IMG/VR virus record: IMGVR_UViG_3300035661_000038
Location: 17,956 to 81,955 of that record
Source of the DNA: a virus
Reading direction: 5' to 3' (one strand)
Length of the DNA: 64,000 nt
In this document: one piece after another, positions 1 to 64,000 of the stretch
Layout: each line of letters starts with the position of its first letter
Position numbering within the stretch: the first letter of the stretch is position 1
The notes under the pieces: generated by a model
Seen by the model: only the letters and a program-made list of their open reading frames with translations
The model's database searches: none
What the model was told of the DNA's origin: nothing
Program-made: the position numbers and the translations under genes

Positions 1-69
1 CCCCCATTGCCGCGAGTCAGTGCCCGGGCCTGCGACGAGCTCGCGGATCGCAACGGCGTCGACATGCAT
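1..69 (-). CDS. Partial CDS running off the window edge (MHVDAVAIRELVAGPGTDSRQWG...), probably a baseplate/spike gene
   Basis: ATG at 69 lies 7 nt after TAGGCT; follows the baseplate hub gene; product inferred from synteny only. Confidence 0.5.
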   Translation of the reverse strand, partial: MHVDAVAIRELVAGPGTDSRQWG

Positions 70-79
70 GTGCGCGAGC

Positions 80-1831
80 CTACGCCGAGGCCGCGGCGTC
101 CGCCGAGCCGTCGTCGGAGCCGAAGACCGAATCCGCGCGTACCTCGATGTAGTTCATGCCCTCGATGTCGAAGGCCACGCCCTCGTCGATGTGCCACTGC
201 GTCGCGATCGTCTTGGTGCGGAACACCGTCTGGAACCCCGAGTCGCCGTACGCCTTCGCGTACGCGTCGGCGAACCCGCTGTCGAACCCGATATCGCGGA
301 GGAACTGTGCCGCGCGCTGCGCGACGACCAAGTACTGCTCGATCTGGTTCACTGTCGGCCCCGTCGGATCGCGGTTCACCAGGAGCTCGAACGGGTCGCC
401 TGCGCGCATGTCGAGGATATCCGGATCGAGGTTGCCGCCACCGAGCGAGGCGAGGTTCCTGGTGGAGACCTTAATTGAGAGCTCGTTGCGCCCGACGGTC
501 TCGTAGATGTGCTTCGCGATTGCGATGAGTGCCGCCTCGGAGCGGAAGCCCGACACCTTGTGCACGCTCCACTTCGCATCGGTGCCGCCATCCCCCGGTA
601 GCCCCATCGCGAGGAAATCGTCCTTGCCCGGGAACCGCCCGACGAGCAGCCGCTTCTCTGCGGGGAGGTAACAGCGCACCTCGATGTTGCTCGGGGCCTG
701 GCGGTTGTACGCGCGACCGATGCCGATCTTGAGCACATTTCGCCCGTAGATGAAGACGCGGTGCGCGACACCCGCGCGAGGCATGAACGGGTCCGTGGGG
801 CGCGGCGCGATCGTCGACGAGTAGAGCGTGCGCGCGCGCGTGATGACGACGGTCGTGCCCTCCAAGAAAATGAGGTGCCCGAGCGCGCCCGCGGCGTCCG
901 TCAGGTAATCCCAAACCGAGAGCTTGCCCGCGCCGCCGCTCGCGCCGCCTGCGCCCGCGGGTGGAGGCCCGAGGTTGGGCGCGTAGGTGCCCTTCGCGAG
1001 TACTGATTCCAGCGTGGGCGCGGTGCCGACGCCGCGGTACTCGATGGAGAGGCCGACGAACTGCGGGAAGTGCGCGAGATACTTCGCGACCGATTGCGGA
1101 AATTCGATCTTCGCGTCGAGCACGAGCGCCGGCGGTGCCTCCTGGTCGATGAGGACCTGGGTGTTGTCGCGGCACTCCAATGTCGCTGTCGGCTCGCTCT
1201 CATCGTTGATGTCGACGTCCCACTTGTCGACCCACCCTTCAAACCGGAGGTTGGTGCGCGCGCGGCCGTTCGAGTCCACGTACTCGTCGGGCAAACCCAC
1301 CGACGTCGCGCCCTCGCCGCGTCGCTCGTCGCGCATCTGCGCGCCGTGCTCTTCGACCGGGATCGTGCCGAGGTAGAACTGCACCGCGCACGCTCGGATC
1401 ACTCGCGGATCGATCGGGCAGTCGACGAACTTGATCACGAAGCGCAGTGTGTCCGCTGCGCGCACGCCGTTCTGCGTCCACTGCGCCTCGCGCGGGATGA
1501 TGCCTTCGATGAAGTGGGTGCGACCGTCGCTTGACGATCGCTGCTCCTGGGGGGAGCCGGTCTTCTGGTCGGTGGGTGTGCCGCCCTGAGGCATGAGCAC
1601 CCACCGACGCGCGAACGGCGCGCCCGGGTTGAAGGGCACACTCTGGTCCTCGACCACGCGAAGCTCCGCGCGTGCATCGCTCGTGCCTTTCGCGTTCTTC
1701 GCCGGCTTCTTCGGCACGCGACTCTTGAGCGGTCCGGTGTCACCGAACTCCTCGAACCGGATACCCAAGCGGACCTTCGCCCGCGGGACATACGTCTGCT
1801 CGGGCGTGATGGTGTCGAAGTCGTCGGCCAC
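80..1831 (-). CDS. Baseplate hub / gpD-like tail protein
   Basis: 583 aa; FEGWVDKW and LECRDNT segments resemble gpD/gp27-like hubs; lies after tape measure and LysM genes. Confidence 0.55.
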   Translation of the reverse strand: MADDFDTITPEQTYVPRAKVRLGIRFEEFGDTGPLKSRVPKKPAKNAKGTSDARAELRVVEDQSVPFNPGAPFARRWVLMPQGGTPTDQKTGSPQEQRSSSDGRTHFIEGIIPREAQWTQNGVRAADTLRFVIKFVDCPIDPRVIRACAVQFYLGTIPVEEHGAQMRDERRGEGATSVGLPDEYVDSNGRARTNLRFEGWVDKWDVDINDESEPTATLECRDNTQVLIDQEAPPALVLDAKIEFPQSVAKYLAHFPQFVGLSIEYRGVGTAPTLESVLAKGTYAPNLGPPPAGAGGASGGAGKLSVWDYLTDAAGALGHLIFLEGTTVVITRARTLYSSTIAPRPTDPFMPRAGVAHRVFIYGRNVLKIGIGRAYNRQAPSNIEVRCYLPAEKRLLVGRFPGKDDFLAMGLPGDGGTDAKWSVHKVSGFRSEAALIAIAKHIYETVGRNELSIKVSTRNLASLGGGNLDPDILDMRAGDPFELLVNRDPTGPTVNQIEQYLVVAQRAAQFLRDIGFDSGFADAYAKAYGDSGFQTVFRTKTIATQWHIDEGVAFDIEGMNYIEVRADSVFGSDDGSADAAASA

Positions 1832-1987
1832 GCGACGAGGCTACACCGAGGCATCGAGTCGGCCACGGGCAAGACCTATCTCAGCAACGAGCTCGACGAG
1901 GCGATCCTGCACGACTTCGTTTCGAATCCGACGAACGCGCTCGCGATCGACAACTTCGCGAGCCGCTTCGTCCTCTCGCGCATCGCC

Positions 1988-3259
1988 TCACGCCCCAGTC
2001 GGTCGCCCCGTCGTCAACGCCGGGATGACAACCGGATGGCCAACTGCCGGTGAGACCTGGGACCACGGCAGTCGGTTCGCCTTGGCGATGTCGGCGGCGT
2101 GGTCCGGGTCGCCGTAGTAGGTCATCGAGAGGCCCACGAGCGTGTCTCCTTCGCGAGCGACGTGGACCGCGAGGATGTCGCCCTGGCGTGCGCCCGAGAG
2201 AGTCGCAGCGGTGGACGATGCCTGGAGCGGCGCGCGCTCCGCGACGAACGCCCGGATTGACGTCATCAGCGTCACCGCGTCGTCGACGACGACGCGCGCG
2301 GTGTCGGCGGTGCCCGCGAAGTACCGCGCCGCGCGCACCACATCGATCGTCCCGGTCTTTGTCGAGAGGAGCTCGGCGGGCACCTGGCCGAGCGTGTCGC
2401 CGAAGTCGTTGGCCGTGCGCGCGATGTCTGCCGACATCGCGACCGCCGCCGTCTGCACCTGCGCCGGCACCGTCGCGATCTTCTGCGCGATGCCGGCGAG
2501 CGACTTGAGTTGCCCGGTGACGTACTGCACCTTGCGCGACGCCTGCGCGAGCACCTCGGACGGGTAGTCGGCGAGCGATTCGAGCTGACCGAGGGTGAGC
2601 GAGTTGGGCGCGCCGATCGACGCCGCGCGCGCGAGCTCGGTGGAGACCTTGCCGGCGGCGATCGATCCGGTGGTCGCGATCGACGCAGCCCATGCCGCTG
2701 CCGACGCTTGGCTACGCGCGACCTGTGCGACGAGATTCGCGTCGCGCGACGAGATCGGCGACGTCGGACGGCCGCCGCGTCCCTTCCACGCGAACTCGAC
2801 GCTCCACGCGATGTCGTGTGCGCGCGTCGTTGGGAACTCCCACGACGTCGCTCGACCCTCGCGCACCACCGAGTCGTTGTCCCAGAAGTCCGGGCCGCTC
2901 GACCTCCACGTCACCCGGAGCAGTGCCCCCTCCGATAGCAGCGCCTCGAACGCATCGCGAAGCTGCTGAGGAGCGACGAGCGAGGTGATCGTTCCGTCAG
3001 AGTCAGTGAACGTCGAGCCGCTCTTGGCGAGGAGCGTGCGCTTCCACTCGCCCTCCCACGTGCTCGGCAACTCCGAGAACGCGAGAAGCTGCTGTGTGGC
3101 GTTCTTGTTCCCGGGATACCAGGTGGTCGGCACCTTCTGCGCCGACTTCCACGACGCCCCCTGGTGGGGGAGGCCGTTGCCCGCGAGAAACAGAGCGCGC
3201 GGGCGCCGACCGATGACGTCGACCTCTTCGATGAGGAGGAAGCTGGCGTACGCACCCAC
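1988..3259 (-). CDS. Tail/baseplate initiator with C-terminal LysM-like domain
   Basis: C-terminal VHVAREGDTLVGLSMTYYGDPDHAADIAKAN is LysM-like; GGAGG SD; follows tape measure. Confidence 0.65.
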   Translation of the reverse strand: MGAYASFLLIEEVDVIGRRPRALFLAGNGLPHQGASWKSAQKVPTTWYPGNKNATQQLLAFSELPSTWEGEWKRTLLAKSGSTFTDSDGTITSLVAPQQLRDAFEALLSEGALLRVTWRSSGPDFWDNDSVVREGRATSWEFPTTRAHDIAWSVEFAWKGRGGRPTSPISSRDANLVAQVARSQASAAAWAASIATTGSIAAGKVSTELARAASIGAPNSLTLGQLESLADYPSEVLAQASRKVQYVTGQLKSLAGIAQKIATVPAQVQTAAVAMSADIARTANDFGDTLGQVPAELLSTKTGTIDVVRAARYFAGTADTARVVVDDAVTLMTSIRAFVAERAPLQASSTAATLSGARQGDILAVHVAREGDTLVGLSMTYYGDPDHAADIAKANRLPWSQVSPAVGHPVVIPALTTGRPTGA

Positions 3260-3292
3260 GGGATCCTCCTGCTAGACGAGCGGAGGTCTGAC

Positions 3293-3314
3293 GACCAAAA
3301 AGCGCCTTTTGGTC
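3293..3314. repeat. 22-bp dispersed palindrome copy 1 (spacer AGCGCC)
   Basis: GACCAAAAAGCGCCTTTTGGTC, intergenic. Confidence 0.95.
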
Positions 3315-3330
3315 GCTGCCCCCGAGAGGC

Positions 3331-3543
3331 TCACTGGCCGCGCTTCGTGGCCCACTTCATCAGCGGGTTGTCCGAGCCGGCGCCCGCCTTGCCTCCGCTC
3401 TTCTTGGCCGTCTTCTCGTTGGCCGACGAGCTCTCAGTGTCCGACCCCGAGTCGCTCGACGAGCTCTCGATGTCCGACCCCGAGTCGCTCGACGAGGAAT
3501 CGGAACCCGCGATCTTCTTCTTGATGAACTCCGGCATGGACAT
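3331..3543 (-). CDS. Small Ser-rich hypothetical protein
   Basis: 70 aa with an internal 30-bp tandem duplication (SSSDSGSD twice); GGAG SD. Confidence 0.5.
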   Translation of the reverse strand: MSMPEFIKKKIAGSDSSSSDSGSDIESSSSDSGSDTESSSANEKTAKKSGGKAGAGSDNPLMKWATKRGQ

Positions 3544-3616
3544 CGGTGTTGCTCCGCGTCGAGGGATGGCGGGGCGGTGCGCCCCGCAAGCTCACCCCGC
3601 CGACGCTATCACGCAC

Positions 3617-5554
3617 TCACGAGCCGAACACCCCCGCCATCCGCGACTGCGTGCGCGAGGCGGCCGCCTTCGAGACATCACGCTGGAACGCGACGAATAC
3701 GCGATCCGGATCCTGGTCACGGAAGTCCTGCTTGAGGTTGAACGTCTGCCCGCCGTTCATGTTGATCGCTGCGCCCTTGCCGGCCGAGTTGGAGATGATC
3801 TTCTTGAGCTGCTCGCCGACGAGTGACTTGAGCGTGGCGTTCTTGATGTTGTCGCCGAACCCCTCCAGCGCCCCGCTCGCGAGTATCCCCGACTCGATGA
3901 GCACGCGCTGGAGGTCTTTCGACTTTTCGAAGACGCCCTCTGCGTACTTGCGCGCTGCATCGTCGTGAGCCTTCGTCGCGGCCTGGTACGCCATCACGAA
4001 GTCCGCCGCGCCGCCGAAGTCGTTCGTCTTCGCCTTGAGCGCCGCCTGATGGAACGCTTCGCCGCCGCCACTGGTGACGGCGTACGAGTTGATGTCGAGC
4101 GCGCCCTGGATGTAGCGATGGATCTCGTCCGCGCTCATCCCCGCCGCCGTCGCGGCGTCGTGGAACTTTTGCTGCGCCTTCTGGAGCTTGTCGATCGGCG
4201 CGTTCATGTCGCCAGCGATCCGGTTCATCTTCCTCAGCGCGCTCTCGGTCTTCGAGTCGAGCTCCCCCGGCACCGCACTACTGCCGGTGCCCGTGGCCAT
4301 CTCGAAACCCTTCTTCGCGACGTAGCGCACCCCCTCCGAGAGCCCGCCAGTGACAATGCCGCTGATGATGCGGCTTGCGGTCATCGTGTAGTCGACGATC
4401 GCGCGCGCTGCGTCGACGACATCTTTGAACGCCTTGGCGACGGATGCGCCGTCATTCTTGATGTCGTCCCAGGCATCGAGGATGTCGTCCATCGTCGTCG
4501 AGAGCGAATTGCTGATCGAATTGGCGTCGTTCGACTCCAATGAGACGAACGTGCGCATGAAGTCGCCGACGAACTTGATGAACTCGGCGACCCGTTGACC
4601 GAAATTCTTCGCGTACGTGGCGATGAGCTCCTGGTGCTCCAGGAAGAACGTGCGGATGACGTTGATCTCGGAGATGACGGCCTTGACGATCGGCGCGCCC
4701 ATGTCTTCGAGAATCTGGCGCTTCATGTCGGCCATCGACTGCTTGGCCGCGTTGAAGCTCAGGGGCATCTCTTTCGCTTTCTCAGCCATCTTTGTGACGG
4801 CCTTCTCCCCAAGCTCCAGCATCTTGTCGGGAGACATCTTTTGGAGCTGCGTGGCGACCTGCTTCGCGTTGCCGTGGAGCACGCTCGTCGCGGCGATGAG
4901 CTGAACCACCGGGTTCTTCGCCCTCACAACGCCTGCCTCCATCGCGGCGAACCCCTCCGACAGCTCGCTCATGCCGAGCCCCGAGATGCGCCCCGCCTTG
5001 GCCATTGCCGTTGTGAGCTCCTGGACCTGATCGACGCTCTTGCCCGAGCGCTCAGCGATCGCCGTAAACGCGTCGGTCATCTGCTCTGCCGAAACGCCCA
5101 TCGCAATCGCGGTGTCTTCGAGCTCGTTGTGGACGAGCTTGGAGACACTTTTGATTTGATTGAGCGATGCGTTCTCCCCCGCCATCATCATCATCGCGGA
5201 GCCGACCTTCTTGACCTCCTCGCCCTCCACCATCGCCGCATGGAACGCCGATTCGGCGAGCGCACCCGCACCCGCGATGCCCGCGCCGATCGCTGCGACG
5301 CCCGCCGCCATCGCGACCACCGAGCCCTCGACGACGTACTTCATGTTCTCGAAGCCGCTCGTCGCCGACTTGTGCCCCTTGGCGAGCCCCGTGAAATACG
5401 CATCCGCGCTCTTCTCGTTGGCATGGGTCTGCTGCTCGACCTTCTTGGACGCCGCCGCAACGCGACCAAGCGAGGTTTCGATCTGCTTCGCCGTCTCGGC
5501 CGCGACATCATCGAGCACCAGTCGAATCCGAACCTCAGCCGACGGGTCTGACAT
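3617..5554 (-). CDS. Tail tape measure protein
   Basis: 645-aa Ala-rich helical ORF directly after the frameshifted tail chaperone; N-terminal EVRIRLVLDD. Confidence 0.8.
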   Translation of the reverse strand: MSDPSAEVRIRLVLDDVAAETAKQIETSLGRVAAASKKVEQQTHANEKSADAYFTGLAKGHKSATSGFENMKYVVEGSVVAMAAGVAAIGAGIAGAGALAESAFHAAMVEGEEVKKVGSAMMMMAGENASLNQIKSVSKLVHNELEDTAIAMGVSAEQMTDAFTAIAERSGKSVDQVQELTTAMAKAGRISGLGMSELSEGFAAMEAGVVRAKNPVVQLIAATSVLHGNAKQVATQLQKMSPDKMLELGEKAVTKMAEKAKEMPLSFNAAKQSMADMKRQILEDMGAPIVKAVISEINVIRTFFLEHQELIATYAKNFGQRVAEFIKFVGDFMRTFVSLESNDANSISNSLSTTMDDILDAWDDIKNDGASVAKAFKDVVDAARAIVDYTMTASRIISGIVTGGLSEGVRYVAKKGFEMATGTGSSAVPGELDSKTESALRKMNRIAGDMNAPIDKLQKAQQKFHDAATAAGMSADEIHRYIQGALDINSYAVTSGGGEAFHQAALKAKTNDFGGAADFVMAYQAATKAHDDAARKYAEGVFEKSKDLQRVLIESGILASGALEGFGDNIKNATLKSLVGEQLKKIISNSAGKGAAINMNGGQTFNLKQDFRDQDPDRVFVAFQRDVSKAAASRTQSRMAGVFGS

Positions 5555-5665
5555 GGGGTCTCTCCCGCGCCCCTCACGGGCGCTAGGGCGCGCGAGGGCG
5601 CCCCGCTCGTCACTCTACCGGCCCGCGCACCCGGAGGCCGCTAGAACGGCTCCCCGGGCCTCGCG

Positions 5666-6663
5666 TCACACCTCCCCGAGCAGGTCTTCACTCCCGCCGC
5701 CCTCATCGTCCAGGAGCTCCTTGAGATCCTGGAATTTCTCATCAAGCACCGACACCGGCAGATCGTCCCAAACGAACATCGACTGGCGCCCGTAACGCGC
5801 GAGGAAAACGATCTGCCGTCGCCGCGCCTTCTTCGCGAGCTCGATGTCGTAGTCGACGAACAGGTGCCAGTGCGCGTCGATGAGAGTGCCGTACACCACG
5901 AGGAGCCGCCGGATCGTCTCCTCGATCTCGCGCTCCTCTTCTGCGTCGCAATCGCCCTCCGCGCGCCTTACGGCGAGCGAACCGCGCTTCTGACAGCGAC
6001 GCAGCGCAGTAGAAAATCCACCGTCTCCTCGCCGCTCGCGTTATGCGCGCGGTGGTAGAGGCCGATGATGAGGCGGCGGCCCTTGGCGCCGATCTCGCGC
6101 CAGAACGTCTCTACGTTCGAGAGCGGCCCCTGGGTCCAGTCGCACTTCATCCCGTCGATCGACCGGAGCATCTGCTTCGCGAGCTCGCCGACCGCGCGCT
6201 GGGAGTCGCCACCGGCGCGCTTGTAGGCGGCGTTCTCGTCGGCGGGCGTCAGGTCCCAGAGGATGCACGTGCGGTCGCCCTTGCCCGGGGTGCGCGTGAG
6301 GCCCTTCCGAATCCTGACGAAGTACACCTGGACGCCGGGCGGGATCTTGAACCCGTCGGGCACCTTCGCCCACGAAGGGAGCTTGCGCGGATCGCTGCAC
6401 TCACGCATCTCCGCATCGCGCGTGTCCTCTTCCTCGTTCTCGCTTGCGTCGTCACCGTCCTCGTCGACGGCGATGACCGGTTGGTCGGGCTCCTCTGCGT
6501 CGGCTGCGATGCTCGCGGCCTCGTCGTCACTCGCCCGCTTGTCGATCGTGGCCTTGGCTGCCGCCGCGAACCCCGTCGACTTCGGCGCGGTCGCGGCCCC
6601 GAGGATCGACGCTTTCGGGTCTGCGGGTTCCGTCTCGATCAGGTCTTCGATGTCCATCGTCAT
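5666..6663 (-). CDS. Tail assembly chaperone, -1 frameshift product (G-T type)
   Basis: Slippery G GAT TTT at 6013-6019; the -1 frame stays open into ORF 5666..5899. Confidence 0.75.
5968..6663 (-). CDS. Tail assembly chaperone, short form
   Basis: Between tube and tape measure; GGAGG SD before ATG 6663. Confidence 0.75.
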   Translation of the reverse strand: MTMDIEDLIETEPADPKASILGAATAPKSTGFAAAAKATIDKRASDDEAASIAADAEEPDQPVIAVDEDGDDASENEEEDTRDAEMRECSDPRKLPSWAKVPDGFKIPPGVQVYFVRIRKGLTRTPGKGDRTCILWDLTPADENAAYKRAGGDSQRAVGELAKQMLRSIDGMKCDWTQGPLSNVETFWREIGAKGRRLIIGLYHRAHNASGEETVDFLLRCVAVRSAVRSP

Positions 6664-6706
6664 GCGCCTCCGAGTGACGAAGCTACACCGCGGCATTGAC
6701 CGACGC

Positions 6707-6955
6707 ATGACCGAGACGCGAATCGAGGGAACCCCCACCGGCGCGCTCGATGTGAAGCGCTTCTACATGCGCGACGTGTACCTCGTCGCGAGGTGCCCCA
6801 AGTGTGACTACGAGACCAAGCACGACTTCGCGAGCGACTACCTCGCCTATCCGGAGGTGAACCGCCCGTTTGACCACGGCTGCTACTGCCCCAAGTGCGA
6901 CCACGAGTGGACCGTGCGCCTGACGCTCTCACTCGCCCTCGCGGTGACGTCATGA
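6707..6955 (+). CDS. Small zinc-ribbon protein (CPKC twice)
   Basis: MTETRIEG...RCPKCDY...YCPKCDHEW; ATGA overlap with the next gene. Confidence 0.65.
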   Translation: MTETRIEGTPTGALDVKRFYMRDVYLVARCPKCDYETKHDFASDYLAYPEVNRPFDHGCYCPKCDHEWTVRLTLSLALAVTS

Positions 6956-7290
6956 GCAAGACCACCGCCGAAGAACGCGCCTACCAAGACGGTCGGCGCG
7001 AGACGTTCGCGCGCTTGCTCTCGCACTTCGCCAGCGAGCTCTACACGACGCGCCCCAACATGCTCACGTGCTCGCCTGAGAAGCGATGCGCGGTGCTCGA
7101 AGCCGAGCGCCTCGACACCATCACCGCGCTCCGCGAGTTCTGCGCTGAGCTCGGATACAACGATTGGCCCGACTCGCTGTACCTGCGCGACGTCGTGGCG
7201 AAGCACCTCGCGCGCACGCAGCGACAGCGATTCAGCGACCGTCTGCGCGAACTCGCAAACGACGCTTTCGAGAAGCTGCCGCCGAAATAG
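6952..7290 (+). CDS. Hypothetical protein
   Basis: MSKTTAEE...NDWPDSLYLRDVVAKHL; coupled to the upstream ORF. Confidence 0.6.
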   Translation: MSKTTAEERAYQDGRRETFARLLSHFASELYTTRPNMLTCSPEKRCAVLEAERLDTITALREFCAELGYNDWPDSLYLRDVVAKHLARTQRQRFSDRLRELANDAFEKLPPK

Positions 7291-7438
7291 GAAAGACCCC
7301 CGTGGGGCGGAGGCGCGACCGGACCAAGACCCGGATTCCTTCCCACGAGGGCCACATCATCGAGCTCGCTCGGGAGGAGACGAGCCCGATCCGATCGCGC
7401 CGCCGGGGCGCTCTCGCGCCGCCCGGCCTTGGTGAATC

Positions 7439-7873
7439 TCAGAGCTGCGGTTGGAAGTCGTCGCACTCGAACGACATCTTCACCTTCACGTAGTCGCCAC
7501 GCGACGACACCGCCACCGGCGTCGCGCCCCACGCGACATCGGGGAAGAGCACCGTGGGCGTCGTGCCGTCAGGGAAGTTGCAGATCGCGACCACGTTGAA
7601 CACGAGGTCGGGCTGCACCCGCGACGCCTTGTCCTTGATGGCGGCGAGGAGCCGGAACCAATCCGACGAGTGAAGGTGGAGCTCGAAGTCCCCCTTGCAC
7701 CCGTTGTAAATCGAGTCCTTCCGGTTGGTCTTCTCGCCGAGGTAGCCCTGGCTCTTGATCTCGAACTCCGGCTCGAAGTTGAAGTTCTGGATCTCGGTGA
7801 GCGTGTCCTCCAGGTCGGCGCCCCGGGTGATGAGCAACTGCACTTCCTGTCCGCGGATCCTCTGCTTGGCCAC
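7439..7873 (-). CDS. Tail tube protein
   Basis: 144-aa beta-rich ORF right after the sheath; AGGAG SD. Confidence 0.75.
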   Translation of the reverse strand: MAKQRIRGQEVQLLITRGADLEDTLTEIQNFNFEPEFEIKSQGYLGEKTNRKDSIYNGCKGDFELHLHSSDWFRLLAAIKDKASRVQPDLVFNVVAICNFPDGTTPTVLFPDVAWGATPVAVSSRGDYVKVKMSFECDDFQPQL

Positions 7874-7911
7874 GTGTGTTCTCCTTTCGAGTTACCCGCG
7901 ACTCACGCGGC

Positions 7912-10179
7912 CTAGGGGAGCTGCTCGACGACGGAGACCGTCGTGCCGACCGTCGCCTGAATGACGATGAAGTCCATCGTCGAGAGCGTCCGCACGTTCA
8001 CGATCACCCGGAACATCCCCGCGGCGATTGTCTCGGGTGTGTTCGGCGTCACGGCGTCGACCGTGTAGCCGGCGATGCGCTGCGCGGCGGGTTGCTTCGA
8101 CGAGAGGAGTCCTTCGAGGAAGCTCGTGATCTGCCCGGCAAACGCCTTGCGTCGCGCCTGGGTGTTGACCTTCTTGCCATATCGCTTCGCGAAGATCGCG
8201 ATCGAATCCTCGACGTAATCAGCCATCCGTCGGCGGTTGATGTTGACGAGGCTCGGGTTGGCCGTCGGGTCGACGCTCGTGACGCCGCTCTGGAAGACGG
8301 GCACGCCCGCGTCGATGCGCAGCGCGCAAATGCCCGCCTTCTTGAACGCCGTGTAGTCGTCGACGAGGAGCGGGCTGACCTTCGACTGCGCGCGCGCCTG
8401 CGTGTCGACGCCGTTCACCGCCACGAGATAGTCGGTCTGCTCGCCCGGGTTCTGCTCGGGCTGCTGCTGGCTCATGATCGACGCAAGGAACCCATCGGCC
8501 CCAACGTCCACCGAACCGTCGGCGGTGAAGCCGACGCCACCCGAGAGGCCGACGCGCGCGATGACCGGCACCGTCGTGTTCGCCCCCGGCCACACGTAGA
8601 TGACCCGCTGGTCGCGGTACGCGCCGACGCCCGGAGCAACGGTGGACGACTTGGCCGCGGCCTTGGGCGTGCCGAGGGGCGGGCGGATGATGGCGATGCG
8701 CCCGAGGCACCCGCCCGCGCTCGCCGCGATGGCGTTGGCGCGGAGCGCATTGCGCACGGCGTTCGACTGGCGCGCCGAGTAGACGATGTTCACGTCACTC
8801 GACGCCGAGCTCGGGTCGAGGGTTGCATTGAGCGCCGTCTGGTACGCGGCGTCGATTTGCGTCTCGGTGAGCGCGGCGCTCGTGGCTTGCGCGTTGATGA
8901 CGGAGAACGACCCCGCCGTGATTGGCGTCGTCGACGAGACGGTGTTGATGTACGCGGCCGCGGCCGCGATTCCGCTGCCGTCGTCGGTTGCGTGTCGCAC
9001 GGGCACCGACCACGGCCCCGCCGTCGACGCTGCGACACCGCCGATGGTGACGCCGCTCGCCGAGAACACGATGTCCTGCGTTGTGACGAACGTCCTCGTC
9101 GCGCGCGGCGTGCTGTTGTGGACGATGGTCCCCGCGGGAATGAGCCCCGAGGTCGGACGGCTCGCGGTCGCCGTTGCTCCGACGACGAAACCAAGCGCGG
9201 TGGCGGTCGTGTGCGTGCCGACGGTGATGGAGCTCGCGACGGTCGCCGACACGCGCAGCGTCCCATCCGGAAGCGTGTCGACGAGGGTGTTTGCGATCGC
9301 AGCCTCGATGACCGCCTTGACTTCGGCGGGGGTGACGGCGGCGATGTTGGCAAGGTTCTTCGAGCCGGTGCCCGTGGTCGTCCCTGCGGTCAGGTTCAGT
9401 GCCGCGAGCACGCCCGCCGAGCCGGCGATGATGCGGACTTGGCCGCCGGTGCCGAGCTGTCGACCCGTGAGGCGAAGCTGGCCGCCATCCGTATCGGCGA
9501 AGTTGAACCCGGCGTAGAGGTTGATACGCGCGGCGACGAGGGCGAACGTCGTGTCGCCCGCGAGGAACGTCACCGTGAAGTTCGGGTGGACGTTGATGTC
9601 GTCGAACCCGAGCGTCAGCGTCTCACCCCCGACGAACCCCGCCGGCGAGCCTGCGCCCGCGCCGGTGACGGTCGCGGCAGTCGCGTCGAACGTCGCGTCG
9701 ACCTGACCGGCGCCGAGATCGAACGAGACGATCTGGCCTGGCGCGAGCACGTACCGGAACGCGCTCGCGCCGAGCAGGAAGGGCAGCGCGGTGAAAGCGA
9801 CGCTGCCGACACTCGTATCGACGCGGCACACCTGGAGCGCGGAGAACTTCTTCCCCGACAGCTGCACCGCGCCGTTGCCGTTCCACGTCTCGCCGACGAT
9901 CACGTCGTCGGCGTAGCGGATGCGCGCGCACGGGTTGTTTGCCTGGGAGAGGGCGCCGCCGATGTACCCGAGCCCGCCGAACGTCGTCTGCACGTCCGTC
10001 GCGCTCACCACGTCGGTCGGCACGTTGTACGGCCCGTTCTCGAACTCGCCGACGAGCAGCACCTTGCCGGCGCCGACTGCGGTGATCGACTCGGGCGGGG
10101 TCAGATCGAGGATGTTGACGGCCTCGACCTGGAGCAGCACATCAAGACCAGGATCGTCCGTGAACTTGCGGATGAACAT
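7912..10179 (-). CDS. Contractile tail sheath protein
   Basis: LVGEFENGP N-terminus; C-terminal NINRRRMADYV...VNVRTLSTMDFIVI sheath signature; GGAGG SD. Confidence 0.87.
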   Translation of the reverse strand: MFIRKFTDDPGLDVLLQVEAVNILDLTPPESITAVGAGKVLLVGEFENGPYNVPTDVVSATDVQTTFGGLGYIGGALSQANNPCARIRYADDVIVGETWNGNGAVQLSGKKFSALQVCRVDTSVGSVAFTALPFLLGASAFRYVLAPGQIVSFDLGAGQVDATFDATAATVTGAGAGSPAGFVGGETLTLGFDDINVHPNFTVTFLAGDTTFALVAARINLYAGFNFADTDGGQLRLTGRQLGTGGQVRIIAGSAGVLAALNLTAGTTTGTGSKNLANIAAVTPAEVKAVIEAAIANTLVDTLPDGTLRVSATVASSITVGTHTTATALGFVVGATATASRPTSGLIPAGTIVHNSTPRATRTFVTTQDIVFSASGVTIGGVAASTAGPWSVPVRHATDDGSGIAAAAAYINTVSSTTPITAGSFSVINAQATSAALTETQIDAAYQTALNATLDPSSASSDVNIVYSARQSNAVRNALRANAIAASAGGCLGRIAIIRPPLGTPKAAAKSSTVAPGVGAYRDQRVIYVWPGANTTVPVIARVGLSGGVGFTADGSVDVGADGFLASIMSQQQPEQNPGEQTDYLVAVNGVDTQARAQSKVSPLLVDDYTAFKKAGICALRIDAGVPVFQSGVTSVDPTANPSLVNINRRRMADYVEDSIAIFAKRYGKKVNTQARRKAFAGQITSFLEGLLSSKQPAAQRIAGYTVDAVTPNTPETIAAGMFRVIVNVRTLSTMDFIVIQATVGTTVSVVEQLP

Positions 10180-10389
10180 CGCAACGCCTCCGACTGGTGA
10201 ACTCGGTCCCGGCGCGCCTTCCGGTCTCGATGGAGCGAGACTCGCACGCACCCGTCAACGGTGTCACGCGCCGACGTGCTCGCGGACGCGTTACTGCCCC
10301 GCCTGCGCGTCCACGAGCGTCGGGTGACATCCCGGAGCCCCAACCGGTCGCGCGCGTCCTAGCGCCCCTCGGGGCGCCCGCGTGCGCGG

Positions 10390-10411
10390 GACCAAAAAGC
10401 GCCTTTTGGTC
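10390..10411. repeat. 22-bp dispersed palindrome copy 2 (AGCGCC)
   Basis: Overlaps the TGA stop of 10410..11171. Confidence 0.95.
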
Positions 10412-11171
10412 AGGGCGTCCGAACGATCGTCGGTTCGGTGACGGCGCCGTCGTCGGCGAGCTCGGCGGCGGTCGCCGGATTGAACGCATCACCCGGCGCC
10501 TTCACGTCGACGAGCGCGCCCATGTTGGTCTCGACGTAGTTCACCAACGCGACCTCTGTCAGCACCATCATCACCTGGATCTCGGCGATGAAACGGCGCT
10601 TGGTGTTCGAGCCGTAGTCGCGTGAAAGCGATCGTTTCTGCACCTGAAACGCGACGAGCTGGTTGTAGTAGCTCGGCATCTTGAAGCGGATGCCGAACAT
10701 GCACTCCGTCGGCGTCAGCGCCGCGACGATGCCTGCGACGAGCCCGCGCCTCATCGCGATCGTCGGCGCGACGACTTCAATCGTAAACGTCTCGCGGTAC
10801 TCGCTCATCCACTGCACGACCGTCCCCGGCCAGTAGACGTCGCGCGATTCCTCTTCGATGAAGTTGCCGAGCCCCAGCGCATCGCTCGTGCCCTCCGCGG
10901 GTACGAACGTCACCGCGGGAAGCTGCGCATCGTCCGCGTCCTCGCTGGGTTCGATCTTGATGTTCGCCGACGGCACCTGGAACGGCACCGGTGGCCCGCC
11001 CACATCGCCCGCCCGGTAGAACGTCAGCTCCGAGAGGTACAGCTTGAGCACCTTCAACGCAGCGGTGCGTCCGTCGTGCGGCTGAGGCGGCGGATCGGGG
11101 CGCGGCGGAACGACCTCGCCGAAAGGCTCGCGCCAGATCAGAGAGCGGAGGCGCTGCGAGAACGTGGGCAT
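10410..11171 (-). CDS. Putative tail terminator / neck protein
   Basis: 253 aa, LPAVTF motif, immediately upstream of the sheath. Confidence 0.5.
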   Translation of the reverse strand: MPTFSQRLRSLIWREPFGEVVPPRPDPPPQPHDGRTAALKVLKLYLSELTFYRAGDVGGPPVPFQVPSANIKIEPSEDADDAQLPAVTFVPAEGTSDALGLGNFIEEESRDVYWPGTVVQWMSEYRETFTIEVVAPTIAMRRGLVAGIVAALTPTECMFGIRFKMPSYYNQLVAFQVQKRSLSRDYGSNTKRRFIAEIQVMMVLTEVALVNYVETNMGALVDVKAPGDAFNPATAAELADDGAVTEPTIVRTP

Positions 11172-11181
11172 GACGCCCAGC

Positions 11182-11712
11182 CTACCGCCCGAGCTCGCGC
11201 GAAACCTCTTCCTGCACGAACTGCTGCACCTTGCCGAGGGCGCGCTCCATCACGCGCAACCCGCGCCCGCCGCCAAAGATGCCCCGTTTCTTCATCGACT
11301 GCGCAATCGCCCACGCCGCGCTGCGCGCCGCCGCCGCGGGATCCTCGCCCGGCTCGACTTGGACGATGCCCTTGCGCTGCGCCCACGCCGCGATCTCGTC
11401 GATCATTCGGCGCCCGATCTTGATGTTCTCCGCACGCGCGCCCCACTCGATGATGGGCGCATACGGCAGCGGGTTGTAGACGTCGGAGCTCAACGCCGTG
11501 TGCGTGACCGCCCACGCCATCCGGTAGAGCCCGCGGTCGACAGGCAGATGCGCCCCAGGCACTTCTGCCGGCGTGTTGGGGATGACCGTCGACTTGATGT
11601 GCGAGAGCAGCCGCGTCGCTGCGCTGTAGACGCCGCGCCGATACGCATTCTGGACCTGCGCACCGATCGCATTCCCAAGGTCCGGGAGCTGGCGAATGTC
11701 GAAGCTCTGCAC
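11182..11712 (-). CDS. Neck / tail-completion protein (HK97 gp10-like)
   Basis: PVDRGLYRMAW...NPLPYAPIIEWG motif. Confidence 0.6.
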   Translation of the reverse strand: MQSFDIRQLPDLGNAIGAQVQNAYRRGVYSAATRLLSHIKSTVIPNTPAEVPGAHLPVDRGLYRMAWAVTHTALSSDVYNPLPYAPIIEWGARAENIKIGRRMIDEIAAWAQRKGIVQVEPGEDPAAAARSAAWAIAQSMKKRGIFGGGRGLRVMERALGKVQQFVQEEVSRELGR

Positions 11713-11721
11713 GCCCCGAGA

Positions 11722-12312
11722 CTACTCGTTGTCCGCGTCGGGCATTTCCTCAAGCTCGTCGTACTCAGGGGTCTTCGCCGGGATGTCCGTGCGCCCGCCA
11801 AACGTGCCGACGCGCTCCAGCGCCATCACCCACTGAACGTTCTCCGCGTCCATCGCTGGCGGCGAGAGGAGCCGAAATCGCATCGGCTCGGGCGTCGCCT
11901 CATGGCGGCCGTCCTCGAAGAGCTCGTAGTAGAAGTCCCACGGCTGCGGGATCGTGTCGACGCGCCGCCCATCGGGCAGGAGCTTCCCCGAGAGCGTGCC
12001 GAAGTCGAACGACGTCGACACTTCGCGCAGCCGAATCGATCCGACCGGGTAGGCGCCCGCCGCGAATGGCCCGCGTGTGATCGCATCAAGCGACTCGCTG
12101 ACCGGCGTTGGCAGAATCTCGACGCGCGCGATCTCCTGGTCGGTGCCCTCGCCGCGCTCCTCTCCCGTCGCCCGCGTCCACACGAGGAATACCCGGTACG
12201 GGCGCGCCCCGAGATTGGTCGCGATCTGGCGTACGCGGTCCGCCACGCCACCCATCCGAGCGACGAGCGACCGCTTAGCCTCGCGCGGCGAAAGAGGGCG
12301 CGGTTTGGGCAT
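11722..12312 (-). CDS. Putative head closure protein
   Basis: Position in the head-tail block; GGAGG SD before MPKPRPL. Confidence 0.45.
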   Translation of the reverse strand: MPKPRPLSPREAKRSLVARMGGVADRVRQIATNLGARPYRVFLVWTRATGEERGEGTDQEIARVEILPTPVSESLDAITRGPFAAGAYPVGSIRLREVSTSFDFGTLSGKLLPDGRRVDTIPQPWDFYYELFEDGRHEATPEPMRFRLLSPPAMDAENVQWVMALERVGTFGGRTDIPAKTPEYDELEEMPDADNE

Positions 12313-12319
12313 CGCCGCC

Positions 12320-12631
12320 TCAGCCGTCCATGCCCGCGTCCGGCGTCGCGACCGGCGCACAGCTCTCGCCGCGAACCTTTGCCAGCGCCACACGGTGCGC
12401 CGACAACACGACGTCGAGCCACGGCACCAGCGTCGCATCGATCCCGCAGATCGCCGCGACCTCGGGCGTCGGCTTGAGCAGGTTCGCGACGATGCACGCG
12501 CTCTGCGTGCCGTCGATGACCCACTTCGCGTCCTTCTTCGCCTCCGCGCACGTCGCGCCGAAGCCACTCATCGCCACCGCGCCGCCGAGAGCGAGCGCGC
12601 GCGCGCGCATCGCAATTCCGAGCTTCATCAT
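12320..12631 (-). CDS. Small exported/lipoprotein-like protein
   Basis: Basic then hydrophobic N-terminus ending GFGATC; AGGAGG SD. Confidence 0.5.
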   Translation of the reverse strand: MMKLGIAMRARALALGGAVAMSGFGATCAEAKKDAKWVIDGTQSACIVANLLKPTPEVAAICGIDATLVPWLDVVLSAHRVALAKVRGESCAPVATPDAGMDG

Positions 12632-12637
12632 GTCCTC

Positions 12638-13072
12638 CTAGTTGCTCACGGGCACGTTGATCGACCCACCGACGCCCGACGGCCCGTCGCCGGCGATCGA
12701 TCCGCCAAAGCGGAAGTCGAAGGGGTTGGGCATCACGCCGAGCAGGTTGCCGAGCGCGCTGCGCCAGTACTTGTACCGCTGAACCAACTTCTCGAAGTGG
12801 TCGTCGCGGAGCTCGATGGATCCAACCTTCTTGGCTTCGAGGTCAGGCATCGACTCAGCGAGCGTCTCTTCGATCTCGTCGAGCCGCGCGAGGTAGTCGC
12901 GGAAGAGGCCCAGCGCCTCAGGCAGGATCTTGGGGAACGCCCCCTCGATCATGAACTGCGTCTGTGTCGCCGCCGGGATGCCCCCGTTGAAGGTCATCGC
13001 CGACGTGACGTTGAGGTAACCGAGGTGCTTGCGAGCTCGCACCTGGTCCTCGGGGCTCACATGCACGGGCAC
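12638..13072 (-). CDS. Putative head-tail adaptor
   Basis: DQVRARKHLGY and KKVGSIEL pattern; downstream of the capsid. Confidence 0.5.
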   Translation of the reverse strand: MPVHVSPEDQVRARKHLGYLNVTSAMTFNGGIPAATQTQFMIEGAFPKILPEALGLFRDYLARLDEIEETLAESMPDLEAKKVGSIELRDDHFEKLVQRYKYWRSALGNLLGVMPNPFDFRFGGSIAGDGPSGVGGSINVPVSN

Positions 13073-13104
13073 TGGTCCATCTCCTTCCGCTGACTACCGC
13101 CCAC

Positions 13105-13539
13105 TCACGCAGTCATCGTCATCGCGTCGTCCTTGGGCTCCTCACTCGCGGGCGCTGCGGGCGGTGAAGGCGGATCGATGTCTTCGAGCACGATGCCCTG
13201 CGATCGCAGGTACTCGATGTCGTACTGCGTGCTCTCGACGATCTTCCCCGCGGGCATCGCCGACTTGAAGCCGTTGAAGACGACGTGACCGCCGTTCATC
13301 ACCTGATAGCGGCGCGCCTTCGGGGCGTTGGGGCGCTCCTCACGCATCGCGCTCGCGATGACGTGGCCCTGCTGGCTCGCGGCGCGAGGGGCCTGGGCGG
13401 GGATGATGCCCGCCGAGCCGCCGCGCATCGACGGCACCGCACTCACGCCGATCGGGCGCTGGATGAATCCTTCGTTTTCTCCCCCCGCGGCGGGCGGGGG
13501 AGCCTTCTGCTGCGTGTTCTGAACCGGAGATCGGGCCAT
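13105..13539 (-). CDS. Hypothetical virion-associated protein
   Basis: GGAGG SD; follows the major capsid gene. Confidence 0.55.
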   Translation of the reverse strand: MARSPVQNTQQKAPPPAAGGENEGFIQRPIGVSAVPSMRGGSAGIIPAQAPRAASQQGHVIASAMREERPNAPKARRYQVMNGGHVVFNGFKSAMPAGKIVESTQYDIEYLRSQGIVLEDIDPPSPPAAPASEEPKDDAMTMTA

Positions 13540-13630
13540 GTAGGTTGCACCTCCGCGGCCCACGATAGCAAAGCGGCGTCGACACGCGAGGATCGACGCC
13601 GCTTTGCTCACTCCGGATCGCGCGAGAGGA

Positions 13631-15034
13631 TTACTGCGCGAACTCCACGACCAACGCGCGCTTGTAGCGCTGTGGACCGCTCGGCGCCGTGATGTCCGTC
13701 GGCATCGCGAACGCCGTCGTGATCGACCACGCGGCCGACACGTAGTGGCCCAGGCGATCGAGCGGCGCGCGCAAGTAGAGGCGCACGTGCTCGGCGGAAA
13801 CCGCGATGCCGTTCTGCACCACGTCGAACTCGCCGACCTTGCCGATCAGCCCCGCCTCGCTGACGTACTGCGACTCGTCGAAGCCCTTCTCGTAGCCCAT
13901 CCCCTGCCCGGTGATGATGATGCGGCCGATGTTGACGCCGTTGTTGTTCGTCGACTCGGCGCCGATCTCGCGCGAGTAGTACGCCTTCGTCCCGGTGGCG
14001 GTGCGCGCGCCGCAGTTGAGCGGGTTCGGCGCTTCGTTGTTCAGGTAGAACATCACGCCCGAGGTGTGGCCGATGAAGCCCGCGCTGTACGCCGCGCCCT
14101 CAGGGAGCGACTGGTTGAGGCGCTGATACACCGGGTCCGCGAACATGCCGGCGTTGCCGATCGGCGAGATGTGCGCGTGATAGTAGCCGTCGTCGTGCGG
14201 GGAGACGTTGTTTGAGCGCAGCACGGCCACCGCGTTGATGATCGTCTGGAGCTGGAGCGTGTCGGATGCGCTGATCGAGTCGACCGAGAGGCCACCCGAG
14301 GAACGAATGACCGTCGGCGCGTCGACCGAAACGATCGGCGAGCGGATCGGGGCACCACCGCCGCCGAGCGCCGCCTGGAGGTAGAGCGTCCCGGGACCGT
14401 ACGCATCGGTCGGATCGTCGGCGTTGCAGCCGATGACGTTCGCCGCGATCGGGGTGACGCCATTGTAGACGGTGACCGCGAGCGGGTTGGCCGGCGAGAC
14501 GGGCTGCGGCTTGGCCGAGACCGACGTGTTGAGAACGGTCGTGAAGCCGTTCAGCGACGCGACACGCAGCGTGGTGTCACCGGCGACGGCCGCGGAGATG
14601 AGGTTCGACTGACCCGAGAGGTAAGCCTTGAACATCGCGTTGCGCGCGACGCGGTTGACCGACTGGCCCGCCTGGAGGCCGAACGTCTTGACCTTGTTGA
14701 GGAACAGGTCCGCGTTCGACGTGACGCTCGTCGGCATGTGCACGTCGATCGCCGACGCGATGAGGTTCAGCTGCACGAGCCACTGCTCGTACGGCACCTC
14801 CTGCGGCAGCGGCTCGGCGCCGACCGCGAGCGGTTCGACGACGGGCGACATCAGCCCGGAGCGCGTCTCGTAGAGCTCCTGGCCGGTCTGCGCGTCCCAC
14901 TTCTCCCAAGGGAACTCCGCGCGATACGCGAGGTTGGGGAAGAGGCCGTCGTAGAAGTACCGCGCGAGCAGGCCCTTCTGGTTCAGATCGAGAACGGTAG
15001 GCGGGATGCCGAGGACGATGCCGGGATTGGCCAT
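13631..15034 (-). CDS. Major capsid protein (N4-gp56-like)
   Basis: 467 aa after the scaffold; LRSNNVSPHDDGYYHAHISP and RAPLDRL motifs; GGAGG SD. Confidence 0.85.
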   Translation of the reverse strand: MANPGIVLGIPPTVLDLNQKGLLARYFYDGLFPNLAYRAEFPWEKWDAQTGQELYETRSGLMSPVVEPLAVGAEPLPQEVPYEQWLVQLNLIASAIDVHMPTSVTSNADLFLNKVKTFGLQAGQSVNRVARNAMFKAYLSGQSNLISAAVAGDTTLRVASLNGFTTVLNTSVSAKPQPVSPANPLAVTVYNGVTPIAANVIGCNADDPTDAYGPGTLYLQAALGGGGAPIRSPIVSVDAPTVIRSSGGLSVDSISASDTLQLQTIINAVAVLRSNNVSPHDDGYYHAHISPIGNAGMFADPVYQRLNQSLPEGAAYSAGFIGHTSGVMFYLNNEAPNPLNCGARTATGTKAYYSREIGAESTNNNGVNIGRIIITGQGMGYEKGFDESQYVSEAGLIGKVGEFDVVQNGIAVSAEHVRLYLRAPLDRLGHYVSAAWSITTAFAMPTDITAPSGPQRYKRALVVEFAQ

Positions 15035-15254
15035 GAGGGAAACCTCCGCGTCGAGTGCTCATCACGCTGCGCCGTCGAGGCGCGCGCTGGGTGGAGCAGC
15101 GATTCGGATCCCGGTTCCCCGCCTGTTGTCCCGCCGGCGTCTGCGTGAGGGATCTGCCCGTTGCACTCGCGAGAATCGGTCGCCGCGCAGCGCAACGTCA
15201 AGCCCGAGAACACAACGAGCCCCGAGGATCTCTCCCCGGGGCTCGCTCTCACGC

Positions 15255-15276
15255 GACCAAAAGGCGCTTTTTGGTC
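15255..15276. repeat. 22-bp dispersed palindrome copy 3 (GGCGCT)
   Basis: Overlaps the TGA stop of the scaffold gene. Confidence 0.95.
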
Positions 15277-16123
15277 AGGGCAGGCCGAACGCCTTCATTT
15301 GCGCGCGCGTGTACGCCTGAGGGTGCTTCGGGTCGACGCGTGCCCAATCGATCGCACCCGTGTTGCTGCCCGGCTTGGGTGCGGGACGCTTGTCACCGCC
15401 GACGCCGTTGTTGAGGAGCGCCTTGGACGGCTTCTTCTCACCGCCGCTATCGCCACTCGCCGGCGGCGCGCTTTTGGCGAACTTCGGCTTGTCCTTCGCG
15501 AGCTGCTCGAACCATTCCGCCACGTCGGTGTCCTTGAGCTTCGCGACCTCCCGCGGCGAGAGGTTCTTGCGCAGGTGGTTGGCGAACCGCTCCATCGCGT
15601 CCTCCAACAAGTCCTCGTCGATGAACTTCGAGGCGAGAGACGAGACACGGCGCTCCTGCACCGAGATGATGTGCTTGTCCTCGGCCGCCGCCGCGCGCGC
15701 CTCCGCAGCCTCCGCGCGCGCCTTCTCGCGGGCGAGCTCCTCTTTCATCTTCTCCTCTTCGGAGAGCTTCGCTTTGCGCGCCTCTTCGGCGTCGGCTTCG
15801 AGCTTGGCGAGCTTGGCAAGCTTGCTCTTGATCTCTTCGGGATCCGTCGTGCCGAAGTGCTCCTTGAGCTGCGACTTCGAGTAGCGCGTGAGGCGCTTCT
15901 TCAACGCCGCACCCGAGATCTGGTACGGCTGCTTCTCGTCGAGCTCGTCTTCGCCGTCGACGAGCTCGCGCGGGCTCTTGGGCTCGGGGGCGGACTTTTC
16001 TTCGGGGGCGGTCTTCGCCTGCGCGGCGGACGGCTGTTGCGCCGAGGGCTTGGGGGCCTCGGGCGTAGCGGAGGTCTCGGGGGTCTTGGTCTCGTTGGTC
16101 TCGTTGGTCGCGCCGTTCGTCAT
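15275..16123 (-). CDS. Capsid scaffolding protein
   Basis: Charged coiled coil (KAKLSEEEKMKEELAREK) directly upstream of the capsid; GGAGG SD. Confidence 0.72.
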   Translation of the reverse strand: MTNGATNETNETKTPETSATPEAPKPSAQQPSAAQAKTAPEEKSAPEPKSPRELVDGEDELDEKQPYQISGAALKKRLTRYSKSQLKEHFGTTDPEEIKSKLAKLAKLEADAEEARKAKLSEEEKMKEELAREKARAEAAEARAAAAEDKHIISVQERRVSSLASKFIDEDLLEDAMERFANHLRKNLSPREVAKLKDTDVAEWFEQLAKDKPKFAKSAPPASGDSGGEKKPSKALLNNGVGGDKRPAPKPGSNTGAIDWARVDPKHPQAYTRAQMKAFGLP

Positions 16124-16220
16124 CAGGGAATCCTCCGCGGGCGCGCCAAAATGACGTTGGGCGCGAACCCGTGCGAAGAATCTCGCAGAGCTCGCGCCCA
16201 ACGTCACGCGTGGTCGCGAA

Positions 16221-16937
16221 TCAGACCGCCGGCGAGGTGCCTTCGAGCAGCCCGTCCACGTCGATCGCGCTCGCGACTGCGAACTTCACGCGCGCGCTCG
16301 TCACGGCGTCGGCTGCCGCGAAGTGAACTTCCGTCTTGGCGAGGTTGAGTGCGGAGAACGTCGACGCCGGCAGCGTGTCGGCCGGCGCCTGGATCATCAA
16401 CTTCGCCGTGAGCGCACCCGAGAGCGACTCCGACTCCATCAGGAAAAGCACGCCGCGCGCAGTGTACTGCGCCGGGATCGTCGCAACGCCCGCTGCCCCG
16501 GAAACCGGCAGCGTCAGCTCCACGACGTCGTACTTCTCGGGCTCGTAGCAGATGTCGAGCGCGGTCCACGCGTCGGCCGCGGCGAAAAGGAGATCGCCGT
16601 TCGGCGCGACGGAGCAGTGACCCGCGGCGGGCGCCGTGTTCACGGCGTTGTAGAGGCCGTGGTCGATCGTGAGCGCGCCCTTGGCACCGGCACCGGCGCG
16701 CGCGTACACGCTCTTGATCGTGTGGCACTTCGCCGACTCGGCGAGGGTGAGCGAGTTGACCGCCATCTGGAGCACGTACGGGTTGGTCGTCGCGTCGACC
16801 GACTTGTTGCGCAGGAACGTGCGCAGCGAGCGGATGACGGCGCCGAACGCGATGAGCTGGAGGCCCGTGGAGATCCACCCGAGCAGCGCCGAGTTGAGGC
16901 GCCCGAGCACGGTGTTGCTGTAGTCCTTGACCGACAT
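16221..16937 (-). CDS. Putative virion structural (head decoration) protein
   Basis: 238-aa Ala/Thr-rich ORF in the head block. Confidence 0.5.
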   Translation of the reverse strand: MSVKDYSNTVLGRLNSALLGWISTGLQLIAFGAVIRSLRTFLRNKSVDATTNPYVLQMAVNSLTLAESAKCHTIKSVYARAGAGAKGALTIDHGLYNAVNTAPAAGHCSVAPNGDLLFAAADAWTALDICYEPEKYDVVELTLPVSGAAGVATIPAQYTARGVLFLMESESLSGALTAKLMIQAPADTLPASTFSALNLAKTEVHFAAADAVTSARVKFAVASAIDVDGLLEGTSPAV

Positions 16938-17020
16938 CGCTGTAGTCCTTTCGACGGTGGTTGAGGCGCGACGTCTTCGCCGCCGTGCGGGAGACTACAC
17001 GCGTCAGCGGTGCAAATGCG

Positions 17021-17052
17021 AAAGGGGCCGGGCCGACTCGGCCCGACCCCCT
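17021..17052 (-). terminator. Intrinsic terminator
   Basis: GGGGTCGGGCC/GGCCCGGCCCC hairpin followed by TTT on the minus strand. Confidence 0.55.
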
Positions 17053-17075
17053 CGGATGTCGCGGGCGCGCCGCCC

Positions 17076-17498
17076 TCAGAGCGGTCCGCCCACGAGCCAC
17101 TCCACTGTCCCGGAGCCCTCGACTTCGAGCAGCGTCAGCCATCGCGTCGGGTCGAACTCTTGGATGATCTGCCCGCCGCCGACGGAGCTACCGACGTTGG
17201 TGACGGCCGACGTGACGCCGCCCGCAGGGTTGTTGAACGTCATCCGCACCTGCATCGGCGCGTTCGTCTTGAGGTAGAGGAACGTGCCCTGCGTCACGGT
17301 GTCGGTGGCGCCGACACCCGAGAGCGCGACGAACGCGAGCGGACTTGCGACGTTGCGCTTCTGCATCCCCGAGTCGACCAGGAGCGGCTTGAGCGATGGT
17401 GAGAGCGAGAGCGGCACTGACGACGCGCCTGCTGGAAACGCGCCGCTCGCGTCTGACGGCTGGACGTAGAGCGTGCCTGAGAGCGTCGCGTTGGGCAT
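17076..17498 (-). CDS. Putative virion structural protein
   Basis: 140-aa beta-rich ORF with TGATG coupling. Confidence 0.55.
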   Translation of the reverse strand: MPNATLSGTLYVQPSDASGAFPAGASSVPLSLSPSLKPLLVDSGMQKRNVASPLAFVALSGVGATDTVTQGTFLYLKTNAPMQVRMTFNNPAGGVTSAVTNVGSSVGGGQIIQEFDPTRWLTLLEVEGSGTVEWLVGGPL

Positions 17499-17815
17499 CA
17501 GCGGTCCCGCAAGTTCTTGAACGGCTTGGACGTCGAGGTCGGCGGCTGACCCGGCGAAGCCGTGTCCTTGAACGGCGTGCCCGCGATCTTGCTCGCCGGA
17601 TCGGGGGTGACGTGCGGCTGGCTCGCCGGGCGCGCCTGCTGCGGGCGGTTCGGGAACAGGTCCGCGGGCAGCGCGCCCGCAGGCGCGGCGGGGCTGGCGC
17701 TGGGACGACTGGCGATGAGATCCTTCGGCGGCGGCGCGCCGGCAGCAGGCTGGATCGAGACGCCGGCAGAGCCGGCCGCGTCGGCGATGAACGGGGGGTG
17801 ATTCGGCTGTGCCAT
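17498..17815 (-). CDS. Small Pro-rich protein ending KPFKNLRDR
   Basis: GAGGAG SD; low-complexity sequence. Confidence 0.55.
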   Translation of the reverse strand: MAQPNHPPFIADAAGSAGVSIQPAAGAPPPKDLIASRPSASPAAPAGALPADLFPNRPQQARPASQPHVTPDPASKIAGTPFKDTASPGQPPTSTSKPFKNLRDR

Positions 17816-17838
17816 CGTTTCGATCTCCTCTTTGGGGG

Positions 17839-18042
17839 TCACTTCATGTTGCGGAACGGCTTCGCCCCAGGTCCGCGACCGTGGTCCGGATACGAGGGAG
17901 CGAGAGGCGGCGAGACGTCGGCAATCTTCGCCGAGTCGCGCTCGGTGAGGCCGTGGTCGCGCGCGGGGAGCGTCGCGGCCTCGCCATCGGTGTGACCGGC
18001 AGGGGCCGGGGCGGGCGTGAGCTTGTACGACTTCGCGGACAT
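17839..18042 (-). CDS. Small protein ending KPFRNMK
   Basis: GGGAGG SD before MSAKSYK. Confidence 0.55.
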   Translation of the reverse strand: MSAKSYKLTPAPAPAGHTDGEAATLPARDHGLTERDSAKIADVSPPLAPSYPDHGRGPGAKPFRNMK

Positions 18043-18067
18043 CGACAGGACCTCCCAGCGAGCCCGC

Positions 18068-18089
18068 GACCAAAAGGTGCCTTTTGGTC
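18068..18089. repeat. 22-bp dispersed palindrome copy 4 (GGTGCC)
   Basis: In the 5' UTR of 17839..18042. Confidence 0.95.
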
Positions 18090-18144
18090 GTCGAGGCTGA
18101 CCCGAGAGGTAACAGCCGCACCCCACCGGAGCAACGCTACTCGC

Positions 18145-19317
18145 TCAGGAGTCGCCCCCGCCCTCGTGCGAGGGCGTCTCCACGGCCGCGTCGTTCGAGC
18201 GCTCGGCGGGACGTTCTTGGGCCTTCTGCTCGGGGCGCCGCGGCGACGGCTTGCCGAACTGTTCGATGGGCACCGTTGACCGCAGCGGGATCGGGGGCAT
18301 CGCCTTCGCCTTGTGCCCATTCTTCGACGGCGGATGCTCCGCAGCCCACCGCGCCGCCACCTCGCCAGGACTCTTCGGGTGCATCTCCGCGGGGAGCTCC
18401 CACGCAATGCGGTGCGTGACCATCGCCTCGCGATCGTTCGGGCGCGCGGGCGGATGCTGCACGAGCCCCGTCCAAGTCTCGAACGCCTCGGTGGGGCGGC
18501 GGATCTGACCGTGGACGGCGTATGAGTCAGCGGCCGTCCGATTGTCGAAGATCGCAATCAAGATCTTCACGACGTCGCCTAGCTCGTCATCCGCCTCGCG
18601 CATCGCCTCGAACGCGCCGCGGTTGAACGCGCCGGCAAGCTCGGTGCGCACGATGCGCTCGGCCCACGACCGCGGCGCACCCTGGAGGAACGGCGACCGC
18701 ACCGTGATCTCGTCACGCATCTCGGAGAACGACTTACGCGCGATGAGCCCGCGCTGAAGCGTCTTCTCGAAGACCGAGATGGTGTTGAGGCCGTAGCGCG
18801 CGAGAATCCCTTCCTTCGCCGGCACTGGTTCGACGAGCTCGCCGAGTCGTCCGACCCGCGAAGCGGGCTCACCCGAGCTCGCGAGCCGCGAGAGAATCGA
18901 CGACTGCGTGCCCTGCACCGCCGCGTCGATCATGCGCGCCTCGTTGAGCGCAAGGGGCTGGACGCCGATACCGCGGAACGCCTTGTCCGCCTCGTGGAGG
19001 TACTCGGCGGTGTTCGTCGCTGCCTGCTCGGCGGCGCTCATACCGTCAGAGAGGATCTGGTGCGCGAGCTTCTTGTTGAGGTCACGCTGGACTTGCTTCA
19101 CCTGCTCCAGCGTCGCGCGGAGTTGGGCGTGGGTGAACGTGTCGTCGCCAAGCCCGCGCCCAACCGCCTCGCGGATGCGTTTCTCCAAGTCGCGTTGCGA
19201 CTCCGCGAGCATCGCCCGGGTCGACTTGAGCCCCTTCTCCGACGAGATGCGCAACACGTCCGCGCGGTTCTTCGCGAGGACTGCGCGCGCCCTCTCAGCC
19301 GCCTTCGCATTCGCCAT
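18145..19317 (-). CDS. Minor head protein (Mu gpF / SPP1 gp7-like)
   Basis: WAERIVRTEL, DNRT, HGQ and HPPARPNDR motifs. Confidence 0.8.
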   Translation of the reverse strand: MANAKAAERARAVLAKNRADVLRISSEKGLKSTRAMLAESQRDLEKRIREAVGRGLGDDTFTHAQLRATLEQVKQVQRDLNKKLAHQILSDGMSAAEQAATNTAEYLHEADKAFRGIGVQPLALNEARMIDAAVQGTQSSILSRLASSGEPASRVGRLGELVEPVPAKEGILARYGLNTISVFEKTLQRGLIARKSFSEMRDEITVRSPFLQGAPRSWAERIVRTELAGAFNRGAFEAMREADDELGDVVKILIAIFDNRTAADSYAVHGQIRRPTEAFETWTGLVQHPPARPNDREAMVTHRIAWELPAEMHPKSPGEVAARWAAEHPPSKNGHKAKAMPPIPLRSTVPIEQFGKPSPRRPEQKAQERPAERSNDAAVETPSHEGGGDS

Positions 19318-19330
19318 CGTACCCGCGAGC

Positions 19331-19531
19331 CTACAGCGTCGATCGGTCCGCTCGGATCCACATCGCACGCTAGCTCTCCAACGGAATCACCCACACGTAG
19401 CCGTTGCAGTCGGAGAAGCGTGCCGACTTCGCGCGGTGCGACGAGATCTCGAACCCCTACCCGGAGAAAAACCGAATCCAGAACGAGCCGCGGACGATGG
19501 AGCCCTAGACCGGATCGAGATGGAATCTCAT
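19331..19531 (-). pseudogene. 66-codon coding-like frame with three in-frame TAGs
   Basis: TGATG-coupled ATG; reads MRFHLDPV*GSIVRGSFWIRFFSG*GFEISSHRAKSARFSDCNGYVWVIPLES*RAMWIRADRSTL*. Confidence 0.45.
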
Positions 19532-20346
19532 CACTCGTCGGATGTCGCGCCCGAGCGCAGCCGTCGACCGCCGGCGATCGCGTTGAACCGCGCGAGCAAG
19601 TCGAGCCGCCGGAACTCCAAGTGCATGTTGCCGTTCTTGTACGTCTTGAACGCGAAGTACGGCGTCTCGCCGTGTCCGGTGAACGCCTTGTCGCGGATGA
19701 GCGACGAGATCGCGCTGTAGTGGGTCTTCGTGATTTGGCCGCGCCCGTCGAGCGCCGAAAAGACGTTCTCCAATGCCGTGAGGTACTCGTCGGTGCGGTA
19801 GTGGTTCACGCGCCACGACGAGCAGAGCTTCCCCCACGGCTCGACGACGTGCATGAGCACGATCTTGCGCGGCACTTCGTACTCGCTGTTCTGCTTGTAC
19901 TTGGAGCGTCGCGGCCGCAGCCAGTCGAAGACCTCTTCGATCGCCTCGGCCAGCATCACGTCGAGGTTGGCCGAGATGCTTGTCACGAAGTCGCTGACCG
20001 AGCGCTCCGTCACCTCGGGGAGCTCGCGGCGCTCGACCTGGCGCTGGAGCTCCTGCCACCGCGTCGCGCTCATCATCCGCCGCAGCTCCAACCGCTCGAT
20101 GAGCACCTGCCAAACGTCGTGGCGCATCGCGAGCAACGCATCGTTCACCGCGCGGTCACCGAGTGCGAAGTAACGATCGCCCGTGACGCGGATTGTCCGG
20201 CACGAATCCGCACGGAACGCGTCGTTGAGCCGTATCTCTGCCTCCTGGAGCTCGGCGTACGCGACGCGAATCTTCGCGACCGCCTCCTCGTAGACGCGTA
20301 CGAGCTCGGTGATGGTGAGGCGGCGGGCGAGTGTGACGCGGGGCAT
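19531..20346 (-). CDS. DUF4942-like protein
   Basis: EVFDWLRP...KYKQN, LENVFSALDG, ETPYFAFKTYKNGNMHLEF motifs. Confidence 0.75.
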   Translation of the reverse strand: MPRVTLARRLTITELVRVYEEAVAKIRVAYAELQEAEIRLNDAFRADSCRTIRVTGDRYFALGDRAVNDALLAMRHDVWQVLIERLELRRMMSATRWQELQRQVERRELPEVTERSVSDFVTSISANLDVMLAEAIEEVFDWLRPRRSKYKQNSEYEVPRKIVLMHVVEPWGKLCSSWRVNHYRTDEYLTALENVFSALDGRGQITKTHYSAISSLIRDKAFTGHGETPYFAFKTYKNGNMHLEFRRLDLLARFNAIAGGRRLRSGATSDE

Positions 20347-20432
20347 CCACCGTTCGATGCCGCCTCGGGTGCGCGAACGACAGGGCCCCCGATCGCAACA
20401 GCGACCGGGGGCCCCTCATCACCGCACCGTGC

Positions 20433-20675
20433 TCAGACGGTCGCCGGCGTCTTCATCGCTTCGAGTGCGGCCTCGATCTGCGCGATGAGGTCGTTGGCCG
20501 CCTGCGTGGTCGTGGTCACATCACTCGCGGCCGCCGTCACGGCCGCCTGCGCGGCGACGAGCGACGCCTGCGCGTTCGCGAGCGCAGCAGCGGCGACCTG
20601 TTCTGCCGAGCGCGCGGCCTTGAGCTGGTCGATCTGCGCGAGCACTGCCGAAATCGGATCGATCGGGTCACCCAT
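20433..20675 (-). CDS. Small Ala-rich coiled-coil protein
   Basis: MGDPIDP...; helical pattern. Confidence 0.5.
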   Translation of the reverse strand: MGDPIDPISAVLAQIDQLKAARSAEQVAAAALANAQASLVAAQAAVTAAASDVTTTTQAANDLIAQIEAALEAMKTPATV

Positions 20676-20737
20676 GTGACTTCTCTTTTCGTGATGCCGG
20701 TGACGCCGGCGGGGTTGGTGTCGCGCGAGCGACATGC

Positions 20738-22930
20738 TCACGCGTCGTCATCCTTCTTCAGCGGGAGCCCACCGCCCAGCGACGGGGCCGCTGGCGGCTT
20801 CAGCGGGCCCGCAGGCGCGCCCGAGGGAGCTCCAGGGAGCTTGGGGCCGCCCGGAGACGGCGGGCCCTTCCTCGGAGCGCCAGGGAGCTCGAGCGGGGGT
20901 GTCTTGAGAGCGTCGGCGGGCGGCGGCTCGCCGACCTTGCCGAGCTCCGCGTTCGCAGCGCTCGCGACCGTTTTCGCGTTCTTGGCCTTGAACTCGGCCA
21001 TCGTCAGGTCGCCATCGGGACCCGGCAGCGGCGGCAGGTTGATGCTCGCGCGCGCCTCGTTGACCGTAATGATGGTCGCGAGATCGGTGGGCGCGAGAGT
21101 GATACCGCCCGCGACCTTGCCGCCCTTCGGCTTCGTGCCGTCCTCGTCATCGGCAGGCGTGTCGGTGGGCTTCGCGCCGATGTCGACACTGCGCGAGATC
21201 GTCGCGCCGCTCGGGAGCTCCTGAGTGTGCGTGACCGAACCCGCGGCTGCGTCATCGACGTCGCCGAGCATCGCCGCCGTCTTTGTCTCTTCTTCGGCGA
21301 GACCCGCCTGCATTGCCTTCCACTCTGCCTCAGGGTCATGGCCGACGAGCGAGGCCATATAGCGGGTGGCCGTCTGCTGCGTCATGAACGCCTTGCCCCC
21401 CGTCGCGGCGGTGAGCGCGGGCGCGGCCTTGGAGAGGTCATCGACCGTCGGCGAGAAGAACGACGGCCACTGGAGCTCCACCTCACCGCTCTCGCCCGGT
21501 GAGCGCTCGACCACCGTCACCGTCTCCTCGCCCGTGGGCAGGCCGTTGTCGTCCAACACCGGCGCGCGCTCGAATCGCGGCGGGTAGTTCAGTCTGACCT
21601 CTTGCTCTTCTTCGCTGCCGTCGTCCTGCGTGACGGTGACGCGCGTGCCGATCATCCTCGTGGCGACCGAGTTGATCTGGTCGAGCATCCGCACGATGAG
21701 CGCGCCGTACTGCTCGCGGAGCACCGCCGCCTTGCCGAGCATCGGTTCGAAGAGCGTCTCAATCGTCACCGACGAGACGCCGTTCGCCGCGATTTCTGAC
21801 GGGTCCGGCACAATGCACTGCGCCGTCTCCAACGCCGACCGGCGCTTGGATTCGAACAGCTTGAGGCCCGCCTCGATGCTCGTGCCCGCGAGCTCCATGT
21901 ACTCCGCGTCGCCGTCCTTGCCGGTGACGATCGCGTTGTCGGAGCCTTTCTTGACCGCGCCGCGCGCGACGAGCTCGGGGTCCATCTTGAGCTTCAATGT
22001 CGGGTCGAGGTTGAGCACCCCGCCACGCGCAAGCACCGAGTAGAGGATGTCGAGCGTGTCGCACGTCTCGTAGAGCCCGTCGTAGTCGGGCAGCCCGTCG
22101 ATGTCCTCGTCATTCGGGAGGTTCTGGCACCAGTGGAAGTGACACGCGCCTTCGCCGTGCGCGACCGACTTCTCCACCGTCCAGTTCGGGATCTCCACCG
22201 ACTTGTCGAAGCGCACCGGGGCAAACACGATGTCCTCGTCCAGCGTCCAATCGCGCCGATACCAGAACCAATTCATCGCCCACGCGCGCTTCGTCGCGTC
22301 CCACTCCTCTTTCTCGAACAGGTAGCACTCCGTCGCCCACGCCGGCACGAGCGCTGAGCGGTCGGCCCATTCGTGGACAAAGATGTTCTTCGCATTGTGG
22401 ACTTCGATGCGCGGGCGCCCGTTCACGAACGACCACGACATGCCGACAGAGCCCATCCCGCCGCCGAGCGTGCGCGCGCGGATCATCTTCACCGGCAACC
22501 CCGCAAGCCGCGAGGTGGCCTGGGTGAAGTCGCGGCGCGCGTCGTCGCCCTCGACGCGAAGCTGAGGGAAGCGGTTCTTGCCGAACAGCAGGTTCGTGAA
22601 CGCGCCGACGATGATCGGCCCGAGGCGGTAGGGGGAGCTCGGACGGCGGTTCCTCATCGGCACGAAGAACGGCACCTTCTCCTGCGAGATCATCGGCTGC
22701 GTCGCGCCGGCGCCGGTCGCCTTAGAGATCGAACGACCGTCGAAGTCGTACAGCTTGCCGTCGTGCTGTCGGTTTTCGAGATACTGCTGGCGCCGGTTCA
22801 GCTCGCGAAAGCGCGCCGTGTCGAGGATGGCGCGCGACGGCGCGAACCCCTGATTGAACGGGTCCGCGCCGCCCACCGCCTTACCGTATGAGGACTGCCC
22901 GACCGCCTGCCCGTTCGCCATCATCGACAT
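20738..22930 (-). CDS. Portal protein with long Pro/Gly-rich C-terminal extension
   Basis: 730 aa upstream of the minor head gene; IIVGAFTNLLFG, GDAEYMEL and VELQWPSFF portal-like motifs. Confidence 0.8.
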   Translation of the reverse strand: MSMMANGQAVGQSSYGKAVGGADPFNQGFAPSRAILDTARFRELNRRQQYLENRQHDGKLYDFDGRSISKATGAGATQPMISQEKVPFFVPMRNRRPSSPYRLGPIIVGAFTNLLFGKNRFPQLRVEGDDARRDFTQATSRLAGLPVKMIRARTLGGGMGSVGMSWSFVNGRPRIEVHNAKNIFVHEWADRSALVPAWATECYLFEKEEWDATKRAWAMNWFWYRRDWTLDEDIVFAPVRFDKSVEIPNWTVEKSVAHGEGACHFHWCQNLPNDEDIDGLPDYDGLYETCDTLDILYSVLARGGVLNLDPTLKLKMDPELVARGAVKKGSDNAIVTGKDGDAEYMELAGTSIEAGLKLFESKRRSALETAQCIVPDPSEIAANGVSSVTIETLFEPMLGKAAVLREQYGALIVRMLDQINSVATRMIGTRVTVTQDDGSEEEQEVRLNYPPRFERAPVLDDNGLPTGEETVTVVERSPGESGEVELQWPSFFSPTVDDLSKAAPALTAATGGKAFMTQQTATRYMASLVGHDPEAEWKAMQAGLAEEETKTAAMLGDVDDAAAGSVTHTQELPSGATISRSVDIGAKPTDTPADDEDGTKPKGGKVAGGITLAPTDLATIITVNEARASINLPPLPGPDGDLTMAEFKAKNAKTVASAANAELGKVGEPPPADALKTPPLELPGAPRKGPPSPGGPKLPGAPSGAPAGPLKPPAAPSLGGGLPLKKDDDA

Positions 22931-22933
22931 CCG

Positions 22934-23236
22934 TCAGCCTCCCGCGCGAGCTCGTGCCTGCGCGATGCGGTCCGCAACCGTCCCCCGTCTCGCCACCGGC
23001 GCCGGTAGAGGCTCGCGCGTCGCCTCACGCGCCTCTGCCACCATGCGCTGTGCCGCTGGCGACAACGCCACTGGTGGGATCGGTGTGTCATCCTCGTCGT
23101 CCGATGGCGACTCGCCAGCGAACGCCGTCTCGCTCTCGGAGGACAGCGGCGGCTTGAACGCCGCCACGCGCAGGCCGATTCGGATGAGTGCGACGCCAGC
23201 GAGCTCGCGCACGCGGGTGAGGAAGTCGACGAGCAT
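22934..23236 (-). CDS. Hypothetical protein
   Basis: 100-aa ORF tightly packed between neighbours. Confidence 0.5.
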   Translation of the reverse strand: MLVDFLTRVRELAGVALIRIGLRVAAFKPPLSSESETAFAGESPSDDEDDTPIPPVALSPAAQRMVAEAREATREPLPAPVARRGTVADRIAQARARAGG

Positions 23237-23238
23237 CG

Positions 23239-23733
23239 TCAGTAGCCGATCGTGGTGAGATCAGCGGCCATCGCGAACTCGTACTCCCCCGCCGGCGCAG
23301 CCGCCGGGTTGGTGTCGTTGACGACGAGCATCACGAGCTCGCCACCCGCGGTCATGTCCGCGAGCGACGCAGCGTCGGCGCTCTTGGCGCGCTGGGAGAT
23401 GCCAAGCGTGTCGAAGAACGAGATCTTGCCGTCTTCGAGGTTCGTCACCGGCCCGAGCGCAAACCAGCGCTGGGTCAACGAGTCGTACACGTAGAGCTGC
23501 GCGGGGAGCGCGACCGGCGTACCAATTCCCTTGTAGTTCATCGCGACCGCGATGCGGTGCGCCGGCCACCCGTTCACGTCGAGGAATCGGTGAGCGAGCA
23601 CGTTGTCGAGCTCGTCTCCCCCGACCATCACCGGCGCCGAGACGCCGTAGACCGGCGCGCCGGGCACCACGTCACTGCCGAGCGCGGTGCCACCGGCGCC
23701 CTTCCACCGCGAGAACTTCTTGTGCATATGCAT
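23239..23733 (-). CDS. Hypothetical (possibly structural) protein
   Basis: AAGGAG SD; 164 aa. Confidence 0.6.
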   Translation of the reverse strand: MHMHKKFSRWKGAGGTALGSDVVPGAPVYGVSAPVMVGGDELDNVLAHRFLDVNGWPAHRIAVAMNYKGIGTPVALPAQLYVYDSLTQRWFALGPVTNLEDGKISFFDTLGISQRAKSADAASLADMTAGGELVMLVVNDTNPAAAPAGEYEFAMAADLTTIGY

Positions 23734-23765
23734 CGCCGCCGTCTCCTTCGGAGCCCGGCTGCGAC

Positions 23766-23787
23766 GACCAAAAGGCGCCTTTTGGTC
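23766..23787. repeat. 22-bp dispersed palindrome copy 5 (GGCGCC, perfect)
   Basis: Overlaps the TGA stop of 23786..24340. Confidence 0.95.
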
Positions 23788-24340
23788 AGACCAGGCTCAC
23801 CGCGGCCCAGGCTACACGAAGCCCCGGCCCAGCGCCGTAGAGCCCGAGCCCGAGGTAGCCGTCATTCGGCGAGAAGACGCGCGCCGACCCGCGCACGATC
23901 CATCCGCCCTCGGGGCGCTCGGCGCCCAGCATCGAGAGATCGAACGCCGGCTCGCGTTCGTCCGCTGCGAAGCCCGGTCGCTGGGCGAGCGCTTGAGTGG
24001 TGTCGGGAGTGATGCGGATCTGCCCCGTGAAGCGATCCGTCTTCTCCGCGTCGACGTTGCGCACGAGTCGCGCCGCCCACCGGATCATCTGATGGCGCTG
24101 GGTTACGAACATCAGCATCGGGCACACGAGCCCCGGGTGACTCGGCAACGGCCATCCCGCGCCCCACGCGCGCTTGAAGTACCCGCCGACCGCTGAGAGG
24201 TGGAACAGGGTCGGATCCACCGGCAAGAGCGTCACCCCGTGCGATGCGAGGATCGCGGCTTGGGCCGCGTCGACGATCGCCCCTTCCCAAAAGTCTCCCG
24301 TCAGGTCCTCGACGACGATGTGGTGCTGTCCGTTCTGCAT
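23786..24340 (-). CDS. Hypothetical protein
   Basis: AGGAGG SD; 184 aa. Confidence 0.6.
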   Translation of the reverse strand: MQNGQHHIVVEDLTGDFWEGAIVDAAQAAILASHGVTLLPVDPTLFHLSAVGGYFKRAWGAGWPLPSHPGLVCPMLMFVTQRHQMIRWAARLVRNVDAEKTDRFTGQIRITPDTTQALAQRPGFAADEREPAFDLSMLGAERPEGGWIVRGSARVFSPNDGYLGLGLYGAGPGLRVAWAAVSLV

Positions 24341-24390
24341 GGCTCGCGCGCCTCCTAGCGCGCGAGCCTACGACGGCCACTGCGCGCGCG

Positions 24391-25023
24391 TCACGAGCTC
24401 GACGAGCTCGGCGCCGGGTGCGCACTCGCCCACGCCGTCGCAAAGCCGACGCGGTGCTTCGCGTGCAAGCTTCCCTCAACGCAGCGTCCGTTCGTGTAAA
24501 TCGAAAAGACGTCCGCGCCCGCGAGTGCCTTCTTGGCGGCGTTTAGCGGGTGTTTCGCGTCGGAGCAGATCGCCCGCGAGACACGAAGCTTGTGAAGCGC
24601 GGCGCGCGCACACTTCTTCCGGTCGACGACGAGCTCGTCCGCAGTCCACCCCTCCGCGGTCTCCATCCCGCGTCCCTTCACGTACCGCGCGTCGACGAGC
24701 ACTTGGAGTAAGCACACCTCGCCCGCGGGACCGCGGACGGCGCCAGTGTCCACGAGTAGGTCGTAACCGCTCTCGAAGCGTGCGATCGACATCAGCAACA
24801 GCGCCGTCCTCGCGCGCGCGTCCGCCCCCTCGAAGACCGGCGTCTCGTTCGCGTCGCTCGCGACCTCGATGAAGTCGCGCGCAATCGACTCGCGGCGCGC
24901 GAGGTACGCCGCCGGCGTCTCCCCGTTCAATGCGAGCTTCGAAAACGGGCCTGGTTGCGTTTCCGCGGGCACCGGGAACCACGAAAGCGACGCCGCAACG
25001 AGCCAGGCGATGAGGTGCTTCAT
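24391..25023 (-). CDS. Secreted lytic transglycosylase-like protein
   Basis: Signal peptide MKHLIAWLVAASLSW; IARFESG (catalytic ES) and GEVCLLQV. Confidence 0.6.
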   Translation of the reverse strand: MKHLIAWLVAASLSWFPVPAETQPGPFSKLALNGETPAAYLARRESIARDFIEVASDANETPVFEGADARARTALLLMSIARFESGYDLLVDTGAVRGPAGEVCLLQVLVDARYVKGRGMETAEGWTADELVVDRKKCARAALHKLRVSRAICSDAKHPLNAAKKALAGADVFSIYTNGRCVEGSLHAKHRVGFATAWASAHPAPSSSSS

Positions 25024-25057
25024 TGGACCGCGGAGAATGCCGCGGCCGCGTACGGAG

Positions 25058-25804
25058 TCACGCGGGATCGGCGATGAAGCTCGCGTTGAGAGCGGCCACA
25101 ATTGACTCTGCACGTGAGCCTTCCGCGGGACCGCTGCTCTTCTGGAAGGCCATCGCGCGGAGCAACACCTTGAGTTGATCGAGCGAGCCGAAGAACACGT
25201 CGTGGTCGACGCGAGGGCTCGTGATGCCCGGCACGCTGCACCCGTTGTCGCCTGCGTACTGCCACCCGATTGCGCTCGACCACGCGCGAGGGATCGTCGG
25301 CCGGCGCACACCGTAGTGCGCGACGATGAGCGGGCGCGTCGCGATCGCGAGCTCGCGCGCGGGCGCCCACCGATCGGCGAACCCGGGACCCGTGTAGACG
25401 AAGAACTGCGTCTGAAAAAGCCGCTCTCCCTCGTCGAGGAACGCCGCGAGTTCTTCGGGCTCGTGGCCGCCACCGGCCACCTCCCAATCGACCATCGGCG
25501 CGAGGTCGAGCCCCGGGCGGAAGTCCTTGCAGCGGTCGCGGAGGATGCGCGCCTGCGTGCGCGGATCCACGCCGCCGTGGATCGCGTGGTACGGACCCGC
25601 GAAGAAGTCCGCCGCGCGCGCGTTCGCCCAATTCTCGACCCAGCGTTCGTCCGCCGTCGACCAGTCGCTCTCGCCCTCGCGAATCCAACCGAACGCGATC
25701 GCTGCCGCGGCAACGGCGTGCCAATCGATCGGTCCCTGGAATTTCGAAATGTCGATTCCTTCGAGGCCAGGGATGGGCGAGGTGGGAACGCAAACGGCGG
25801 TCAT
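25058..25804 (-). CDS. GH25 muramidase (endolysin)
   Basis: GIDISKFQG, PMVDWE, GWQY and VDHD motifs. Confidence 0.88.
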   Translation of the reverse strand: MTAVCVPTSPIPGLEGIDISKFQGPIDWHAVAAAAIAFGWIREGESDWSTADERWVENWANARAADFFAGPYHAIHGGVDPRTQARILRDRCKDFRPGLDLAPMVDWEVAGGGHEPEELAAFLDEGERLFQTQFFVYTGPGFADRWAPARELAIATRPLIVAHYGVRRPTIPRAWSSAIGWQYAGDNGCSVPGITSPRVDHDVFFGSLDQLKVLLRAMAFQKSSGPAEGSRAESIVAALNASFIADPA

Positions 25805-25900
25805 GCGCCCAAGGCTACCGCGGAACGGCGAAACCCCTACCCCTACAAGACCGGAGAAGGGGTTTCGTCGTCGCCAATCACCGGCGCAGCGCTCGCAATC

Positions 25901-26194
25901 CTAGCGCGCCGCGCAGCGCACGTTCGGGCACGCGCGAATCGCCGCCACCGTCGTCGCGTCCGCGATGCACCGCGCATCGAACGCGAGCCGCGGATCCTTG
26001 CGACCGAGCACCGCTTCGCACGTATCCCCGCCCGGCGCAGGATCGCCCTCGGGACAGTCGTGGATGCGGAGGTTGAAGCACGCCAGCGCCTCAACCTCCG
26101 CATCCACCGCCGGCGTCACCGGACCTCGCGGCGTCGGGCGCGAGCAACACGCCCCGACCACCGCCACGACTCCAACCGCGAGCGCGCGGATCAC
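25901..26194 (-). CDS. Cys-rich lipoprotein-like protein
   Basis: Lipobox VVGAC; several cysteines; within the lysis cluster. Confidence 0.55.
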   Translation of the reverse strand: MIRALAVGVVAVVGACCSRPTPRGPVTPAVDAEVEALACFNLRIHDCPEGDPAPGGDTCEAVLGRKDPRLAFDARCIADATTVAAIRACPNVRCAAR

Positions 26195-27111
26195 GCTGAC
26201 ACCTCCGGAATCACCGTCGCGGCGCTCTTGTCCTCCGCGATCTTGCGCTTCGGCGCCTCAGGCTTCGGCCCCACCGTCACCGCGTAGAGGTCACTCGTGC
26301 GCGGGTCGCAGAGCAGTGCCTTGCGGAACGTGAACCGCCCAAGCCCCTTGCCCCAGTCCTCCCACGGGCTGATGCCCTCGAAGACGATCTCTCCCGTCGC
26401 CGGATCGGTCTCGTACGCGAGGATGATGACCGCGTGGTTGCACGGCACGCGCGGATCAGGTTCGGGGCCGACGTCGCCCGAGCCGTCGTAGTTCTGGAAC
26501 ACGTTGCCCACCGCGATTGCGAACAGCACCGGGTAGCCTTGCGAGATCGCGTGGCACACCTCGGTCACCCGGTGGTCACCGTCACTCGTGATCTCATAAA
26601 CGCCGGTCAGACGAAACGCCGTCGCGTCCTTGACCGCCTGGAGATCGGGCTCGTCGTTGATGTGATTGTCGAGCGCATCCGCGTCCGACGGCAGATCGGC
26701 TTCGAGGCACACACCCCATTCAGCCGCCGCAGCGAATCCATCACTCGGGCTGCACCCGTCGTCGGTGAGCGGCGTGTTCGCGTCGCCGCGTGCCCAGCAT
26801 CGCGCGAAGTCGTAGCAGCCGCGCGCCGAGTGCTCAGGCGGGTTGTGCACACCCATCACCGCGAGGCGCGTGTCGATCGCACGCCACAACGCGAAGCCGA
26901 CACAGCTCGATGTGGCGCGCTGACTCTTGAACGGCGGCGTCGCGGGCATCAGCGACCAGCTCAGGGGGAGTCGCACCGGCGCGCCGAGCAGATGCTTGGC
27001 ACTCTGGTGCTTCGCCTTCTGCGCGGGCGTGTCGGGCTTGTACCCGAGGGCACGCGCGGGCGGCGGGATGATGGTCGTGGGCGCGGGCGGCGGATCGGTC
27101 GGTTCGCTCAT
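26191..27111 (-). CDS. Papain-like (C1A) cysteine peptidase
   Basis: SQRATSSCVGFA (Gln and catalytic Cys), NHAVIILAY (His), PWEDWG. Confidence 0.82.
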   Translation of the reverse strand: MSEPTDPPPAPTTIIPPPARALGYKPDTPAQKAKHQSAKHLLGAPVRLPLSWSLMPATPPFKSQRATSSCVGFALWRAIDTRLAVMGVHNPPEHSARGCYDFARCWARGDANTPLTDDGCSPSDGFAAAAEWGVCLEADLPSDADALDNHINDEPDLQAVKDATAFRLTGVYEITSDGDHRVTEVCHAISQGYPVLFAIAVGNVFQNYDGSGDVGPEPDPRVPCNHAVIILAYETDPATGEIVFEGISPWEDWGKGLGRFTFRKALLCDPRTSDLYAVTVGPKPEAPKRKIAEDKSAATVIPEVSA

Positions 27112-27144
27112 GCACCCGAGGCTATCGTGCGCGCATCGAGCACG

Positions 27145-27522
27145 TCACGACACCGCGCGCGTGATGTCTGAGGTCGGGTCGATCAAGATCGTGCCGCTGT
27201 CGATCGTCGACACCACCCCCGTCGCGTCCATCGCCTGCACGTCGTAGAGCAGCTTGGTCGGCGTGTCGGGGAAGAGCCGCGTCTTGCTCGCGGGCATCGT
27301 CACCGTCAGCGCGCCCAGGTTCACGTCGGTCACGACGATTCCACCCGAGCCGTCGCCTGTCTTCGCCGCGAACACCGCGTACTCGTCCGGGTCGCTCGCG
27401 AACCGCTTCACCGTGAACCAGAACGTCCACCCTGGCACCGGCATCACCGCGCCCGTGATCGAGTCGCGCACGACGAGCTTGATGACCAACGTGTCGCCGC
27501 GCGTCATCGTCTGCACACTCAT
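27145..27522 (-). CDS. BppU-like Ig-fold baseplate/fibre adaptor
   Basis: RGDT...WFTVKR...LLYDVQ pattern. Confidence 0.6.
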   Translation of the reverse strand: MSVQTMTRGDTLVIKLVVRDSITGAVMPVPGWTFWFTVKRFASDPDEYAVFAAKTGDGSGGIVVTDVNLGALTVTMPASKTRLFPDTPTKLLYDVQAMDATGVVSTIDSGTILIDPTSDITRAVS

Positions 27523-29108
27523 CTCGGATCTCCTCGAGGCTTGCTCGTCGAGACGACCACCGCGATCGGAGCCGTCGACTTCACCACCGTAGCAGCCGGA
27601 TGGGACGCGACGCCTTCGAGGCACGGTTGGGCGATCGGAGCCGTCGACTTCACTACCGTAGCAGCCGGATGGGACGCGTTTGCGGGCGCGACGCCTTCAA
27701 GGCGCGATTGTGCGACGGCGACACCCACCGACGTTGACGTGATCGGGAAGAGCACCGCCCCGACGCCCCCGACACGCGCGAGCCCCGAGCTCGTACCAAT
27801 GCCGATGAACGCAGCGATGCCAGCACCTCCGACCGTCGCCGCGCCCGAGCTCGTGCCAATGCCGATGTACGCAGCGATGCCGACGCCCCCGACCGACGCC
27901 GCGCCCGAGCTCGTACCCGTAGCGATTCGGATCTGGACAGCAATACCCGAGACCGTGGCTGCGCCCGCGCTCGCGGCAGTTGCGAGTGCGGTCGCCGCAC
28001 CCGTGCCCGCCACCGTAGCGGCCCCGCCGACAACTCCGATTCCGGTGAACCGACTAGCACCCGTTCCGGCGACGCTCGCCGCTCCTACGACCGCCCCGGT
28101 GCCTATCGCGAGCGCAACGCCGGTGCCCACTACCGTGCCCACGCCCACCGAGACGCCGAGCCCGGTGAAGGTCAACGAGCCCGTGCCCGCTACCGTGCCC
28201 GCACCCGACGAGACACCGAACCCGGCGAAGGTCGACGAGCCCGTGCCCGCTACCGTGCCCGCACCCGACGAGACACCGGTACCTATCGCGAGCGCAACGC
28301 TCGTGCCTGCTACCGACGCCGTACCCGACGAGACACCGGTACCTATCGCGAGCGCAACGCTCGTGCCTGCTACCGACGCCGTGCCCGACGAGACACCGAA
28401 CCCGGCGAAGGTCGACGAGCCCGTGCCAATGACGCTCGCCGCGCCTGTCACCGCGCCCGTAGCCGTCCAGGTGGCGGCCCCGACGCCAGAGACCAACGCG
28501 CTACTCGACGCTGCGCCCGTAGCCGTCCAAGTAGCCGCGCCGACGCCGGTGACCGCGGCGGCACCCAAACTCGAACCTGTCGCGATCGCGAGCGGCGCGC
28601 CGACGCCGGTAACCGCGGCAGCACCCGAGCTCGAACCCATCACGGTCGCGAGCGGTGCACCCGTACCCGAGACCGCGGCAGCACCCGAGCTCGAACCTGT
28701 CGCGATCGCGTTCGCGACGCCGGTGCCCGAGACCGCAGCGACACCTGAACTCGAACCTGTCGCGATCGCGAGCGGCGCGCCGATGCCCGAAACCGCAACG
28801 GCACCCGAGCTCGAACCTGTCGCGATCGCGATCGCGACGCCGGTGCCCGCGACGCTCGCCGCACCAACACTCGCGCCAGTGCCGATCACAAGCGCAACGC
28901 CGGTGCCCGAAACCGCGACCGCACCCGAGCTCGAACCTGTCGCGATCGCGATCGGCGCGCCGATGCCCGAGACGCTCGCCGCACCGACGCTCGCGCCAGT
29001 GCCGATCACAAGCGCAACGCCGGTGCCCGCGACGCTCGCCGCACCGACGCTCGCGCCGGTGCTAGTAACGACGCTCGCGCCGCTGAGCAGTGCGAGCAGA
29101 AGAGACAT
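27519..29108 (-). CDS. Gly/Ala/Thr/Ser/Val-rich 20-aa tandem-repeat fibre protein
   Basis: More than 20 repeats like TGSSSGAAAVSGTGAPLAIA; 60-bp DNA periodicity. Confidence 0.75.
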   Translation of the reverse strand: MSLLLALLSGASVVTSTGASVGAASVAGTGVALVIGTGASVGAASVSGIGAPIAIATGSSSGAVAVSGTGVALVIGTGASVGAASVAGTGVAIAIATGSSSGAVAVSGIGAPLAIATGSSSGVAAVSGTGVANAIATGSSSGAAAVSGTGAPLATVMGSSSGAAAVTGVGAPLAIATGSSLGAAAVTGVGAATWTATGAASSSALVSGVGAATWTATGAVTGAASVIGTGSSTFAGFGVSSGTASVAGTSVALAIGTGVSSGTASVAGTSVALAIGTGVSSGAGTVAGTGSSTFAGFGVSSGAGTVAGTGSLTFTGLGVSVGVGTVVGTGVALAIGTGAVVGAASVAGTGASRFTGIGVVGGAATVAGTGAATALATAASAGAATVSGIAVQIRIATGTSSGAASVGGVGIAAYIGIGTSSGAATVGGAGIAAFIGIGTSSGLARVGGVGAVLFPITSTSVGVAVAQSRLEGVAPANASHPAATVVKSTAPIAQPCLEGVASHPAATVVKSTAPIAVVVSTSKPRGDPR

Positions 29109-29116
29109 CGATCAGC

Positions 29117-30556
29117 TCACTCCCAGTAGCCGGTGAACGAAACCAAGAACGTAATGACGCCCGAGCTCGTGGCAGTACCGAGGTTCTTGAGCACCGTCTG
29201 GATGAACTCGCCGGGCTGCACAACGATCGGCGCCGCCGAAAAGTCCGCGATCACCGATCGATCGTCACGAACGCCAACCGCGGCAGAGGCCGCGAACACC
29301 TGAATCCCAAGCGGCACACGACGCGGCGCCTTCGTCGTCACGGTCTCCGTGGTTGCGAGCGAAACAGCGGTGTGCCCGAATGCAAGCGACCACGCGGCGA
29401 TGACGGGGCCGCCCGCAAGCACCGTGGTCACCGCGCCTTCGATCTTGACCCCGGTGATGTAGAGCGACTTGCCGGGGATGGTCGCGGTGCCTGCGGGCAC
29501 CTGGTAGCTGCTGATGATCCCATCGGTGCCGGCCGCGAGCGTCGGCTGAAGCGAAAACTGCCCGCCGAGTCCCGAGCCAAGCGCGGCGGTCGTGTTCGAC
29601 GCCGCTGCACCAGTACCCGCGGCAAGGTTGTTCGTGTAGAGCGCCGTCGAGCCCATCGTGCCGCCCGTCGGCCCCTGGCAGCTCATGTCGCCGCAGCCGA
29701 CCGCCTGGTGACCCCACGGCTTGTTCGTCGCGATGTCGCCAAGCGACACGTCGACGAGCCCGACCTTCATCACCTGCGCCGCGCTCGTGGCGCCCGTGTT
29801 GTACGTACGCAGCAAGATCGGCAACGACTGCACCGCCATCACAGCACCAGCCGCGGCCACTCGCGGGACGATGCCGACGAGCACGTTATCGATCCAGAAC
29901 GTCACGTCGTCATCGCTAATCCCGACGATAAAGTGCCGGGTAGTATTGGTCCCGACGAGAGACGCCGCCGAGAGCGCGGGCGTCACCTGCTCGACGCCCG
30001 CCGAGTCGATGTAGACGCCCTTGAACGAGCCATCGGCGAAGTAGCGGAAAAACGCACCTGCCGTCGGTGCAGTCGTGCCGGTGGCGATGCCGAAACCCCA
30101 CTCACTCACGTTGTTCGCTTGTGGGAGCTGGGCGAACTGCAACGTGCACTCGAACCACAGCACGCTCGTGCCCTTGAAGGTGAAGCTGCGATAACTCGAC
30201 ACGCGCGCGACGGCGCCAGACGCGGTAGACGCGCCTGCGTTCAACGTGAGCAGCCCACCCGCCACGGTGACGGTCGCGGTCGTGGCGGGAGCCGTCCAGA
30301 TCGCCGAATTCAGCGCCGTGCCGGGAAAAAGCTCTGTGAAGAGCACCGTGTCGATGCTCACGCGAAGGCGGAAGTCCTTCGAGGCTTCGAGTGCGCGCAC
30401 GAGGCGCGTGGCCGTGGCGGTGCCGGCATCGACCTCGGATGCGAGCGACGCAAACCCCGACTTGGTCTCATCCGAGTTGAGCGCGATCTCCAACTCGTGA
30501 TTCGCGTTGACTTCGGCGACGACGCCCCCGAGCCCCTGAATCGGAAGTCCAGCCAT
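29117..30556 (-). CDS. Virion fibre/appendage protein, beta-rich
   Basis: 479 aa Thr/Ala/Gly-rich; VTFWIDNVLVG lectin-like segment. Confidence 0.55.
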   Translation of the reverse strand: MAGLPIQGLGGVVAEVNANHELEIALNSDETKSGFASLASEVDAGTATATRLVRALEASKDFRLRVSIDTVLFTELFPGTALNSAIWTAPATTATVTVAGGLLTLNAGASTASGAVARVSSYRSFTFKGTSVLWFECTLQFAQLPQANNVSEWGFGIATGTTAPTAGAFFRYFADGSFKGVYIDSAGVEQVTPALSAASLVGTNTTRHFIVGISDDDVTFWIDNVLVGIVPRVAAAGAVMAVQSLPILLRTYNTGATSAAQVMKVGLVDVSLGDIATNKPWGHQAVGCGDMSCQGPTGGTMGSTALYTNNLAAGTGAAASNTTAALGSGLGGQFSLQPTLAAGTDGIISSYQVPAGTATIPGKSLYITGVKIEGAVTTVLAGGPVIAAWSLAFGHTAVSLATTETVTTKAPRRVPLGIQVFAASAAVGVRDDRSVIADFSAAPIVVQPGEFIQTVLKNLGTATSSGVITFLVSFTGYWE

Positions 30557-30835
30557 TCAGTTCCACACCCACCGGACAGTCCACTGCCCAGTGAGGCTCC
30601 AATCGGAAGTTGCGTAGATGGTGAAACCCGTGCCCGCGACGATTTGCCCGACGCGCACGATGATGGGCACGATGCGGTGCTCCACCTCGTTGTGATCGGC
30701 GGAAGTCTCTGCCATGAGCCACGCCTCCGCGACGGAGCTAGCCGAGATGCCCGCCTGGCCCGTGACCACAACCGAAGCCACGGGACTACCCGGCGCAGCG
30801 CCGAAGTCGAGCGTCGCAGTGCCAGTAGCACCCAT
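30557..30835 (-). CDS. Small virion structural protein
   Basis: GTATLDFG...GFTIY...VRWVWN. Confidence 0.55.
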   Translation of the reverse strand: MGATGTATLDFGAAPGSPVASVVVTGQAGISASSVAEAWLMAETSADHNEVEHRIVPIIVRVGQIVAGTGFTIYATSDWSLTGQWTVRWVWN

Positions 30836-30836
30836 G

Positions 30837-31274
30837 TCAGGTCTCCGTCACCGACGACGCGGCTGCGATCTGCGGCGTGACGCCGTTCGTGATCACGATG
30901 TTCGGAGTCAGCGTGCCTGAGTAGAGGATCTCACCCGCACCGCTCGCGAGCGAGCCGATCGAAAAGTGCGTCGCCGTCACGGAACCACCCGTGCACGCGG
31001 CGAACGTCACCGCCGAGACGAAGGTCACGACGTTGGACGCGACGTTGAAGCCGGCCGCCGAGCGCGCAACCGCGACGCGCGCGTAGCCACCGGCATACGC
31101 GACTTCGTTGGTCGACTGGTCGCCAGCGCTCGGGTCGGCCGTGTGCAACGCCACGTAGAGCGAGCCCGCCGTGCTCGATGGCTGTAGCCCGCCCGCGTTG
31201 CCAATATTCGCGATCGCCGTGTTCTGAAAAATCAGCTTGAGCAAGTCGTTGTCGAACGTCGTTCCCTTCGGCAT
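30837..31274 (-). CDS. Virion structural protein
   Basis: LYVALHTADP...EVAYAGGYARVAV motif; ATG 7 nt after TAGCCT. Confidence 0.65.
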   Translation of the reverse strand: MPKGTTFDNDLLKLIFQNTAIANIGNAGGLQPSSTAGSLYVALHTADPSAGDQSTNEVAYAGGYARVAVARSAAGFNVASNVVTFVSAVTFAACTGGSVTATHFSIGSLASGAGEILYSGTLTPNIVITNGVTPQIAAASSVTET

Positions 31275-31363
31275 GTCCACGAGGCTACGCGGGCCACCGC
31301 ACGACACAAGCGCTTAGCCCCGAGGCACCAGAAGGGATTCTGGCAACGCCATGATTCGCCGAG

Positions 31364-31747
31364 CTATCTGCGTGGGAGCATCCCGCGCAGCTCCTCGGGC
31401 GTGCCGCGCTCCAATCGCTTCGAAAGCGGCGCGAGCTCCCCCACACGCGGGCCGCGCGCTGAGATCGACTTCGACGTCTCGAGCTCGGGCATCGGGTACG
31501 CGATCGGCTCCTTGTCGGCGAGCATAAGCAGCGCCACCTCCGCGCGCGTCGCGTTGCGCGTCGCGGTCGCGAGCTTCTTGCGCGCAAGCTCGCGCGCCGG
31601 CGACTGCTGCGGGCTCTTCTCGTAGCGGCGCCGCGCCTTGCGCAGCTTCGCCGACCACACCTGGTACGCGCGGATCGCCTCCGCGAGCTCGCGTGAGATC
31701 ACCGCGAACGAATCCGCCTCCACCGTCGCGCCCACGAGCCCCTTCAC
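31364..31747 (-). CDS. Hypothetical protein
   Basis: GTGA coupling; GGAGG SD. Confidence 0.5.
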   Translation of the reverse strand: MKGLVGATVEADSFAVISRELAEAIRAYQVWSAKLRKARRRYEKSPQQSPARELARKKLATATRNATRAEVALLMLADKEPIAYPMPELETSKSISARGPRVGELAPLSKRLERGTPEELRGMLPRR

Positions 31748-32103
31748 GCCGCACCCCCCGGTGCACTCATCCCCAACCGCGCGTCCCGCGTCGCCGCATC
31801 GCGCACGACCATCCGCGCCGCCTCGACGAGCAGCGCGTTCCAGCCCTTCGGGTCCTGAGCGCTGCGCGCGAGCGCGATCGCGTCGACGTAGACACGCGCC
31901 TCGATGGTGAACGTCTGCCCCTTCGGGTCGGGCGTGAACTCGATCGCGAGGTCGAGCGGGCTCTGCTGCGTCTTCGGGTCCTCGTGCCAGAGCGACCACG
32001 CGATCGTCATCGTCTCACCCGAGAGCAACCCGTGCGTCTTCGGCTCTTTGACTGCCGCGCGCACCCCACGATCGATCTCCAACGACGTTCCGATCTTCTT
32101 CAC
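31744..32103 (-). CDS. Hypothetical protein
   Basis: GTGA coupling; GGAGG SD. Confidence 0.55.
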   Translation of the reverse strand: MKKIGTSLEIDRGVRAAVKEPKTHGLLSGETMTIAWSLWHEDPKTQQSPLDLAIEFTPDPKGQTFTIEARVYVDAIALARSAQDPKGWNALLVEAARMVVRDAATRDARLGMSAPGGAA

Positions 32104-32435
32104 GGCAACCTCCGCGGCGGCTTGAGCACCTTAGGTCCTAACCGCCAATCCTCGGTCAGTGCAAACGACCCCATAGCGAACCGCCGCTCTGCGTAGTTCT
32201 CCACCGGCCCGATATCGCCCGTCTTGCCGAGCCGCGCGAGCACCCCCTCCACCCATTGGCGCTGTCCCGCGGTGAGCACGCGACCGAGTACAATGCGGCC
32301 ACGGTGATGGTTAAGAGTGTTGATCTCGGCGGCATCGAGACGATCGGGATCGTCCAGCGCCAGATCGATCATCGCCCCGTCTCGCCGCCGCTGAGCGGCG
32401 GCGAGTTGCTCATCTGAAAGTCCAATGCGGCTCAT
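32100..32435 (-). CDS. Hypothetical protein
   Basis: ATG 8 nt after TAGGCT. Confidence 0.55.
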   Translation of the reverse strand: MSRIGLSDEQLAAAQRRRDGAMIDLALDDPDRLDAAEINTLNHHRGRIVLGRVLTAGQRQWVEGVLARLGKTGDIGPVENYAERRFAMGSFALTEDWRLGPKVLKPPRRLP

Positions 32436-32534
32436 GTCGGTCAAGCCTAGATGCCGCGCCCGCGCCGCGCACAAATCGATCAATCGACCCGGCCGCCGTC
32501 GACCCACTCTGCGCACACGTCGCCAACGAGGTAC

Positions 32535-32556
32535 GACCAAAAGGTGCCTTTTGGTC
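32535..32556. repeat. 22-bp dispersed palindrome copy 6 (GGTGCC)
   Basis: 1 nt after the stop of the ParB-domain gene. Confidence 0.95.
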
Positions 32557-32557
32557 G

Positions 32558-32974
32558 TCAGCGCAGGTGTGCCCACCGTGCGAGCCCGCTTACCCCGTCG
32601 AGGTCGACGACACGCGCCGGCGCCGTCGTCTCACCGCGTTGGACGGCAGCCGCGAGGCGATGATGCCCGTCAAAGATCCGCAACTCCCCGTCCCGCCGAA
32701 ACACCGTTGGTAGGTCCACGAGCATCCCCCGCGCGTTGCGCTTGCCCTTAGCGACGTCGGGGGGGTCCTTCGCGAACCGCGCGACTTCCGCCGGGTCGAC
32801 GGTCGGCTGAGTCGCAACGAGCTCCGAGAGCGTCACACGCTCGACCGGCGCGCGCTCGACGAGCTTGTCGAACGCCGCCGTCGGCACCGAGAGGCGCGGG
32901 CGCGCGTCACGTACCGGCCACGGCACCGGCACGCCGTCGCCGCGGCGCATGTCGGGCTTCCTCTCGCCGGGCAT
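32558..32974 (-). CDS. ParB/Srx-like domain protein
   Basis: LVATQPTVD...LPTVFR...IFDGHHRLAAA. Confidence 0.75.
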   Translation of the reverse strand: MPGERKPDMRRGDGVPVPWPVRDARPRLSVPTAAFDKLVERAPVERVTLSELVATQPTVDPAEVARFAKDPPDVAKGKRNARGMLVDLPTVFRRDGELRIFDGHHRLAAAVQRGETTAPARVVDLDGVSGLARWAHLR

Positions 32975-33026
32975 GCACGCGAGCTTACACCGAGCGGCAC
33001 GCGCACGAGGCACCCCGAGAAGCGCC

Positions 33027-33070
33027 GAAAACGACTCGACCCCGGCCCATGGTCGGACCGGGGTCGAAAA
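33027..33070 (-). terminator. Intrinsic terminator
   Basis: TCGACCCCGG/CCGGGGTCGA stem with a T-run downstream. Confidence 0.6.
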
Positions 33071-33129
33071 CGCGCGAGCGAGGCGCCTAGCGGCTCTGCA
33101 CCGTCCAGTTGGTCACATCACACCAATCA

Positions 33130-33567
33130 TCACGCGTGCGCATAGCCATCGGCCTTGACGTAATCGGCGATCGCCACGAACGCATCCGCGTCCGCCTCGA
33201 ACACCCGCTGAGCGAGGCTCGTGAAGATGGTCCGCTTCACCGCGAGCCCCGACGCGCACACCAGCTTGTGCTTCGCGAGCGCGTACCCGAGCTCGATGTA
33301 CGCGCCGCGCGAGGCCGTCACCGGCGCAAGGAACCACACGATGTCCGCGCGATCGATGCCGTCAGTGAGGTCGTTCGTCGCGCGGTGCACGCGCTCCTCG
33401 TCGGTGAGCATCGCGTCGCCGCCCTTGGCGATGCTCGCTTCGATGCCGTCGGTCCAGTCCACGGTGATCTCCACGCCGATGTCACGGAGCGCTTTGAGCC
33501 AGGCGCGCACCCGCACGAGCTCCAGCCCCGACCCCGCGACGTAGACCCGAAGCGCTCGCTCGCTCAT
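33130..33567 (-). CDS. Nucleoside 2-deoxyribosyltransferase-like protein (in frame with an upstream coiled coil starting at 33987)
   Basis: VYVAG, DWT, DLTDGIDRADIV and SRGAYIELGYALA motifs; ATG 6 nt after TATGGT. Confidence 0.75.
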   Translation of the reverse strand: MSERALRVYVAGSGLELVRVRAWLKALRDIGVEITVDWTDGIEASIAKGGDAMLTDEERVHRATNDLTDGIDRADIVWFLAPVTASRGAYIELGYALAKHKLVCASGLAVKRTIFTSLAQRVFEADADAFVAIADYVKADGYAHA

Positions 33568-33983
33568 CGGCCGACCATAGCGCACTGCGCGCCCCCCGAA
33601 CGCCGTCCAAGAAGAATCGTCGACCCGTCGCGCACCCTCACGCGCGATGGTTTCCGCCGTGCCCAGGTCCGTGGCCTTCCTCGCTGCGCCGCGGATGCGC
33701 TCGGCGCGCTTCGCAATCTTCTTCCTGAGCTCCGCAACGTCATTGCGGACAACGTGGCCCTCGTGATCCACCTTCAACCCGCACGGGCACGCGTCCGCGA
33801 ACCGTCGATAAAGCTCGTCGAAGCGCCGCGCCTCATCCTCGCGCCGCTCCTTCGCGCGCTTCCTCGCGGCCTTGGACCGCGCTTTGAGCCGAGCGACGAC
33901 ACGGCGCCCGGCATCGCGCTCAGCGCGCGCCTCTTCGAGCTCCTCGCGCAACCGCGCGATCACGTCCTCGGGGTCGCGCGCCG

Positions 33984-34169
33984 TCACGGCACCTCCACGA
34001 CGCGCCACGCGCCTTCCAGGGCAACGATGAGCGCGGCCTGCTCGGCGTTCTCTCGCGTGGGGAACCGCGCGGCGTCCGCGCGCCGGCCCCAAAGATGGAG
34101 CGCGCTCCCGCACGCGTACTCGACGAGGCGCGGTTCACACGGGTCGTTCCGTTCGATCACGAAGGCCAT
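33984..34169 (-). CDS. Small hypothetical protein
   Basis: GGAGG SD; MAFVIERND...AARFPTRENAE. Confidence 0.5.
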   Translation of the reverse strand: MAFVIERNDPCEPRLVEYACGSALHLWGRRADAARFPTRENAEQAALIVALEGAWRVVEVP

Positions 34170-34462
34170 CAGCGCACCTCCGGGACAAACGCGAGGCGCT
34201 GCGGACGAGGAGCGGGCGAGGGGATGGGCGCTCGGGGCATACGCTCTCGATGCCGCGCGTGAGCGCGCCTGCGCCCCGAGGACGCGTCGAGGTGGGAGCG
34301 GACGACGGTTGCCCCGTCTGCGGGCGGCGGACGCGCTAGGCGGCCCGCTCGCGCGCCTCGCGGGCGCTCTTCTCGCGGTGGCACGAGATGCAAAGCGTCT
34401 GGAGGTTCGCGAGCCCGCCCGCGCCCCCGCGCCGTCCCTGCACCGCGGTCGATGCCACTGAC

Positions 34463-34484
34463 GACCAAAAAGCGCCTTTTGGTC
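34463..34484. repeat. 22-bp dispersed palindrome copy 7 (AGCGCC; arms extend to 14 bp)
   Basis: ACTGACGACCAAAA-AGCGCC-TTTTGGTCGTCAGT at 34457-34490, just after stop 34486. Confidence 0.95.
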
Positions 34485-34485
34485 G

Positions 34486-34689
34486 TCAGTCACCCCGGCC
34501 TTCGCGCGCGGCCTTCTGGTGGGCCTTGAAGGCACGCTCGCCGATGGCCTTCTTGCGCAACCACACGGCCAGCGCCTTCGGGTCGTCGATGTCATCCTTG
34601 CCTTCGAGATCGCCAGCGAGCTTAGACGCGCCCTTCGACCTCGCCCACACCATCAGTCCCTTGTTCTGCTCAGGCACCGTCTTAGCCAT
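34486..34689 (-). CDS. Small basic protein
   Basis: IDDPKALAVWLRKK; ATG 7 nt after TAGTCT. Confidence 0.6.
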   Translation of the reverse strand: MAKTVPEQNKGLMVWARSKGASKLAGDLEGKDDIDDPKALAVWLRKKAIGERAFKAHQKAAREGRGD

Positions 34690-34699
34690 GAGCCCGAGA

Positions 34700-36445
34700 C
34701 TACCGCGCGAGCAGGTCGAACCCGAGCCCGCCGCCTGAGGGACCGGCGTTGCCCCCAGAGGGGATGCCGAGCTGGCGCGCGCGCTCGCGAGCCATGTAAA
34801 GCGCCATCAGCACGTCGTCAGTGTGGTTGGTCGGCGTGTAGTAGAGGCACGCGTCGACGAGGCGCTGGACCTGCGGATGGCACTTACCGTGCTGGTCGTT
34901 GGGGATGAGCCACGCGCCGTTGCGCATCTCGATGAAGAACGCGGGCACGCCCGTGTCCGGGTGAGCCTTGGCGCGTCCCGTCGTCAGCCCGTCGATGGGC
35001 ACGAGCTTGTTCTTGGCGCGCGTGAACTGCTTGATGAAGTCCTGCGCGGCGTTGTTCTCGACCATGACGAGCGGGTCGAACTCGCGCACGCGGTATTGCT
35101 CCCACTTGGCGATGATCTTGTCGACGATGGTAGGTCCGTCGAGCTGGCCGCAGTCGACGTCGAGCAGAAGCCGCGTCCCGTCGTCCCAAACCTCGAACGT
35201 CACGATCGCGGTGTCGTCGTGCTCCTCGCCGGGAGACACCGCGAGGTCGACGCCGATAACGCACCACTTCGCGCGCGCTGTCGGCTTCGATTGCAACGAA
35301 TAGATGCCCGCCTCGCGTGCAAGGCGCTTGGCGAGCTCGATCCACTCCACCTTGCACAACGCCGTATCGTCGTCGCGGCACACCTGGCACTGCACCCGAT
35401 TGAATTCGGCGGGGCTCTGCGTCCGGCGAAGGTTGTCGATGACGGCGACCGAGTGCCGCTCAGGCCACAGCGGCACCTGGTTGAGCGGATCGGGATCGTG
35501 CGCCGTCAAGCGCAGCGTACCCGTCGTCGCGCCGTCGACTCCGGGCACCTCGGGGCGCACGTGGGGGGCAATCTCGTCGTCGATGCCCCACGTGTCCGGC
35601 CCCTCGGTGCCGTCGAGATACTTCACGGGCGGCAGGCTGTACTTGATGCTCCCCAGAATCGACATCCGCAACGTCGGCCACCCCGCGCGCTCGGCGCGGT
35701 GGAGCAAGTCGTCGGGGTGCCACGCCGTGTTGAGCATCACCGCCTTGGCATCCGCGGGATCGAGACGCGCGAGCGCCGTGGAATCGATCCACGTGTGCAC
35801 CTTGTCGCGCTGCGCCTTGGTCGCGGTGTTGTCGCGCGTGAGGATGTCGTCGATGACGAGCCACTTGATGCGCTTGCCGGGGAGGCGCTTCGAGTCCATC
35901 CCGCACCCCATCAGCGACGGAGTGCGGATGCCATAAGGTCGGTCGACCACGAGCGAGTTGACCGTCCACGGCTCCCCCTTGCGCGTCGTGCGACGAAGGT
36001 CAGGGAAGACGAGCCGCAGCCGCGCGGAGGTCTCGATGTAGCTGCGCACCATCTGCAACGGGTCACGCGTCTGCGCCTCGGTGGCAGAAATGTACGCGGC
36101 ACGCGTGCTCGGATCGTTGCCGAGCATCCAAAGCGTGATCCCGCTCGCGGTGAACGTCTTGGCGAACCCGGGAGGCATGAAGATGACCGACTTCGAGTGC
36201 TTCTCGATGAAGTCGAGCATCACGCGCTGATGCGGCAGAACGCGTAGGTAGTCCTGGGTCATCTCGTCGCGGAGCACGAACTCAAAGAAGTCGACGAGGC
36301 TCGTGCGCGCGCGTTGGGCGCGACGAAGCACCGCCAGCCCCGCGCGCTTGGCGATCTCGGGATCAGTGAGCGGGGCGGGGTCGTCGGGCGGGAACAGGCG
36401 GGGCAAGCGCAAATCGTTCGCGGGGCTGGTCATCGTGTCGCGCAT
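34700..36445 (-). CDS. terL: Terminase large subunit
   Basis: Walker A MPPGFAKT, Walker B LVIDD, nuclease motifs IGVDLA, HDDTA and TDDVLMA. Confidence 0.92.
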   Translation of the reverse strand: MRDTMTSPANDLRLPRLFPPDDPAPLTDPEIAKRAGLAVLRRAQRARTSLVDFFEFVLRDEMTQDYLRVLPHQRVMLDFIEKHSKSVIFMPPGFAKTFTASGITLWMLGNDPSTRAAYISATEAQTRDPLQMVRSYIETSARLRLVFPDLRRTTRKGEPWTVNSLVVDRPYGIRTPSLMGCGMDSKRLPGKRIKWLVIDDILTRDNTATKAQRDKVHTWIDSTALARLDPADAKAVMLNTAWHPDDLLHRAERAGWPTLRMSILGSIKYSLPPVKYLDGTEGPDTWGIDDEIAPHVRPEVPGVDGATTGTLRLTAHDPDPLNQVPLWPERHSVAVIDNLRRTQSPAEFNRVQCQVCRDDDTALCKVEWIELAKRLAREAGIYSLQSKPTARAKWCVIGVDLAVSPGEEHDDTAIVTFEVWDDGTRLLLDVDCGQLDGPTIVDKIIAKWEQYRVREFDPLVMVENNAAQDFIKQFTRAKNKLVPIDGLTTGRAKAHPDTGVPAFFIEMRNGAWLIPNDQHGKCHPQVQRLVDACLYYTPTNHTDDVLMALYMARERARQLGIPSGGNAGPSGGGLGFDLLAR

Positions 36446-36462
36446 GACCGTGAGGCTACACC

Positions 36463-36484
36463 GACCAAAAAGCGCCTTTTGGTC
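36463..36484. repeat. 22-bp dispersed palindrome copy 8 (AGCGCC)
   Basis: Between stop 36486 and the terL -10 box (36453-36458). Confidence 0.95.
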
Positions 36485-36485
36485 G

Positions 36486-36692
36486 TCAGCCGCCGCGCGC
36501 GAGCTCGTAGAGTGCGTCGAGTCCCGCCCGGGCGTCGCCGTCGCAGAAGATCGCCCGCTGCACCGTCGCCACAAGCTCGGCAGCCCTCGCCTCTCGCGCC
36601 TCTCGCGCGAGCCGGGCGCGCGTCGGGTGGCGACACCCCTCGCAACACGGCGACGTCCGCCCCGAGAACACGATCGTCGAGGGCGAGCTCAC
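36486..36692 (-). CDS. Small hypothetical protein
   Basis: GTGA coupling; CCEGC. Confidence 0.45.
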   Translation of the reverse strand: MSSPSTIVFSGRTSPCCEGCRHPTRARLAREAREARAAELVATVQRAIFCDGDARAGLDALYELARGG

Positions 36693-36919
36693 GGCAGCTC
36701 CGAGAGCGACGGCGCGACGATGGTCTCATCGCTCGTCATCCACGAGACGATGCGAATGACCTGGCCGCACTCGGTGCACTCGACGATGCGCTGCTCCCCC
36801 TCGCCGTACGAGACGGCGTAGACGCACTTGCGGCACCCGGGACACAACGTCTCAGGCTTCACGCCCATCGCGTCGAGCGTCTCAACGGCCGCGGCGATAA
36901 GCGACGGCGACGGCTTCAC
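36689..36919 (-). CDS. Small zinc-ribbon protein
   Basis: CPGC...CTEC. Confidence 0.55.
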   Translation of the reverse strand: MKPSPSLIAAAVETLDAMGVKPETLCPGCRKCVYAVSYGEGEQRIVECTECGQVIRIVSWMTSDETIVAPSLSELP

Positions 36920-37869
36920 GACCGGCCTCGCTGCCGCGCTTCGCGCTCCTCAACCAACCGTTGCGCGATGTCGCGACACCTAATCGTCTCGCGACCGAAG
37001 CAGTGGGTGTTGCACAGCTCACACTCGCACTCGATCGGGTGAGCGCGAGTCGCGGCGTCGGCGATGACCCGGAGGCACGCGGAGCACGTCCCCGTCTCAG
37101 GCCGGGGACCGACAGGTGACGGGTCGGTGCCCGCCTCCAACGCCGTCAGCTCCGCCGCAAGGAGCACCGGCAGCGCCTTGGTCACCGCGTCGGGCACCGC
37201 CCGCGCCACAACATCGGTGGTGCTCGCGCGGCACCGCCCCGCGTCGCCGATCGGTTGATAGAGCGACACCGCCCATACGATCTGCTTACGGTCGAGCGGT
37301 GGGCGCACGAGTACTCGAACCGAGCCCTCGCGCGCGACGAACGCCGCGAACTCGTCGCGCATCGCCGGCGTCAAGCGCACGGCGAACGGCTGCCCGGAAA
37401 TGTAAACCGAGATCCAGTCGTCATCGGGGCGCGGACGCCCGAGCACCTCCGCGTCGATCGCCGGGTCGAGGCCGGCACGCGACTCCGCGCGCGGGCTCGC
37501 GATGCCCTCGTGGACCTCGGCCGCGCGGCGCGCCACCCACGTCGCCTTCGGAATGGCATAGATGCGCGTGAGCTCGGCATCCAAGAGGTCCGACGCACGC
37601 ACGCCGACCGCCGAGCAGTAGGCAAGAAGCGTCACCGCCACGGCGCCCGCTTCCTCAAGCGGGTCGCCCGGCGGTCGCCCGTAAACGCGCTTCACGACGG
37701 CCTCGACGACGGCCGATGAGAGGTGCTCCGCTTGAGCAAGCTCGACGGCCTCTTCGACGAGCCGGACGATGCGTTCGGCGCGGTCACGCGCGAGCCCCTC
37801 ACCGAACGTCTCGCACACCCACGCATGGAGCCGCTCCTGTTCGCGGTCCAGATCCAAGGTCTCACTCAT
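36916..37869 (-). CDS. MazG-like all-alpha NTP pyrophosphohydrolase with C-terminal extension
   Basis: WVCETFG...RLVEEAVELAQA...LEEAGAV; C-terminal Cys cluster. Confidence 0.65.
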   Translation of the reverse strand: MSETLDLDREQERLHAWVCETFGEGLARDRAERIVRLVEEAVELAQAEHLSSAVVEAVVKRVYGRPPGDPLEEAGAVAVTLLAYCSAVGVRASDLLDAELTRIYAIPKATWVARRAAEVHEGIASPRAESRAGLDPAIDAEVLGRPRPDDDWISVYISGQPFAVRLTPAMRDEFAAFVAREGSVRVLVRPPLDRKQIVWAVSLYQPIGDAGRCRASTTDVVARAVPDAVTKALPVLLAAELTALEAGTDPSPVGPRPETGTCSACLRVIADAATRAHPIECECELCNTHCFGRETIRCRDIAQRLVEEREARQRGRS

Positions 37870-37995
37870 CGCTGTCTCTCCGGCTTTTCACCAACCAACA
37901 TCGACAACGCGCCGAACACGCACCGCCTCGTCCGACCGCGCAAGTCAGTCCGGTGAACGACTTCGATCACCACGCCGAGGACGATGCCGCGCGGG

Positions 37996-38592
37996 TCACT
38001 CAGCAGCATCGTCCTCACGCGCAGCTACCCGCGCCGCGAGCTCTACCGGCGCCACCGCCAATGCGTCGTAGGCGCGCGCCTTGGCGTCGCGCTCCGCGTC
38101 CTCGCGAAGAAGCGCCTGGATCTCGTCCTCGCTCATCTCGCCGAGCACCGCCGTGACCGACTGCGCGATGGCGACCGCCGCTTTGACCTCGACCTGCTGC
38201 GGGGCGAGATCGCCAGCGATCTCAGCGGAGAGCTTCTCCAGCGTCGCCACCGCACTCCACTTCTTCTCCGCTGTCGCCTTCTGGATCTGCGTCTGGATGC
38301 GACGCAACCGCCGCTCTTTGCGCAGCCCCAAGGCCATCTCACCCTCGCGGATCCACACCGTGTGGATCCGCTGAATGAGCGTATCGACGCGCGACTTGGT
38401 GATGCGGTAGCCGATGCCACCCGCCTGCGGATCTCGCTCCGAGAGGCGCGCGATCGTCGAGGCGTCGAGCCCCTGGACGTACAGCTGCTCGACCCACGCG
38501 CGTTGCGCGCGAGCCTCCGCGGCGGTGAACTTTTTCCGCGCGTAGGCCCGTTTTTTCTGCGGCTGCGGAGGGCGAATGGGGGTTCGCGGCAT
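37996..38592 (-). CDS. Putative terminase small subunit / HTH protein
   Basis: VEQLYVQGLDASTIAR HTH-like segment, coiled coil, LGEMSEDEIQALL tail; upstream of terL. Confidence 0.55.
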   Translation of the reverse strand: MPRTPIRPPQPQKKRAYARKKFTAAEARAQRAWVEQLYVQGLDASTIARLSERDPQAGGIGYRITKSRVDTLIQRIHTVWIREGEMALGLRKERRLRRIQTQIQKATAEKKWSAVATLEKLSAEIAGDLAPQQVEVKAAVAIAQSVTAVLGEMSEDEIQALLREDAERDAKARAYDALAVAPVELAARVAAREDDAAE

Positions 38593-38764
38593 GTTACTTT
38601 TTTTTTTATAGGAGCACGTGCATCTGTGCGGCGTCGAGCGCACGTCGAGGTTGAACGCTGCCGCACGGGGCGCATCGCCACGGAGCACGAGAGGCTCTCG
38701 GCGAGATCGTCGTCGAACCGATCGAGCTTGCGCTTCGACAGCCGCTCCTGTCGCTCCAGGTCCT

Positions 38765-39025
38765 TCACGCGCGAGTCGATGCCTTCGTGAGCCGCGCGAC
38801 GACTCGCGGCACGCTCCGCTCCGCTTCATCGGGGCTCGCCGCGTAGATGCAGATCGCCCGGGTCGGCGAGACAGTGAGGAAGTGCTGCATCAGGCGCGTC
38901 GCCTCACCCGAGGGGGCAACGCGGATGTAGTGGGGCGGGAGGCGTCGACCGCCCAGGTACGGGTGAAGGTGGAGCTCGCCTGTCGAGAGCACCACGACCG
39001 CGCCGACCACCTCGATCCGACTCAT
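38765..39025 (-). CDS. Hypothetical protein
   Basis: ATGA coupling. Confidence 0.45.
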   Translation of the reverse strand: MSRIEVVGAVVVLSTGELHLHPYLGGRRLPPHYIRVAPSGEATRLMQHFLTVSPTRAICIYAASPDEAERSVPRVVARLTKASTRA

Positions 39026-39402
39026 CGGGGGAGCTCCCGCCTCGGGTCGCGACCAAAAGGCGCTTTTTGGTCGTCGGCGAGGAGCCCTCCAGAGGCGCTA
39101 GGAAGCGCCGGGGAGTCCGGACGGGTAGACGGACGTCCGGCGCCCGAAAACGCCTCCACGTGCCCAAAGAACGCCGCGGCGGCGGCGTCGTGCTCCACGG
39201 CCGCAATTCGGTAAGCCTCTGCCCGCCCAAGCACCCGGTAGCGCGCCATCTGCTCCGAGCGAATCACCCGCATCCACTGCTCGCGGCGCGCGTCGGCGCA
39301 GAGCTCGGCGCGCATCGAGGCGCTCAGGAACCAATCCGACGCCACGAGGACATTCGACGTCACCGAGACCATCGCCAACACGACCAACCAACCCGGGATC
39401 AT
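39022..39402 (-). CDS. Hypothetical membrane-anchored protein
   Basis: Hydrophobic N-terminus MIPGWLVVLAMV. Confidence 0.45.
   Translation of the reverse strand: MIPGWLVVLAMVSVTSNVLVASDWFLSASMRAELCADARREQWMRVIRSEQMARYRVLGRAEAYRIAAVEHDAAAAAFFGHVEAFSGAGRPSTRPDSPALPSASGGLLADDQKAPFGRDPRRELPR
39051..39072. repeat. 22-bp dispersed palindrome copy 9 (GGCGCT)
   Basis: In the 3' end of ORF 39022..39402. Confidence 0.95.
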
Positions 39403-39413
39403 CGTCGCAACCT

Positions 39414-39710
39414 CTACCGCGACCACGCGCCCGAGCTCACCGCCGCGCGCATCGCGTCCTTCGCCATCTCCACGACGCACTCGTCCCATAGCTTCCCGCG
39501 AAGCGCGCGCACGAATCGCGCATCCACGCTCCACTCCCCCTCGACGCGGGCAGCGTGCGGCAGGTCCACGAGCCTCACTCTCACGCGCACCCGCCGCCGC
39601 CCTTCGCGTGCCGCCCCGAGCTCCCACCGGAGCACCGACCGGGACAACCTCACCTCGCCGCGCTCAACGTCCATCCACCGTCGATGCCGCGGAAACCGCT
39701 TCGAAACCAC
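39414..39710 (-). CDS. Hypothetical protein
   Basis: 98-aa ORF filling the gap; start uncertain. Confidence 0.4.
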   Translation of the reverse strand: MVSKRFPRHRRWMDVERGEVRLSRSVLRWELGAAREGRRRVRVRVRLVDLPHAARVEGEWSVDARFVRALRGKLWDECVVEMAKDAMRAAVSSGAWSR

Positions 39711-39761
39711 ACGAGCAATCGAGCGCCGTCTGCGCGTTGCGCACGTGGAGCTCGTAGTCGT

Positions 39762-40319
39762 TCACGACGCGCCGCCCTTCGCGCGCGCGAGCTCGTCGCG
39801 CTTGGCGATTGCGGCCGCCTCACTCTGGACGCGCTGCTGCTTCTGCCAGAGCACCGCCGCCTCTTCGCCCTTCGTGTCGACGATGTCCTCATAAGCGTTC
39901 ACGTGATCGAGGCACGCGCGAAGCGACGGACAGAACGCCGCGCGTCGTGGGAACCCCGGACCCTTGCGGAACCACGCCACGCACACGAGGTCGGCGAGCG
40001 GGCCGGGCGCGCCGATGGCGATTTGGATGCCGGCGCCGACGCGATCGCGCGTGCGAATGAAGTAGTGGTCGACATCCTCGCGGTGTTGGTCGATGAGGTG
40101 GTCGAGCTCGCGCGGCAGCCCGGTGCCCGGGATCGCCGCGTCCACGTCGTCGCCCTTCACGCGCGCCGGCGAGCTCGTCCCACGCACGTCGAGCGAGCCG
40201 TCAGCGCGCGCCGTCAGCGTGTAGCCCCCGGGCACGTCAGTCACATCCACGATCCCACCAGACGGGTCACGCACCGCCGGAGCATCCTCGTTCATCGCTT
40301 TCATCGGAATTCTGGCCAT
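39762..40319 (-). CDS. Hypothetical protein (MARIP N-terminus)
   Basis: GGGAG SD; 185 aa. Confidence 0.6.
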   Translation of the reverse strand: MARIPMKAMNEDAPAVRDPSGGIVDVTDVPGGYTLTARADGSLDVRGTSSPARVKGDDVDAAIPGTGLPRELDHLIDQHREDVDHYFIRTRDRVGAGIQIAIGAPGPLADLVCVAWFRKGPGFPRRAAFCPSLRACLDHVNAYEDIVDTKGEEAAVLWQKQQRVQSEAAAIAKRDELARAKGGAS

Positions 40320-40331
40320 CGGTCTCTCCCT

Positions 40332-40556
40332 TCAACAGAACCGGCGCTTGAACCCTTGCGAGCGCCGACGTTTGGCGCGCTGGCGCGCCTTGATGTGGTG
40401 ACGGGCGATGTGCCCGCCGGGTCCTTGGTCGTCACCGACGACGCGGTAGACAGCGCGCGCCGGGTGGCGCTCACACGCAATCGCATAAGCGTCGGCGTAC
40501 GTCGCCGCCGCGATGGTGTCGCGCATGCCGTCAGTGAACTCGACACGCCAGATCAT
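40332..40556 (-). CDS. Small hypothetical protein
   Basis: GGAGG SD; ATGA coupling. Confidence 0.5.
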   Translation of the reverse strand: MIWRVEFTDGMRDTIAAATYADAYAIACERHPARAVYRVVGDDQGPGGHIARHHIKARQRAKRRRSQGFKRRFC

Positions 40557-40771
40557 CGCCCCCTCCGTCGCGCGAACGCCGCATCGCTCTCGCCGACGAA
40601 ACGCCGGTTGGCCTTGTCGACGCACTTGAAGCCGATGGCGCCGGCGAGGAGCGCGGCACGATACGACTGCCGGGCGCCGTACCGCCGCTCGTCTGCGCGA
40701 CCAGCGATGTAGCCAAATACGAGGCAGAGGAACGCGATCCCGATCCACACGATCTCAACGAGCTCGGCCAT
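40553..40771 (-). CDS. Small membrane protein
   Basis: TM segment IVWIGIAFLCLVFGYIAG; TGATG coupling. Confidence 0.55.
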   Translation of the reverse strand: MAELVEIVWIGIAFLCLVFGYIAGRADERRYGARQSYRAALLAGAIGFKCVDKANRRFVGESDAAFARRRGR

Positions 40772-42306
40772 CACAACACCCCGCGCACGAGATAGAGCGA
40801 GCGCTGGGCGCGCGTCGCCGCGACATAGGCCAGATTCTCCTCCTGGCCACCGCGCCCGGGGCGGTACGTGTCCCAAAGAAGCCACGCGCGCCCGCGCTCC
40901 AAACCCTTCGCCTTATGCGTCGACGAGAGAGTGATACGGGCGCTCTCATCGTTATCGTCGAAAAGGCGCGTGATCCGCACGTCGACCTCCGAGAGCGTCC
41001 GCGCACCCTCCGAGAGCGCGTGGAGACATGCCGCGCGATCCTCCACCGGCTCGACCTCACCCGGCGGGTCCATCCGCGCGAGCCGCAGCCGCTCCGACAA
41101 CAACCACTCGTCGACGATGACCCGAAAGCGCTCGACGCCGCGCGGGTCGTTCAGGTCGACGCCGCACCGACGCACGAAGTTGGAAAGGCTTGCCCCGACG
41201 TCACGCCCAAGGACGACAGCGCGACGTCCCTCGCGGAGGAACCCGAGGCACAGCCGCATCAGCGGTGCGTTGGTCCGCGAGAGAATGAAGTCACCGGGCG
41301 AGGCTGTGCGAAGCAACGTCGCTTCGTCGACATCGTGAGCAACCTCACCGAGCGGCGCGCCCGGAAAGGATTCGAGATCGGGCACCCACTGGCGCGCAAA
41401 GTCGACGATACGGCTGCCGCAGCGGTAGCAAACCGACAGCGGCAGCGTCCGCGCGGCGAGACGCGACGTGAGCTTGGCCATCGAAGCGCTGTCCGCGCCA
41501 CGGAATGCATAGATGGCCTGGCGCGAGTCGCCGACAACGCAGATCCGCCCCGCCAGCGTCACCGCCCCGAGCACCAGCTTGGCCTGCGCCGGCGTGAGAT
41601 CCTGGGCCTCGTCGACCAGCACCCGGTCGTACGTCTTCCCCCGGAGCCCAAGCACGACGGGGAGCCACACCTGGTCATCGAAGTCGACGACGCCCTGAGT
41701 GAGGTCGCGCGCCGCCGCCATCACTGCGAGCACGTCCCGCGCGTACTCGGCGCGGTTCGCGTGCGGAACGTCGACCCCGTACGCGTCGACGACTCGGTTC
41801 ACTTCGTCAGCCGTCTCAGCGAGCGTCGCCTTGGCGAACTTCACCCCCTGGACGACGGCGTGACGGCGCTCGTAAGTGCCCGGCGCGTTCTTGTAGAGGT
41901 CACGCGCGAGCTTGGACGCGCGATCGCGGTCCACCTCGAACTTGCGACCGAACGCGCGCATCAGCGTCCGAAACCCGTACGAGTTGAGCCCGAGGACATC
42001 GGCCGAGCGCGGCGCCTGGCGCTTGAGCTCGTCAGTGATGCGCGTGTTGAACGCCGTGAGCAGCGTCTCATCGCGCCGAGTGCGCTGCGTGATCTCGACG
42101 ATCGTCTTTGTCTTGCCCGAACCCGCGCGCGCCTCGACGACGGTGTGACCGTCGCCGCTCGTCGCGTCGGTGAAGATCGCCTCTTGGTAGGAGCTCCAGC
42201 GCCACGACTTCGACGCCTCGGGTGCGCGCGCCGGCACGCCCTCCAACCAGTCGTCGATCGACCCCTGAGAGGCTTGGGCCTCGGGGGACCACGGGACGCG
42301 CGCCAT
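40771..42306 (-). CDS. UvrD/Rep-family SF1 helicase
   Basis: ARAGSGKT, LVDEAQD, GDSRQAIYAFRGA, STHKAKGLE and YVAATRA. Confidence 0.93.
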   Translation of the reverse strand: MARVPWSPEAQASQGSIDDWLEGVPARAPEASKSWRWSSYQEAIFTDATSGDGHTVVEARAGSGKTKTIVEITQRTRRDETLLTAFNTRITDELKRQAPRSADVLGLNSYGFRTLMRAFGRKFEVDRDRASKLARDLYKNAPGTYERRHAVVQGVKFAKATLAETADEVNRVVDAYGVDVPHANRAEYARDVLAVMAAARDLTQGVVDFDDQVWLPVVLGLRGKTYDRVLVDEAQDLTPAQAKLVLGAVTLAGRICVVGDSRQAIYAFRGADSASMAKLTSRLAARTLPLSVCYRCGSRIVDFARQWVPDLESFPGAPLGEVAHDVDEATLLRTASPGDFILSRTNAPLMRLCLGFLREGRRAVVLGRDVGASLSNFVRRCGVDLNDPRGVERFRVIVDEWLLSERLRLARMDPPGEVEPVEDRAACLHALSEGARTLSEVDVRITRLFDDNDESARITLSSTHKAKGLERGRAWLLWDTYRPGRGGQEENLAYVAATRAQRSLYLVRGVL

Positions 42307-42473
42307 CACTCCCACCTATCCAGGTCAACGATTGAGACGACGCCGCACGCCTGGTCGGCAGCGTCGCACCTTATGACCTTGGCCGAGCGCGCACGGTCGC
42401 AAAACTCGTCGTGCCAGTCGTCATCGAGCTGCGGTGCCGTCGTCAACGCGGCCACGAGGGGATGCTGGTCCAT
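42306..42473 (-). CDS. 55-aa hypothetical protein (not in the ORF track)
   Basis: AAGGAG SD; MDQHPLVAAL...DRWE; TGATG coupling to the helicase. Confidence 0.45.
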   Translation of the reverse strand: MDQHPLVAALTTAPQLDDDWHDEFCDRARSAKVIRCDAADQACGVVSIVDLDRWE

Positions 42474-42509
42474 CGGGTCTCTCCTTGGTTCAGGTTCAAG
42501 TCACACCAG

Positions 42510-42599
42510 TGCCCCCATGAGGAGTCGAACCTCATGCACCAAGCCACGCGCGCGAAACGACCAGAAAGCGCGAGACGACTCGGAGAACCGCTCAGGGGC
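42510..42599 (-). ncRNA. tRNA-like RNA with non-canonical anticodon arm
   Basis: Acceptor GCCCCTG/TGGGGGC plus A; T-arm TGAGG-TTCGACT-CCTCA; CGCGC stem with a 14-nt loop; intergenic. Confidence 0.55.
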
Positions 42600-42638
42600 A
42601 ATCGAGGAGCGCGCGACGGCGCGCTCCTCAGGGAGCTC

Positions 42639-44312
42639 TCAGCCCTCGAATGGCATCCAGGGGAGCGGCGCCGGCTTGGCGTTGCGGCGACCGTAGAGGA
42701 GCTGCCCCGCGGCGCGCTGGATGTCGTCCTCGGCCCACGGGTCCTGGTTGACCTCGTGCGCGTAACGAGTGAACGCGTTCACGACGGCGGCGCGCGTCGG
42801 ACCCGCGGCGGCGGAAGTGTCCTTCGCCCACATCTCCATCAGCTTCGGCACGACCACTGCCGAGCGGCCGCGTACGGGCACGAGCTCGCGCTCGACGATC
42901 GCGGAGAAGAGACCGGGCAGCGCATCCTCGACGCGGATCGGCATGTCCGGGTTCTGCGCGCGCGCCTCTTCGACGACGTTGTCCGAGACCGCGTACCCCC
43001 ATGCGCGCTGGAAGTGCTCGATCTTGCCGAGCGCCGCGCGGAACCCCTGACGAAACTTCGCCACCATCGCCGCGACCGAGCCGACGTGGCGAATGCGGAA
43101 CAGGTCCTGCGTCGCCTGGTCGATGACAATAAGGTTCAAGCAGAGGTTCTGAAAGACGACCGCGGATCCGCGGAGCGAGCCGCCGCCGGTGTCGTCAGTG
43201 CGCACGACGACGCCGGCCTTGAAGAACTCGCCGGCCACGTACTTCTCCGGCCGGATGTTCGAATGAAACATCACCTCGAACTTGGCGCGGTTGCCGTCGT
43301 AGTCGACCGTCCCGCGAGCGTCGGCGGGCGCGGCGATCGCGAGCGCCTCCGCGATTCGGTCGACGTCGAACGCGCTGTACGACGGCGACACGACACCGAA
43401 GACCTCGCGCCCCGAAGCACCGTTGCGCGTGCGGAACTTGAGCATGTCGACCTCAAAATCCTCGCGCCGGTGCGAAGGACGCTTGGCCTGCTCCGCAGCG
43501 TGCAGCGCACGGCGCGCGTCCTCGTCATCGGCGAGCGCCTCCAGCCACGCGTTGACATTGTGACGGCGAAGCTCGGGCCAGCACTTCGCAAGATACGCCG
43601 CACCGCCGAACCCGAGCCGCGAGCACAGCCCATCGAACGCCGCCCGCGCGAGGACGTAACGCCGCTCCGTCTTGCAGTCGACCAGCGAGCCGTCGACGTC
43701 CATCGACAGGTCGTGCGTCGCCACGAGCTCGTCAGATCGATGCTCGGCGGTGATGCGATCGACGAACTCGCCGCAATACTCGCGGACGAGCGGCTTGGCG
43801 TCGTGCTCGACGCGCGAACGGCGCGCCTTGTCGACACCCGCCCGCACGACCATCGTCCCGCGGGCGAAGTGCGGCTGTTCCGGGGCGAAGCCGGCCTTCT
43901 CAGCGGCAAGCAGATCCGCGCCCGAGCGGAGCGCGCCTTCGAGATCGACGCTCTGACCGCGGATGGCCGCGGAGGCGACGAGGGTGGGGCGCGCGAGCGT
44001 CGCGACGGCTCGGGCGGGGGTTTCGATGGGGACGACGCTCGGGACGCTCGGCGAAGCGACGGCGGTCTGGACGGTGGCGCTCGCCATGACGTCAGCAGAG
44101 GTGAGGACCTTCGGCACGCCCGCGCCGGGGTGGCGCGAGACAAGCTCGTCGCATGCCCGCTCCCAGTCCGCCGGCTCGACCACGATCGATTCGCCGGCGA
44201 GCGAGACGCACACGAGGGGACGCGAGGCATCAGCGCCAGCGAAGGCTTCGATCGGGAAGCGCTCAAACGCAGGAATGGAGGCGTCGGCAGAAGTGAACGG
44301 AATACGGGGCAT
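42639..44312 (-). CDS. DUF932/DUF945-family protein
   Basis: GVVSPSY, DDTGGGSLRG, LCLNL and RIRHVG motifs; GGGAG SD. Confidence 0.75.
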   Translation of the reverse strand: MPRIPFTSADASIPAFERFPIEAFAGADASRPLVCVSLAGESIVVEPADWERACDELVSRHPGAGVPKVLTSADVMASATVQTAVASPSVPSVVPIETPARAVATLARPTLVASAAIRGQSVDLEGALRSGADLLAAEKAGFAPEQPHFARGTMVVRAGVDKARRSRVEHDAKPLVREYCGEFVDRITAEHRSDELVATHDLSMDVDGSLVDCKTERRYVLARAAFDGLCSRLGFGGAAYLAKCWPELRRHNVNAWLEALADDEDARRALHAAEQAKRPSHRREDFEVDMLKFRTRNGASGREVFGVVSPSYSAFDVDRIAEALAIAAPADARGTVDYDGNRAKFEVMFHSNIRPEKYVAGEFFKAGVVVRTDDTGGGSLRGSAVVFQNLCLNLIVIDQATQDLFRIRHVGSVAAMVAKFRQGFRAALGKIEHFQRAWGYAVSDNVVEEARAQNPDMPIRVEDALPGLFSAIVERELVPVRGRSAVVVPKLMEMWAKDTSAAAGPTRAAVVNAFTRYAHEVNQDPWAEDDIQRAAGQLLYGRRNAKPAPLPWMPFEG

Positions 44313-44342
44313 TGATCTCTCCCGGTTGGGGTCGGGGATCGC

Positions 44343-44364
44343 GACCAAAAAGCACCTTTTGGTC
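44343..44364. repeat. 22-bp dispersed palindrome copy 10 (AGCACC)
   Basis: In the 5' UTR of the DUF932 gene. Confidence 0.95.
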
Positions 44365-44434
44365 GTCGAAGCGCCGCGCGGGGCTCGTCTCGATGCCGCG
44401 CTCAGCCCTTCGTCCTCGGATCGCGGACGTACGA

Positions 44435-44619
44435 CTACGCCTCGACCGGCGTCGCGCAGAGCGAGCCGAGCACGATACGGCCATCGTCCCAGTACTCGAT
44501 CTCTCCCTCGACTCCGATGTACGAGGCAGCACTCGCAAGCACGGCCTCGACGTCATCGCTCGTCGCATCGCCTCACGCAGATACGCACCGTTCGTCGTCT
44601 TGATCGCGTAGGTCGTCAT
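44435..44619 (-). pseudogene. Small early gene, apparently frameshifted
   Basis: MTTYAIKTTNGAYLRE, then a coding-like -1 frame ATSDDVEAVLASAASYIGVEGEIEYWDDGRIVLGSLCATPVEA*. Confidence 0.45.
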
Positions 44620-44684
44620 CGTCGTCTCTCCTTGCCCCCTCGGGGGCCGTCGTCAGCGTCCGTCGCTGACAAGAGAGAGTCTCC
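44565..44684. repeat. 120-bp direct repeat, copy A (-10 box, leader, SD, first 18 codons)
   Basis: Matches 63881-64000 with one mismatch. Confidence 0.95.
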
Positions 44685-44717
44685 GCGATCGCGCGGAAGA
44701 ATGCAAACTTTTTTTTT
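44678..44717 (-). promoter_or_regulatory. Sigma70-type early promoter with A-tract UP element
   Basis: A9-GT-TTGCAT-N17-GAGACT. Confidence 0.65.
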
Positions 44718-44973
44718 CACCCGCGTTTCAGCGGGTCAACGTGAAGATGCGCGACGCCGAACGCGTGGACATGACGACGAACCTGACCCGAGTAGCAGAC
44801 CACGAGATGCGTTGTGCCGCAGCGCTCGCAAAAAAAGCTCGACGCGCTGCGGGAACCATTCGCCGCTCTCGTCGGCGCGCCGCCGCTCCCATCGCGCGAG
44901 GACGTGCGGCGCGAACACCGGTCGCTCAGTGACGTGAGTGTCGGTCTCGTCGTCGCGCGACATCCGAACCACG

Positions 44974-45291
44974 TCACGACCTCCGCTGCGCCACGCGTCG
45001 ATCGAGGCGCGGCCAAAGCAACCACCTCACGACGTATCGCGAGCCGCCACGACCAATGCGGTGCACCGAGAACACCTTCCACACGTGGCAATGCGTCGGC
45101 GAACGCAACGTTGCGATCGCGAGTCGAAACCACCGCGGCACCGCTTGGCCGTGGTCGACCTCGACGAAGAACACGCCGAACTGCTTGAGCGACCGACGAA
45201 ACCGCCGCACGAGCCACGCCGCCGCGCGCGGGCCATGGGCGAGCGCGAGGAACGCATCGAGCTCGCGCGAGGTCGACGAAATGCCCTCCAT
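44974..45291 (-). CDS. Hypothetical protein
   Basis: TGATG coupling. Confidence 0.45.
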   Translation of the reverse strand: MEGISSTSRELDAFLALAHGPRAAAWLVRRFRRSLKQFGVFFVEVDHGQAVPRWFRLAIATLRSPTHCHVWKVFSVHRIGRGGSRYVVRWLLWPRLDRRVAQRRS

Positions 45292-45605
45292 CAGCCCGGC
45301 GCCCCCGACGCGGCCGCGAGCGACCTGCGAAGCGTCTTGATTTCGTGCTCCTGGGTCGCGATGACATCTTCGCGTTCGAGAAGCTCGTCACGCGCGTCCT
45401 TGAGTTGTCGTTCGAGCTCCACCACGCGTGCGCTGTGCCGCGCGCTGATCTCATTCGTCTCAGTCCACGCCGCCTTCAAACGCGCGATCTCCACGTCACG
45501 CGACTTGATCGCCACCTCTGCCTCACGCGCCTGCTCCGCGAGCGTCGCGCCGTAAAGCTGGACCACCGCGGCGAGCGCGTTGTGCACGTCGACCGCGCGA
45601 CTCAT
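45291..45605 (-). CDS. Coiled-coil hypothetical protein
   Basis: GGAGG SD; ATGA coupling. Confidence 0.55.
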   Translation of the reverse strand: MSRAVDVHNALAAVVQLYGATLAEQAREAEVAIKSRDVEIARLKAAWTETNEISARHSARVVELERQLKDARDELLEREDVIATQEHEIKTLRRSLAAASGAPG

Positions 45606-45958
45606 CGCGTCCTCCGCGCCGCCTTGGTGGCCGTGACGCGCGCACCCTCCGCGCGTCCGATCTGGAGTCCGCGCTCGTACCCCGCCGCATCGCCCGCGGC
45701 GTAGCCGGCGTCGTACGCCTGACGAATGATCGTTTCTGCATGCGCGCGGTCGCGCTCGTACGACGTCTGCGTGGTGCGCTCGACGATGATGACCCCGACA
45801 CCCGCCGCTTCGGGCGCCGAGTCATCGCGCAGCTTCACGTCCAGGTAACGCTCGCCGTACCGAGCGCGCGCCCACTGCACCGCATCGTACGCGCTCGGCG
45901 CATCAGCGAAGACCGGCGCATCGCAGCTCTCACCCTTGAGATAGATCTCGAAAATCAT
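45602..45958 (-). CDS. Hypothetical protein
   Basis: AYDAGYAAG...GYERG repeats; ATGA coupling. Confidence 0.55.
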   Translation of the reverse strand: MIFEIYLKGESCDAPVFADAPSAYDAVQWARARYGERYLDVKLRDDSAPEAAGVGVIIVERTTQTSYERDRAHAETIIRQAYDAGYAAGDAAGYERGLQIGRAEGARVTATKAARRTR

Positions 45959-46374
45959 CCGATCACCTCATTGCCGTTCGGGCCAGCGATGACATTGGCC
46001 TGGTAACGAAGCGCCGCCGCAATCATCGCCGGCCCGATGTCCTCAGGGATGCGCTGCGACGCACCCGCGATCGCAATCTCGCCGACCGCCGTCGCAATCG
46101 CCGAAAGAGTCATCGTCCAAAAGGACGTTTCGGCACGCGTCAGCTCACGGAACGTCGCCTCCACCGTCTCCGGCGACACCACGAATGCATCCCCCGACGA
46201 GAGCTCGATAACGGCGCCCTCGGTGAGCGAACCGTCGATCGTCGATCGGTACACCGACGCCACGCCGTCGTAGAAGCGCTCGATGGCCCCGAACCGCCCC
46301 GTCCTGCGGTGCATCACCGCACGGCGCTCCGCTCGGATCCTCTCCACCCACGCTCTCAGCCCGTCGTTGTCCAT
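45955..46374 (-). CDS. Hypothetical protein
   Basis: GGAGG SD before MDNDG. Confidence 0.55.
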   Translation of the reverse strand: MDNDGLRAWVERIRAERRAVMHRRTGRFGAIERFYDGVASVYRSTIDGSLTEGAVIELSSGDAFVVSPETVEATFRELTRAETSFWTMTLSAIATAVGEIAIAGASQRIPEDIGPAMIAAALRYQANVIAGPNGNEVIG

Positions 46375-46393
46375 CTGCGTTGCCTCCGCAGCG

Positions 46394-46852
46394 CTAGATG
46401 CCGCCGCGACCAAAAGGCACCTTTTGGTCGTCGTCGCGCGCCGCCTCGATGGCGTCGATGAACGCCTGGGCAACCTCGTTGGGGGGCGACTCGTCCTCAG
46501 GCACGAGGTCGAGCCCCCCAGGCGCCGGCAGCCCCGTCTCCCAACTCCAATCATGAGCCCGGTCGCGCCACCCGGGTAGGTGTGCATCGGCAATCACCTC
46601 GGGGCTCACCGCAGGCTCCTCGGGGTCGCGCTCCGCGTACTCGAAGCCGCGCACCCACCCGGACCGATACGCCTCACGCGCGAGCTCCTCGGCCATCGCA
46701 AGCCACTCCCCACGTGTCGCGCGAGGATGAAGCGAAGCGAACACACGCGCCATCTCAGCGATCCGCTCGGGCGGCTCCGGCCCCTCGTAGAAGTGCCCGG
46801 CAAGCTTCTCCGCGAGCCGCGTCACCCACCGCCGCACTCGATCCGAGATCAC
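46394..46852 (-). CDS. Hypothetical protein
   Basis: GTGA coupling to the MTase stop; REAYRSGWVRGFE. Confidence 0.55.
   Translation of the reverse strand: MISDRVRRWVTRLAEKLAGHFYEGPEPPERIAEMARVFASLHPRATRGEWLAMAEELAREAYRSGWVRGFEYAERDPEEPAVSPEVIADAHLPGWRDRAHDWSWETGLPAPGGLDLVPEDESPPNEVAQAFIDAIEAARDDDQKVPFGRGGI
46408..46429. repeat. 22-bp dispersed palindrome copy 11 (GGCACC)
   Basis: In the last codons of 46394..46852. Confidence 0.95.
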
Positions 46853-48513
46853 AACTTCGCCGCGTGCCGCACACGCGCCTCGATGATGTTCACATACTCG
46901 GTCTGCTTCTCGATCCCGATCGCAGTGAAACCCAGCGACACCGCCGCCACGAGCGTCGAACCCGAACCCGCGAAACAGTCGAGCACCGTACCGCCCGGCG
47001 GCGTCACGAGCCGCACGAGCCACCGCATCAGCTGCTGACCCTTCACGGTCGGGTGCGTGTTGCGCTTGGTCGTCGTGAAGCGCGCGCTCACCGGATCGTT
47101 CGCGTTGGTGCCTCCGCCGGCGAGTGACCCCACGGTCTGCTGCTCGAACCCGGCCTCCTCGAGCCCGGCGTCCTTGTCGCTCACCGCGGCCTTCGGTGCG
47201 TAGCAGAACAACACGTCTGCATCGGGCTCGAAGATCGGGAAATAGCGCGACGCACCGCCGGTATCCTCGTGTCCGACACGCACGAGCTCAGAGTCAGGGT
47301 CGCACACCATCCCCGAGCCATAGCCAAGGCCGCGCGCACGCGGCGCCTTGTGCACCTTGCTGATCTTCGTTCCCGATTGCCGATCGAGTGCCGCAACGGG
47401 GCAGTCGTCAGCGCACCACCATGACTCGACGGCCTTGCCCGACTTAACCTCCTTCGTACCCACACACACGCATCCAGGCGAATGCGTCATCAAGAAGTTC
47501 GGCGGGAAACGACCGGCGTCGATCGACTCCACACGCCCTCCACCAATGCCGAACAGCCCCTTGCCCTGCGGATCCTTCAACGACGTGCCGCCCGCGATGC
47601 CAACGCGATTGCCATCAATGTTCAACGCACCAGTGCCACGCGTGATCACCGAGTCCACGATCGATTCGGTCGGCGGCAGCGGCTTGCGTACGAGCCACCA
47701 ATCCTCACTAGCAGGCTTGAGCGCCGTGCCCCACCCGGCCCACCGCTTCGCGTCTTCGCGATGCGGCTCGCGGATCTGCATCATCTTTTTCGCGCGCTCG
47801 TTACCATCGGAAGGAATACCGGGGTTCTCCGATATCTCGACATCACCGGTCACCTCGCGCTCGTGTCGCGCGCTACCCGGCTTGCCCTTGCGGCCATTCA
47901 GGCGCCACACAACGGCATCCATCGAATACCCGAAGTCGAGAATCCCCCGCAGCACCTCCCACTGTTCCCAAGTCGGACAGAGCGGCCGGGAGTTAGTGTC
48001 GAGCGCAAACCAGCGATTCAGCATCGAAGTCGTGACGCCGAACATCTTCGCGAGATCGCGCAGCTTGAGCACCTTCGAACGCTTCGCGTACGCGGCGTTC
48101 AAGAACCGGCACACGCGCAACGTCTCGTCCTGACCGACGCTGCTGCGTTTATCGATCGCCTTGGCAATGTCGAAGCTCTTCGGAAATCCCTGTCCGAAAA
48201 CATGCGTGATCTTGTCGCGAATCTCGAAGCCCGCATGCTCCAGCGCGATGCCAGTCCAGTGCGAGGTGCGCGGCAGCGCCCACACAAGCCCGTGCGCGCC
48301 CGGCTTCAACACGCGCATCGCCTCGCGCATGACACGCGTGAGCCACGCACTCCACTTCGCAATGTCACCACGGTCTTCATCCCACGCCTCACCCAAGAAC
48401 GCGATGCCCGCCGGGGGGTCGGTCACGAGCGCATCGCACGAATCGCTCGGGAGCGTTCTGAGCACATCGAGGCAGTCACCCTGATAGAGCGACACCGGCC
48501 CAATCTGTTTCAC
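46849..48513 (-). CDS. DNA N6-adenine/N4-cytosine methyltransferase (beta class) with inserted HTH
   Basis: GDCL, TDPPAG (motif IV), HPTVK, LDCFAGSGST (motif I), and LRDLAKMFGVTTSMLNRW. Confidence 0.9.
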   Translation of the reverse strand: MKQIGPVSLYQGDCLDVLRTLPSDSCDALVTDPPAGIAFLGEAWDEDRGDIAKWSAWLTRVMREAMRVLKPGAHGLVWALPRTSHWTGIALEHAGFEIRDKITHVFGQGFPKSFDIAKAIDKRSSVGQDETLRVCRFLNAAYAKRSKVLKLRDLAKMFGVTTSMLNRWFALDTNSRPLCPTWEQWEVLRGILDFGYSMDAVVWRLNGRKGKPGSARHEREVTGDVEISENPGIPSDGNERAKKMMQIREPHREDAKRWAGWGTALKPASEDWWLVRKPLPPTESIVDSVITRGTGALNIDGNRVGIAGGTSLKDPQGKGLFGIGGGRVESIDAGRFPPNFLMTHSPGCVCVGTKEVKSGKAVESWWCADDCPVAALDRQSGTKISKVHKAPRARGLGYGSGMVCDPDSELVRVGHEDTGGASRYFPIFEPDADVLFCYAPKAAVSDKDAGLEEAGFEQQTVGSLAGGGTNANDPVSARFTTTKRNTHPTVKGQQLMRWLVRLVTPPGGTVLDCFAGSGSTLVAAVSLGFTAIGIEKQTEYVNIIEARVRHAAKL

Positions 48514-48523
48514 CGGGTGTCTC

Positions 48524-49210
48524 CTACTTCGCGAGACGCTTGAGCGCTTCGAGCACCGTCGCGCTCATGTCCTCGGTGCCGAACTTCTCCGCGAGCTCGC
48601 GCACGAGCTTGGTGAACACTTCGTGGTTCGCTTCGGCGAAGTAAAGCTGCACAACCTTGTCACTCATGCCCGAGGGGAGCCCCGCAGTCTTCGGTCCCTT
48701 GCCCTGCTTCGGCGGCTCGGGACTCAAGAGTTTCGCGAGCGTCGCGTCCGCGATGCCGAGATCGATCGCAATCGTCGCGACGTCGTGATTCGGCTGAATC
48801 TCCTTGAGCAGTTTCGTGAGCAGCTCGTCATCGAAGTGACCGCGCTTCGCGTCCACCTTGATCGTGAGCTTCTTCGCTTCGTACTCGGTAATCCCATCGA
48901 GGTACACCATCGGCCCCTCGACGAAGCCGAGCTCGCGCGCGACGAGCCATCGGTGCTCGCCGTCGATGATGACATTGCGAACCTCACCCTTGTCGTCGGT
49001 GCGCCAGATCAGCAACGCGTGCGAGTAGAGCCAACCGTCGGTCCTCAACCCTTGCTTCAAGCTCTCGCGTTCGAACGGCGTGAGCGTGTTCGGGTTCCAC
49101 GTGTTCGGCTTCACCGCATCGAGCGCTACGAGCTCGGGTGGCGTGCCGCGCATCTTCGCCAACACGTCACCAACCGTCGCATCCGTCTTCGTCATCGCCT
49201 TTCGTCCCAT
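48524..49210 (-). CDS. ParB-like domain protein with possible C-terminal ribbon-helix-helix
   Basis: KPNTWNPN, IIDGEHRW; C-terminal VVQLYF-helix-helix. Confidence 0.8.
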   Translation of the reverse strand: MGRKAMTKTDATVGDVLAKMRGTPPELVALDAVKPNTWNPNTLTPFERESLKQGLRTDGWLYSHALLIWRTDDKGEVRNVIIDGEHRWLVARELGFVEGPMVYLDGITEYEAKKLTIKVDAKRGHFDDELLTKLLKEIQPNHDVATIAIDLGIADATLAKLLSPEPPKQGKGPKTAGLPSGMSDKVVQLYFAEANHEVFTKLVRELAEKFGTEDMSATVLEALKRLAK

Positions 49211-49352
49211 AATGAGCGCCTCCGCGCACGACGGTAGCAGCGTTGGCGCGCGCGTCACTTCGATGCGAAGCGCCCCTGGTCGCCGGTCTTCGGTCCCGCG
49301 CCACGCTTCGCCGCCCAAGTTAGAAGCTCGCTCTTCGCTGTGACCGCAGGTC

Positions 49353-49889
49353 CTACCCGATCGAGAGCGCCGGAAAACCCAGCTCACTCAGCCCGTAGTT
49401 CGCGATGACAAAGGCGTCGCCCTCGTCGACGCTACGCCGCCACCCGAGCTCGCGCAGCCGGCGCGCGACCTCCTCCTTGATGCCCTTGCCGGTGCCGCGC
49501 CCGAGGAACAGCTTGCGTGCCGTCGTGTTGCTGATCGGCTTCGCGACGATTCCGAGCTCGCGCCAGATCGTGCTCTTCACAGTGCCACCGATCTCACCAA
49601 GCTGATGAGCCGAGTGCTGCATCGCGAACGAGTAGTTCTCGACGAAGACGTGCGTGACGTGCTCGCCGGCGAGGAACGCGACCACCTCGTTCGCGATCAT
49701 CACCAACCGGCGCACACGCGCCTCGTGGTCGGCATCCGCGTTCGAGCCCTTGAGCTTCTCGCCGATGCGCACCGACGACACGCACGCGATGTCGCACTCC
49801 CACGACCGCGCATCGATCACCGAGATGCCAGTACCAGTGAGCGACAGATCGAGCCCCGCGACGATGACATGCTGCTTGATGCGAGGCAT
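49353..49889 (-). CDS. RuvC-like Holliday junction resolvase
   Basis: GLDLSLTGTG, VFVENY and DEGDA motifs; ATG 7 nt after TAGGGT. Confidence 0.85.
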   Translation of the reverse strand: MPRIKQHVIVAGLDLSLTGTGISVIDARSWECDIACVSSVRIGEKLKGSNADADHEARVRRLVMIANEVVAFLAGEHVTHVFVENYSFAMQHSAHQLGEIGGTVKSTIWRELGIVAKPISNTTARKLFLGRGTGKGIKEEVARRLRELGWRRSVDEGDAFVIANYGLSELGFPALSIG

Positions 49890-50045
49890 GGACTCGACCC
49901 TAACCTTCCGGAGTCCAGCCATACACCGCGATCATCACGACGATCCGCGGCGGCCAACACGCTCGCGCGTGACGCGGTTGGTTCGGGCGCGAGATCGGCC
50001 GCCGGCAGAACGGGCACGGCCGCGACTCGTGGTTGAGTACCCACG

Positions 50046-50745
50046 TCACGCAACGACTCCCGATTGCCGCGCGAGGTGCTCGGCGTGCGCGGGTGGGATC
50101 GCCTGCGAAAGCTTTCCGACCGACATCCAATCGATCCCCATCGCGGCCCGCTGCACGTCGAGCGGGATGCGCCACACGCCAACCTCGACGGTCTTGCGCC
50201 GGTTCGTGCGGTTCGTCGCCTGCGGAAACCGCGCTTCCCACCGCGAATGGTCACAACGGCTTGGCGGCGCCGCCGCGAACGACGTCTCGAAGATCCGATG
50301 CCGCCGCACATCAAGCCCGAACACCGACCCGCAGAGCATCAGCGGGTCTTCGAGCGGCGCGCCGACAACGTTCTCGATCACATACGAGATACCCGACGCG
50401 CATAGCCTCTCACGCACCACGAGGATCATGTTCTCTCTCTCTCTCTCGCACGTGATCGGGACGACACTTGTACGCGGTGAACGCCTGACACGGAGGCGAC
50501 GCCCAGATGAAGTCGAACCCGTCGAGCGGGTACTCAGACTGCTCCTCGACGTCGACGCCCGTTACGATGAAACCGGCGCGCGCGAGCCCCATCGACGCGC
50601 CGCCCGCACAGCAGAAAAGATCGAGCGCACGCGGGATTCGCCTACGAGGCACAGCGAGCCCCTTCGGAAGCACAAGCACCTCCACCTTCGCCTCGCTAGG
50701 CAACGACACGCGCTCTCGCCCACTTGCCATCGCTGACCACCTCAA
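50046..50745 (-). pseudogene. C5-cytosine DNA methyltransferase split by a frameshift at (GA)8
   Basis: LDLFCCAGG (motif I) and ASPPCQ (IV) in one frame; IENV (VI) and VRRHR in the next. Confidence 0.85.
50432..50447. repeat. (TC)8/(GA)8 dinucleotide tract
   Basis: Sits exactly at the MTase frame junction. Confidence 0.9.
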
Positions 50746-52654
50746 TGCGACCGGGGAGCATCTCCACCGTGTCGGGCGAGTGCGAGATCACAAAAGCTTG
50801 CTCGATCGCATACCTACGAGAGAGAAAGCCCGCCAAGTGCGTGGCGAATGCTCGTCGATGAAATCGGTCAAGCGCGCCGAACGGCTCATCGATGAGCGCC
50901 ACGCTCCACGCACTGCTGCGATCCTCGCGAAGCCACGCCGACGCCGCGAGCTGCACCGCGCCGCCCGCGAGATCTTCCGCCGCACCGCTGCGGTTCGAGA
51001 GCTCGATCTCCAACTTGTTCACCAGATTCGGGCCACGTGCGGCGTTGCACCGAGTGCACGCCTTCACCTTCGCACTCGTCGGGAACGCAAGCCCACACGC
51101 GTCACACGACGTCGCGAGCCCGCTGCCCTCACGTGACCAGCGCACGCTCACCGAGAGCCCCACGCCGGCGTCGGCGAGCATGTCGTTCGCGAGCGCCTCG
51201 ATCTCACCAAGCGCGCCCTCGGCGAGCCGACGCTGGATCCCATGCTTGCCGATCACGGCGAGACAGGCGCGCGAGAGCTCGACCTCGGCGCGCTCCGCGG
51301 CAAGCGCCGTCTGGAGCCGCGCGATCTCCGCGTCCGCTCGCGCGATCTCCGAGATCACGCGCCGGATCGCATCGCGCTCCGTCCTCAGATCCACAACCTC
51401 GTTCTGCGCGGCGTCGAGCGCCGCCTGGAGCGGCTCGCGCGCCACCGAGATACCAATGCCCGCGTCCAACGCCGCATCGATCTGGTCCTGGAGCGTGCCC
51501 GCGCGCTCGCGCATCGACTCCAGCCGCGCGCGCCGACGTTCGAGATCCTGGGCATCGCGCTCCGCGTCGCTCGCATCGCTCGCGGCCACACGGCGCGCTT
51601 CTTCGAGCCGTTCGCGATCCTTCTCCGCCGCGTCGAGCAGCGCTCGGTTCTCCGTCCGCCGCGCGTTGATCTGCGCGCGCGCCGGGCACTCCATCTCCGC
51701 GACCGGGCACCGCCCGTCGAACTGCCCCGACGCGACGGCGCGGCGCTTGTGGACAAGCGCAGAGGCGGCGCTGACATCAGCAGCAAGCTTGGCCGCGTCG
51801 TGACGAAGACGCACTGCGCGCTCAGTAATGTTCTCCGCGTCGCAGTCGGCGATGTCTTCCGCGAGCAGCTTGCCATCGACGTTGAGCTTGCCGAGCTCGC
51901 AACGCGCCGCTTCGAGGCGCCACGCCGCCTCGTTCGCGTCAATCGCGGCACGCGCGGCGTCGTACTTCTCTTGCGCAACGACGAGATCCACTTCGCACGA
52001 CGCGAGATCGCCCGCGAGCTCGGCCGACTCCTTCGCGTTCGCCGACGCGAGCGAGCGCGCGCGGAGCTCCATCTGGATCGTCAACGCACGCTCCAACTTC
52101 TCGACGCGCTCGACGAGCGTCGACAGCGCATCGCTTTCAGCCTTCTCGGCAGCCTGGAGCGGGCCGAGCCGCAACCACCCCGACACAATGTCCATGCGCT
52201 CACTCGCGCGCATCAACACAAGCCGTCCCATCGCCCGCTGCTCGAAGTACGAGCTCGCACGGAAGTCTTCTGACGAAAGCCCGATCGCGCGCACGATCTC
52301 CGCCTCCGCCGCCTCACCCATCGCCGCCTCACCGCCGCTCGCCGGATACCACCATACCTTCGTCGCACCCGAGCCGCTCCGAGAGCGCGTGATGCGAGCA
52401 CCGTTGTCGAACCTCAAGACCACCTCACCCGCCGTCTCGCCGCGCGAGATCCACCCGCCCGCCGTCGAATGGATGTGGCGCCCGTAAAGGCCAAACTCAA
52501 TCGCGCGCAGCAGCGAGCTCTTGCCCGCCCAGTTCGAGGCGTCAGGGTTGTCTGCGCGCTGCGCGACGATCGCGTAGGTCTTCGCTTCGAGATCGAGCAG
52601 ATGCTCACCGCGGTAGCATTCCCAGTTCCGAATCTTGATCGAAGCGATACGCAC
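50696..52654 (-). CDS. Rad50/SbcC-like ATPase (T4 gp46-like)
   Basis: NWAGKSS, YFEQ, coiled coil with CPV hook, RSG, LIDEPFGALD and ISH. Confidence 0.9.
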   Translation of the reverse strand: MRIASIKIRNWECYRGEHLLDLEAKTYAIVAQRADNPDASNWAGKSSLLRAIEFGLYGRHIHSTAGGWISRGETAGEVVLRFDNGARITRSRSGSGATKVWWYPASGGEAAMGEAAEAEIVRAIGLSSEDFRASSYFEQRAMGRLVLMRASERMDIVSGWLRLGPLQAAEKAESDALSTLVERVEKLERALTIQMELRARSLASANAKESAELAGDLASCEVDLVVAQEKYDAARAAIDANEAAWRLEAARCELGKLNVDGKLLAEDIADCDAENITERAVRLRHDAAKLAADVSAASALVHKRRAVASGQFDGRCPVAEMECPARAQINARRTENRALLDAAEKDRERLEEARRVAASDASDAERDAQDLERRRARLESMRERAGTLQDQIDAALDAGIGISVAREPLQAALDAAQNEVVDLRTERDAIRRVISEIARADAEIARLQTALAAERAEVELSRACLAVIGKHGIQRRLAEGALGEIEALANDMLADAGVGLSVSVRWSREGSGLATSCDACGLAFPTSAKVKACTRCNAARGPNLVNKLEIELSNRSGAAEDLAGGAVQLAASAWLREDRSSAWSVALIDEPFGALDRFHRRAFATHLAGFLSRRYAIEQAFVISHSPDTVEMLPGRIEVVSDGKWARARVVA

Positions 52655-52663
52655 GCGCGCCTC

Positions 52664-53035
52664 CTACTGCGGCCAGCCCTCACGCTCGGCGCGCGCCTTG
52701 AACCTCACGACGTCGACCGAGTACGCAGTGCCATCCTCGGCAGGCGTGACCTCGGGCCAGAGCCGATGCAGCTCCCGCTCGTAGATGTCCGCCTCGTCGG
52801 CGATGCGGCGCTGGAGGTCAGGCAGCGTCACAAGCCCCTTCTCGACAAGCAACGCGGTGAGCGCGTTGAGCTCGCAGCGCTGGTAATGGCGACACTCGTC
52901 GAGCTCGCGGAACTGCTTGAATGCGCCGTTGTTGTTCGTCGCCATGCCCGCGATGCGCCCGACCGCGTAATGCGCGTACAGCCGCAACCGCATGAACGCT
53001 CGCATCAATCTCGTCTCATGGTCGATCACGCCCAT
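52664..53035 (-). CDS. Hypothetical protein
   Basis: AGGAGG SD; 123 aa. Confidence 0.6.
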   Translation of the reverse strand: MGVIDHETRLMRAFMRLRLYAHYAVGRIAGMATNNNGAFKQFRELDECRHYQRCELNALTALLVEKGLVTLPDLQRRIADEADIYERELHRLWPEVTPAEDGTAYSVDVVRFKARAEREGWPQ

Positions 53036-53044
53036 AGGTTCCTC

Positions 53045-53497
53045 CTAAAGCCCCACTTCACCGAGCCGGCGTTCGACCCGCGCGAGCAACGCCGCGTGGT
53101 CCGGGTAAGACGATGCCGCGACGATCTCCCCCGCGACGTCGCGCGCGCCGACGCGCTGGATGTGGCGGACGCGCTGCTGAGTGACGACAGCGCTACGCCG
53201 CGTCGGCAGGACGCGGACAGCGACGGCGTAGCGCTCGACCCAATCACGCGCCCGAGCAACATCCGCCAGCGGGCAGTCGACCGGCGGACGGAGCCGGACG
53301 ATCGACCCCTTCACGAGCCCACCGTACGTCTCCTCGGCGTTCGAGTGCGTCCAGAACGGGCTGTCCGCGTCGAAGGTGACGAGACGCGCGGTGGCGACCT
53401 CGACGTGCTTGGCGAGCGGCGGACCAAAAGGCGCCTTTTGGTCGTCGACGGACGCCGGCGTCGGCATCGAGATCCTCGGCATCGGGATCCTCGGCAT
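53045..53497 (-). CDS. Hypothetical protein, possibly a detached Mre11/SbcD C-terminal domain
   Basis: TGATG start; MPRIPMPRISMP; lies between sbcD-like and sbcC-like genes. Confidence 0.5.
   Translation of the reverse strand: MPRIPMPRISMPTPASVDDQKAPFGPPLAKHVEVATARLVTFDADSPFWTHSNAEETYGGLVKGSIVRLRPPVDCPLADVARARDWVERYAVAVRVLPTRRSAVVTQQRVRHIQRVGARDVAGEIVAASSYPDHAALLARVERRLGEVGL
53422..53443. repeat. 22-bp dispersed palindrome copy 12 (GGCGCC, perfect)
   Basis: In the low-complexity 5' part of 53045..53497. Confidence 0.95.
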
Positions 53498-53591
53498 CAG
53501 AATCCCCTCACGATCCGCGCTTCGACTTCGGCGGTCGTGCACGCATCGACGATGCTCTGCCCCTCCAACCGATCGTTCTCTCGCGACATCC

Positions 53592-54356
53592 TCAGACCTC
53601 CAGGAGCAGGTAGCCGGGACGGTTGCGCTCCTCGCCGAACGTCAGCCGCGCGAGCGACCCGACGACGTAAAGCGACGTCTCACCGAACCCGTTGGTGGTC
53701 GGCGGCCCCTCGAAGACACGTTGCGCGCCGGCGTCGAGCCGGTAGACGCCGCGCTCGTGGTAGTGCCCCGAGACCACAACCGCGGCGTTGGTCGCGATCT
53801 GCCGAATCGGCAGCGCGCGCTCGGCGCCGCGGGGCATCTCGTTGGTCTCCTCGCCCGGGTCGATGCCAGGGATCGTGAGGTGCGAGAACACGACGAGCGA
53901 CCGCTTCGACTGCTGCGCCGCGAGCTCGGCGAACGCCGCCGCGTAGTCGACGCCACCCGCGACGTGCGGAAGCGCGATGACGTCGTGCGACCACCCAGGC
54001 CACGCAAAGCGCGCGGGCTTCTCGGCGACGAGCGTATGAAAGTCGAGCGCCCGGAGCGGCGAGAGCGACGTGGTGCCGAACCCGTCGCCCACGACGTCGT
54101 GGTTACCCGCGATCCATAACGTCGGAATCCCGCAGTTGCCGAGCGCGGTGGCGATACCGATCGCAACCTCGACACACCGCAAGACCACCGACCCCGAATC
54201 AGGGTCGCAGAGGTCACCGACGAACGCGAACAGGTCGGCCCCACCCGACGCCGCGGCATCGGCCGCCGCGCGCATCGCGTCGCGGATCTCGTCGAACCGC
54301 GCCACGCCCGCGGTCGTCCAATCGAGGTGCGCGTCTGAACAAGCAACGATCTTCAC
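53592..54356 (-). CDS. Mre11/SbcD-like metallophosphoesterase nuclease
   Basis: SDAH, VGDLCD, AGNHD and SGHYH motifs; GTG start with GGAGG SD. Confidence 0.88.
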   Translation of the reverse strand: MKIVACSDAHLDWTTAGVARFDEIRDAMRAAADAAASGGADLFAFVGDLCDPDSGSVVLRCVEVAIGIATALGNCGIPTLWIAGNHDVVGDGFGTTSLSPLRALDFHTLVAEKPARFAWPGWSHDVIALPHVAGGVDYAAAFAELAAQQSKRSLVVFSHLTIPGIDPGEETNEMPRGAERALPIRQIATNAAVVVSGHYHERGVYRLDAGAQRVFEGPPTTNGFGETSLYVVGSLARLTFGEERNRPGYLLLEV

Positions 54357-54493
54357 CGCGACCTCCGCTTCCACGGCGCGGCGAGCTTGAAGCCCTTCGC
54401 CGTCGACATCCTCGCGGCTTCGATGAACCGCTCGTCGCTCCCCCACGTCTCGTCGACTTCGACGTATCCGTGATCCAGAAGTTCGATTCGCAT
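54353..54493 (-). pseudogene. thyX: Truncated ThyX N-terminal fragment (46 aa)
   Basis: MRIELLDHGYVEVDETWGSDERFIEAARMSTAKGF resembles the ThyX N-terminus; stops before the catalytic motifs. Confidence 0.65.
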
Positions 54494-54496
54494 CCG

Positions 54497-55765
54497 TCAA
54501 CTCTCCACAACACCATCAGCGTCATGCTCGATCGGCGGCGCCTTCTCAAACGCCGCGCGCACCTCGCGCTCCAACGCCACAACGAGATCAGGCGACTCGT
54601 GAAGCAGCTTGAGCGCCTTGAGCTCGCCCTGGACCTTCTTCCCGACGAACGTGATCCACGAGCCGCTCTCATCGACGACTCCGAGCCGCCGCCCGAGCTC
54701 CAGGAGATCACGCGGCCGATCGAACCCCTCGGGGAACATCGACCCGTTCGACGTGTGGAAATACGCAACCTGCACGCGGTCGGTCTTCTGCGCGACCTTG
54801 GTCTTGTGAATGGTGATGCGGTGACGCTCGCCGATCGCAGGCAAGCGCTCCTCGCCCTTCTCAGCCTTACGCTCGTAAACCCATCCCGCGCGCTCGACGC
54901 GGATGGCCTGCGACGCCTCGTAATAGAGCGACTTGCCGCCGCCGACCTTGAACGCGCGCCCCGCAGCCTTGTCGCGCGCGTCAGCATCCGGGTCCTCAGC
55001 CTCGCGCGCAATCACGAGCATCGCCGTCTGCGTCGAGGCGAGGAGCGGCACGAGCTCGTCCATCCACGCCGCATTCATCGCCGCGCGGATCTGCGCCGCG
55101 CGCCCACCGTACCCGTCGACACCATGCTTCTCAGCACCCTCGACGAGCTTCTTCATCAGGTTCTGCGGCACGAGCTTGCGGATCGAGTCAACGACGATGA
55201 GCGCAGAGGTGTCCGGCGCGATCTTGCTGTCAGAGCGGAGGCGCGCGATCTCGCGGCAGAAGTCGCGCACCGCGTCGACCGTCGCTTCGTACGACGTCGG
55301 CCGCATCGCGAAGAACCGATCCGAGTCAGCGTGTGCACCCAGGAGGTGCTCCACCCAATCGAGCGGCGTCGTGAACTCCGCGTCGATGAGCGCGGCGTAG
55401 TGGTTCCGCGCAAGAAAGCTCCCGATGAGCCCGAGCGCGTAGATCGTCTTGCCGTGGTTCGACGGACCGTGAAGCAACATGAACCGCTCGATCGGCAACC
55501 CGCCGACGCCGCCCGCGTGGTCGTACTGGACGAACCACGTCGGCACCGCCCTCACAAGCCGGAGCACCTCGCGCGCGGGTCGGAACCCGCCGAAACGGTC
55601 CGCCACATTGTCGAGATCCTTCTGCCTGGCGCGCGAGCTCTCGCGACTCGCGACACGCGCGGCAGGCTTCTTAGCCGCGGGCTTCTTAGCTACAGGCTTC
55701 TTCGTCGTCTTCTTGACCGCGGGCTTCTTCGCCGCCGCGATCGGCATCGGCTCGCGAGGCATCAT
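54497..55765 (-). CDS. RecA/UvsX-like recombinase with a histone-H1-like N-terminal tail
   Basis: GPSNHGKT, LIDAE, LIVVDS, GGGKSLYY and SGSWI...QG motifs. Confidence 0.9.
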   Translation of the reverse strand: MMPREPMPIAAAKKPAVKKTTKKPVAKKPAAKKPAARVASRESSRARQKDLDNVADRFGGFRPAREVLRLVRAVPTWFVQYDHAGGVGGLPIERFMLLHGPSNHGKTIYALGLIGSFLARNHYAALIDAEFTTPLDWVEHLLGAHADSDRFFAMRPTSYEATVDAVRDFCREIARLRSDSKIAPDTSALIVVDSIRKLVPQNLMKKLVEGAEKHGVDGYGGRAAQIRAAMNAAWMDELVPLLASTQTAMLVIAREAEDPDADARDKAAGRAFKVGGGKSLYYEASQAIRVERAGWVYERKAEKGEERLPAIGERHRITIHKTKVAQKTDRVQVAYFHTSNGSMFPEGFDRPRDLLELGRRLGVVDESGSWITFVGKKVQGELKALKLLHESPDLVVALEREVRAAFEKAPPIEHDADGVVES

Positions 55766-56037
55766 CCCGCCTTGCCCGCAACGAGCCCGACGAACTGCAC
55801 GCCGTGCATCTCGAAGCCGCTCGACGGGCGCTTGAGCGCGACGAGGCTCACTACGCTCTCGGACGGCAGCGACACACACAGCTCCGTCCGCCGCGCACGG
55901 GCGGCGTCGAGCGCCCGGACGATCTCGTCGGGCCGCGTGTCATCGAAGAACACGACGTCGTGGACCCGACGACCCGCAACAACGTGGATGTAGTTGTTCG
56001 CGCGACTGCGCGCGGGAATCGAAATTGAGATCCTCAT
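55762..56037 (-). CDS. Hypothetical protein
   Basis: GGAGG SD; ATGA coupling. Confidence 0.5.
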   Translation of the reverse strand: MRISISIPARSRANNYIHVVAGRRVHDVVFFDDTRPDEIVRALDAARARRTELCVSLPSESVVSLVALKRPSSGFEMHGVQFVGLVAGKAG

Positions 56038-56079
56038 CGCCTCTCACCTCCAGCGCGCGTCGATGCCGCGCATCGACGC

Positions 56080-56108
56080 AAAAGGGGGAGCCCACTCGGG
56101 CTCCCCCT
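56080..56108 (-). terminator. Intrinsic terminator after the SSB gene
   Basis: AGGGGGAGCCC-GAGT-GGGCTCCCCCT-TTT. Confidence 0.75.
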
Positions 56109-56127
56109 CTCGCACGTCACCGAGCTC

Positions 56128-57450
56128 TCAGAACGCGAGCTTGCGCTTGCCCGCTGCCGACGCCGACTCGACGGACGGCTTGGCCGCCACCTTGGGAGGG
56201 TCGGCCTTCTTCGTCTGCGGGGGCGGCGCCGCGGGCGCGGCGTCCTCGGCGTCGAGCGGCGCGCCGCACTTCGGGCACTCCGTCGCCGTCGCGCTCACCG
56301 GCTCGCCGCACTCCTCGCACTCGAACGGTAGATCGTCATCCTCGTCGTCGAACGGCGTGGAATCCGGCTTCGCCGAGCTCACGGCCGCGCGCGGCGCCGC
56401 GTCTTCGTAGTTCTCGTCACGACGCCGCGACGATGCCTTCGGCGGCTTGTCCTTCGAGTCGCGCGGCTTGCTCATGTCGTGGCCCTCGAAGATGCGATCC
56501 CACGGCAGCTCGACGAGCGAGTACCGCTCCATCAGCGCACGCAGCATCGCCGCGTCGCCCGGGACGCACTGATCATTCACACGATCGATCACCGCACGCG
56601 CGTCGGAGCGAATGAGCTTCTCGATCTCGTCGGTGAGCTCGACCTTCGAGAGAGCGAGATCGATCGCGTGGTACTTCTTGTTGAACTCCTTCTCTGCCGG
56701 CCGGTGATACCAGCGGATCGCGCACGGATTCCGCGCGAAGCTCCCCTCTTCGACCCCGAGACGATCGCGGCGGTCGGCGATGACGCCGCGGACCTTCTCC
56801 CCAAGCAACGCCGTCTCGACCGCGATCTGAACGCCACGCGAGGGTTCCTTGTTGTCGACGACGGCGAAGACATACGAGAGCTTCGCCATCATGTTCTCCT
56901 TCCAGACGTCCTTGAGCGACAACTTGGCGTCGCGGAACCTCTTGAAGGTGAGCGGCCCCTCGTCGGCGAAATCCTCGCGGTCACGCGGGAACCCGCCGTA
57001 AATGCCCGCTGCATGAATGACGACCGCATCCGCAGGGTCCGACCCCTCGAAACGGAAGATCGGCTCCAGCGGATCGATCTGTCCATCGAGCACCGCCACG
57101 CGAACGATGTCCGCCATACGGCACATCGGGCACCGGCACGGCGGCGCGACACGGTGACCGTCGTCGTCGATCTTGAACTGCTTCTTGAGAACCTCTTCGG
57201 ACTCGTGGCAGTTGAACTTCATCGACCAGACCACGCGCTCCATCTCACGCGTGTCCTTGTTCTCGCGCGTCTCGACCCGGTAAAAGCCGTGCTGCCACAC
57301 AGGCTTCGGCGAGAGCGCCGTGTGCATCCACGTGTCGACCTGGGGCGGCTCGCGCTTCTTCCAATTGCCGAGGAACTTGCCGCCGCCGCCACCGTCACGG
57401 CCACTGTGGGAGAGGAACTCGTCAAACGGATCGTGCTCGGTCGTGGACAT
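56128..57450 (-). CDS. Single-stranded DNA-binding protein (gp32-like) with C-terminal zinc ribbon
   Basis: GGGGKF, WQH, CPMC and YVFAVVD; acidic DDEDDDLPF; CEEC...CPKC. Confidence 0.65.
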   Translation of the reverse strand: MSTTEHDPFDEFLSHSGRDGGGGGKFLGNWKKREPPQVDTWMHTALSPKPVWQHGFYRVETRENKDTREMERVVWSMKFNCHESEEVLKKQFKIDDDGHRVAPPCRCPMCRMADIVRVAVLDGQIDPLEPIFRFEGSDPADAVVIHAAGIYGGFPRDREDFADEGPLTFKRFRDAKLSLKDVWKENMMAKLSYVFAVVDNKEPSRGVQIAVETALLGEKVRGVIADRRDRLGVEEGSFARNPCAIRWYHRPAEKEFNKKYHAIDLALSKVELTDEIEKLIRSDARAVIDRVNDQCVPGDAAMLRALMERYSLVELPWDRIFEGHDMSKPRDSKDKPPKASSRRRDENYEDAAPRAAVSSAKPDSTPFDDEDDDLPFECEECGEPVSATATECPKCGAPLDAEDAAPAAPPPQTKKADPPKVAAKPSVESASAAGKRKLAF

Positions 57451-57529
57451 TGGGTCTCTCTTTCTTGGACCACGGGGCCAACCCCCACGGTCAATCCCCC
57501 CTCGGGGGGAGTCAGGCGACGATACGCCT

Positions 57530-58162
57530 CTACTTGCGAAGCGTCGTCAACATCGTGTCGAGGGTGCGACACCGCCCTTTCCAAAGCTCGGCGAACCGCT
57601 CCAGATGCTCCGTCGTCTTGCGGAGCCGAATCGATCGCATCTCCTGGTCGCGAAACTCGTCGGCGAAGTTGCGCGCGCAGAACAGCTCCAGGTCCTCTTT
57701 GGTGATGGCCTTGTTGCGCGTGCCATCGGCCTTCTCACGCTGAAGCTCGCGATTGGCGCGCTCCATCATCGCCGCACGAATCGGCTTCATGTCGAGGTCG
57801 TACCGCTCCTGCTCGGCGCGCGCGGCGAGATAGAGCTGATGCGCCTCGCGCGCGTTGGACTCCGCGTCGTCGAGCGCCTTGCGGAGGGTGCCGTAGTCGT
57901 TGCGGTTCTCGCCGACCTTGAGCGCCGCCTCCAGCCGGTCGTACACCGGCAAAACGTCGACAGTGAAGACGCGCTCGACGAGCTTGCCAAAGTCGCCACC
58001 GAGCTTCGGCGACTTGCCGATGAACTCGTCGAACGGATCGGGCGTGGGCGGGTCCGGAATCGGAGGCGTCGCGGGGGCGTCGGGCGCCTCAACGAGCATC
58101 GGGGATGGCGCCGTCTCGGGCGTAGTAGTCACGGGCAACGTCGTTCGGGGCACTCGGGCCAT
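57530..58162 (-). CDS. UvsY-like recombination mediator
   Basis: Helical C-terminus KAITKEDLE...AELWKGRCRTL; lies between pol and SSB; AGGAG SD. Confidence 0.55.
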   Translation of the reverse strand: MARVPRTTLPVTTTPETAPSPMLVEAPDAPATPPIPDPPTPDPFDEFIGKSPKLGGDFGKLVERVFTVDVLPVYDRLEAALKVGENRNDYGTLRKALDDAESNAREAHQLYLAARAEQERYDLDMKPIRAAMMERANRELQREKADGTRNKAITKEDLELFCARNFADEFRDQEMRSIRLRKTTEHLERFAELWKGRCRTLDTMLTTLRK

Positions 58163-60914
58163 CGGAGCTCCTATCCGGCGCCGAGGTGGCGCCGGTCGCA
58201 AGATGCCGCGCGAGCTCCGCGGCGAGCTCAGGCGAGCCATCAACACGCGCCTTGAGGTCGAGCTCGACGACAGCGCCGTTCTCATGATGCAGCCGCAACA
58301 CCATCGCCCGCGCGCCCGGATGAGCGGCAAGGATCGCGCGCACCAGCGCCGGATCCGTCACCGCGAACATCTCCATCGCCAGGTCGACGTAGAACGGCAC
58401 CTCTGCCGAGCGGATCTGGCCCGCGATGACGGGCGTCTCGGGCGCGACCAAAAAGCGCCTTTTGGTCTCCCGGGCACGCGAGGAGCTCGCTGGCGCGTCG
58501 AAGAGGCTCACCTGGGCCGACGGGGCGTCCGGCACCTCGGAGGCGGCAGACGCCCCCTTCCCGGCGACCGACGCCCGGACCTTGCGCGGCTTGGGCGGGC
58601 GCGACTTGCTGAACCGCTTCCAATCACAGCCGGGGAACGCCGCCGCCAAAAGCCGCTCCGCCGGCGGGTAGACGAGGTTCTCCCATAGGTAGTGCCGGTC
58701 ACACTCCCCGGCATAGTCGTCCGCCGGGATGACGACAGCGGGCGTCGTCGACGCGTCGAGCACGACAAACCCCACACGCGTCCCCTCGCCGACCTCGACA
58801 CCGCGGCGCGCGAGCTCGCGACCGACGACGACGTGGCGCGGCTGAGCGCACTCACCGCCATCAGCCTTCTTGCGGGCCTTGTACTGACCAAGCTCACGCG
58901 AGAGGTTCTTGGTGATGATAACGTCACACGCGGGCAACTCGTCGCCGAGCACGTGGGCGCGCATCGCCTCAACCGCCGCGACGTACGCCGCGGGATCGTC
59001 CGTCGCCAGCGCGAACGGCTCCTCCCAATCGCCCACGAGCAGCTTCACAACGGTCTCCTGGAGCGCGCGCGCAAGCCGCGATGAGTCACCGCGCTTGTAC
59101 TCCAGGCCCTTGATCTCCGGCTTCGAGTCGCGCTGAGCCGCCTTGCCCTTGTAGTGGAGATAACGGCCGACGTACTTCTTGCCAGCGACGAAGACCACAC
59201 GGTCGAACGCTTTCTCGTACGCGACATAAACATCGTTCTCGCGACACCCCTGCTCCGCGACGAGCCGCGGGTAGAGCTCCGCGTTGCACCACTTCGTAAA
59301 TTCGCGAAACTCATCGACCGTGCACCCGACGACGAAGATCGAATCAGTGTCGATGTAGATGACCTTCCACCCACGCTCCTCGGCGGCGTGTTTGGTGTGC
59401 TTGATGAGCCACGCACACGTCTGCGTCACGCTCTCGGCGATCTCCTTGTCGAAGTAACGCGAGAACGGCGAGCCGATGACCCCGTAGAACGAGTTGATCG
59501 CAGCCTTGTAGGCGGCGGCGTGGCGCGCAGCATTCTCCCAATCGGGCGTCCCCGGAGGAAGACTCGACTTCTTCGCATCCCAATCGTCGCGCAACGCGAT
59601 GAGCTGCTTGAGCGCCAGCGGCAACATCCCCTCGATGTCAGTGCGGAAGGCCACCTTCGTTGTCGGCGCCTCGCACGCGAGCTCGGGCGATGAATGGTTG
59701 GCGCGGAGCGTCCTGAGCTTTGTCTCAGGGCTCATGTTCCAGGTGATGATCGCGCTCGGGTACTGGCGCCGAAAGTCAGCGACGTGGACATCACGGATCA
59801 CGCCATCCATCGTCGGCTTGAGCACATAGGCACCAGCGAACTGCTCGTTGATCTCCTGAAACTCCTTCGTCGGGAAGTGCACCCCGCGCTCGCGTCCAAG
59901 CCGAAACATGAACGCGTCAACCTGCGAGATCGGGTGGAGCCCGCGCGAGTCGAGAAACACGCCAGCAGCCTGGGCGAGAGTCCACGACAGCTCGATGTAG
60001 CCGGTCTTCGCCTCGATCTTGCGAAGCAGGTGCGTGTCCTGCGCGTTGTACTTACGGAGACGCTCGCGACGCACGCCGCCCGCCTCCCACTCCTGCCATG
60101 TCTTCGACGCATCGAAGTCGTCCTTGCCCTCGTTGATGAGAGCCATCGCGACGTCCTGAAGCTTGAGCGAGGTCTTGTCGTCGCCCGAGTCGCTCTCGCG
60201 GTGGTTGCGCTTGTAGCAAGCGAGGTGGTCGAGCCAGAGCCACCGCCGCACGTCGACGCGCGCGCGCACCTCACGTACGCGACCATGGAGGACGGGAAAG
60301 TCGAAACGATCACCGTTCCACGCGCACAAGAGCTCGAACGACTGGGCCGCGCGAAAGAACGACTCGATGAGCGCCTTCTCAGCAGCGTCAGTGTCGGCGG
60401 TGAGAAGCTCGCTCCACTCGTTGCCCGCATCGTCGACGAGCGCCCACGAGAGAATCCGCGCGCCGCCTTCGCGCGCCTTGGCAAAGGGCACCCGCGAATC
60501 AGTCTCCAAGTCGAAGTACCCGCGTCTCGGACGCGCGACGCGCGCGCCAATGTCCGTCATCCACCGGCGCACCGGGTGAACGTCACCCTCGAACGCCGGC
60601 GCTGCACCGAAAAACGGGTTCGCGATGCCCTCGTCGTTCGTCGGCTTGCACGCTTTCTCGCGCACGTAACGATCGCGCCACGAGATGCGCAACCACTCGC
60701 CCTCCGTCGCGACCGCGCGCACCGCCGCGTGGTTACGGATCGCGCGCATCCGATCCATGTCAACGTCGGCGACGCGGTGATAGCTAACCCACTCGGCGCG
60801 CACCGCGCGTGTCTCGGTCCCGCCATCAGCGGCACGGTAGAGCGCGACAATCTGATCCCCATCAAGCCACGCGTTGAGGATCTCGGGGGCGGGATGCTTG
60901 GAATCGAGCTGCAT
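58089..60914 (-). CDS. Family B DNA polymerase with 3'-5' exonuclease and C-terminal extension
   Basis: FDLET, WNGDRFD, YNAQD, DFRRQYPS, KAAINSFYG, IDTDS and KKY motifs. Confidence 0.95.
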   Translation of the reverse strand: MQLDSKHPAPEILNAWLDGDQIVALYRAADGGTETRAVRAEWVSYHRVADVDMDRMRAIRNHAAVRAVATEGEWLRISWRDRYVREKACKPTNDEGIANPFFGAAPAFEGDVHPVRRWMTDIGARVARPRRGYFDLETDSRVPFAKAREGGARILSWALVDDAGNEWSELLTADTDAAEKALIESFFRAAQSFELLCAWNGDRFDFPVLHGRVREVRARVDVRRWLWLDHLACYKRNHRESDSGDDKTSLKLQDVAMALINEGKDDFDASKTWQEWEAGGVRRERLRKYNAQDTHLLRKIEAKTGYIELSWTLAQAAGVFLDSRGLHPISQVDAFMFRLGRERGVHFPTKEFQEINEQFAGAYVLKPTMDGVIRDVHVADFRRQYPSAIITWNMSPETKLRTLRANHSSPELACEAPTTKVAFRTDIEGMLPLALKQLIALRDDWDAKKSSLPPGTPDWENAARHAAAYKAAINSFYGVIGSPFSRYFDKEIAESVTQTCAWLIKHTKHAAEERGWKVIYIDTDSIFVVGCTVDEFREFTKWCNAELYPRLVAEQGCRENDVYVAYEKAFDRVVFVAGKKYVGRYLHYKGKAAQRDSKPEIKGLEYKRGDSSRLARALQETVVKLLVGDWEEPFALATDDPAAYVAAVEAMRAHVLGDELPACDVIITKNLSRELGQYKARKKADGGECAQPRHVVVGRELARRGVEVGEGTRVGFVVLDASTTPAVVIPADDYAGECDRHYLWENLVYPPAERLLAAAFPGCDWKRFSKSRPPKPRKVRASVAGKGASAASEVPDAPSAQVSLFDAPASSSRARETKRRFLVAPETPVIAGQIRSAEVPFYVDLAMEMFAVTDPALVRAILAAHPGARAMVLRLHHENGAVVELDLKARVDGSPELAAELARHLATGATSAPDRSSDGPSAPNDVARDYYARDGAIPDAR
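58446..58467. repeat. 22-bp dispersed palindrome copy 13 (AGCGCC)
   Basis: In the polymerase C-terminal linker. Confidence 0.95.
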
Positions 60915-60950
60915 CGGCGGTGGCGATCCTAAATGCCGCCGCGTCAACGC

Positions 60951-60982
60951 AAAGGGGCGGCGCCCACGTGGACGTCGCCCCT
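60951..60982 (-). terminator. Intrinsic terminator
   Basis: AGGGGCGACGTCC/GGGCGCCGCCCCT hairpin followed by TT. Confidence 0.6.
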
Positions 60983-61004
60983 CGGAGTCGTGCGCGGTCG
61001 ATGC

Positions 61005-62309
61005 CTACTCGTCGGCGTCAGCCGCCGATTCGGCGAGGCGCTTGGCCTCACAAATCACCTGGAGCTCGCCCTGGGCGTTGTGACTGATGGTGAACTTCAT
61101 CACCACCTCGTTCTCGAACTCCATCGTGAAGAACGGCTCGTCGGTGAGCTTCTTCGCGGGCCTGGGCGCCTCGCCGCGCTTCGCCGGCTTGGCCATGATG
61201 GCGATACGCTGGCGCTTGGGGATCGTCGCGATCGAAATGACGTTGTGCTTCTTGAGCTTATCGGGCACCTCGCCGCCGGGCACCGCGAGGACCTTCTTGC
61301 GTCCGCTGTTGATGTTCTGCCCGCGCCGGGTGCCGTCGCGCGCCGCGCGCCGCACCGGGTTCTCTGCCTGCATCTTCTCGACGGCCTGCTTGATCTCCTG
61401 GTAAGTGCCGCCCGATTTGACCGCCTCGACGAGGAGCTTGGTCTGCTCAGGGGTCGGCGCCTTGAGCGCGAGCCCAAGCTTCGAGTAGCCGAACACCTCG
61501 ACCTCTTCGCGAGTGAAGTGCTTGGCGACGTCCATGATGAGGAACGCGTTCGCCACCGTGAATCCACACTCCGCGCGCACCCACCCCTCGAACCCCGCCG
61601 TCTTGTAGACGCCCGGCTTGCCGTCGGCATCGCAGCGCTGCTTGTAAAGCTGGCTGTCGTAGACTTCGAGCAGCTTGCGCCCAAGCTCCCAGTGGGCAGT
61701 CGCAACACCCGACTTGAGGCGGCGGATCTCTTCGACGGCTGCATCGAGATCGGCTTCACCGGCGCGCGCCAGCTTGATCTTCTCCTCACGCTTCGCAAGC
61801 GCGATGACGCGCTTCTCTTCGTCCTTGGCCTTCTCCTCACGCGTCGGCTCGATGACCGCTTCGATGACCGGCATCGTAGGCACGGGCGCGGGCTTGGCGG
61901 GCTTCGGCTGCTTCGCCTCCACAGCCTCCTTCTTCTTCTTCGCACGCTCCTGGATCTTCTTCGTCTTCTCGTCGACGGCGACACCCGGCTCGACAGGCAT
62001 CTTGGCGTCGTCCTCGGGCGAGGCACCGTACGTCGACGGCAAGACGCCCTCGACGAGCTTGCCGTCGTCGTCGATTGCGCAAAACGGGCAGCACACCGTA
62101 AAGCGCCCGGGGAATGGCGCCTTGCACTCGGTGCACATGTAGAAATCTTCACCATCGTCCTTCATGGCGAAATGCTTGGCGAGACGCTTGGCCGTGTCCT
62201 CGATCTCGCCCGCGGGGTCGAGCCCCTCCGCAACGAGGCACGCTGCGATGCTCCGCGCGCTCACCTTGCTCAGATCGATCGACTTGCCCGGTTCCACCGT
62301 GTTGCTCAT
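61005..62309 (-). CDS. Zinc-finger plus DUF3102-like DNA-binding protein
   Basis: CTEC...CCPFC; HWELGRKLLEV...FEGWV...FTVANAFLIM. Confidence 0.6.
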   Translation of the reverse strand: MSNTVEPGKSIDLSKVSARSIAACLVAEGLDPAGEIEDTAKRLAKHFAMKDDGEDFYMCTECKAPFPGRFTVCCPFCAIDDDGKLVEGVLPSTYGASPEDDAKMPVEPGVAVDEKTKKIQERAKKKKEAVEAKQPKPAKPAPVPTMPVIEAVIEPTREEKAKDEEKRVIALAKREEKIKLARAGEADLDAAVEEIRRLKSGVATAHWELGRKLLEVYDSQLYKQRCDADGKPGVYKTAGFEGWVRAECGFTVANAFLIMDVAKHFTREEVEVFGYSKLGLALKAPTPEQTKLLVEAVKSGGTYQEIKQAVEKMQAENPVRRAARDGTRRGQNINSGRKKVLAVPGGEVPDKLKKHNVISIATIPKRQRIAIMAKPAKRGEAPRPAKKLTDEPFFTMEFENEVVMKFTISHNAQGELQVICEAKRLAESAADADE

Positions 62310-62343
62310 TGAGATGCTCCTCTCGCCTTCTCGCTCTCAAACC

Positions 62344-63009
62344 CTATGCCGCGGCGTCATCGAGTCGCGCGACCACCGCGCGCACGACCGACGCCACGAG
62401 CTGCTCCGCACGGTGCTCACTGCCCAAGCGCAGCTCGTAGCGCGCCTCCACGTCGTCGAAGAGAATCCGCGCCGCCTCTCCGATGTCCCCGCCCGCGAGC
62501 CCGAGTGCGCGCACGCTCACGAGCTCCCGCGGCGACTCGCACACCGCCTCCAACCGCTTCACCGCCTCGCGCCGCTCGACGAACTCGTGCTGTTCGGGCG
62601 GCACGCTCGTCCGTTCCGCCATCCGCGCCTCGAACGCCCCGTCCTCGTCGCCATCGCGGACCATGCTCGTAAACGCGAGCTCGTAGCGGCTCGGCGCGCT
62701 GTCGGCGCCGCGGTGGCGGTAACTCCCGCGCGCCTTGTGCCCGCGCTTCTTCGCGTACGTGATCGCGTTCCACTCGACATACCGCGTCGCCTCGACGCCA
62801 CGCGCGGGGTCGAACTGCGCGATCTTTTGCCACGCCTCCAGCATGAGGTCCTGGCGCACGTCGTCGCGCGAAACCCACGGCGGCAACTTCCAACGCCGAT
62901 GGATGTAGGCGGCGAGTCGATCCCACCGCGCCATCCGCGCAACGCGCGAGAAGTCGACCGCTCCAACCGTCGCCGCCTCGATCTCGTTCAGCTCACGCCT
63001 CGCCATCAC
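62344..63009 (-). CDS. Phage-encoded RNA polymerase sigma factor
   Basis: Region-2-like DDVRQDLMLEAWQKIAQFDPARGVEATRY; C-terminal region-4-like GGDIGEAAR. Confidence 0.75.
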   Translation of the reverse strand: MMARRELNEIEAATVGAVDFSRVARMARWDRLAAYIHRRWKLPPWVSRDDVRQDLMLEAWQKIAQFDPARGVEATRYVEWNAITYAKKRGHKARGSYRHRGADSAPSRYELAFTSMVRDGDEDGAFEARMAERTSVPPEQHEFVERREAVKRLEAVCESPRELVSVRALGLAGGDIGEAARILFDDVEARYELRLGSEHRAEQLVASVVRAVVARLDDAAA

Positions 63010-63356
63010 AGCCCCCGCTTTCGGTTCTCTTCGCGCGCACTCTCTTCGAGCACGTCACGGAGGCACGTCGCGGCCTGCTCTGCCATCTCGTCACCCGCGC
63101 GTTCGATCTCCAACGCAATCGCATCGACGATCTGGACCGCGGAGTCCTCGGGGTCGATCGCGCCGACGACGTTTGACCAGTCGAACTCACGCGCGAAACG
63201 CCTAAGCTCGGCGCACTCCGACAGCGCGCCCGTCCACCGCGCTGTCGACCACGGATGGTGGTCGCTCCTCGCCATGGTCATCGCGCCACACTCCACCCGG
63301 TGATGCGCCCGCCGCGCGGGACGTCCGGTCGCAGTGGCGTACTCGGTGATGGACAT
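63006..63356 (-). CDS. Hypothetical protein
   Basis: GAGGAG SD; downstream of a promoter. Confidence 0.5.
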   Translation of the reverse strand: MSITEYATATGRPARRAHHRVECGAMTMARSDHHPWSTARWTGALSECAELRRFAREFDWSNVVGAIDPEDSAVQIVDAIALEIERAGDEMAEQAATCLRDVLEESAREENRKRGL

Positions 63357-63399
63357 CGGCAAATCTCCTCACCCCCTCGGGGGCCTGATTCGGGTCGTG

Positions 63400-63429
63400 A
63401 CTCTACGCCCCCCTCAGGGGAGCTTGCAA
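63400..63429 (-). promoter_or_regulatory. Sigma70-type promoter for the sigma/replication operon
   Basis: TTGCAA-N18-TAGAGT; same AAGTTTGCA context as the 44.7 kb promoter. Confidence 0.6.
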
Positions 63430-63436
63430 ACTTTCT

Positions 63437-63547
63437 TGGCGCACCGGGCGGGGAGTCGAACCCCGCCAATCCCCGCCTGTCGGGGGCAGCGCGAAAGACA
63501 CTACCCGTTCGGGTAGCGCCCCTGATCACGGTCACGACGACTCGGTG
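63437..63547 (-). ncRNA. tRNA-like RNA ending in CCA
   Basis: T-arm CGGGG-TTCGACT-CCCCG; 3' CCCGGTGCGCCA can pair with 5' CACCGAG; internal 13-bp hairpin. Confidence 0.5.
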
Positions 63548-63935
63548 GCAAAAGCACGCTCATCTCGCGATTCACCTCGCGAATCGTCGCGCCAATGGTC
63601 GTGTCGACGCCGTTTCGGTTCGAGTAGAGCGTGACCACAAGCGGCGGCTCACCAAACGTGTCACGGCGCTCGACCTTGTAGAGCGCCAAGTCACCGCGCT
63701 CGAAAGCAACGCCTGCCTTCGTCTTGACGCGCACCAAGACGCGACAGAGCCCCCAGCCGTCCCAATGGTCCTTGTATTGCGGGTACTTGCTGTGCGTCGC
63801 GATCGCGTCGCCGGTCAGAACCGCATGCGCCACCGCGAGCGCCGCGAGGTCGTAATTCTTCGCGCCGTTGACCCGCGCGAGCATCGCCTCGCGCAGATAC
63901 GCACCGTTCGTCGTCTTGATCGCGTAGGTCGTCAT
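63501..63935 (-). CDS. Early hypothetical protein
   Basis: AAGGAG SD; 144 aa; 5' end lies within the direct repeat. Confidence 0.6.
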   Translation of the reverse strand: MTTYAIKTTNGAYLREAMLARVNGAKNYDLAALAVAHAVLTGDAIATHSKYPQYKDHWDGWGLCRVLVRVKTKAGVAFERGDLALYKVERRDTFGEPPLVVTLYSNRNGVDTTIGATIREVNREMSVLLPPSRRDRDQGRYPNG

Positions 63936-64000
63936 CGTCGTCTCTCCTTGCCCCCTCGGGGGCCGTCGTCAGCGTCCGTCGCTGACAAGAGAGAGTCTCC
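63881..64000. repeat. 120-bp direct repeat, copy B (may extend past the window)
   Basis: Matches 44565-44684. Confidence 0.95.

Follow-up and report, generated by a model that had tools for sequence, protein, structure and literature searches.

The palindrome family

The window that we analysed is a stretch of 64,000 nt, corresponding to bases 17956-81955 of an 81,955-bp IMG/VR virus record of an uncultured phage, in which the genes are oriented on the minus strand throughout. It contains exactly 13 matches of the motif GACCAAAA-N6-TTTTGGTC, each 22 bp in length, starting at positions 3293, 10390, 15255, 18068, 23766, 32535, 34463, 36463, 39051, 44343, 46408, 53422 and 58446 and separated by gaps of 1.9-8.8 kb. 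This list is identical, in number and coordinates, to that of the preliminary description of this DNA. The chance expectation for the 22-bp motif is 0, and matches were found in 0 of 100 dinucleotide-preserving shuffles. In fact, GACCAAAA alone occurs 13 times in the window, each time as part of a copy, and no degenerate copies were found, the sole extra match at <= 4 mismatches being an unrelated site with 3 mismatches. When the scan was extended to the complete record, three more copies were found beyond the window, at genome positions 168, 7636 and 8946, for a total of 16.

A recount of the spacers of the 13 copies, read as given, returned exactly the tally reported before, namely AGCGCC (five copies), GGCGCT, GGTGCC and GGCGCC (two each), AGCACC and GGCACC (one each). 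Read in the sense direction, the spacers of all 16 copies are GGCGCT (8), GGCGCC (2), GGCACC (2), AGCGCC (2), GGTGCC (1) and GGTGCT (1). The arms are invariant across copies and the variation is confined to positions 9, 11, 12 and 14 at the centre. Invariant arms around a variable centre are the usual pattern of an operator and the opposite of what is expected for loop-reading RNA-binding proteins or for hairpins of which only the structure matters.

Placement of the copies

Gene junctions hold most of the copies, to which no strand is assigned. As had been noted before, six of the 13 (10390, 15255, 23766, 32535, 34463 and 36463) overlap a TGA stop or are 1 nt away from it.

Copy 1 (3293-3314, sense spacer GGCGCT) is intergenic, 16 nt past the stop of a small ORF and 33 nt upstream of the RBS-bearing GTG start of gene 1988-3259. 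Copy 2 (10390-10411) overlaps the TGA stop of gene 10410-11171, and the tail sheath gene (7912-10179) begins about 140-210 nt downstream of it. Copy 3 (15255-15276, sense spacer AGCGCC), which is 220 nt away from the major capsid gene (13631-15034) on its upstream side, overlaps the TGA stop of gene 15275-16123; after it comes a distinct hairpin, rich in GC and with a T-rich tail. The fourth copy (18068-18089) lies 55 nt past the stop of a Mu-F-like gene (18145-19368), and the RBS-bearing ATG of 17839-18042 follows 25 nt downstream. The fifth (23766-23787), a perfect 22-bp palindrome, shares bases with the TGA stop of 23786-24340 and is separated by 32 nt from the downstream ATG of 23239-23733; at the orthologous junction of the closest relative, G001, the flanks are conserved and the palindrome is spelled differently.

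The next three copies are all located 1 nt past a TGA: copy 6 (32535-32556) after a ParB-like nuclease gene (32558-32950), copy 7 (34463-34484) after 34486-34689 and copy 8 (36463-36484) after 36486-36692. At copy 7 the dyad is lengthened to 34 bp (ACTGAC...GTCAGT), with an RNA hairpin of -22.3 kcal/mol, while downstream of copy 8 a -10-like box, TAGCCT, follows after 4 nt and the start codon (ATG) of the large terminase gene (34700-36445) after 17 nt. Copy 9 (39051-39072, sense spacer AGCGCC) falls within the final codons of the called ORF 39022-39402; the next ATG, that of 38765-39025, is 25 nt downstream. Copy 10 (44343-44364) has the second copy of the early promoter cassette about 230 nt upstream and the RBS-bearing ATG of a DUF932-like gene (42639-44312) 30 nt downstream. 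Copy 11 (46408-46429), within the final codons of the conserved small gene 46394-46852, is 33 nt upstream of the ATG of 45955-46374 and is then followed by GGCATCTA. Copy 12 (53422-53443), again a perfect palindrome, is in the start-ambiguous 5' part of ORF 53045-53542, at a junction where five relatives carry a palindrome too. Lastly, copy 13 (58446-58467) maps, in frame, to about codon 827 of the PolB ORF (58089-60947), where the conserved polymerase body ends; a palindrome was found at the C-terminal end of PolB in 7 of the 12 PolB genes compared.

Private spellings in related phages

Among the records of relatives, 14 out of 15 have a dominant palindrome of their own, in 4-25 copies each, and additional palindrome families were found in further loci. 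The same gene junctions often carry palindromes, spelled differently from genome to genome. Between G000 and its close relative G001, with 84% identity in the sheath, the arms have already diverged at 4 of 11 positions. Four to five very divergent phages have one and the same core, TGGAAACCC/GGGTTTCCA. The spelling does not follow the divergence of PolB (rho -0.02). Symmetry through the dyad centre was seen in each of the 26 distinct families of perfect repeated palindromes, and 24 of these 26 have CG as the central dinucleotide, against 238 of 573 (42%) single-copy palindromes.

The preliminary description had asked whether it is spacing rather than position that is conserved; across the clade, both even spacing and syntenic junctions were seen. 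Precisely, the spacing is more even than random in 14 of 14 genomes tested (CV 0.35-0.74 versus about 0.9), and for 10 of them the comparison with random gene boundaries gave p<0.05. Copies are intergenic or in start-ambiguous 5' ends in 177 of 217 cases. A -10-like box with a leaderless start follows 18% of copies and 5% of other gene ends, and clade-wide the copies are enriched 3.6-fold just upstream of such boxes. Within the window itself, the earlier remark of a single copy abutting a -10 box is approximately correct. For 82% of copies no recognisable promoter is adjacent. We rejected a promoter of fixed geometry because no flank motif was found at a fixed distance from the palindrome.

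A possible RNA hairpin or terminator

An RNA hairpin in the sense transcript, functioning directly past stop codons as a terminator or attenuator lacking a U tract, as a 3'-end stabiliser or as a processing site for a hairpin-specific nuclease, is in our judgement an unlikely explanation. The contact of six window copies with a TGA stop speaks for it, as do the many copies of relatives located 0-6 nt past a stop and the 22 of 68 copies in long gaps that hug the upstream stop; however, many downstream genes start only 17-33 nt after the copy, RBS included, where efficient termination would silence them, and certain sites are kept within ORFs such as PolB. The hairpins have folding energies of -11 to -22 kcal/mol, and in the sense RNA of this genome the asymmetric spacers give a G-U pair in 9 copies and an A-C mismatch in 2, but across genomes one-sided arm variants keep a G-U pair in the sense RNA 40 times and in the antisense RNA 31 times, with no sense bias. 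Copy-specific stem extensions of 3-9 bp make longer palindromes of 11 of 119 copies and the flanks pair beyond the core about twice as much as in the shuffled expectation, so that hairpin or cruciform formation matters at some copies. The stems, though, are invariant and do not covary, whereas variation here falls in the loop, and every perfect family has a self-complementary loop, which is nothing an RNA tetraloop needs.

No T/U tract or conserved 3' flank was found after the copies, 0 of 4 copies in 3000-22900 were called terminator-like, and the hairpin with the T-rich tail next to copy 3 is separate from the palindrome. As the motif is followed by no T-tract, we rejected the canonical intrinsic terminator, a possibility raised in the preliminary description. 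Taken together, symmetry at all centres, the central CpG and invariant arms with a variable centre favour a dimer on double-stranded DNA over a plain RNA hairpin.

Host genomes and mobile elements

In 185,579 species genomes (one genome per species) the strict motif gave 1 chance match and the motifs of two relatives gave merely sporadic single matches, no genome having multiple matches to any of the three. The Y1 (HUH) transposase family PF01797 is absent from the phage. We therefore rejected a host REP or MITE, an alternative named in the preliminary description.

The scan bears also on whether a host protein (ParB/Noc-like, a nucleoid protein or a global regulator) reads the sites, the different spellings reflecting different hosts. 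The make-up of the half-sites, with an A-tract and a C flanking a central CG, is reminiscent of parS and NBS and favours such a reader, and the core TGGAAACCC/GGGTTTCCA is constant in divergent phages despite strongly different candidate phage readers. Nevertheless, the motifs are essentially absent from the genomes scanned, and the 4 arm positions that separate G000 from G001 count against it as well, so that we hold a host reader to be distinctly unlikely.

Candidate readers

Between the sigma factor and PolB genes lies g004 (61005-62309, minus strand), which encodes a conserved early, DUF3102-like protein of 434 aa. It is co-inherited with the gene of a phage sigma-70-family factor (FliA/ECF-like; 62344-63009, minus strand). 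The layout of g004 comprises an N-terminal CxxC...CPxC zinc ribbon, a helical ParB/KorB-type domain and a small C-terminal beta domain; in the model, what stands N-terminal of the DNA-binding domain is the zinc ribbon and disordered linkers. The central domain was modelled with a pLDDT of 89.7 and its best VIA match was the ParB-parS DNA-binding domain 6s6h (Z 7.2), followed by Spo0J (Z 6.1) and KorB (8qa8, Z 5.9; 1r71, Z 5.4), even if a Z under 8 can correspond to a common helical arrangement and helical proteins of RuBisCO assembly score beside the ParB-family ones. It aligns to SopB and VirB as well. Foldseek with this domain returned nothing below E=0.001, and the Pfam matches were weak, HTH_ParB in 1 of 11 members (E=0.0017) and DUF3102 in 2 of 11. 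No member matched the ParB_N (CTPase) domain, which is located in a separate protein with an RHH-like C-terminus (48524-49318, minus strand).

The repeated palindrome was found in 0 of 6 PolB loci without the sigma-g004 block and, by our own count, in about 28 of 38 loci with it; g004 is present without a repeated palindrome in G014 and about 9 other loci. Palindrome spelling shows a weak correlation with g004 (rho 0.24-0.27, partial Mantel p about 0.013), the sigma factor covaries with spelling almost as well (p about 0.03), and among genomes sharing the core the g004 domains differ at 57-77% of positions. We consider g004 as the best candidate reader, a weak candidate. Of the three readers named in the preliminary description, this DUF3102-like protein is thus modestly favoured by its predicted fold, the presence/absence association and the weak covariation. 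For the ParB_N/RHH-like protein no specific link to the sites was found, nor was there specific support for the ParB-like nuclease (32558-32950), found in only 8 of 16 records.

Partition, recombination and other DNA transactions

ParA/SopA-type ATPases (PF13614 and PF01656) are absent from G000, G002, G005, G008 and G009, with positive controls, and no Phage_integrase or Resolvase match was found in five records. With no integrase, resolvase, ParA or Y1 transposase, partition, recombination and lysogenic silencing by stoperators, all proposed or named as analogues before, lose support; the symmetry of the sites argues against the last one too.

There remain DNA transactions in a wider sense, in which the palindrome would act as a cruciform or hairpin in recombination-dependent replication, priming, resolution (RuvC-like, SbcCD-like) or packaging, or else be a selfish palindromic element kept uniform by gene conversion. 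RecA-like, SbcC/SbcD-like, RuvC-like and UvrD-like proteins are encoded by the phage, although 22 bp is a short palindrome for cruciform extrusion. Even spacing, perfect symmetry through the centre and concerted evolution of the spelling within each genome speak for these variants, while conserved flanks, target duplications, Y1 transposase and tyrosine and serine recombinases were not found, and the positions are syntenic, not fresh insertions. No usable sign that copies had rearranged with one another came from the contigs of four metagenome runs, in which the joints listed are based on 20-26-nt overlaps away from the copies. We consider these variants, as a whole, very unlikely.

Likeness to known systems

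Two known systems come closest, the dyad repeats of Cluster O mycobacteriophages and KorB/OB. The former are 17-bp repeats, TGTTCGG-N3-CCGAACA in 34 copies, for which the authors predict a dimeric DNA-binding protein as reader and leave the function unassigned, in phages without integrase or ParAB (Cresawn et al. 2015, PMC4351075). In both families dozens of copies are scattered over the genome, the inverted arms being invariant and the centre variable; many of the copies are intergenic, roughly one third lie in ORFs or at their ends, and orientation has no meaning; in this phage too the dispersed copies are partly intragenic and there is no sign of a temperate life style. The sequence differs, as do the arms (8 versus 7), the spacer (6 versus 3) and the copy number (16 versus 34), and here the carrier is an unrelated uncultured myovirus with genes on one strand. 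Private syntenic spellings, even spacing and the central CpG are features of this clade that are not part of the Cluster O description (PMC4351075).

KorB, a ParB-family protein of the IncP plasmid RK2, reads OB operators by its DNA-binding domain and silences transcription at a distance (McLean et al. 2025, PMC11790492). As in that system, palindromes are dispersed on a replicon of tens of kb (16 in 82 kb here), some promoter-adjacent and some far, and the g004 domain aligns to the KorB domain. Unlike KorB, g004 has no detectable ParB N-terminal CTPase domain, its fold match is weak and its binding is predicted only; no KorA-like partner was identified in the phage.

Stoperators are known in Cluster A actinobacteriophages and in Streptomyces phage R4 (PMC5559632, PMC10276819). 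They resemble our sites in being about 20-30 intergenic sites genome-wide, read by a phage protein whose specificity the spelling follows, but they are asymmetric 13-mers oriented with transcription, and their reader is the monomeric immunity repressor of temperate phages, whereas our palindromes are symmetric, and the searches for an integrase and for a partition system found neither.

Interpretation

We propose that the palindromes form a grid on double-stranded DNA where a phage-encoded dimer docks, probably for transcription control, with g004 as the candidate reader. To this reading as a whole we lend about as much belief as doubt. What the analysis shows is the sites themselves, how constant they are, where and how evenly they lie, their synteny and their private spelling, as well as the modelled fold of the candidate; protein binding, the reader and the effect on transcription are inferred. 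The earlier view of a DNA-level mark with a dimeric reader, distinct from a terminator or a single local operator, is indirectly supported by the pattern of arms and centre, the dyad, the central CpG, the even spacing, the private syntenic sites and the absence from hosts, its partition and recombination variants excepted.

Precisely, a two-fold symmetric phage protein would dock on the 22-bp palindromes, contacting the arms GACCAAAA and TTTTGGTC as half-sites and leaving the 6-bp centre, CpG step included, largely uncontacted as a deformable hinge. The grid has about one site per 5 kb; the sites occupy the short spaces between co-directional genes or, where no gap is suitable, a tolerant coding linker, and the same grid extends across the uncultured myovirus clade, each lineage with its private spelling. 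Genome-wide transcription control would be the most likely consequence: at sites next to a -10 box, the protein, once bound, may occlude the -35/spacer region of promoters that are -10-only and often leaderless, and the remaining sites may work like KorB/OB or stoperators, as roadblocks or insulators at the ends of genes. The reader would be the early protein with a zinc ribbon and a ParB/KorB-type domain (61005-62309), encoded beside the phage sigma factor.

A more specific version, in which the clade-wide grid of these high-GC myoviruses is a virus-specific system read by a CTPase-less ParB/KorB-type protein working with the phage sigma factor, appears to us rather unlikely. If true, it would split a one-strand genome into transcription or chromosome domains, or label self DNA, and would be distinct from operators, stoperators, parS and NBS.

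Dispersed dyad repeats of lytic phages, such as those of Cluster O, have been without an assigned function since their description, and this clade gives a comparative handle on them: dozens of genomes with variant spellings at the same junctions, a spacing rule, a central-CpG constraint and a shortlist of conserved early proteins (g004, the sigma factor and the ParB_N/RHH protein). Should the reader be confirmed, each protein with its matching site would add to a naturally occurring set of orthogonal DNA-binding specificities, and the pairs would show how transcription is organised in a large virulent phage with -10-only, often leaderless promoters.

Repeated palindromes in the phage genome

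The palindrome is a real and striking feature of this genome. A pattern scan of the window returned 13 matches of GACCAAAA-N6-TTTTGGTC, each where the preliminary description had placed a copy and with the spacer variants that it had listed, and none of 100 dinucleotide-preserving shuffles gave a match. Within the window the half-site GACCAAAA was always part of the motif and had no occurrence outside it, and no degenerate copies of the palindrome were found. Three further copies were present in the rest of the 81,955-bp IMG/VR virus record (67% GC, 94-bp terminal repeats, rated complete), hence 16 in total. Contigs from four metagenome runs represented the same phage only; they showed no variant at any of the copies and gave no joints that could be used.

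Six of the window copies, in the sense direction, either overlap a TGA stop codon or are 1 nt from one, and several precede the next start codon by 17-33 nt, a ribosome-binding site (RBS) lying between. One copy is followed after 4 nt by a TAGCCT box, itself 7 nt before the terminase ATG, and another is in frame within the family-B DNA polymerase (PolB) gene, at about codon 827.

The phage, from a microbial mat metagenome, is a myovirus in which, by a GC3-based gene call, the minus strand carries essentially every gene. The identified genes include those for the tail sheath (7912-10179), the major capsid protein (13631-15034) and the large terminase (34700-36445), all on the minus strand, together with tape measure, portal, PolB, RecA-like protein and DNA methyltransferase, and those for SbcC/SbcD-like proteins, a RuvC-like resolvase and a UvrD-like helicase. 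The sheath had no match in INPHARED by either megablast or tblastn, all matches to the capsid protein were at 25-28%, and those to PolB were distant. We found neither a cultured relative of the phage nor a paper on its clade, and word searches of the available literature for conserved intergenic palindromes of phages and for conserved inverted repeats of phiC31 returned nothing usable.

The early promoter cassette of this phage (A-tract, TTGCAT-17-GAGACT, leader hairpins, RBS and ATG) is duplicated on the minus strand, at genome positions 1-134 and 62546-62678 (window about 44591-44723). The copy at the genome start is 35 nt after the last palindrome and the other about 230 nt upstream of the palindrome at 44343; the assembly contigs of one run (X1) break at this repeat.

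Palindromes across the clade

By means of sheath and PolB alignments we recovered about 130 related IMG/VR loci, and 15 whole records were fetched. In 14 of the 15 there was a dominant palindrome of the record's own, with 4-25 copies each; examples are GATTGGAAACCCGGGTTTCCAATC (18 copies), CTGGGAACCCGGGTTCCCAG (20), TGGAACTCGAGTTCCA (24), GACCGAAAGTCGACTTTCGGTC (about 10), CCTTGAGGTCGACCTCAAGG (25) and GATTCGAAAAGCGCTTTTCGAATC (14). The palindrome of the closest relative (G001, sheath 84% identical) is GATCGAAAAACGTTTTTCGATC. Of its 11 arm positions, 4 differ from those of the phage under study (G000), in each case by a transition that the other arm mirrors. These two phages have an orthologous junction at which the flanks are kept and the palindrome is respelled. 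Four to five genomes carry the core TGGAAACCC|GGGTTTCCA, and between their PolB proteins 51-65% of positions differ. Since divergent genomes have this core in common and G000 and its close relative already differ, the spelling does not track phylogeny; its correlation with PolB divergence was likewise nil (rho -0.02).

Several genomes carry palindromes at shared gene junctions. For PolB, 7 of the 12 genes compared have a palindrome where the conserved body of the polymerase ends, in frame in 4, on the stop codon in 2 and 62 nt past the stop in 1. In four genomes the PolB reading frame continues through the palindrome into a non-conserved C-terminal tail of 33-125 codons (58089-58445, minus strand, in the window), and in other genomes PolB ends at the palindrome. 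Overall, 177 of 217 copies were intergenic or within start-ambiguous 5′ ends, yet 71-92% of every record but one was called as coding. One related record, G014 (L304-L305), has, at oriented coordinates 26-38 kb, 13 copies of a promoter-like cassette of about 90 nt, composed of an A-tract, a -35-like element, GGGTTTCGGTTTATGGT, a hairpin and an RBS.

Evidence for DNA recognition or for RNA hairpins

Five observations favour recognition of the palindrome as double-stranded DNA, putatively by a symmetric dimer. In G000 the arms are invariant and variation is confined to four central positions. In each of the clade's 26 distinct perfect repeated families the symmetry runs through the centre, which speaks for DNA because an RNA tetraloop needs no such symmetry. 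Of these 26 families, 24 have CG as the central dinucleotide, as does the G000 consensus, against a share of 42% among single-copy palindromes of the same DNA; in our reading, a protein that deforms the centre would prefer such a pyrimidine-purine step at the dyad. One-sided arm variants were G-U-compatible no more often in the sense than in the antisense direction (40 and 31, respectively). Finally, in every one of the 14 genomes tested the copies were spaced more evenly than at random (CV 0.35-0.74 against about 0.9), which fits a function per domain better than gene-specific hairpins.

Three observations speak for RNA instead, and some copies probably double as hairpins, as indicated by the asymmetry of the G000 spacers in the sense RNA (9 G-U pairs against 2 A-C mismatches), by pairing of the flanks past the core at about twice the shuffled expectation and by the 11 of 119 copies that are embedded in longer, copy-specific palindromes. 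The copy at 34463, for instance, is part of a 34-bp dyad folding at -22 kcal/mol.

Host repeats, terminators, promoters and partition sites

The motif is no host REP or MITE, one of the alternatives that the preliminary description had named. Over 185,579 species, one genome each, the motif with the observed class of spacer occurred once, by chance. The matches in metagenomes were only unrelated single copies in contigs of lower GC (39-62%), and no Y1 transposase is encoded. Rfam gave no matching family.

Nor are the palindromes canonical terminators: a T-tract is lacking after every copy, and of the four copies between 3000 and 22900 none was called terminator-like. After the copy that follows 15275-16123 comes a separate hairpin of its own, with a T-rich tail. 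In region 15150-15250 (minus strand), which lies between the palindrome at 15255 and the gene for the major capsid protein, there is a GC-rich hairpin with a T-rich tail and then a TTGACG box; the two look like an ordinary terminator and promoter.

A promoter of fixed geometry was rejected, as neither flank has any conserved element at a constant distance and the distance to -10-like boxes varies. The relatives do have many leaderless, -10-only promoter-like arrangements (GGCAT(C/G)AT or TANNNT, 7 nt, ATG). Such an arrangement comes within 34 nt after 18% of the palindromes; for other gene ends the figure is 5%. Where one follows, the palindrome covers the -35/spacer region. The majority of copies adjoin no recognisable promoter. 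In four relatives (G003, G009, G011 and G013; loci L251-L255, for example) GCGGCAT(C/G)AT, 7 nt, ATG sites are numerous, with sense-strand counts 2-7 times the antisense counts. These leaderless sites suggest that the host, possibly an actinobacterium, uses leaderless translation.

Partition or recombination, both raised at the outset, found no support in gene content: ParA-type ATPases, tyrosine integrases and serine recombinases were not found in the five records searched, whereas the controls came out positive.

Candidate reader proteins

Upstream of PolB there is a conserved early block, with a sigma gene first and the candidate reader g004 second, and sigma, g004 and PolB are kept as a block across the clade. 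The first (62344-63009, minus strand) encodes a FliA/ECF-like factor of the sigma-70 family with regions 2 and 4, having a Sigma70_r2 match and profile matches to FliA and ECF sigma structures. The g004 protein (61005-62309, minus strand) comprises a zinc ribbon, a small beta domain and a helical domain that is modelled with confidence (pLDDT 89.7). The best alignment of the helical domain model was the ParB-parS DNA-binding domain, at Z 7.2, within a range carrying a warning that common helical arrangements reach it; the domain also aligns to Spo0J, KorB, SopB, VirB and P1 ParB. Its Pfam matches to HTH_ParB and DUF3102 were weak, Foldseek gave no match below E = 0.001 for either the full model or the domain model, and nothing informative came from searching PDB sequences by profile with g004, its domain and g017.

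A repeated palindrome accompanies about 28 of 38 PolB loci with the sigma-g004 block and none of 6 without it (our count), these loci representing few independent lineages in which sigma is co-inherited with g004. Spelling tracks g004 weakly (rho 0.24-0.27, partial Mantel p about 0.013); with sigma the association is slightly weaker still (p about 0.03). Three facts count against g004: identical palindromes are accompanied by very divergent g004 proteins, G014 has sigma and g004 and no repeated palindrome, and g004 is without a ParB CTPase domain. No simple correspondence with spelling was seen for the g004 recognition helix or, by eye, for the RHH-like strand of g015, and no small DNA-binding protein stood out as unusually conserved between G002 and G003, which have a common palindrome.

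Two of the readers proposed in the preliminary description, a ParB_N/RHH-like protein (48524-49318) and a ParB-like nuclease (32558-32950), showed no specific link to the sites. The former, on the minus strand, has a ParB N-terminal domain and an RHH-like C-terminus and adjoins an N6/N4 DNA methyltransferase (46849-48513, minus strand); each of the two matches one half of the same PHROG 'DNA methyltransferase' profile, pointing to a split ParB-methylase.

Comparison with known systems

The closest parallel described so far comes from the Cluster O mycobacteriophages, which have 34 dispersed copies of a 17-bp dyad repeat, a third of them in ORFs; these phages are not temperate, and a dimeric binder is predicted for the repeat, whose function is unknown (PMC4351075). 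There too, the arms are invariant and the centre is variable. Stoperators likewise form a set of sites across the whole genome whose spelling differs between lineages, but they are asymmetric, oriented and of temperate phages (PMC5559632, PMC10276819). The nearest mechanistic model is KorB, which with dispersed OB palindromes on plasmid RK2 silences both near and far promoters (PMC11790492); g004 lacks the CTPase clamp feature of KorB. The best-supported reading of the palindromes is the one put forward from the first inspection, a DNA-level mark that a dimeric protein would bind, and to this we would give about an even chance of being correct.

Follow-up and report, generated by a model that had tools for sequence, protein, structure and literature searches.

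The replicases of families B and C are unrelated to each other. The bacterial beta-clamp-binding consensus is QL[S/D]LF, with the clamp peptide placed at the C-terminus in E. coli Pol II (QLGLF) and internally in the Pol III alpha subunit. DnaE1 of E. coli and Thermus holds the clamp-loader subunit tau with its C-terminal domain. Phage T7 couples its polymerase to the helicase directly. The tau-binding domain of E. coli alpha has been assigned to residues 1079-1160, and tau_c has been found to bind this polymerase tail (PMC4703070). The domain, described as the one that binds tau, is present in DnaE1 and DnaE3, never in DnaE2 (PMC3919608). The C-terminal domains of tau are themselves lineage-specific, those of E. 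coli and Thermus sharing no homology and binding different sides of the polymerase tail (PMC4703070), which means that homology on the polymerase side does not guarantee the same partner. The DnaE3 of B. subtilis has the domain, yet its retention at the fork has been described as dependent on SSB (PMC3919608, citing Costes 2010). Among family-B enzymes, a C-terminal beta-clamp motif has been reported for E. coli Pol II and for the bacterial G1 and G3 PolB groups (PMC12926913, PMC4770218).

The locus described here lies in a 64 kb stretch of phage DNA (the window), belonging to a record of 81,955 bp that is complete and has direct terminal repeats, and encodes a family-B DNA polymerase (PolB) in which the catalytic core is followed by a clamp-type peptide and a DnaE-like domain (Table 1). 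The open reading frame occupies 58089-60947 on the minus strand, with 952 codons when counted from a TTG at 60947 and a stop codon at 58089-58091; the start is likely the ATG at 60914, giving 941 aa, the length of the copy held in the collection (P0002). An earlier note on this DNA had named the product a PolB, an identity borne out by the match to PF00136 (E 2.4e-33, 116 bits against a cut-off of 23, residues 343-734) and by catalytic motifs that can be read directly. The exonuclease domains PF13482 and PF10108 are also matched, as is phrog_262 (E 3e-54), and the best relatives among PDB sequences are archaeal-type PolBs (E 1e-35), with alignments extending to residue 783. The translation contains Exo I (DLETDS), Exo II (NGDRFDF) and Exo III (YNAQD), together with intact polymerase motifs A (DFRRQYPS), B (KAAINSFYG) and C (YIDTDS), and the columns of these catalytic motifs are invariant across 42 homologues. 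The gene is best explained as coding for the replicative polymerase of an 82-kb phage of virulent appearance, a family-B enzyme that is active and proofreads. A family-C core (PF07733) finds no match anywhere in the phage genome, only the end domain being shared with DnaE. PolB is the sole polymerase found in the phage so far.

Table 1. Features of the PolB gene in the window (residues numbered in the open reading frame)
Feature	Position	Strand	Residues	Basis or remark
Family-B DNA polymerase gene	58089..60914	-		PF00136, phrog_262, archaeal-type PolB structure matches
3'-5' exonuclease domain	60015..60518	-	~144-311	PF13482, E 1.7e-10 over 144-311
Polymerase core	58599..59921	-	~343-783	PF00136 and PDB alignments
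Basic Pro/Ala/Ser-rich linker (RPPKPRK...)	58515..58598	-	784-811	After the core; read in translation
Beta-clamp-binding-type pentapeptide QVSLF	58500..58514	-	812-816
Second flexible linker	58395..58499	-	817-851	Between clamp motif and folded tail
Folded DnaE-like tail domain, ~70 aa	58185..58394	-	~852-921
C-terminal extension, low complexity	58092..58184	-	922-952	Ends DVARDYYARDG

The QVSLF peptide is found behind the polymerase core, exactly at the position claimed for it beforehand, in a linker rich in Pro, Ala, Ser and Lys that joins the core to the folded tail and whose modelled flanks have low pLDDT. Upstream of it, an RPxKxR stretch following AAFP..DW is kept across homologues, both in the consensus and in the tails. 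Of the 173 post-core linkers compared among homologues, 81 contain a motif of the form Q-x-x-[LMI]-F or QLxLxL, while 200 shuffles of the same linkers yielded a mean of 4.3 and a maximum of 10 with the motif. The strict pentapeptide is also about 21 times denser in the linkers (60 in 15,840 residues) than in the polymerase cores (23 in 131,291 residues), confirming that the motif stands above chance. In many relatives it forms the extreme C-terminus, as in ...GQGQLF, ...QRSLF and ...NQLRLF. Conservation at the same position throughout the clade, often right at the end of the protein like the peptide of E. coli Pol II, supports its reading as a clamp motif, and the peptide follows the Q-x-x-L-F consensus of bacteria and not the PIP box. 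QVSLF is very probably a working beta-clamp motif, its binding to DnaN being inferred. The linker that follows has a pLDDT of 59-69 (model residues 1-20); one copy of the genome's 22-bp palindrome is located inside it, at 58446-58467, where it codes for TKRRFLV.

The tail of about 70 aa that had been described behind the peptide is present as well, the quoted stretch VRAILAAH...ARHLA corresponding to residues 869-917. Its secondary structure runs strand-helix-helix-strand-strand-helix, with the signature L..iL..HPG.r.v.L.l....G..v.l.l...V.gSpeL..eL. The resemblance to the extreme C-terminal domain of DnaE, proposed earlier from remembered sequence, held in five tests covering profile-PDB comparison, fold, bacterial genomes, profile-profile comparison and reverse search. 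A profile of the tail alone matched, among PDB sequences, solely the extreme C-termini of Pol III alpha (the top three), including residues 1100-1177 of 1184 in 7pu7_A (E 1.5e-6) and residues 1122-1177 of 1220 in the Taq enzyme (2hpi/3e0d, E about 4e-5). The AF2 model of the tail has a mean pLDDT of 82.9, with core blocks near 90; in VIA-align, against a library of 48,161 chains in which unrelated rows reach a Z of at most 4.9, it aligned to residues 1129-1194 of 2hpi_A with a Z of 7.2 and an rmsd of 2.4 A over 64 residues, and to residues 1058-1149 of the E. coli chain 5fku_A with a Z of 5.4. Foldseek, a check the earlier note had suggested alongside profile-profile comparison, returned Taq Pol III alpha in all of its top five places, the tau complex 4iqj among them, and hhalign, comparing 63 phage tails with 19 from DnaE, gave a probability of 97.8% (E 8e-13, 72 columns). 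Six-frame searches of 41 bacterial genomes with the tail profile produced a match in 22, and among the 26 places listed in these searches, 19 were C-terminal ends of DnaE orthologues. In reverse, an HMM of DnaE tails run against the 1107 six-frame open reading frames of the phage matched only the PolB tail (E 3.1e-4, the next at 0.85). Taken as a whole, there is little room for doubt that the tail is homologous to the DnaE C-terminal domain.

Identity to any DnaE is only about 20-25%. With the single tail sequence, Pfam and NCBIfam returned only sub-threshold noise (Prim-Pol, hemophore), phmmer against the PDB nothing relevant, a word-indexed search only the tail itself, and phmmer against 1.8 billion representatives one low-complexity match, so the relationship to DnaE is detectable only with profiles. 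A profile of full-length PolB against the PDB gave a list full of PolBs, uninformative about the tail, and the tail alignment, used in a word-indexed search of longer proteins, recovered only PolBs already known; the BFVD viral fold library contained no convincing match. No match to an OB domain was obtained before the tail, which is separated from QVSLF by just a 35-residue linker of low confidence. One match of the tail profile in a bacterial genome, to a malic enzyme (E 5e-4), was a false positive, and per-genome matches with E near 1e-3 were accordingly left out of the counts. A likeness between the C-terminus of alphaproteobacterial tau (FPGA.I..VR) and the HPG..v.l of the tail reached a probability of only 13.6% over 23 columns in hhalign and was not taken as homology. 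The C-terminal extension, of which the two nearest relatives (P0003 and P0004) retain a similar D[IV]R.FYER peptide, overlaps in another frame the start of the next gene (58162), a downstream open reading frame that 44 of the 54 related loci conserve.

The absence of a clamp or clamp loader, previously stated for the window alone, can be extended to the complete 81,955-bp record, in which the four Pfam models PF00712, PF02768, PF00705 and PF13177 have zero matches. The loader model PF13177 is likewise absent from all 47 related phage records, and a clamp and loader encoded elsewhere by the phage, which had been put forward as grounds for refutation, were thus not encountered in either the complete genome or these relatives. 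A single record among the 47 encodes its own DnaN (PF00712, E 1.9e-11), and its PolB ends in GQGQLF; this relative ties the clade to beta-type clamps. It should be kept in mind that the absence of clamp and loader rests on Pfam models and that several conserved phage proteins have no assigned family. Atlas look-alikes of the 440-aa neighbour and of the conserved 434-aa neighbour pointed to no clamp or loader; the 440-aa neighbour has a gp32 lead, and the 434-aa neighbour is without one. What the phage does supply includes a DnaB-like helicase and a DnaG-like primase, encoded outside the window at genome positions 1211-3785, and a replication module with UvsX/RecA-like, Mre11/Rad50-like and probable gp32-like proteins. 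The phage carries a T4-like recombination set and probably encodes an SSB.

PolB belongs to a large group, with 479 homologues at E below 1e-10, in which the DnaE-like domain was recognised in 70 of 172 sampled PolBs (about 40%). At least 24 gains or losses of the domain are inferred on the core tree, and with this patchy distribution it is dispensable for many relatives; one sub-clade of 48 members is devoid of it, and many of these also have no recognisable clamp motif. PolBs that carry the domain conserve it well, down to the HPG turn and the start of the V..S..L helix; it always follows a flexible linker, and no frame breaks were seen in the 70 copies that bear it. Among flanking genes, no phage-encoded partner clearly co-occurs with the domain. 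A UvrD-like helicase was found in 8 of 14 loci with the domain and in 5 of 40 without it (uncorrected p 0.002, relatedness uncontrolled), and helicase and primase are equally frequent in both groups. Among cultured phages, identity does not exceed about 29%. The host could not be assigned from cluster names, which carry nothing on it, nor from cultured phages, genome collections or sequencing runs: the genome-collection matches fall in MAG bins from several phyla and probably represent phage contigs that were binned with them, and the sequencing runs with matches are solely microbial mat and sediment metagenomes.

These observations can be brought together in a model where the PolB C-terminus would dock on the bacterial replisome through two parts. 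The QVSLF peptide, carried on a flexible linker, would occupy the hydrophobic cleft of the host's sliding clamp, beta, in the manner of the Pol II and Pol III alpha peptides, and the part of about 70 aa is a true homologue of the DnaE1 C-terminal domain. The host DnaX complex would load host beta at phage primers, the DnaE-like domain would keep the phage PolB at the loader, and QVSLF would let it take over the fresh clamp; multimeric tau could then couple PolB copies working on the leading and the lagging strand, a position that Pol III alpha usually occupies. A model with host loader and host beta is the most likely one given that the phage supplies its own helicase, primase, probable SSB and recombination set but no clamp or loader. 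Binding to DnaN and DnaX is nevertheless inferred from homology and gene content, without binding data, as is competition with Pol III alpha, and the whole model including tau binding is held with only slightly better than even confidence. Counting against it are the patchy occurrence of the end domain in the clade, the lineage-specific nature of tau C-termini, the SSB dependence of B. subtilis DnaE3, the reliance on Pfam models for the absence of clamp and loader, and the missing OB domain, which in E. coli DnaE forms a rigid unit with the end domain and tau.

The shared end domain need not imply a shared partner, and it is conceivable, though unlikely, that it has been re-targeted to the phage helicase, the primase, the gp32-like protein, the conserved 434-aa neighbour or host SSB, coupling polymerase and helicase without tau. 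With a helicase and primase of its own, the phage could run a self-contained fork, and both the lack of conservation of tau-side partners between lineages (PMC4703070) and the SSB dependence of B. subtilis DnaE3 (PMC3919608) fit such a switch. However, a clamp would still require a loader, of which none was found in the 48 records, and neither the flanking genes, where the UvrD-like helicase is the best candidate, nor the unchanged frequencies of helicase and primase point to a phage partner. The many inferred losses and the sub-clade without the domain, often also without a clamp motif, could suggest that the domain has no partner at all and is a structural or regulatory appendage, shielding the clamp motif, contacting DNA or the thumb, or persisting as a decaying fusion remnant. 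This is rather improbable for a domain that folds confidently, keeps its HPG turn and helix start wherever it occurs, shows unbroken frames, and is always tethered behind a flexible linker as would be expected of a docking domain.

The clamp peptide and the DnaE likeness have each been open to another interpretation. QVSLF might serve an unrecognised processivity factor of the phage in place of host beta, considering that several conserved neighbours have no assigned family, that the T4 and RB69 polymerases likewise end in a hydrophobic clamp peptide, and that viral clamps may diverge beyond recognition, as cautioned by Kazlauskas and Venclovas (PMC3201878). Searches for PCNA, gp45-like and beta clamps found no match in the phage genome, however, and the two family-less neighbours appear, judging by their sequences, to be helical or Zn-ribbon proteins, not beta-rich clamps; together with the plain DnaN of one relative and a motif that follows Q-x-x-L-F, not the PIP box, this makes a phage factor very unlikely. 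That a small and common alpha/beta fold resembles DnaE merely by chance could be argued from the failure of the single sequence to match anything, from Foldseek E-values of only 0.1-0.3, and from the fact that a Z of 7.2 is reachable by unrelated models. Such an explanation is scarcely tenable, as five largely independent tests converge on one stretch of 70-80 residues, the extreme end of DnaE, and on nothing else, with alignments that span the whole domain and motifs in common. Docking on host beta and tau remains the preferred reading.

No published description of a PolB combining a clamp peptide with a DnaE-like end domain was found, including in surveys of viral and bacterial PolBs (PMC7544198, PMC12926913, PMC3201878), which the feature will have escaped because the clade has no cultured member. 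If the docking model is true, PolB would be a natural chimera with the tau-docking end of family C on a family-B enzyme, making the clamp-loader interface a portable module and offering an experimental handle on what tau binding alone adds to processivity, polymerase recycling and the coupling of leading and lagging strands. It would also define a route for the takeover of a host replisome by a phage, and might yield peptides or domains able to compete with Pol III alpha for tau. The clade is a large one. An extension of the model to the whole uncultured phage clade (about 80-110 kb), which would build a hybrid replisome from phage PolB, helicase and primase and from host beta and DnaX, with PolB replacing Pol III alpha on tau by means of a captured DnaE end domain, has to be regarded as tentative, its chances falling a little short of even; if true, it would result in a coupled, processive phage fork and a host replicase starved of its organiser.

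Among the closest known systems is the replisome of T4 and RB69, where gp43 is a PolB with a C-terminal clamp peptide and where, as in the present phage, UvsX/RecA-like, Mre11/Rad50-like and, here probably, gp32-like proteins accompany it. T4 encodes the clamp gp45 and the loader gp44/62, whereas the present phage and the 47 related records are without a loader and all but one of them without a clamp. E. coli Pol II shares with PolB the family, the active exonuclease and polymerase sites, and a Q-x-x-L-F peptide behind the core directed to the bacterial beta clamp (by inference on the phage side). Pol II has nothing after this motif and is the repair and restart enzyme of the cell, while the phage PolB adds the DnaE domain and is nearer to archaeal-type PolBs by sequence. 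In the C-terminal region, PolB is also close to the DnaE1 tail (E. coli about 920-1160, Taq 2hpi/4iqj, M. tuberculosis 7pu7), in which the same order of clamp peptide and C-terminal domain is observed and the signatures L..L..HPG..pV.l and V..S..L are shared. In E. coli DnaE1 the internal clamp motif is followed by an OB domain and by the tau-binding domain, and the phage PolB differs in having no OB domain. The DnaE1 module belongs to a family-C enzyme, while in the phage the corresponding module, with tau binding inferred, is carried by an unrelated family-B polymerase.

The family-B DNA polymerase (PolB) of this phage carries near its C-terminus a domain (residues ~852-921) that is homologous to the C-terminal domain of DnaE and is predicted to have the same fold. 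The phage record is complete (81,955 bp, 67% G+C) and bears direct terminal repeats of 94 bp; the window covers its bases 17956-81955. A sequencing-run search has found near-identical DNA in sediment and microbial-mat metagenomes. PolB matches PF00136 (E 2.4e-33), exonuclease domains and phrog_262 (E 3e-54), and its translation, compared with homologues, has Exo I-III and polymerase motifs A, B and C all intact. Its best PDB sequence relatives are archaeal-type PolB structures, with alignments extending to residue 783. A protein collection yielded 479 homologues at E < 1e-10, to which 47 loci from viral contigs and 7 from MAG bins were added; the closest cultured phage shows ~29% identity at most.

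The cores of these homologues close with a conserved AAFP..DW...RPxKxR, beyond which three kinds of tail occur: some stop directly after the basic stretch, others carry a Q-x-x-L-F peptide, often as the final residues (...GQGQLF, ...QRSLF, ...NQLRLF), and a third kind has this peptide followed by an extra domain. In PolB the peptide is QVSLF, located at residues 812-816 (58500-58514) as the earlier note had placed it, and the tail stretch quoted there was confirmed as written (residues 869-917). When strict patterns were counted (Qxx[LMI]F or QLxLxL), the motif was found in 81 of 173 linkers, whereas the shuffled sets averaged 4.3; pentapeptide density is 21x greater in linkers than in polymerase cores, and many of the remaining linkers hold degenerate forms (QLELP, QLGLQ, DLPLF). 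These sequence patterns indicate that the motif class is a conserved feature of the clade and not a chance pentapeptide. Beta-clamp motifs have already been described in bacterial PolB groups (PMC12926913), which makes the motif part of the finding a further case of a known kind.

As a single sequence, the tail domain had no match in Pfam, NCBIfam, a phmmer search of the PDB or phmmer against 1.8 billion proteins. In DnaE the domain, which DnaE1 and DnaE3 can have but DnaE2 always lacks, is poorly conserved, and recognising it took domain HMMs made for the purpose together with HMM-HMM comparison (PMC3919608); this accounts for the lack of Pfam matches. Among PolB homologues it is a conserved domain, recovered in 71 sequences by iterated HMM. 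The profile of a tail-only alignment (A2; 14 sequences, built from DNA references) was compared with PDB sequences, and the three best matches all fell at the extreme C-terminus of Pol III alpha (7pu7_A, residues 1100-1177 of 1184, E 1.5e-6; Taq 3e0d/2hpi, residues 1122-1177 of 1220, E ~4e-5). A confident AlphaFold2 model from A2 has the order strand-helix-helix-strand-strand-helix, with a mean pLDDT of 82.9 and core blocks of ~90. When the model was compared exhaustively with the structures of 48,161 chains, Taq Pol III alpha came first (2hpi_A, residues 1129-1194; Z 7.2, rmsd 2.4 A over 64 residues), followed by E. coli Pol III alpha (5fku_A, residues 1058-1149; Z 5.4), with unrelated folds at 4.9 or below. 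The top five Foldseek matches, at weak E-values, were likewise all to Taq Pol III alpha; among them was the alpha-tau_c complex 4iqj.

Run against bacterial genomes in six frames, A2 matched a MAG at the end of its DnaE frame (E 2.9e-6), and 22 of 41 genomes of that MAG's phylum gave a match; among the matches listed, 19 of 26 places lay in the neighbourhood of the C-terminal 12-50 residues of DnaE orthologues. One match near E 5e-4 proved to be malic enzyme, not DnaE, and weight was therefore given only to the stronger matches. Profile-profile alignment of 63 phage tails with 19 DnaE tails reached 97.8% probability (E 8e-13, 72 columns), spanning the first strand, the L..L..vL..HPG helix-turn, the pV.l.v strand and the start of the V..S..L helix. 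In the reverse direction, an HMM made from bacterial DnaE tails only recovered the PolB tail (E 3.1e-4) and no other ORF below E 0.85 among all 1107 six-frame phage ORFs. The DnaE resemblance proposed in the earlier note is thus borne out by five tests in agreement: the PDB profile, fold, genome, profile-profile and reverse searches.

The tail domain occurs in 70 of 172 sequences of the polymerase-core tree and requires at least 24 changes there, as against 54.6 with shuffled labels; it is inherited inside sub-clades, yet often gained or lost. These counts are approximate, since the HMM missed some tails (e.g. in the homologues P0005 and P0087) that resemble copies by eye. One 48-member sub-clade has no tail domain, and a recognisable clamp motif is also missing in many of its members. 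None of the flanking phage genes in related loci convincingly co-varies with the domain. Residues 922-952 of PolB (58092-58184, overlapping in another frame the start of the next gene at 58162) contain a short peptide, D[IV]R.[FY]YER, common to PolB and its two nearest relatives, and a different sub-clade ends in ...REWEARCA[NS]; these peptides could be a third docking peptide. A 22-bp palindrome, GACCAAAA-N6-TTTTGGTC, has 13 copies in the window (0 expected) and three more in L070, a left-end stretch of the same genome outside the window, and is absent from all 120 other loci examined. Most copies are apparently intergenic; that at 58446-58467 lies within the PolB frame, where it encodes TKRRFLV in the linker that separates QVSLF from the DnaE-like domain.

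Features of the replication region, from third-position G+C gene calls and family scans
Feature	Position	Strand	Remarks
Rad50/SbcC-like ATPase	50696-52654		
Mre11-like phosphoesterase	53592-54500		
RecA/UvsX-like protein	54497-55879		
440-aa Zn-ribbon protein	within 50696-57450		gp32-like look-alikes (lead only)
PolB ORF	58089-60947	-	finding at 3' end of ORF
434-aa protein	61005-62309		directly upstream of PolB; conserved; homologues in 37 of 54 related loci
Sigma-70-like protein, 221 aa	62344-63009		matches sigma-70 region 2 (E 2.4e-5); two genes upstream of PolB
210-aa protein	replication region, listed after PolB		conserved, apparently helical
RuvC-like resolvase, ParB-like protein, methylases, UvrD-like helicase	replication region		
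DnaG-like primase, 328 aa	L070:1211-3785 (outside window)		CHC2 zinc finger and Toprim
DnaB-like helicase, 531 aa	L070:1211-3785 (outside window)		N- and C-terminal domains

In 39 of 54 related loci the helicase and primase homologues are no more than 10 kb away from PolB; here both genes are at the left end, so that the ends of the phage genome cut the replication module. The sigma-70-like protein is kept in 32 of the 54. In the 434-aa protein the N-terminus forms a Cys4 ribbon and the C-terminal half is helical, with a linker rich in Lys and Glu; neither Pfam nor PHROG gives a match, the Atlas model is poor, and a function as initiator or DNA-binding protein is possible. With controls matched, the complete genome has no match to the beta clamp (PF00712, PF02768), PCNA (PF00705) or clamp-loader AAA+ (PF13177) models, and PF13177 is also without a match in 47 viral records of relatives, of which 25 have a completeness of 90% or more. 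A phage clamp and loader encoded elsewhere, which would have refuted the proposal, were thus not detected by family models. One relative (L012) has its own DnaN-type sliding clamp (G085:C1:67342-67698; PF00712, E 1.9e-11, 410-aa frame), which ties the clade to beta-type clamps; its PolB lacks the DnaE-like domain and has GQGQLF as its last residues, and no clamp loader was found in its record.

On the favoured reading, the phage would supply polymerase, helicase, primase and recombination proteins and borrow the clamp and clamp loader of the host, PolB gripping both through a tethered two-part tail, with QVSLF entering the beta cleft and the DnaE-like domain reaching tau. The analysis shows the homology and predicted fold of the domain, the conservation of the motif and the gene content; PolB binding to beta and to tau is in both cases inferred, without binding data. 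For the tail domain, tau binding stands at roughly even chances. The homologous region of E. coli alpha (residues 1079-1160) is its tau-binding domain (PMC4703070). On the other side, tau C-termini vary by lineage and contact the polymerase tail differently (PMC4703070), and B. subtilis DnaE3 retains the domain yet depends on SSB (PMC3919608); re-targeting to another partner remains possible, if unlikely. Also weighing against tau are the absence from phage PolB of the OB domain that accompanies the tail domain in DnaE, and the dispensability of the tail domain in many relatives; a role without any partner is considered a little less probable still than re-targeting. A conserved stretch of alphaproteobacterial tau (..P.V.A.L..FPGA.I..VR..) resembles the tail signature HPG..v.l.l; homology of this C-terminus (L097:901-1425, alignment A3) to the tail is unsupported, as hhalign yields a probability of only 13.6% across 23 columns.

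The published surveys consulted on PolB diversity and viral replicases make no mention of any PolB with a DnaE end domain (PMC7544198, PMC12926913, PMC3201878). The recombination set at 50696-57450 (the 440-aa, RecA/UvsX-, Mre11- and Rad50/SbcC-like proteins) is T4-like, and its members are present in 42-46 of 54 related loci. E. coli Pol II likewise ends in a Q-x-x-L-F peptide, as do homologues with the second kind of tail. The design, apparently undescribed, joins known elements, a PolB with a clamp motif and the tau-binding domain of DnaE.
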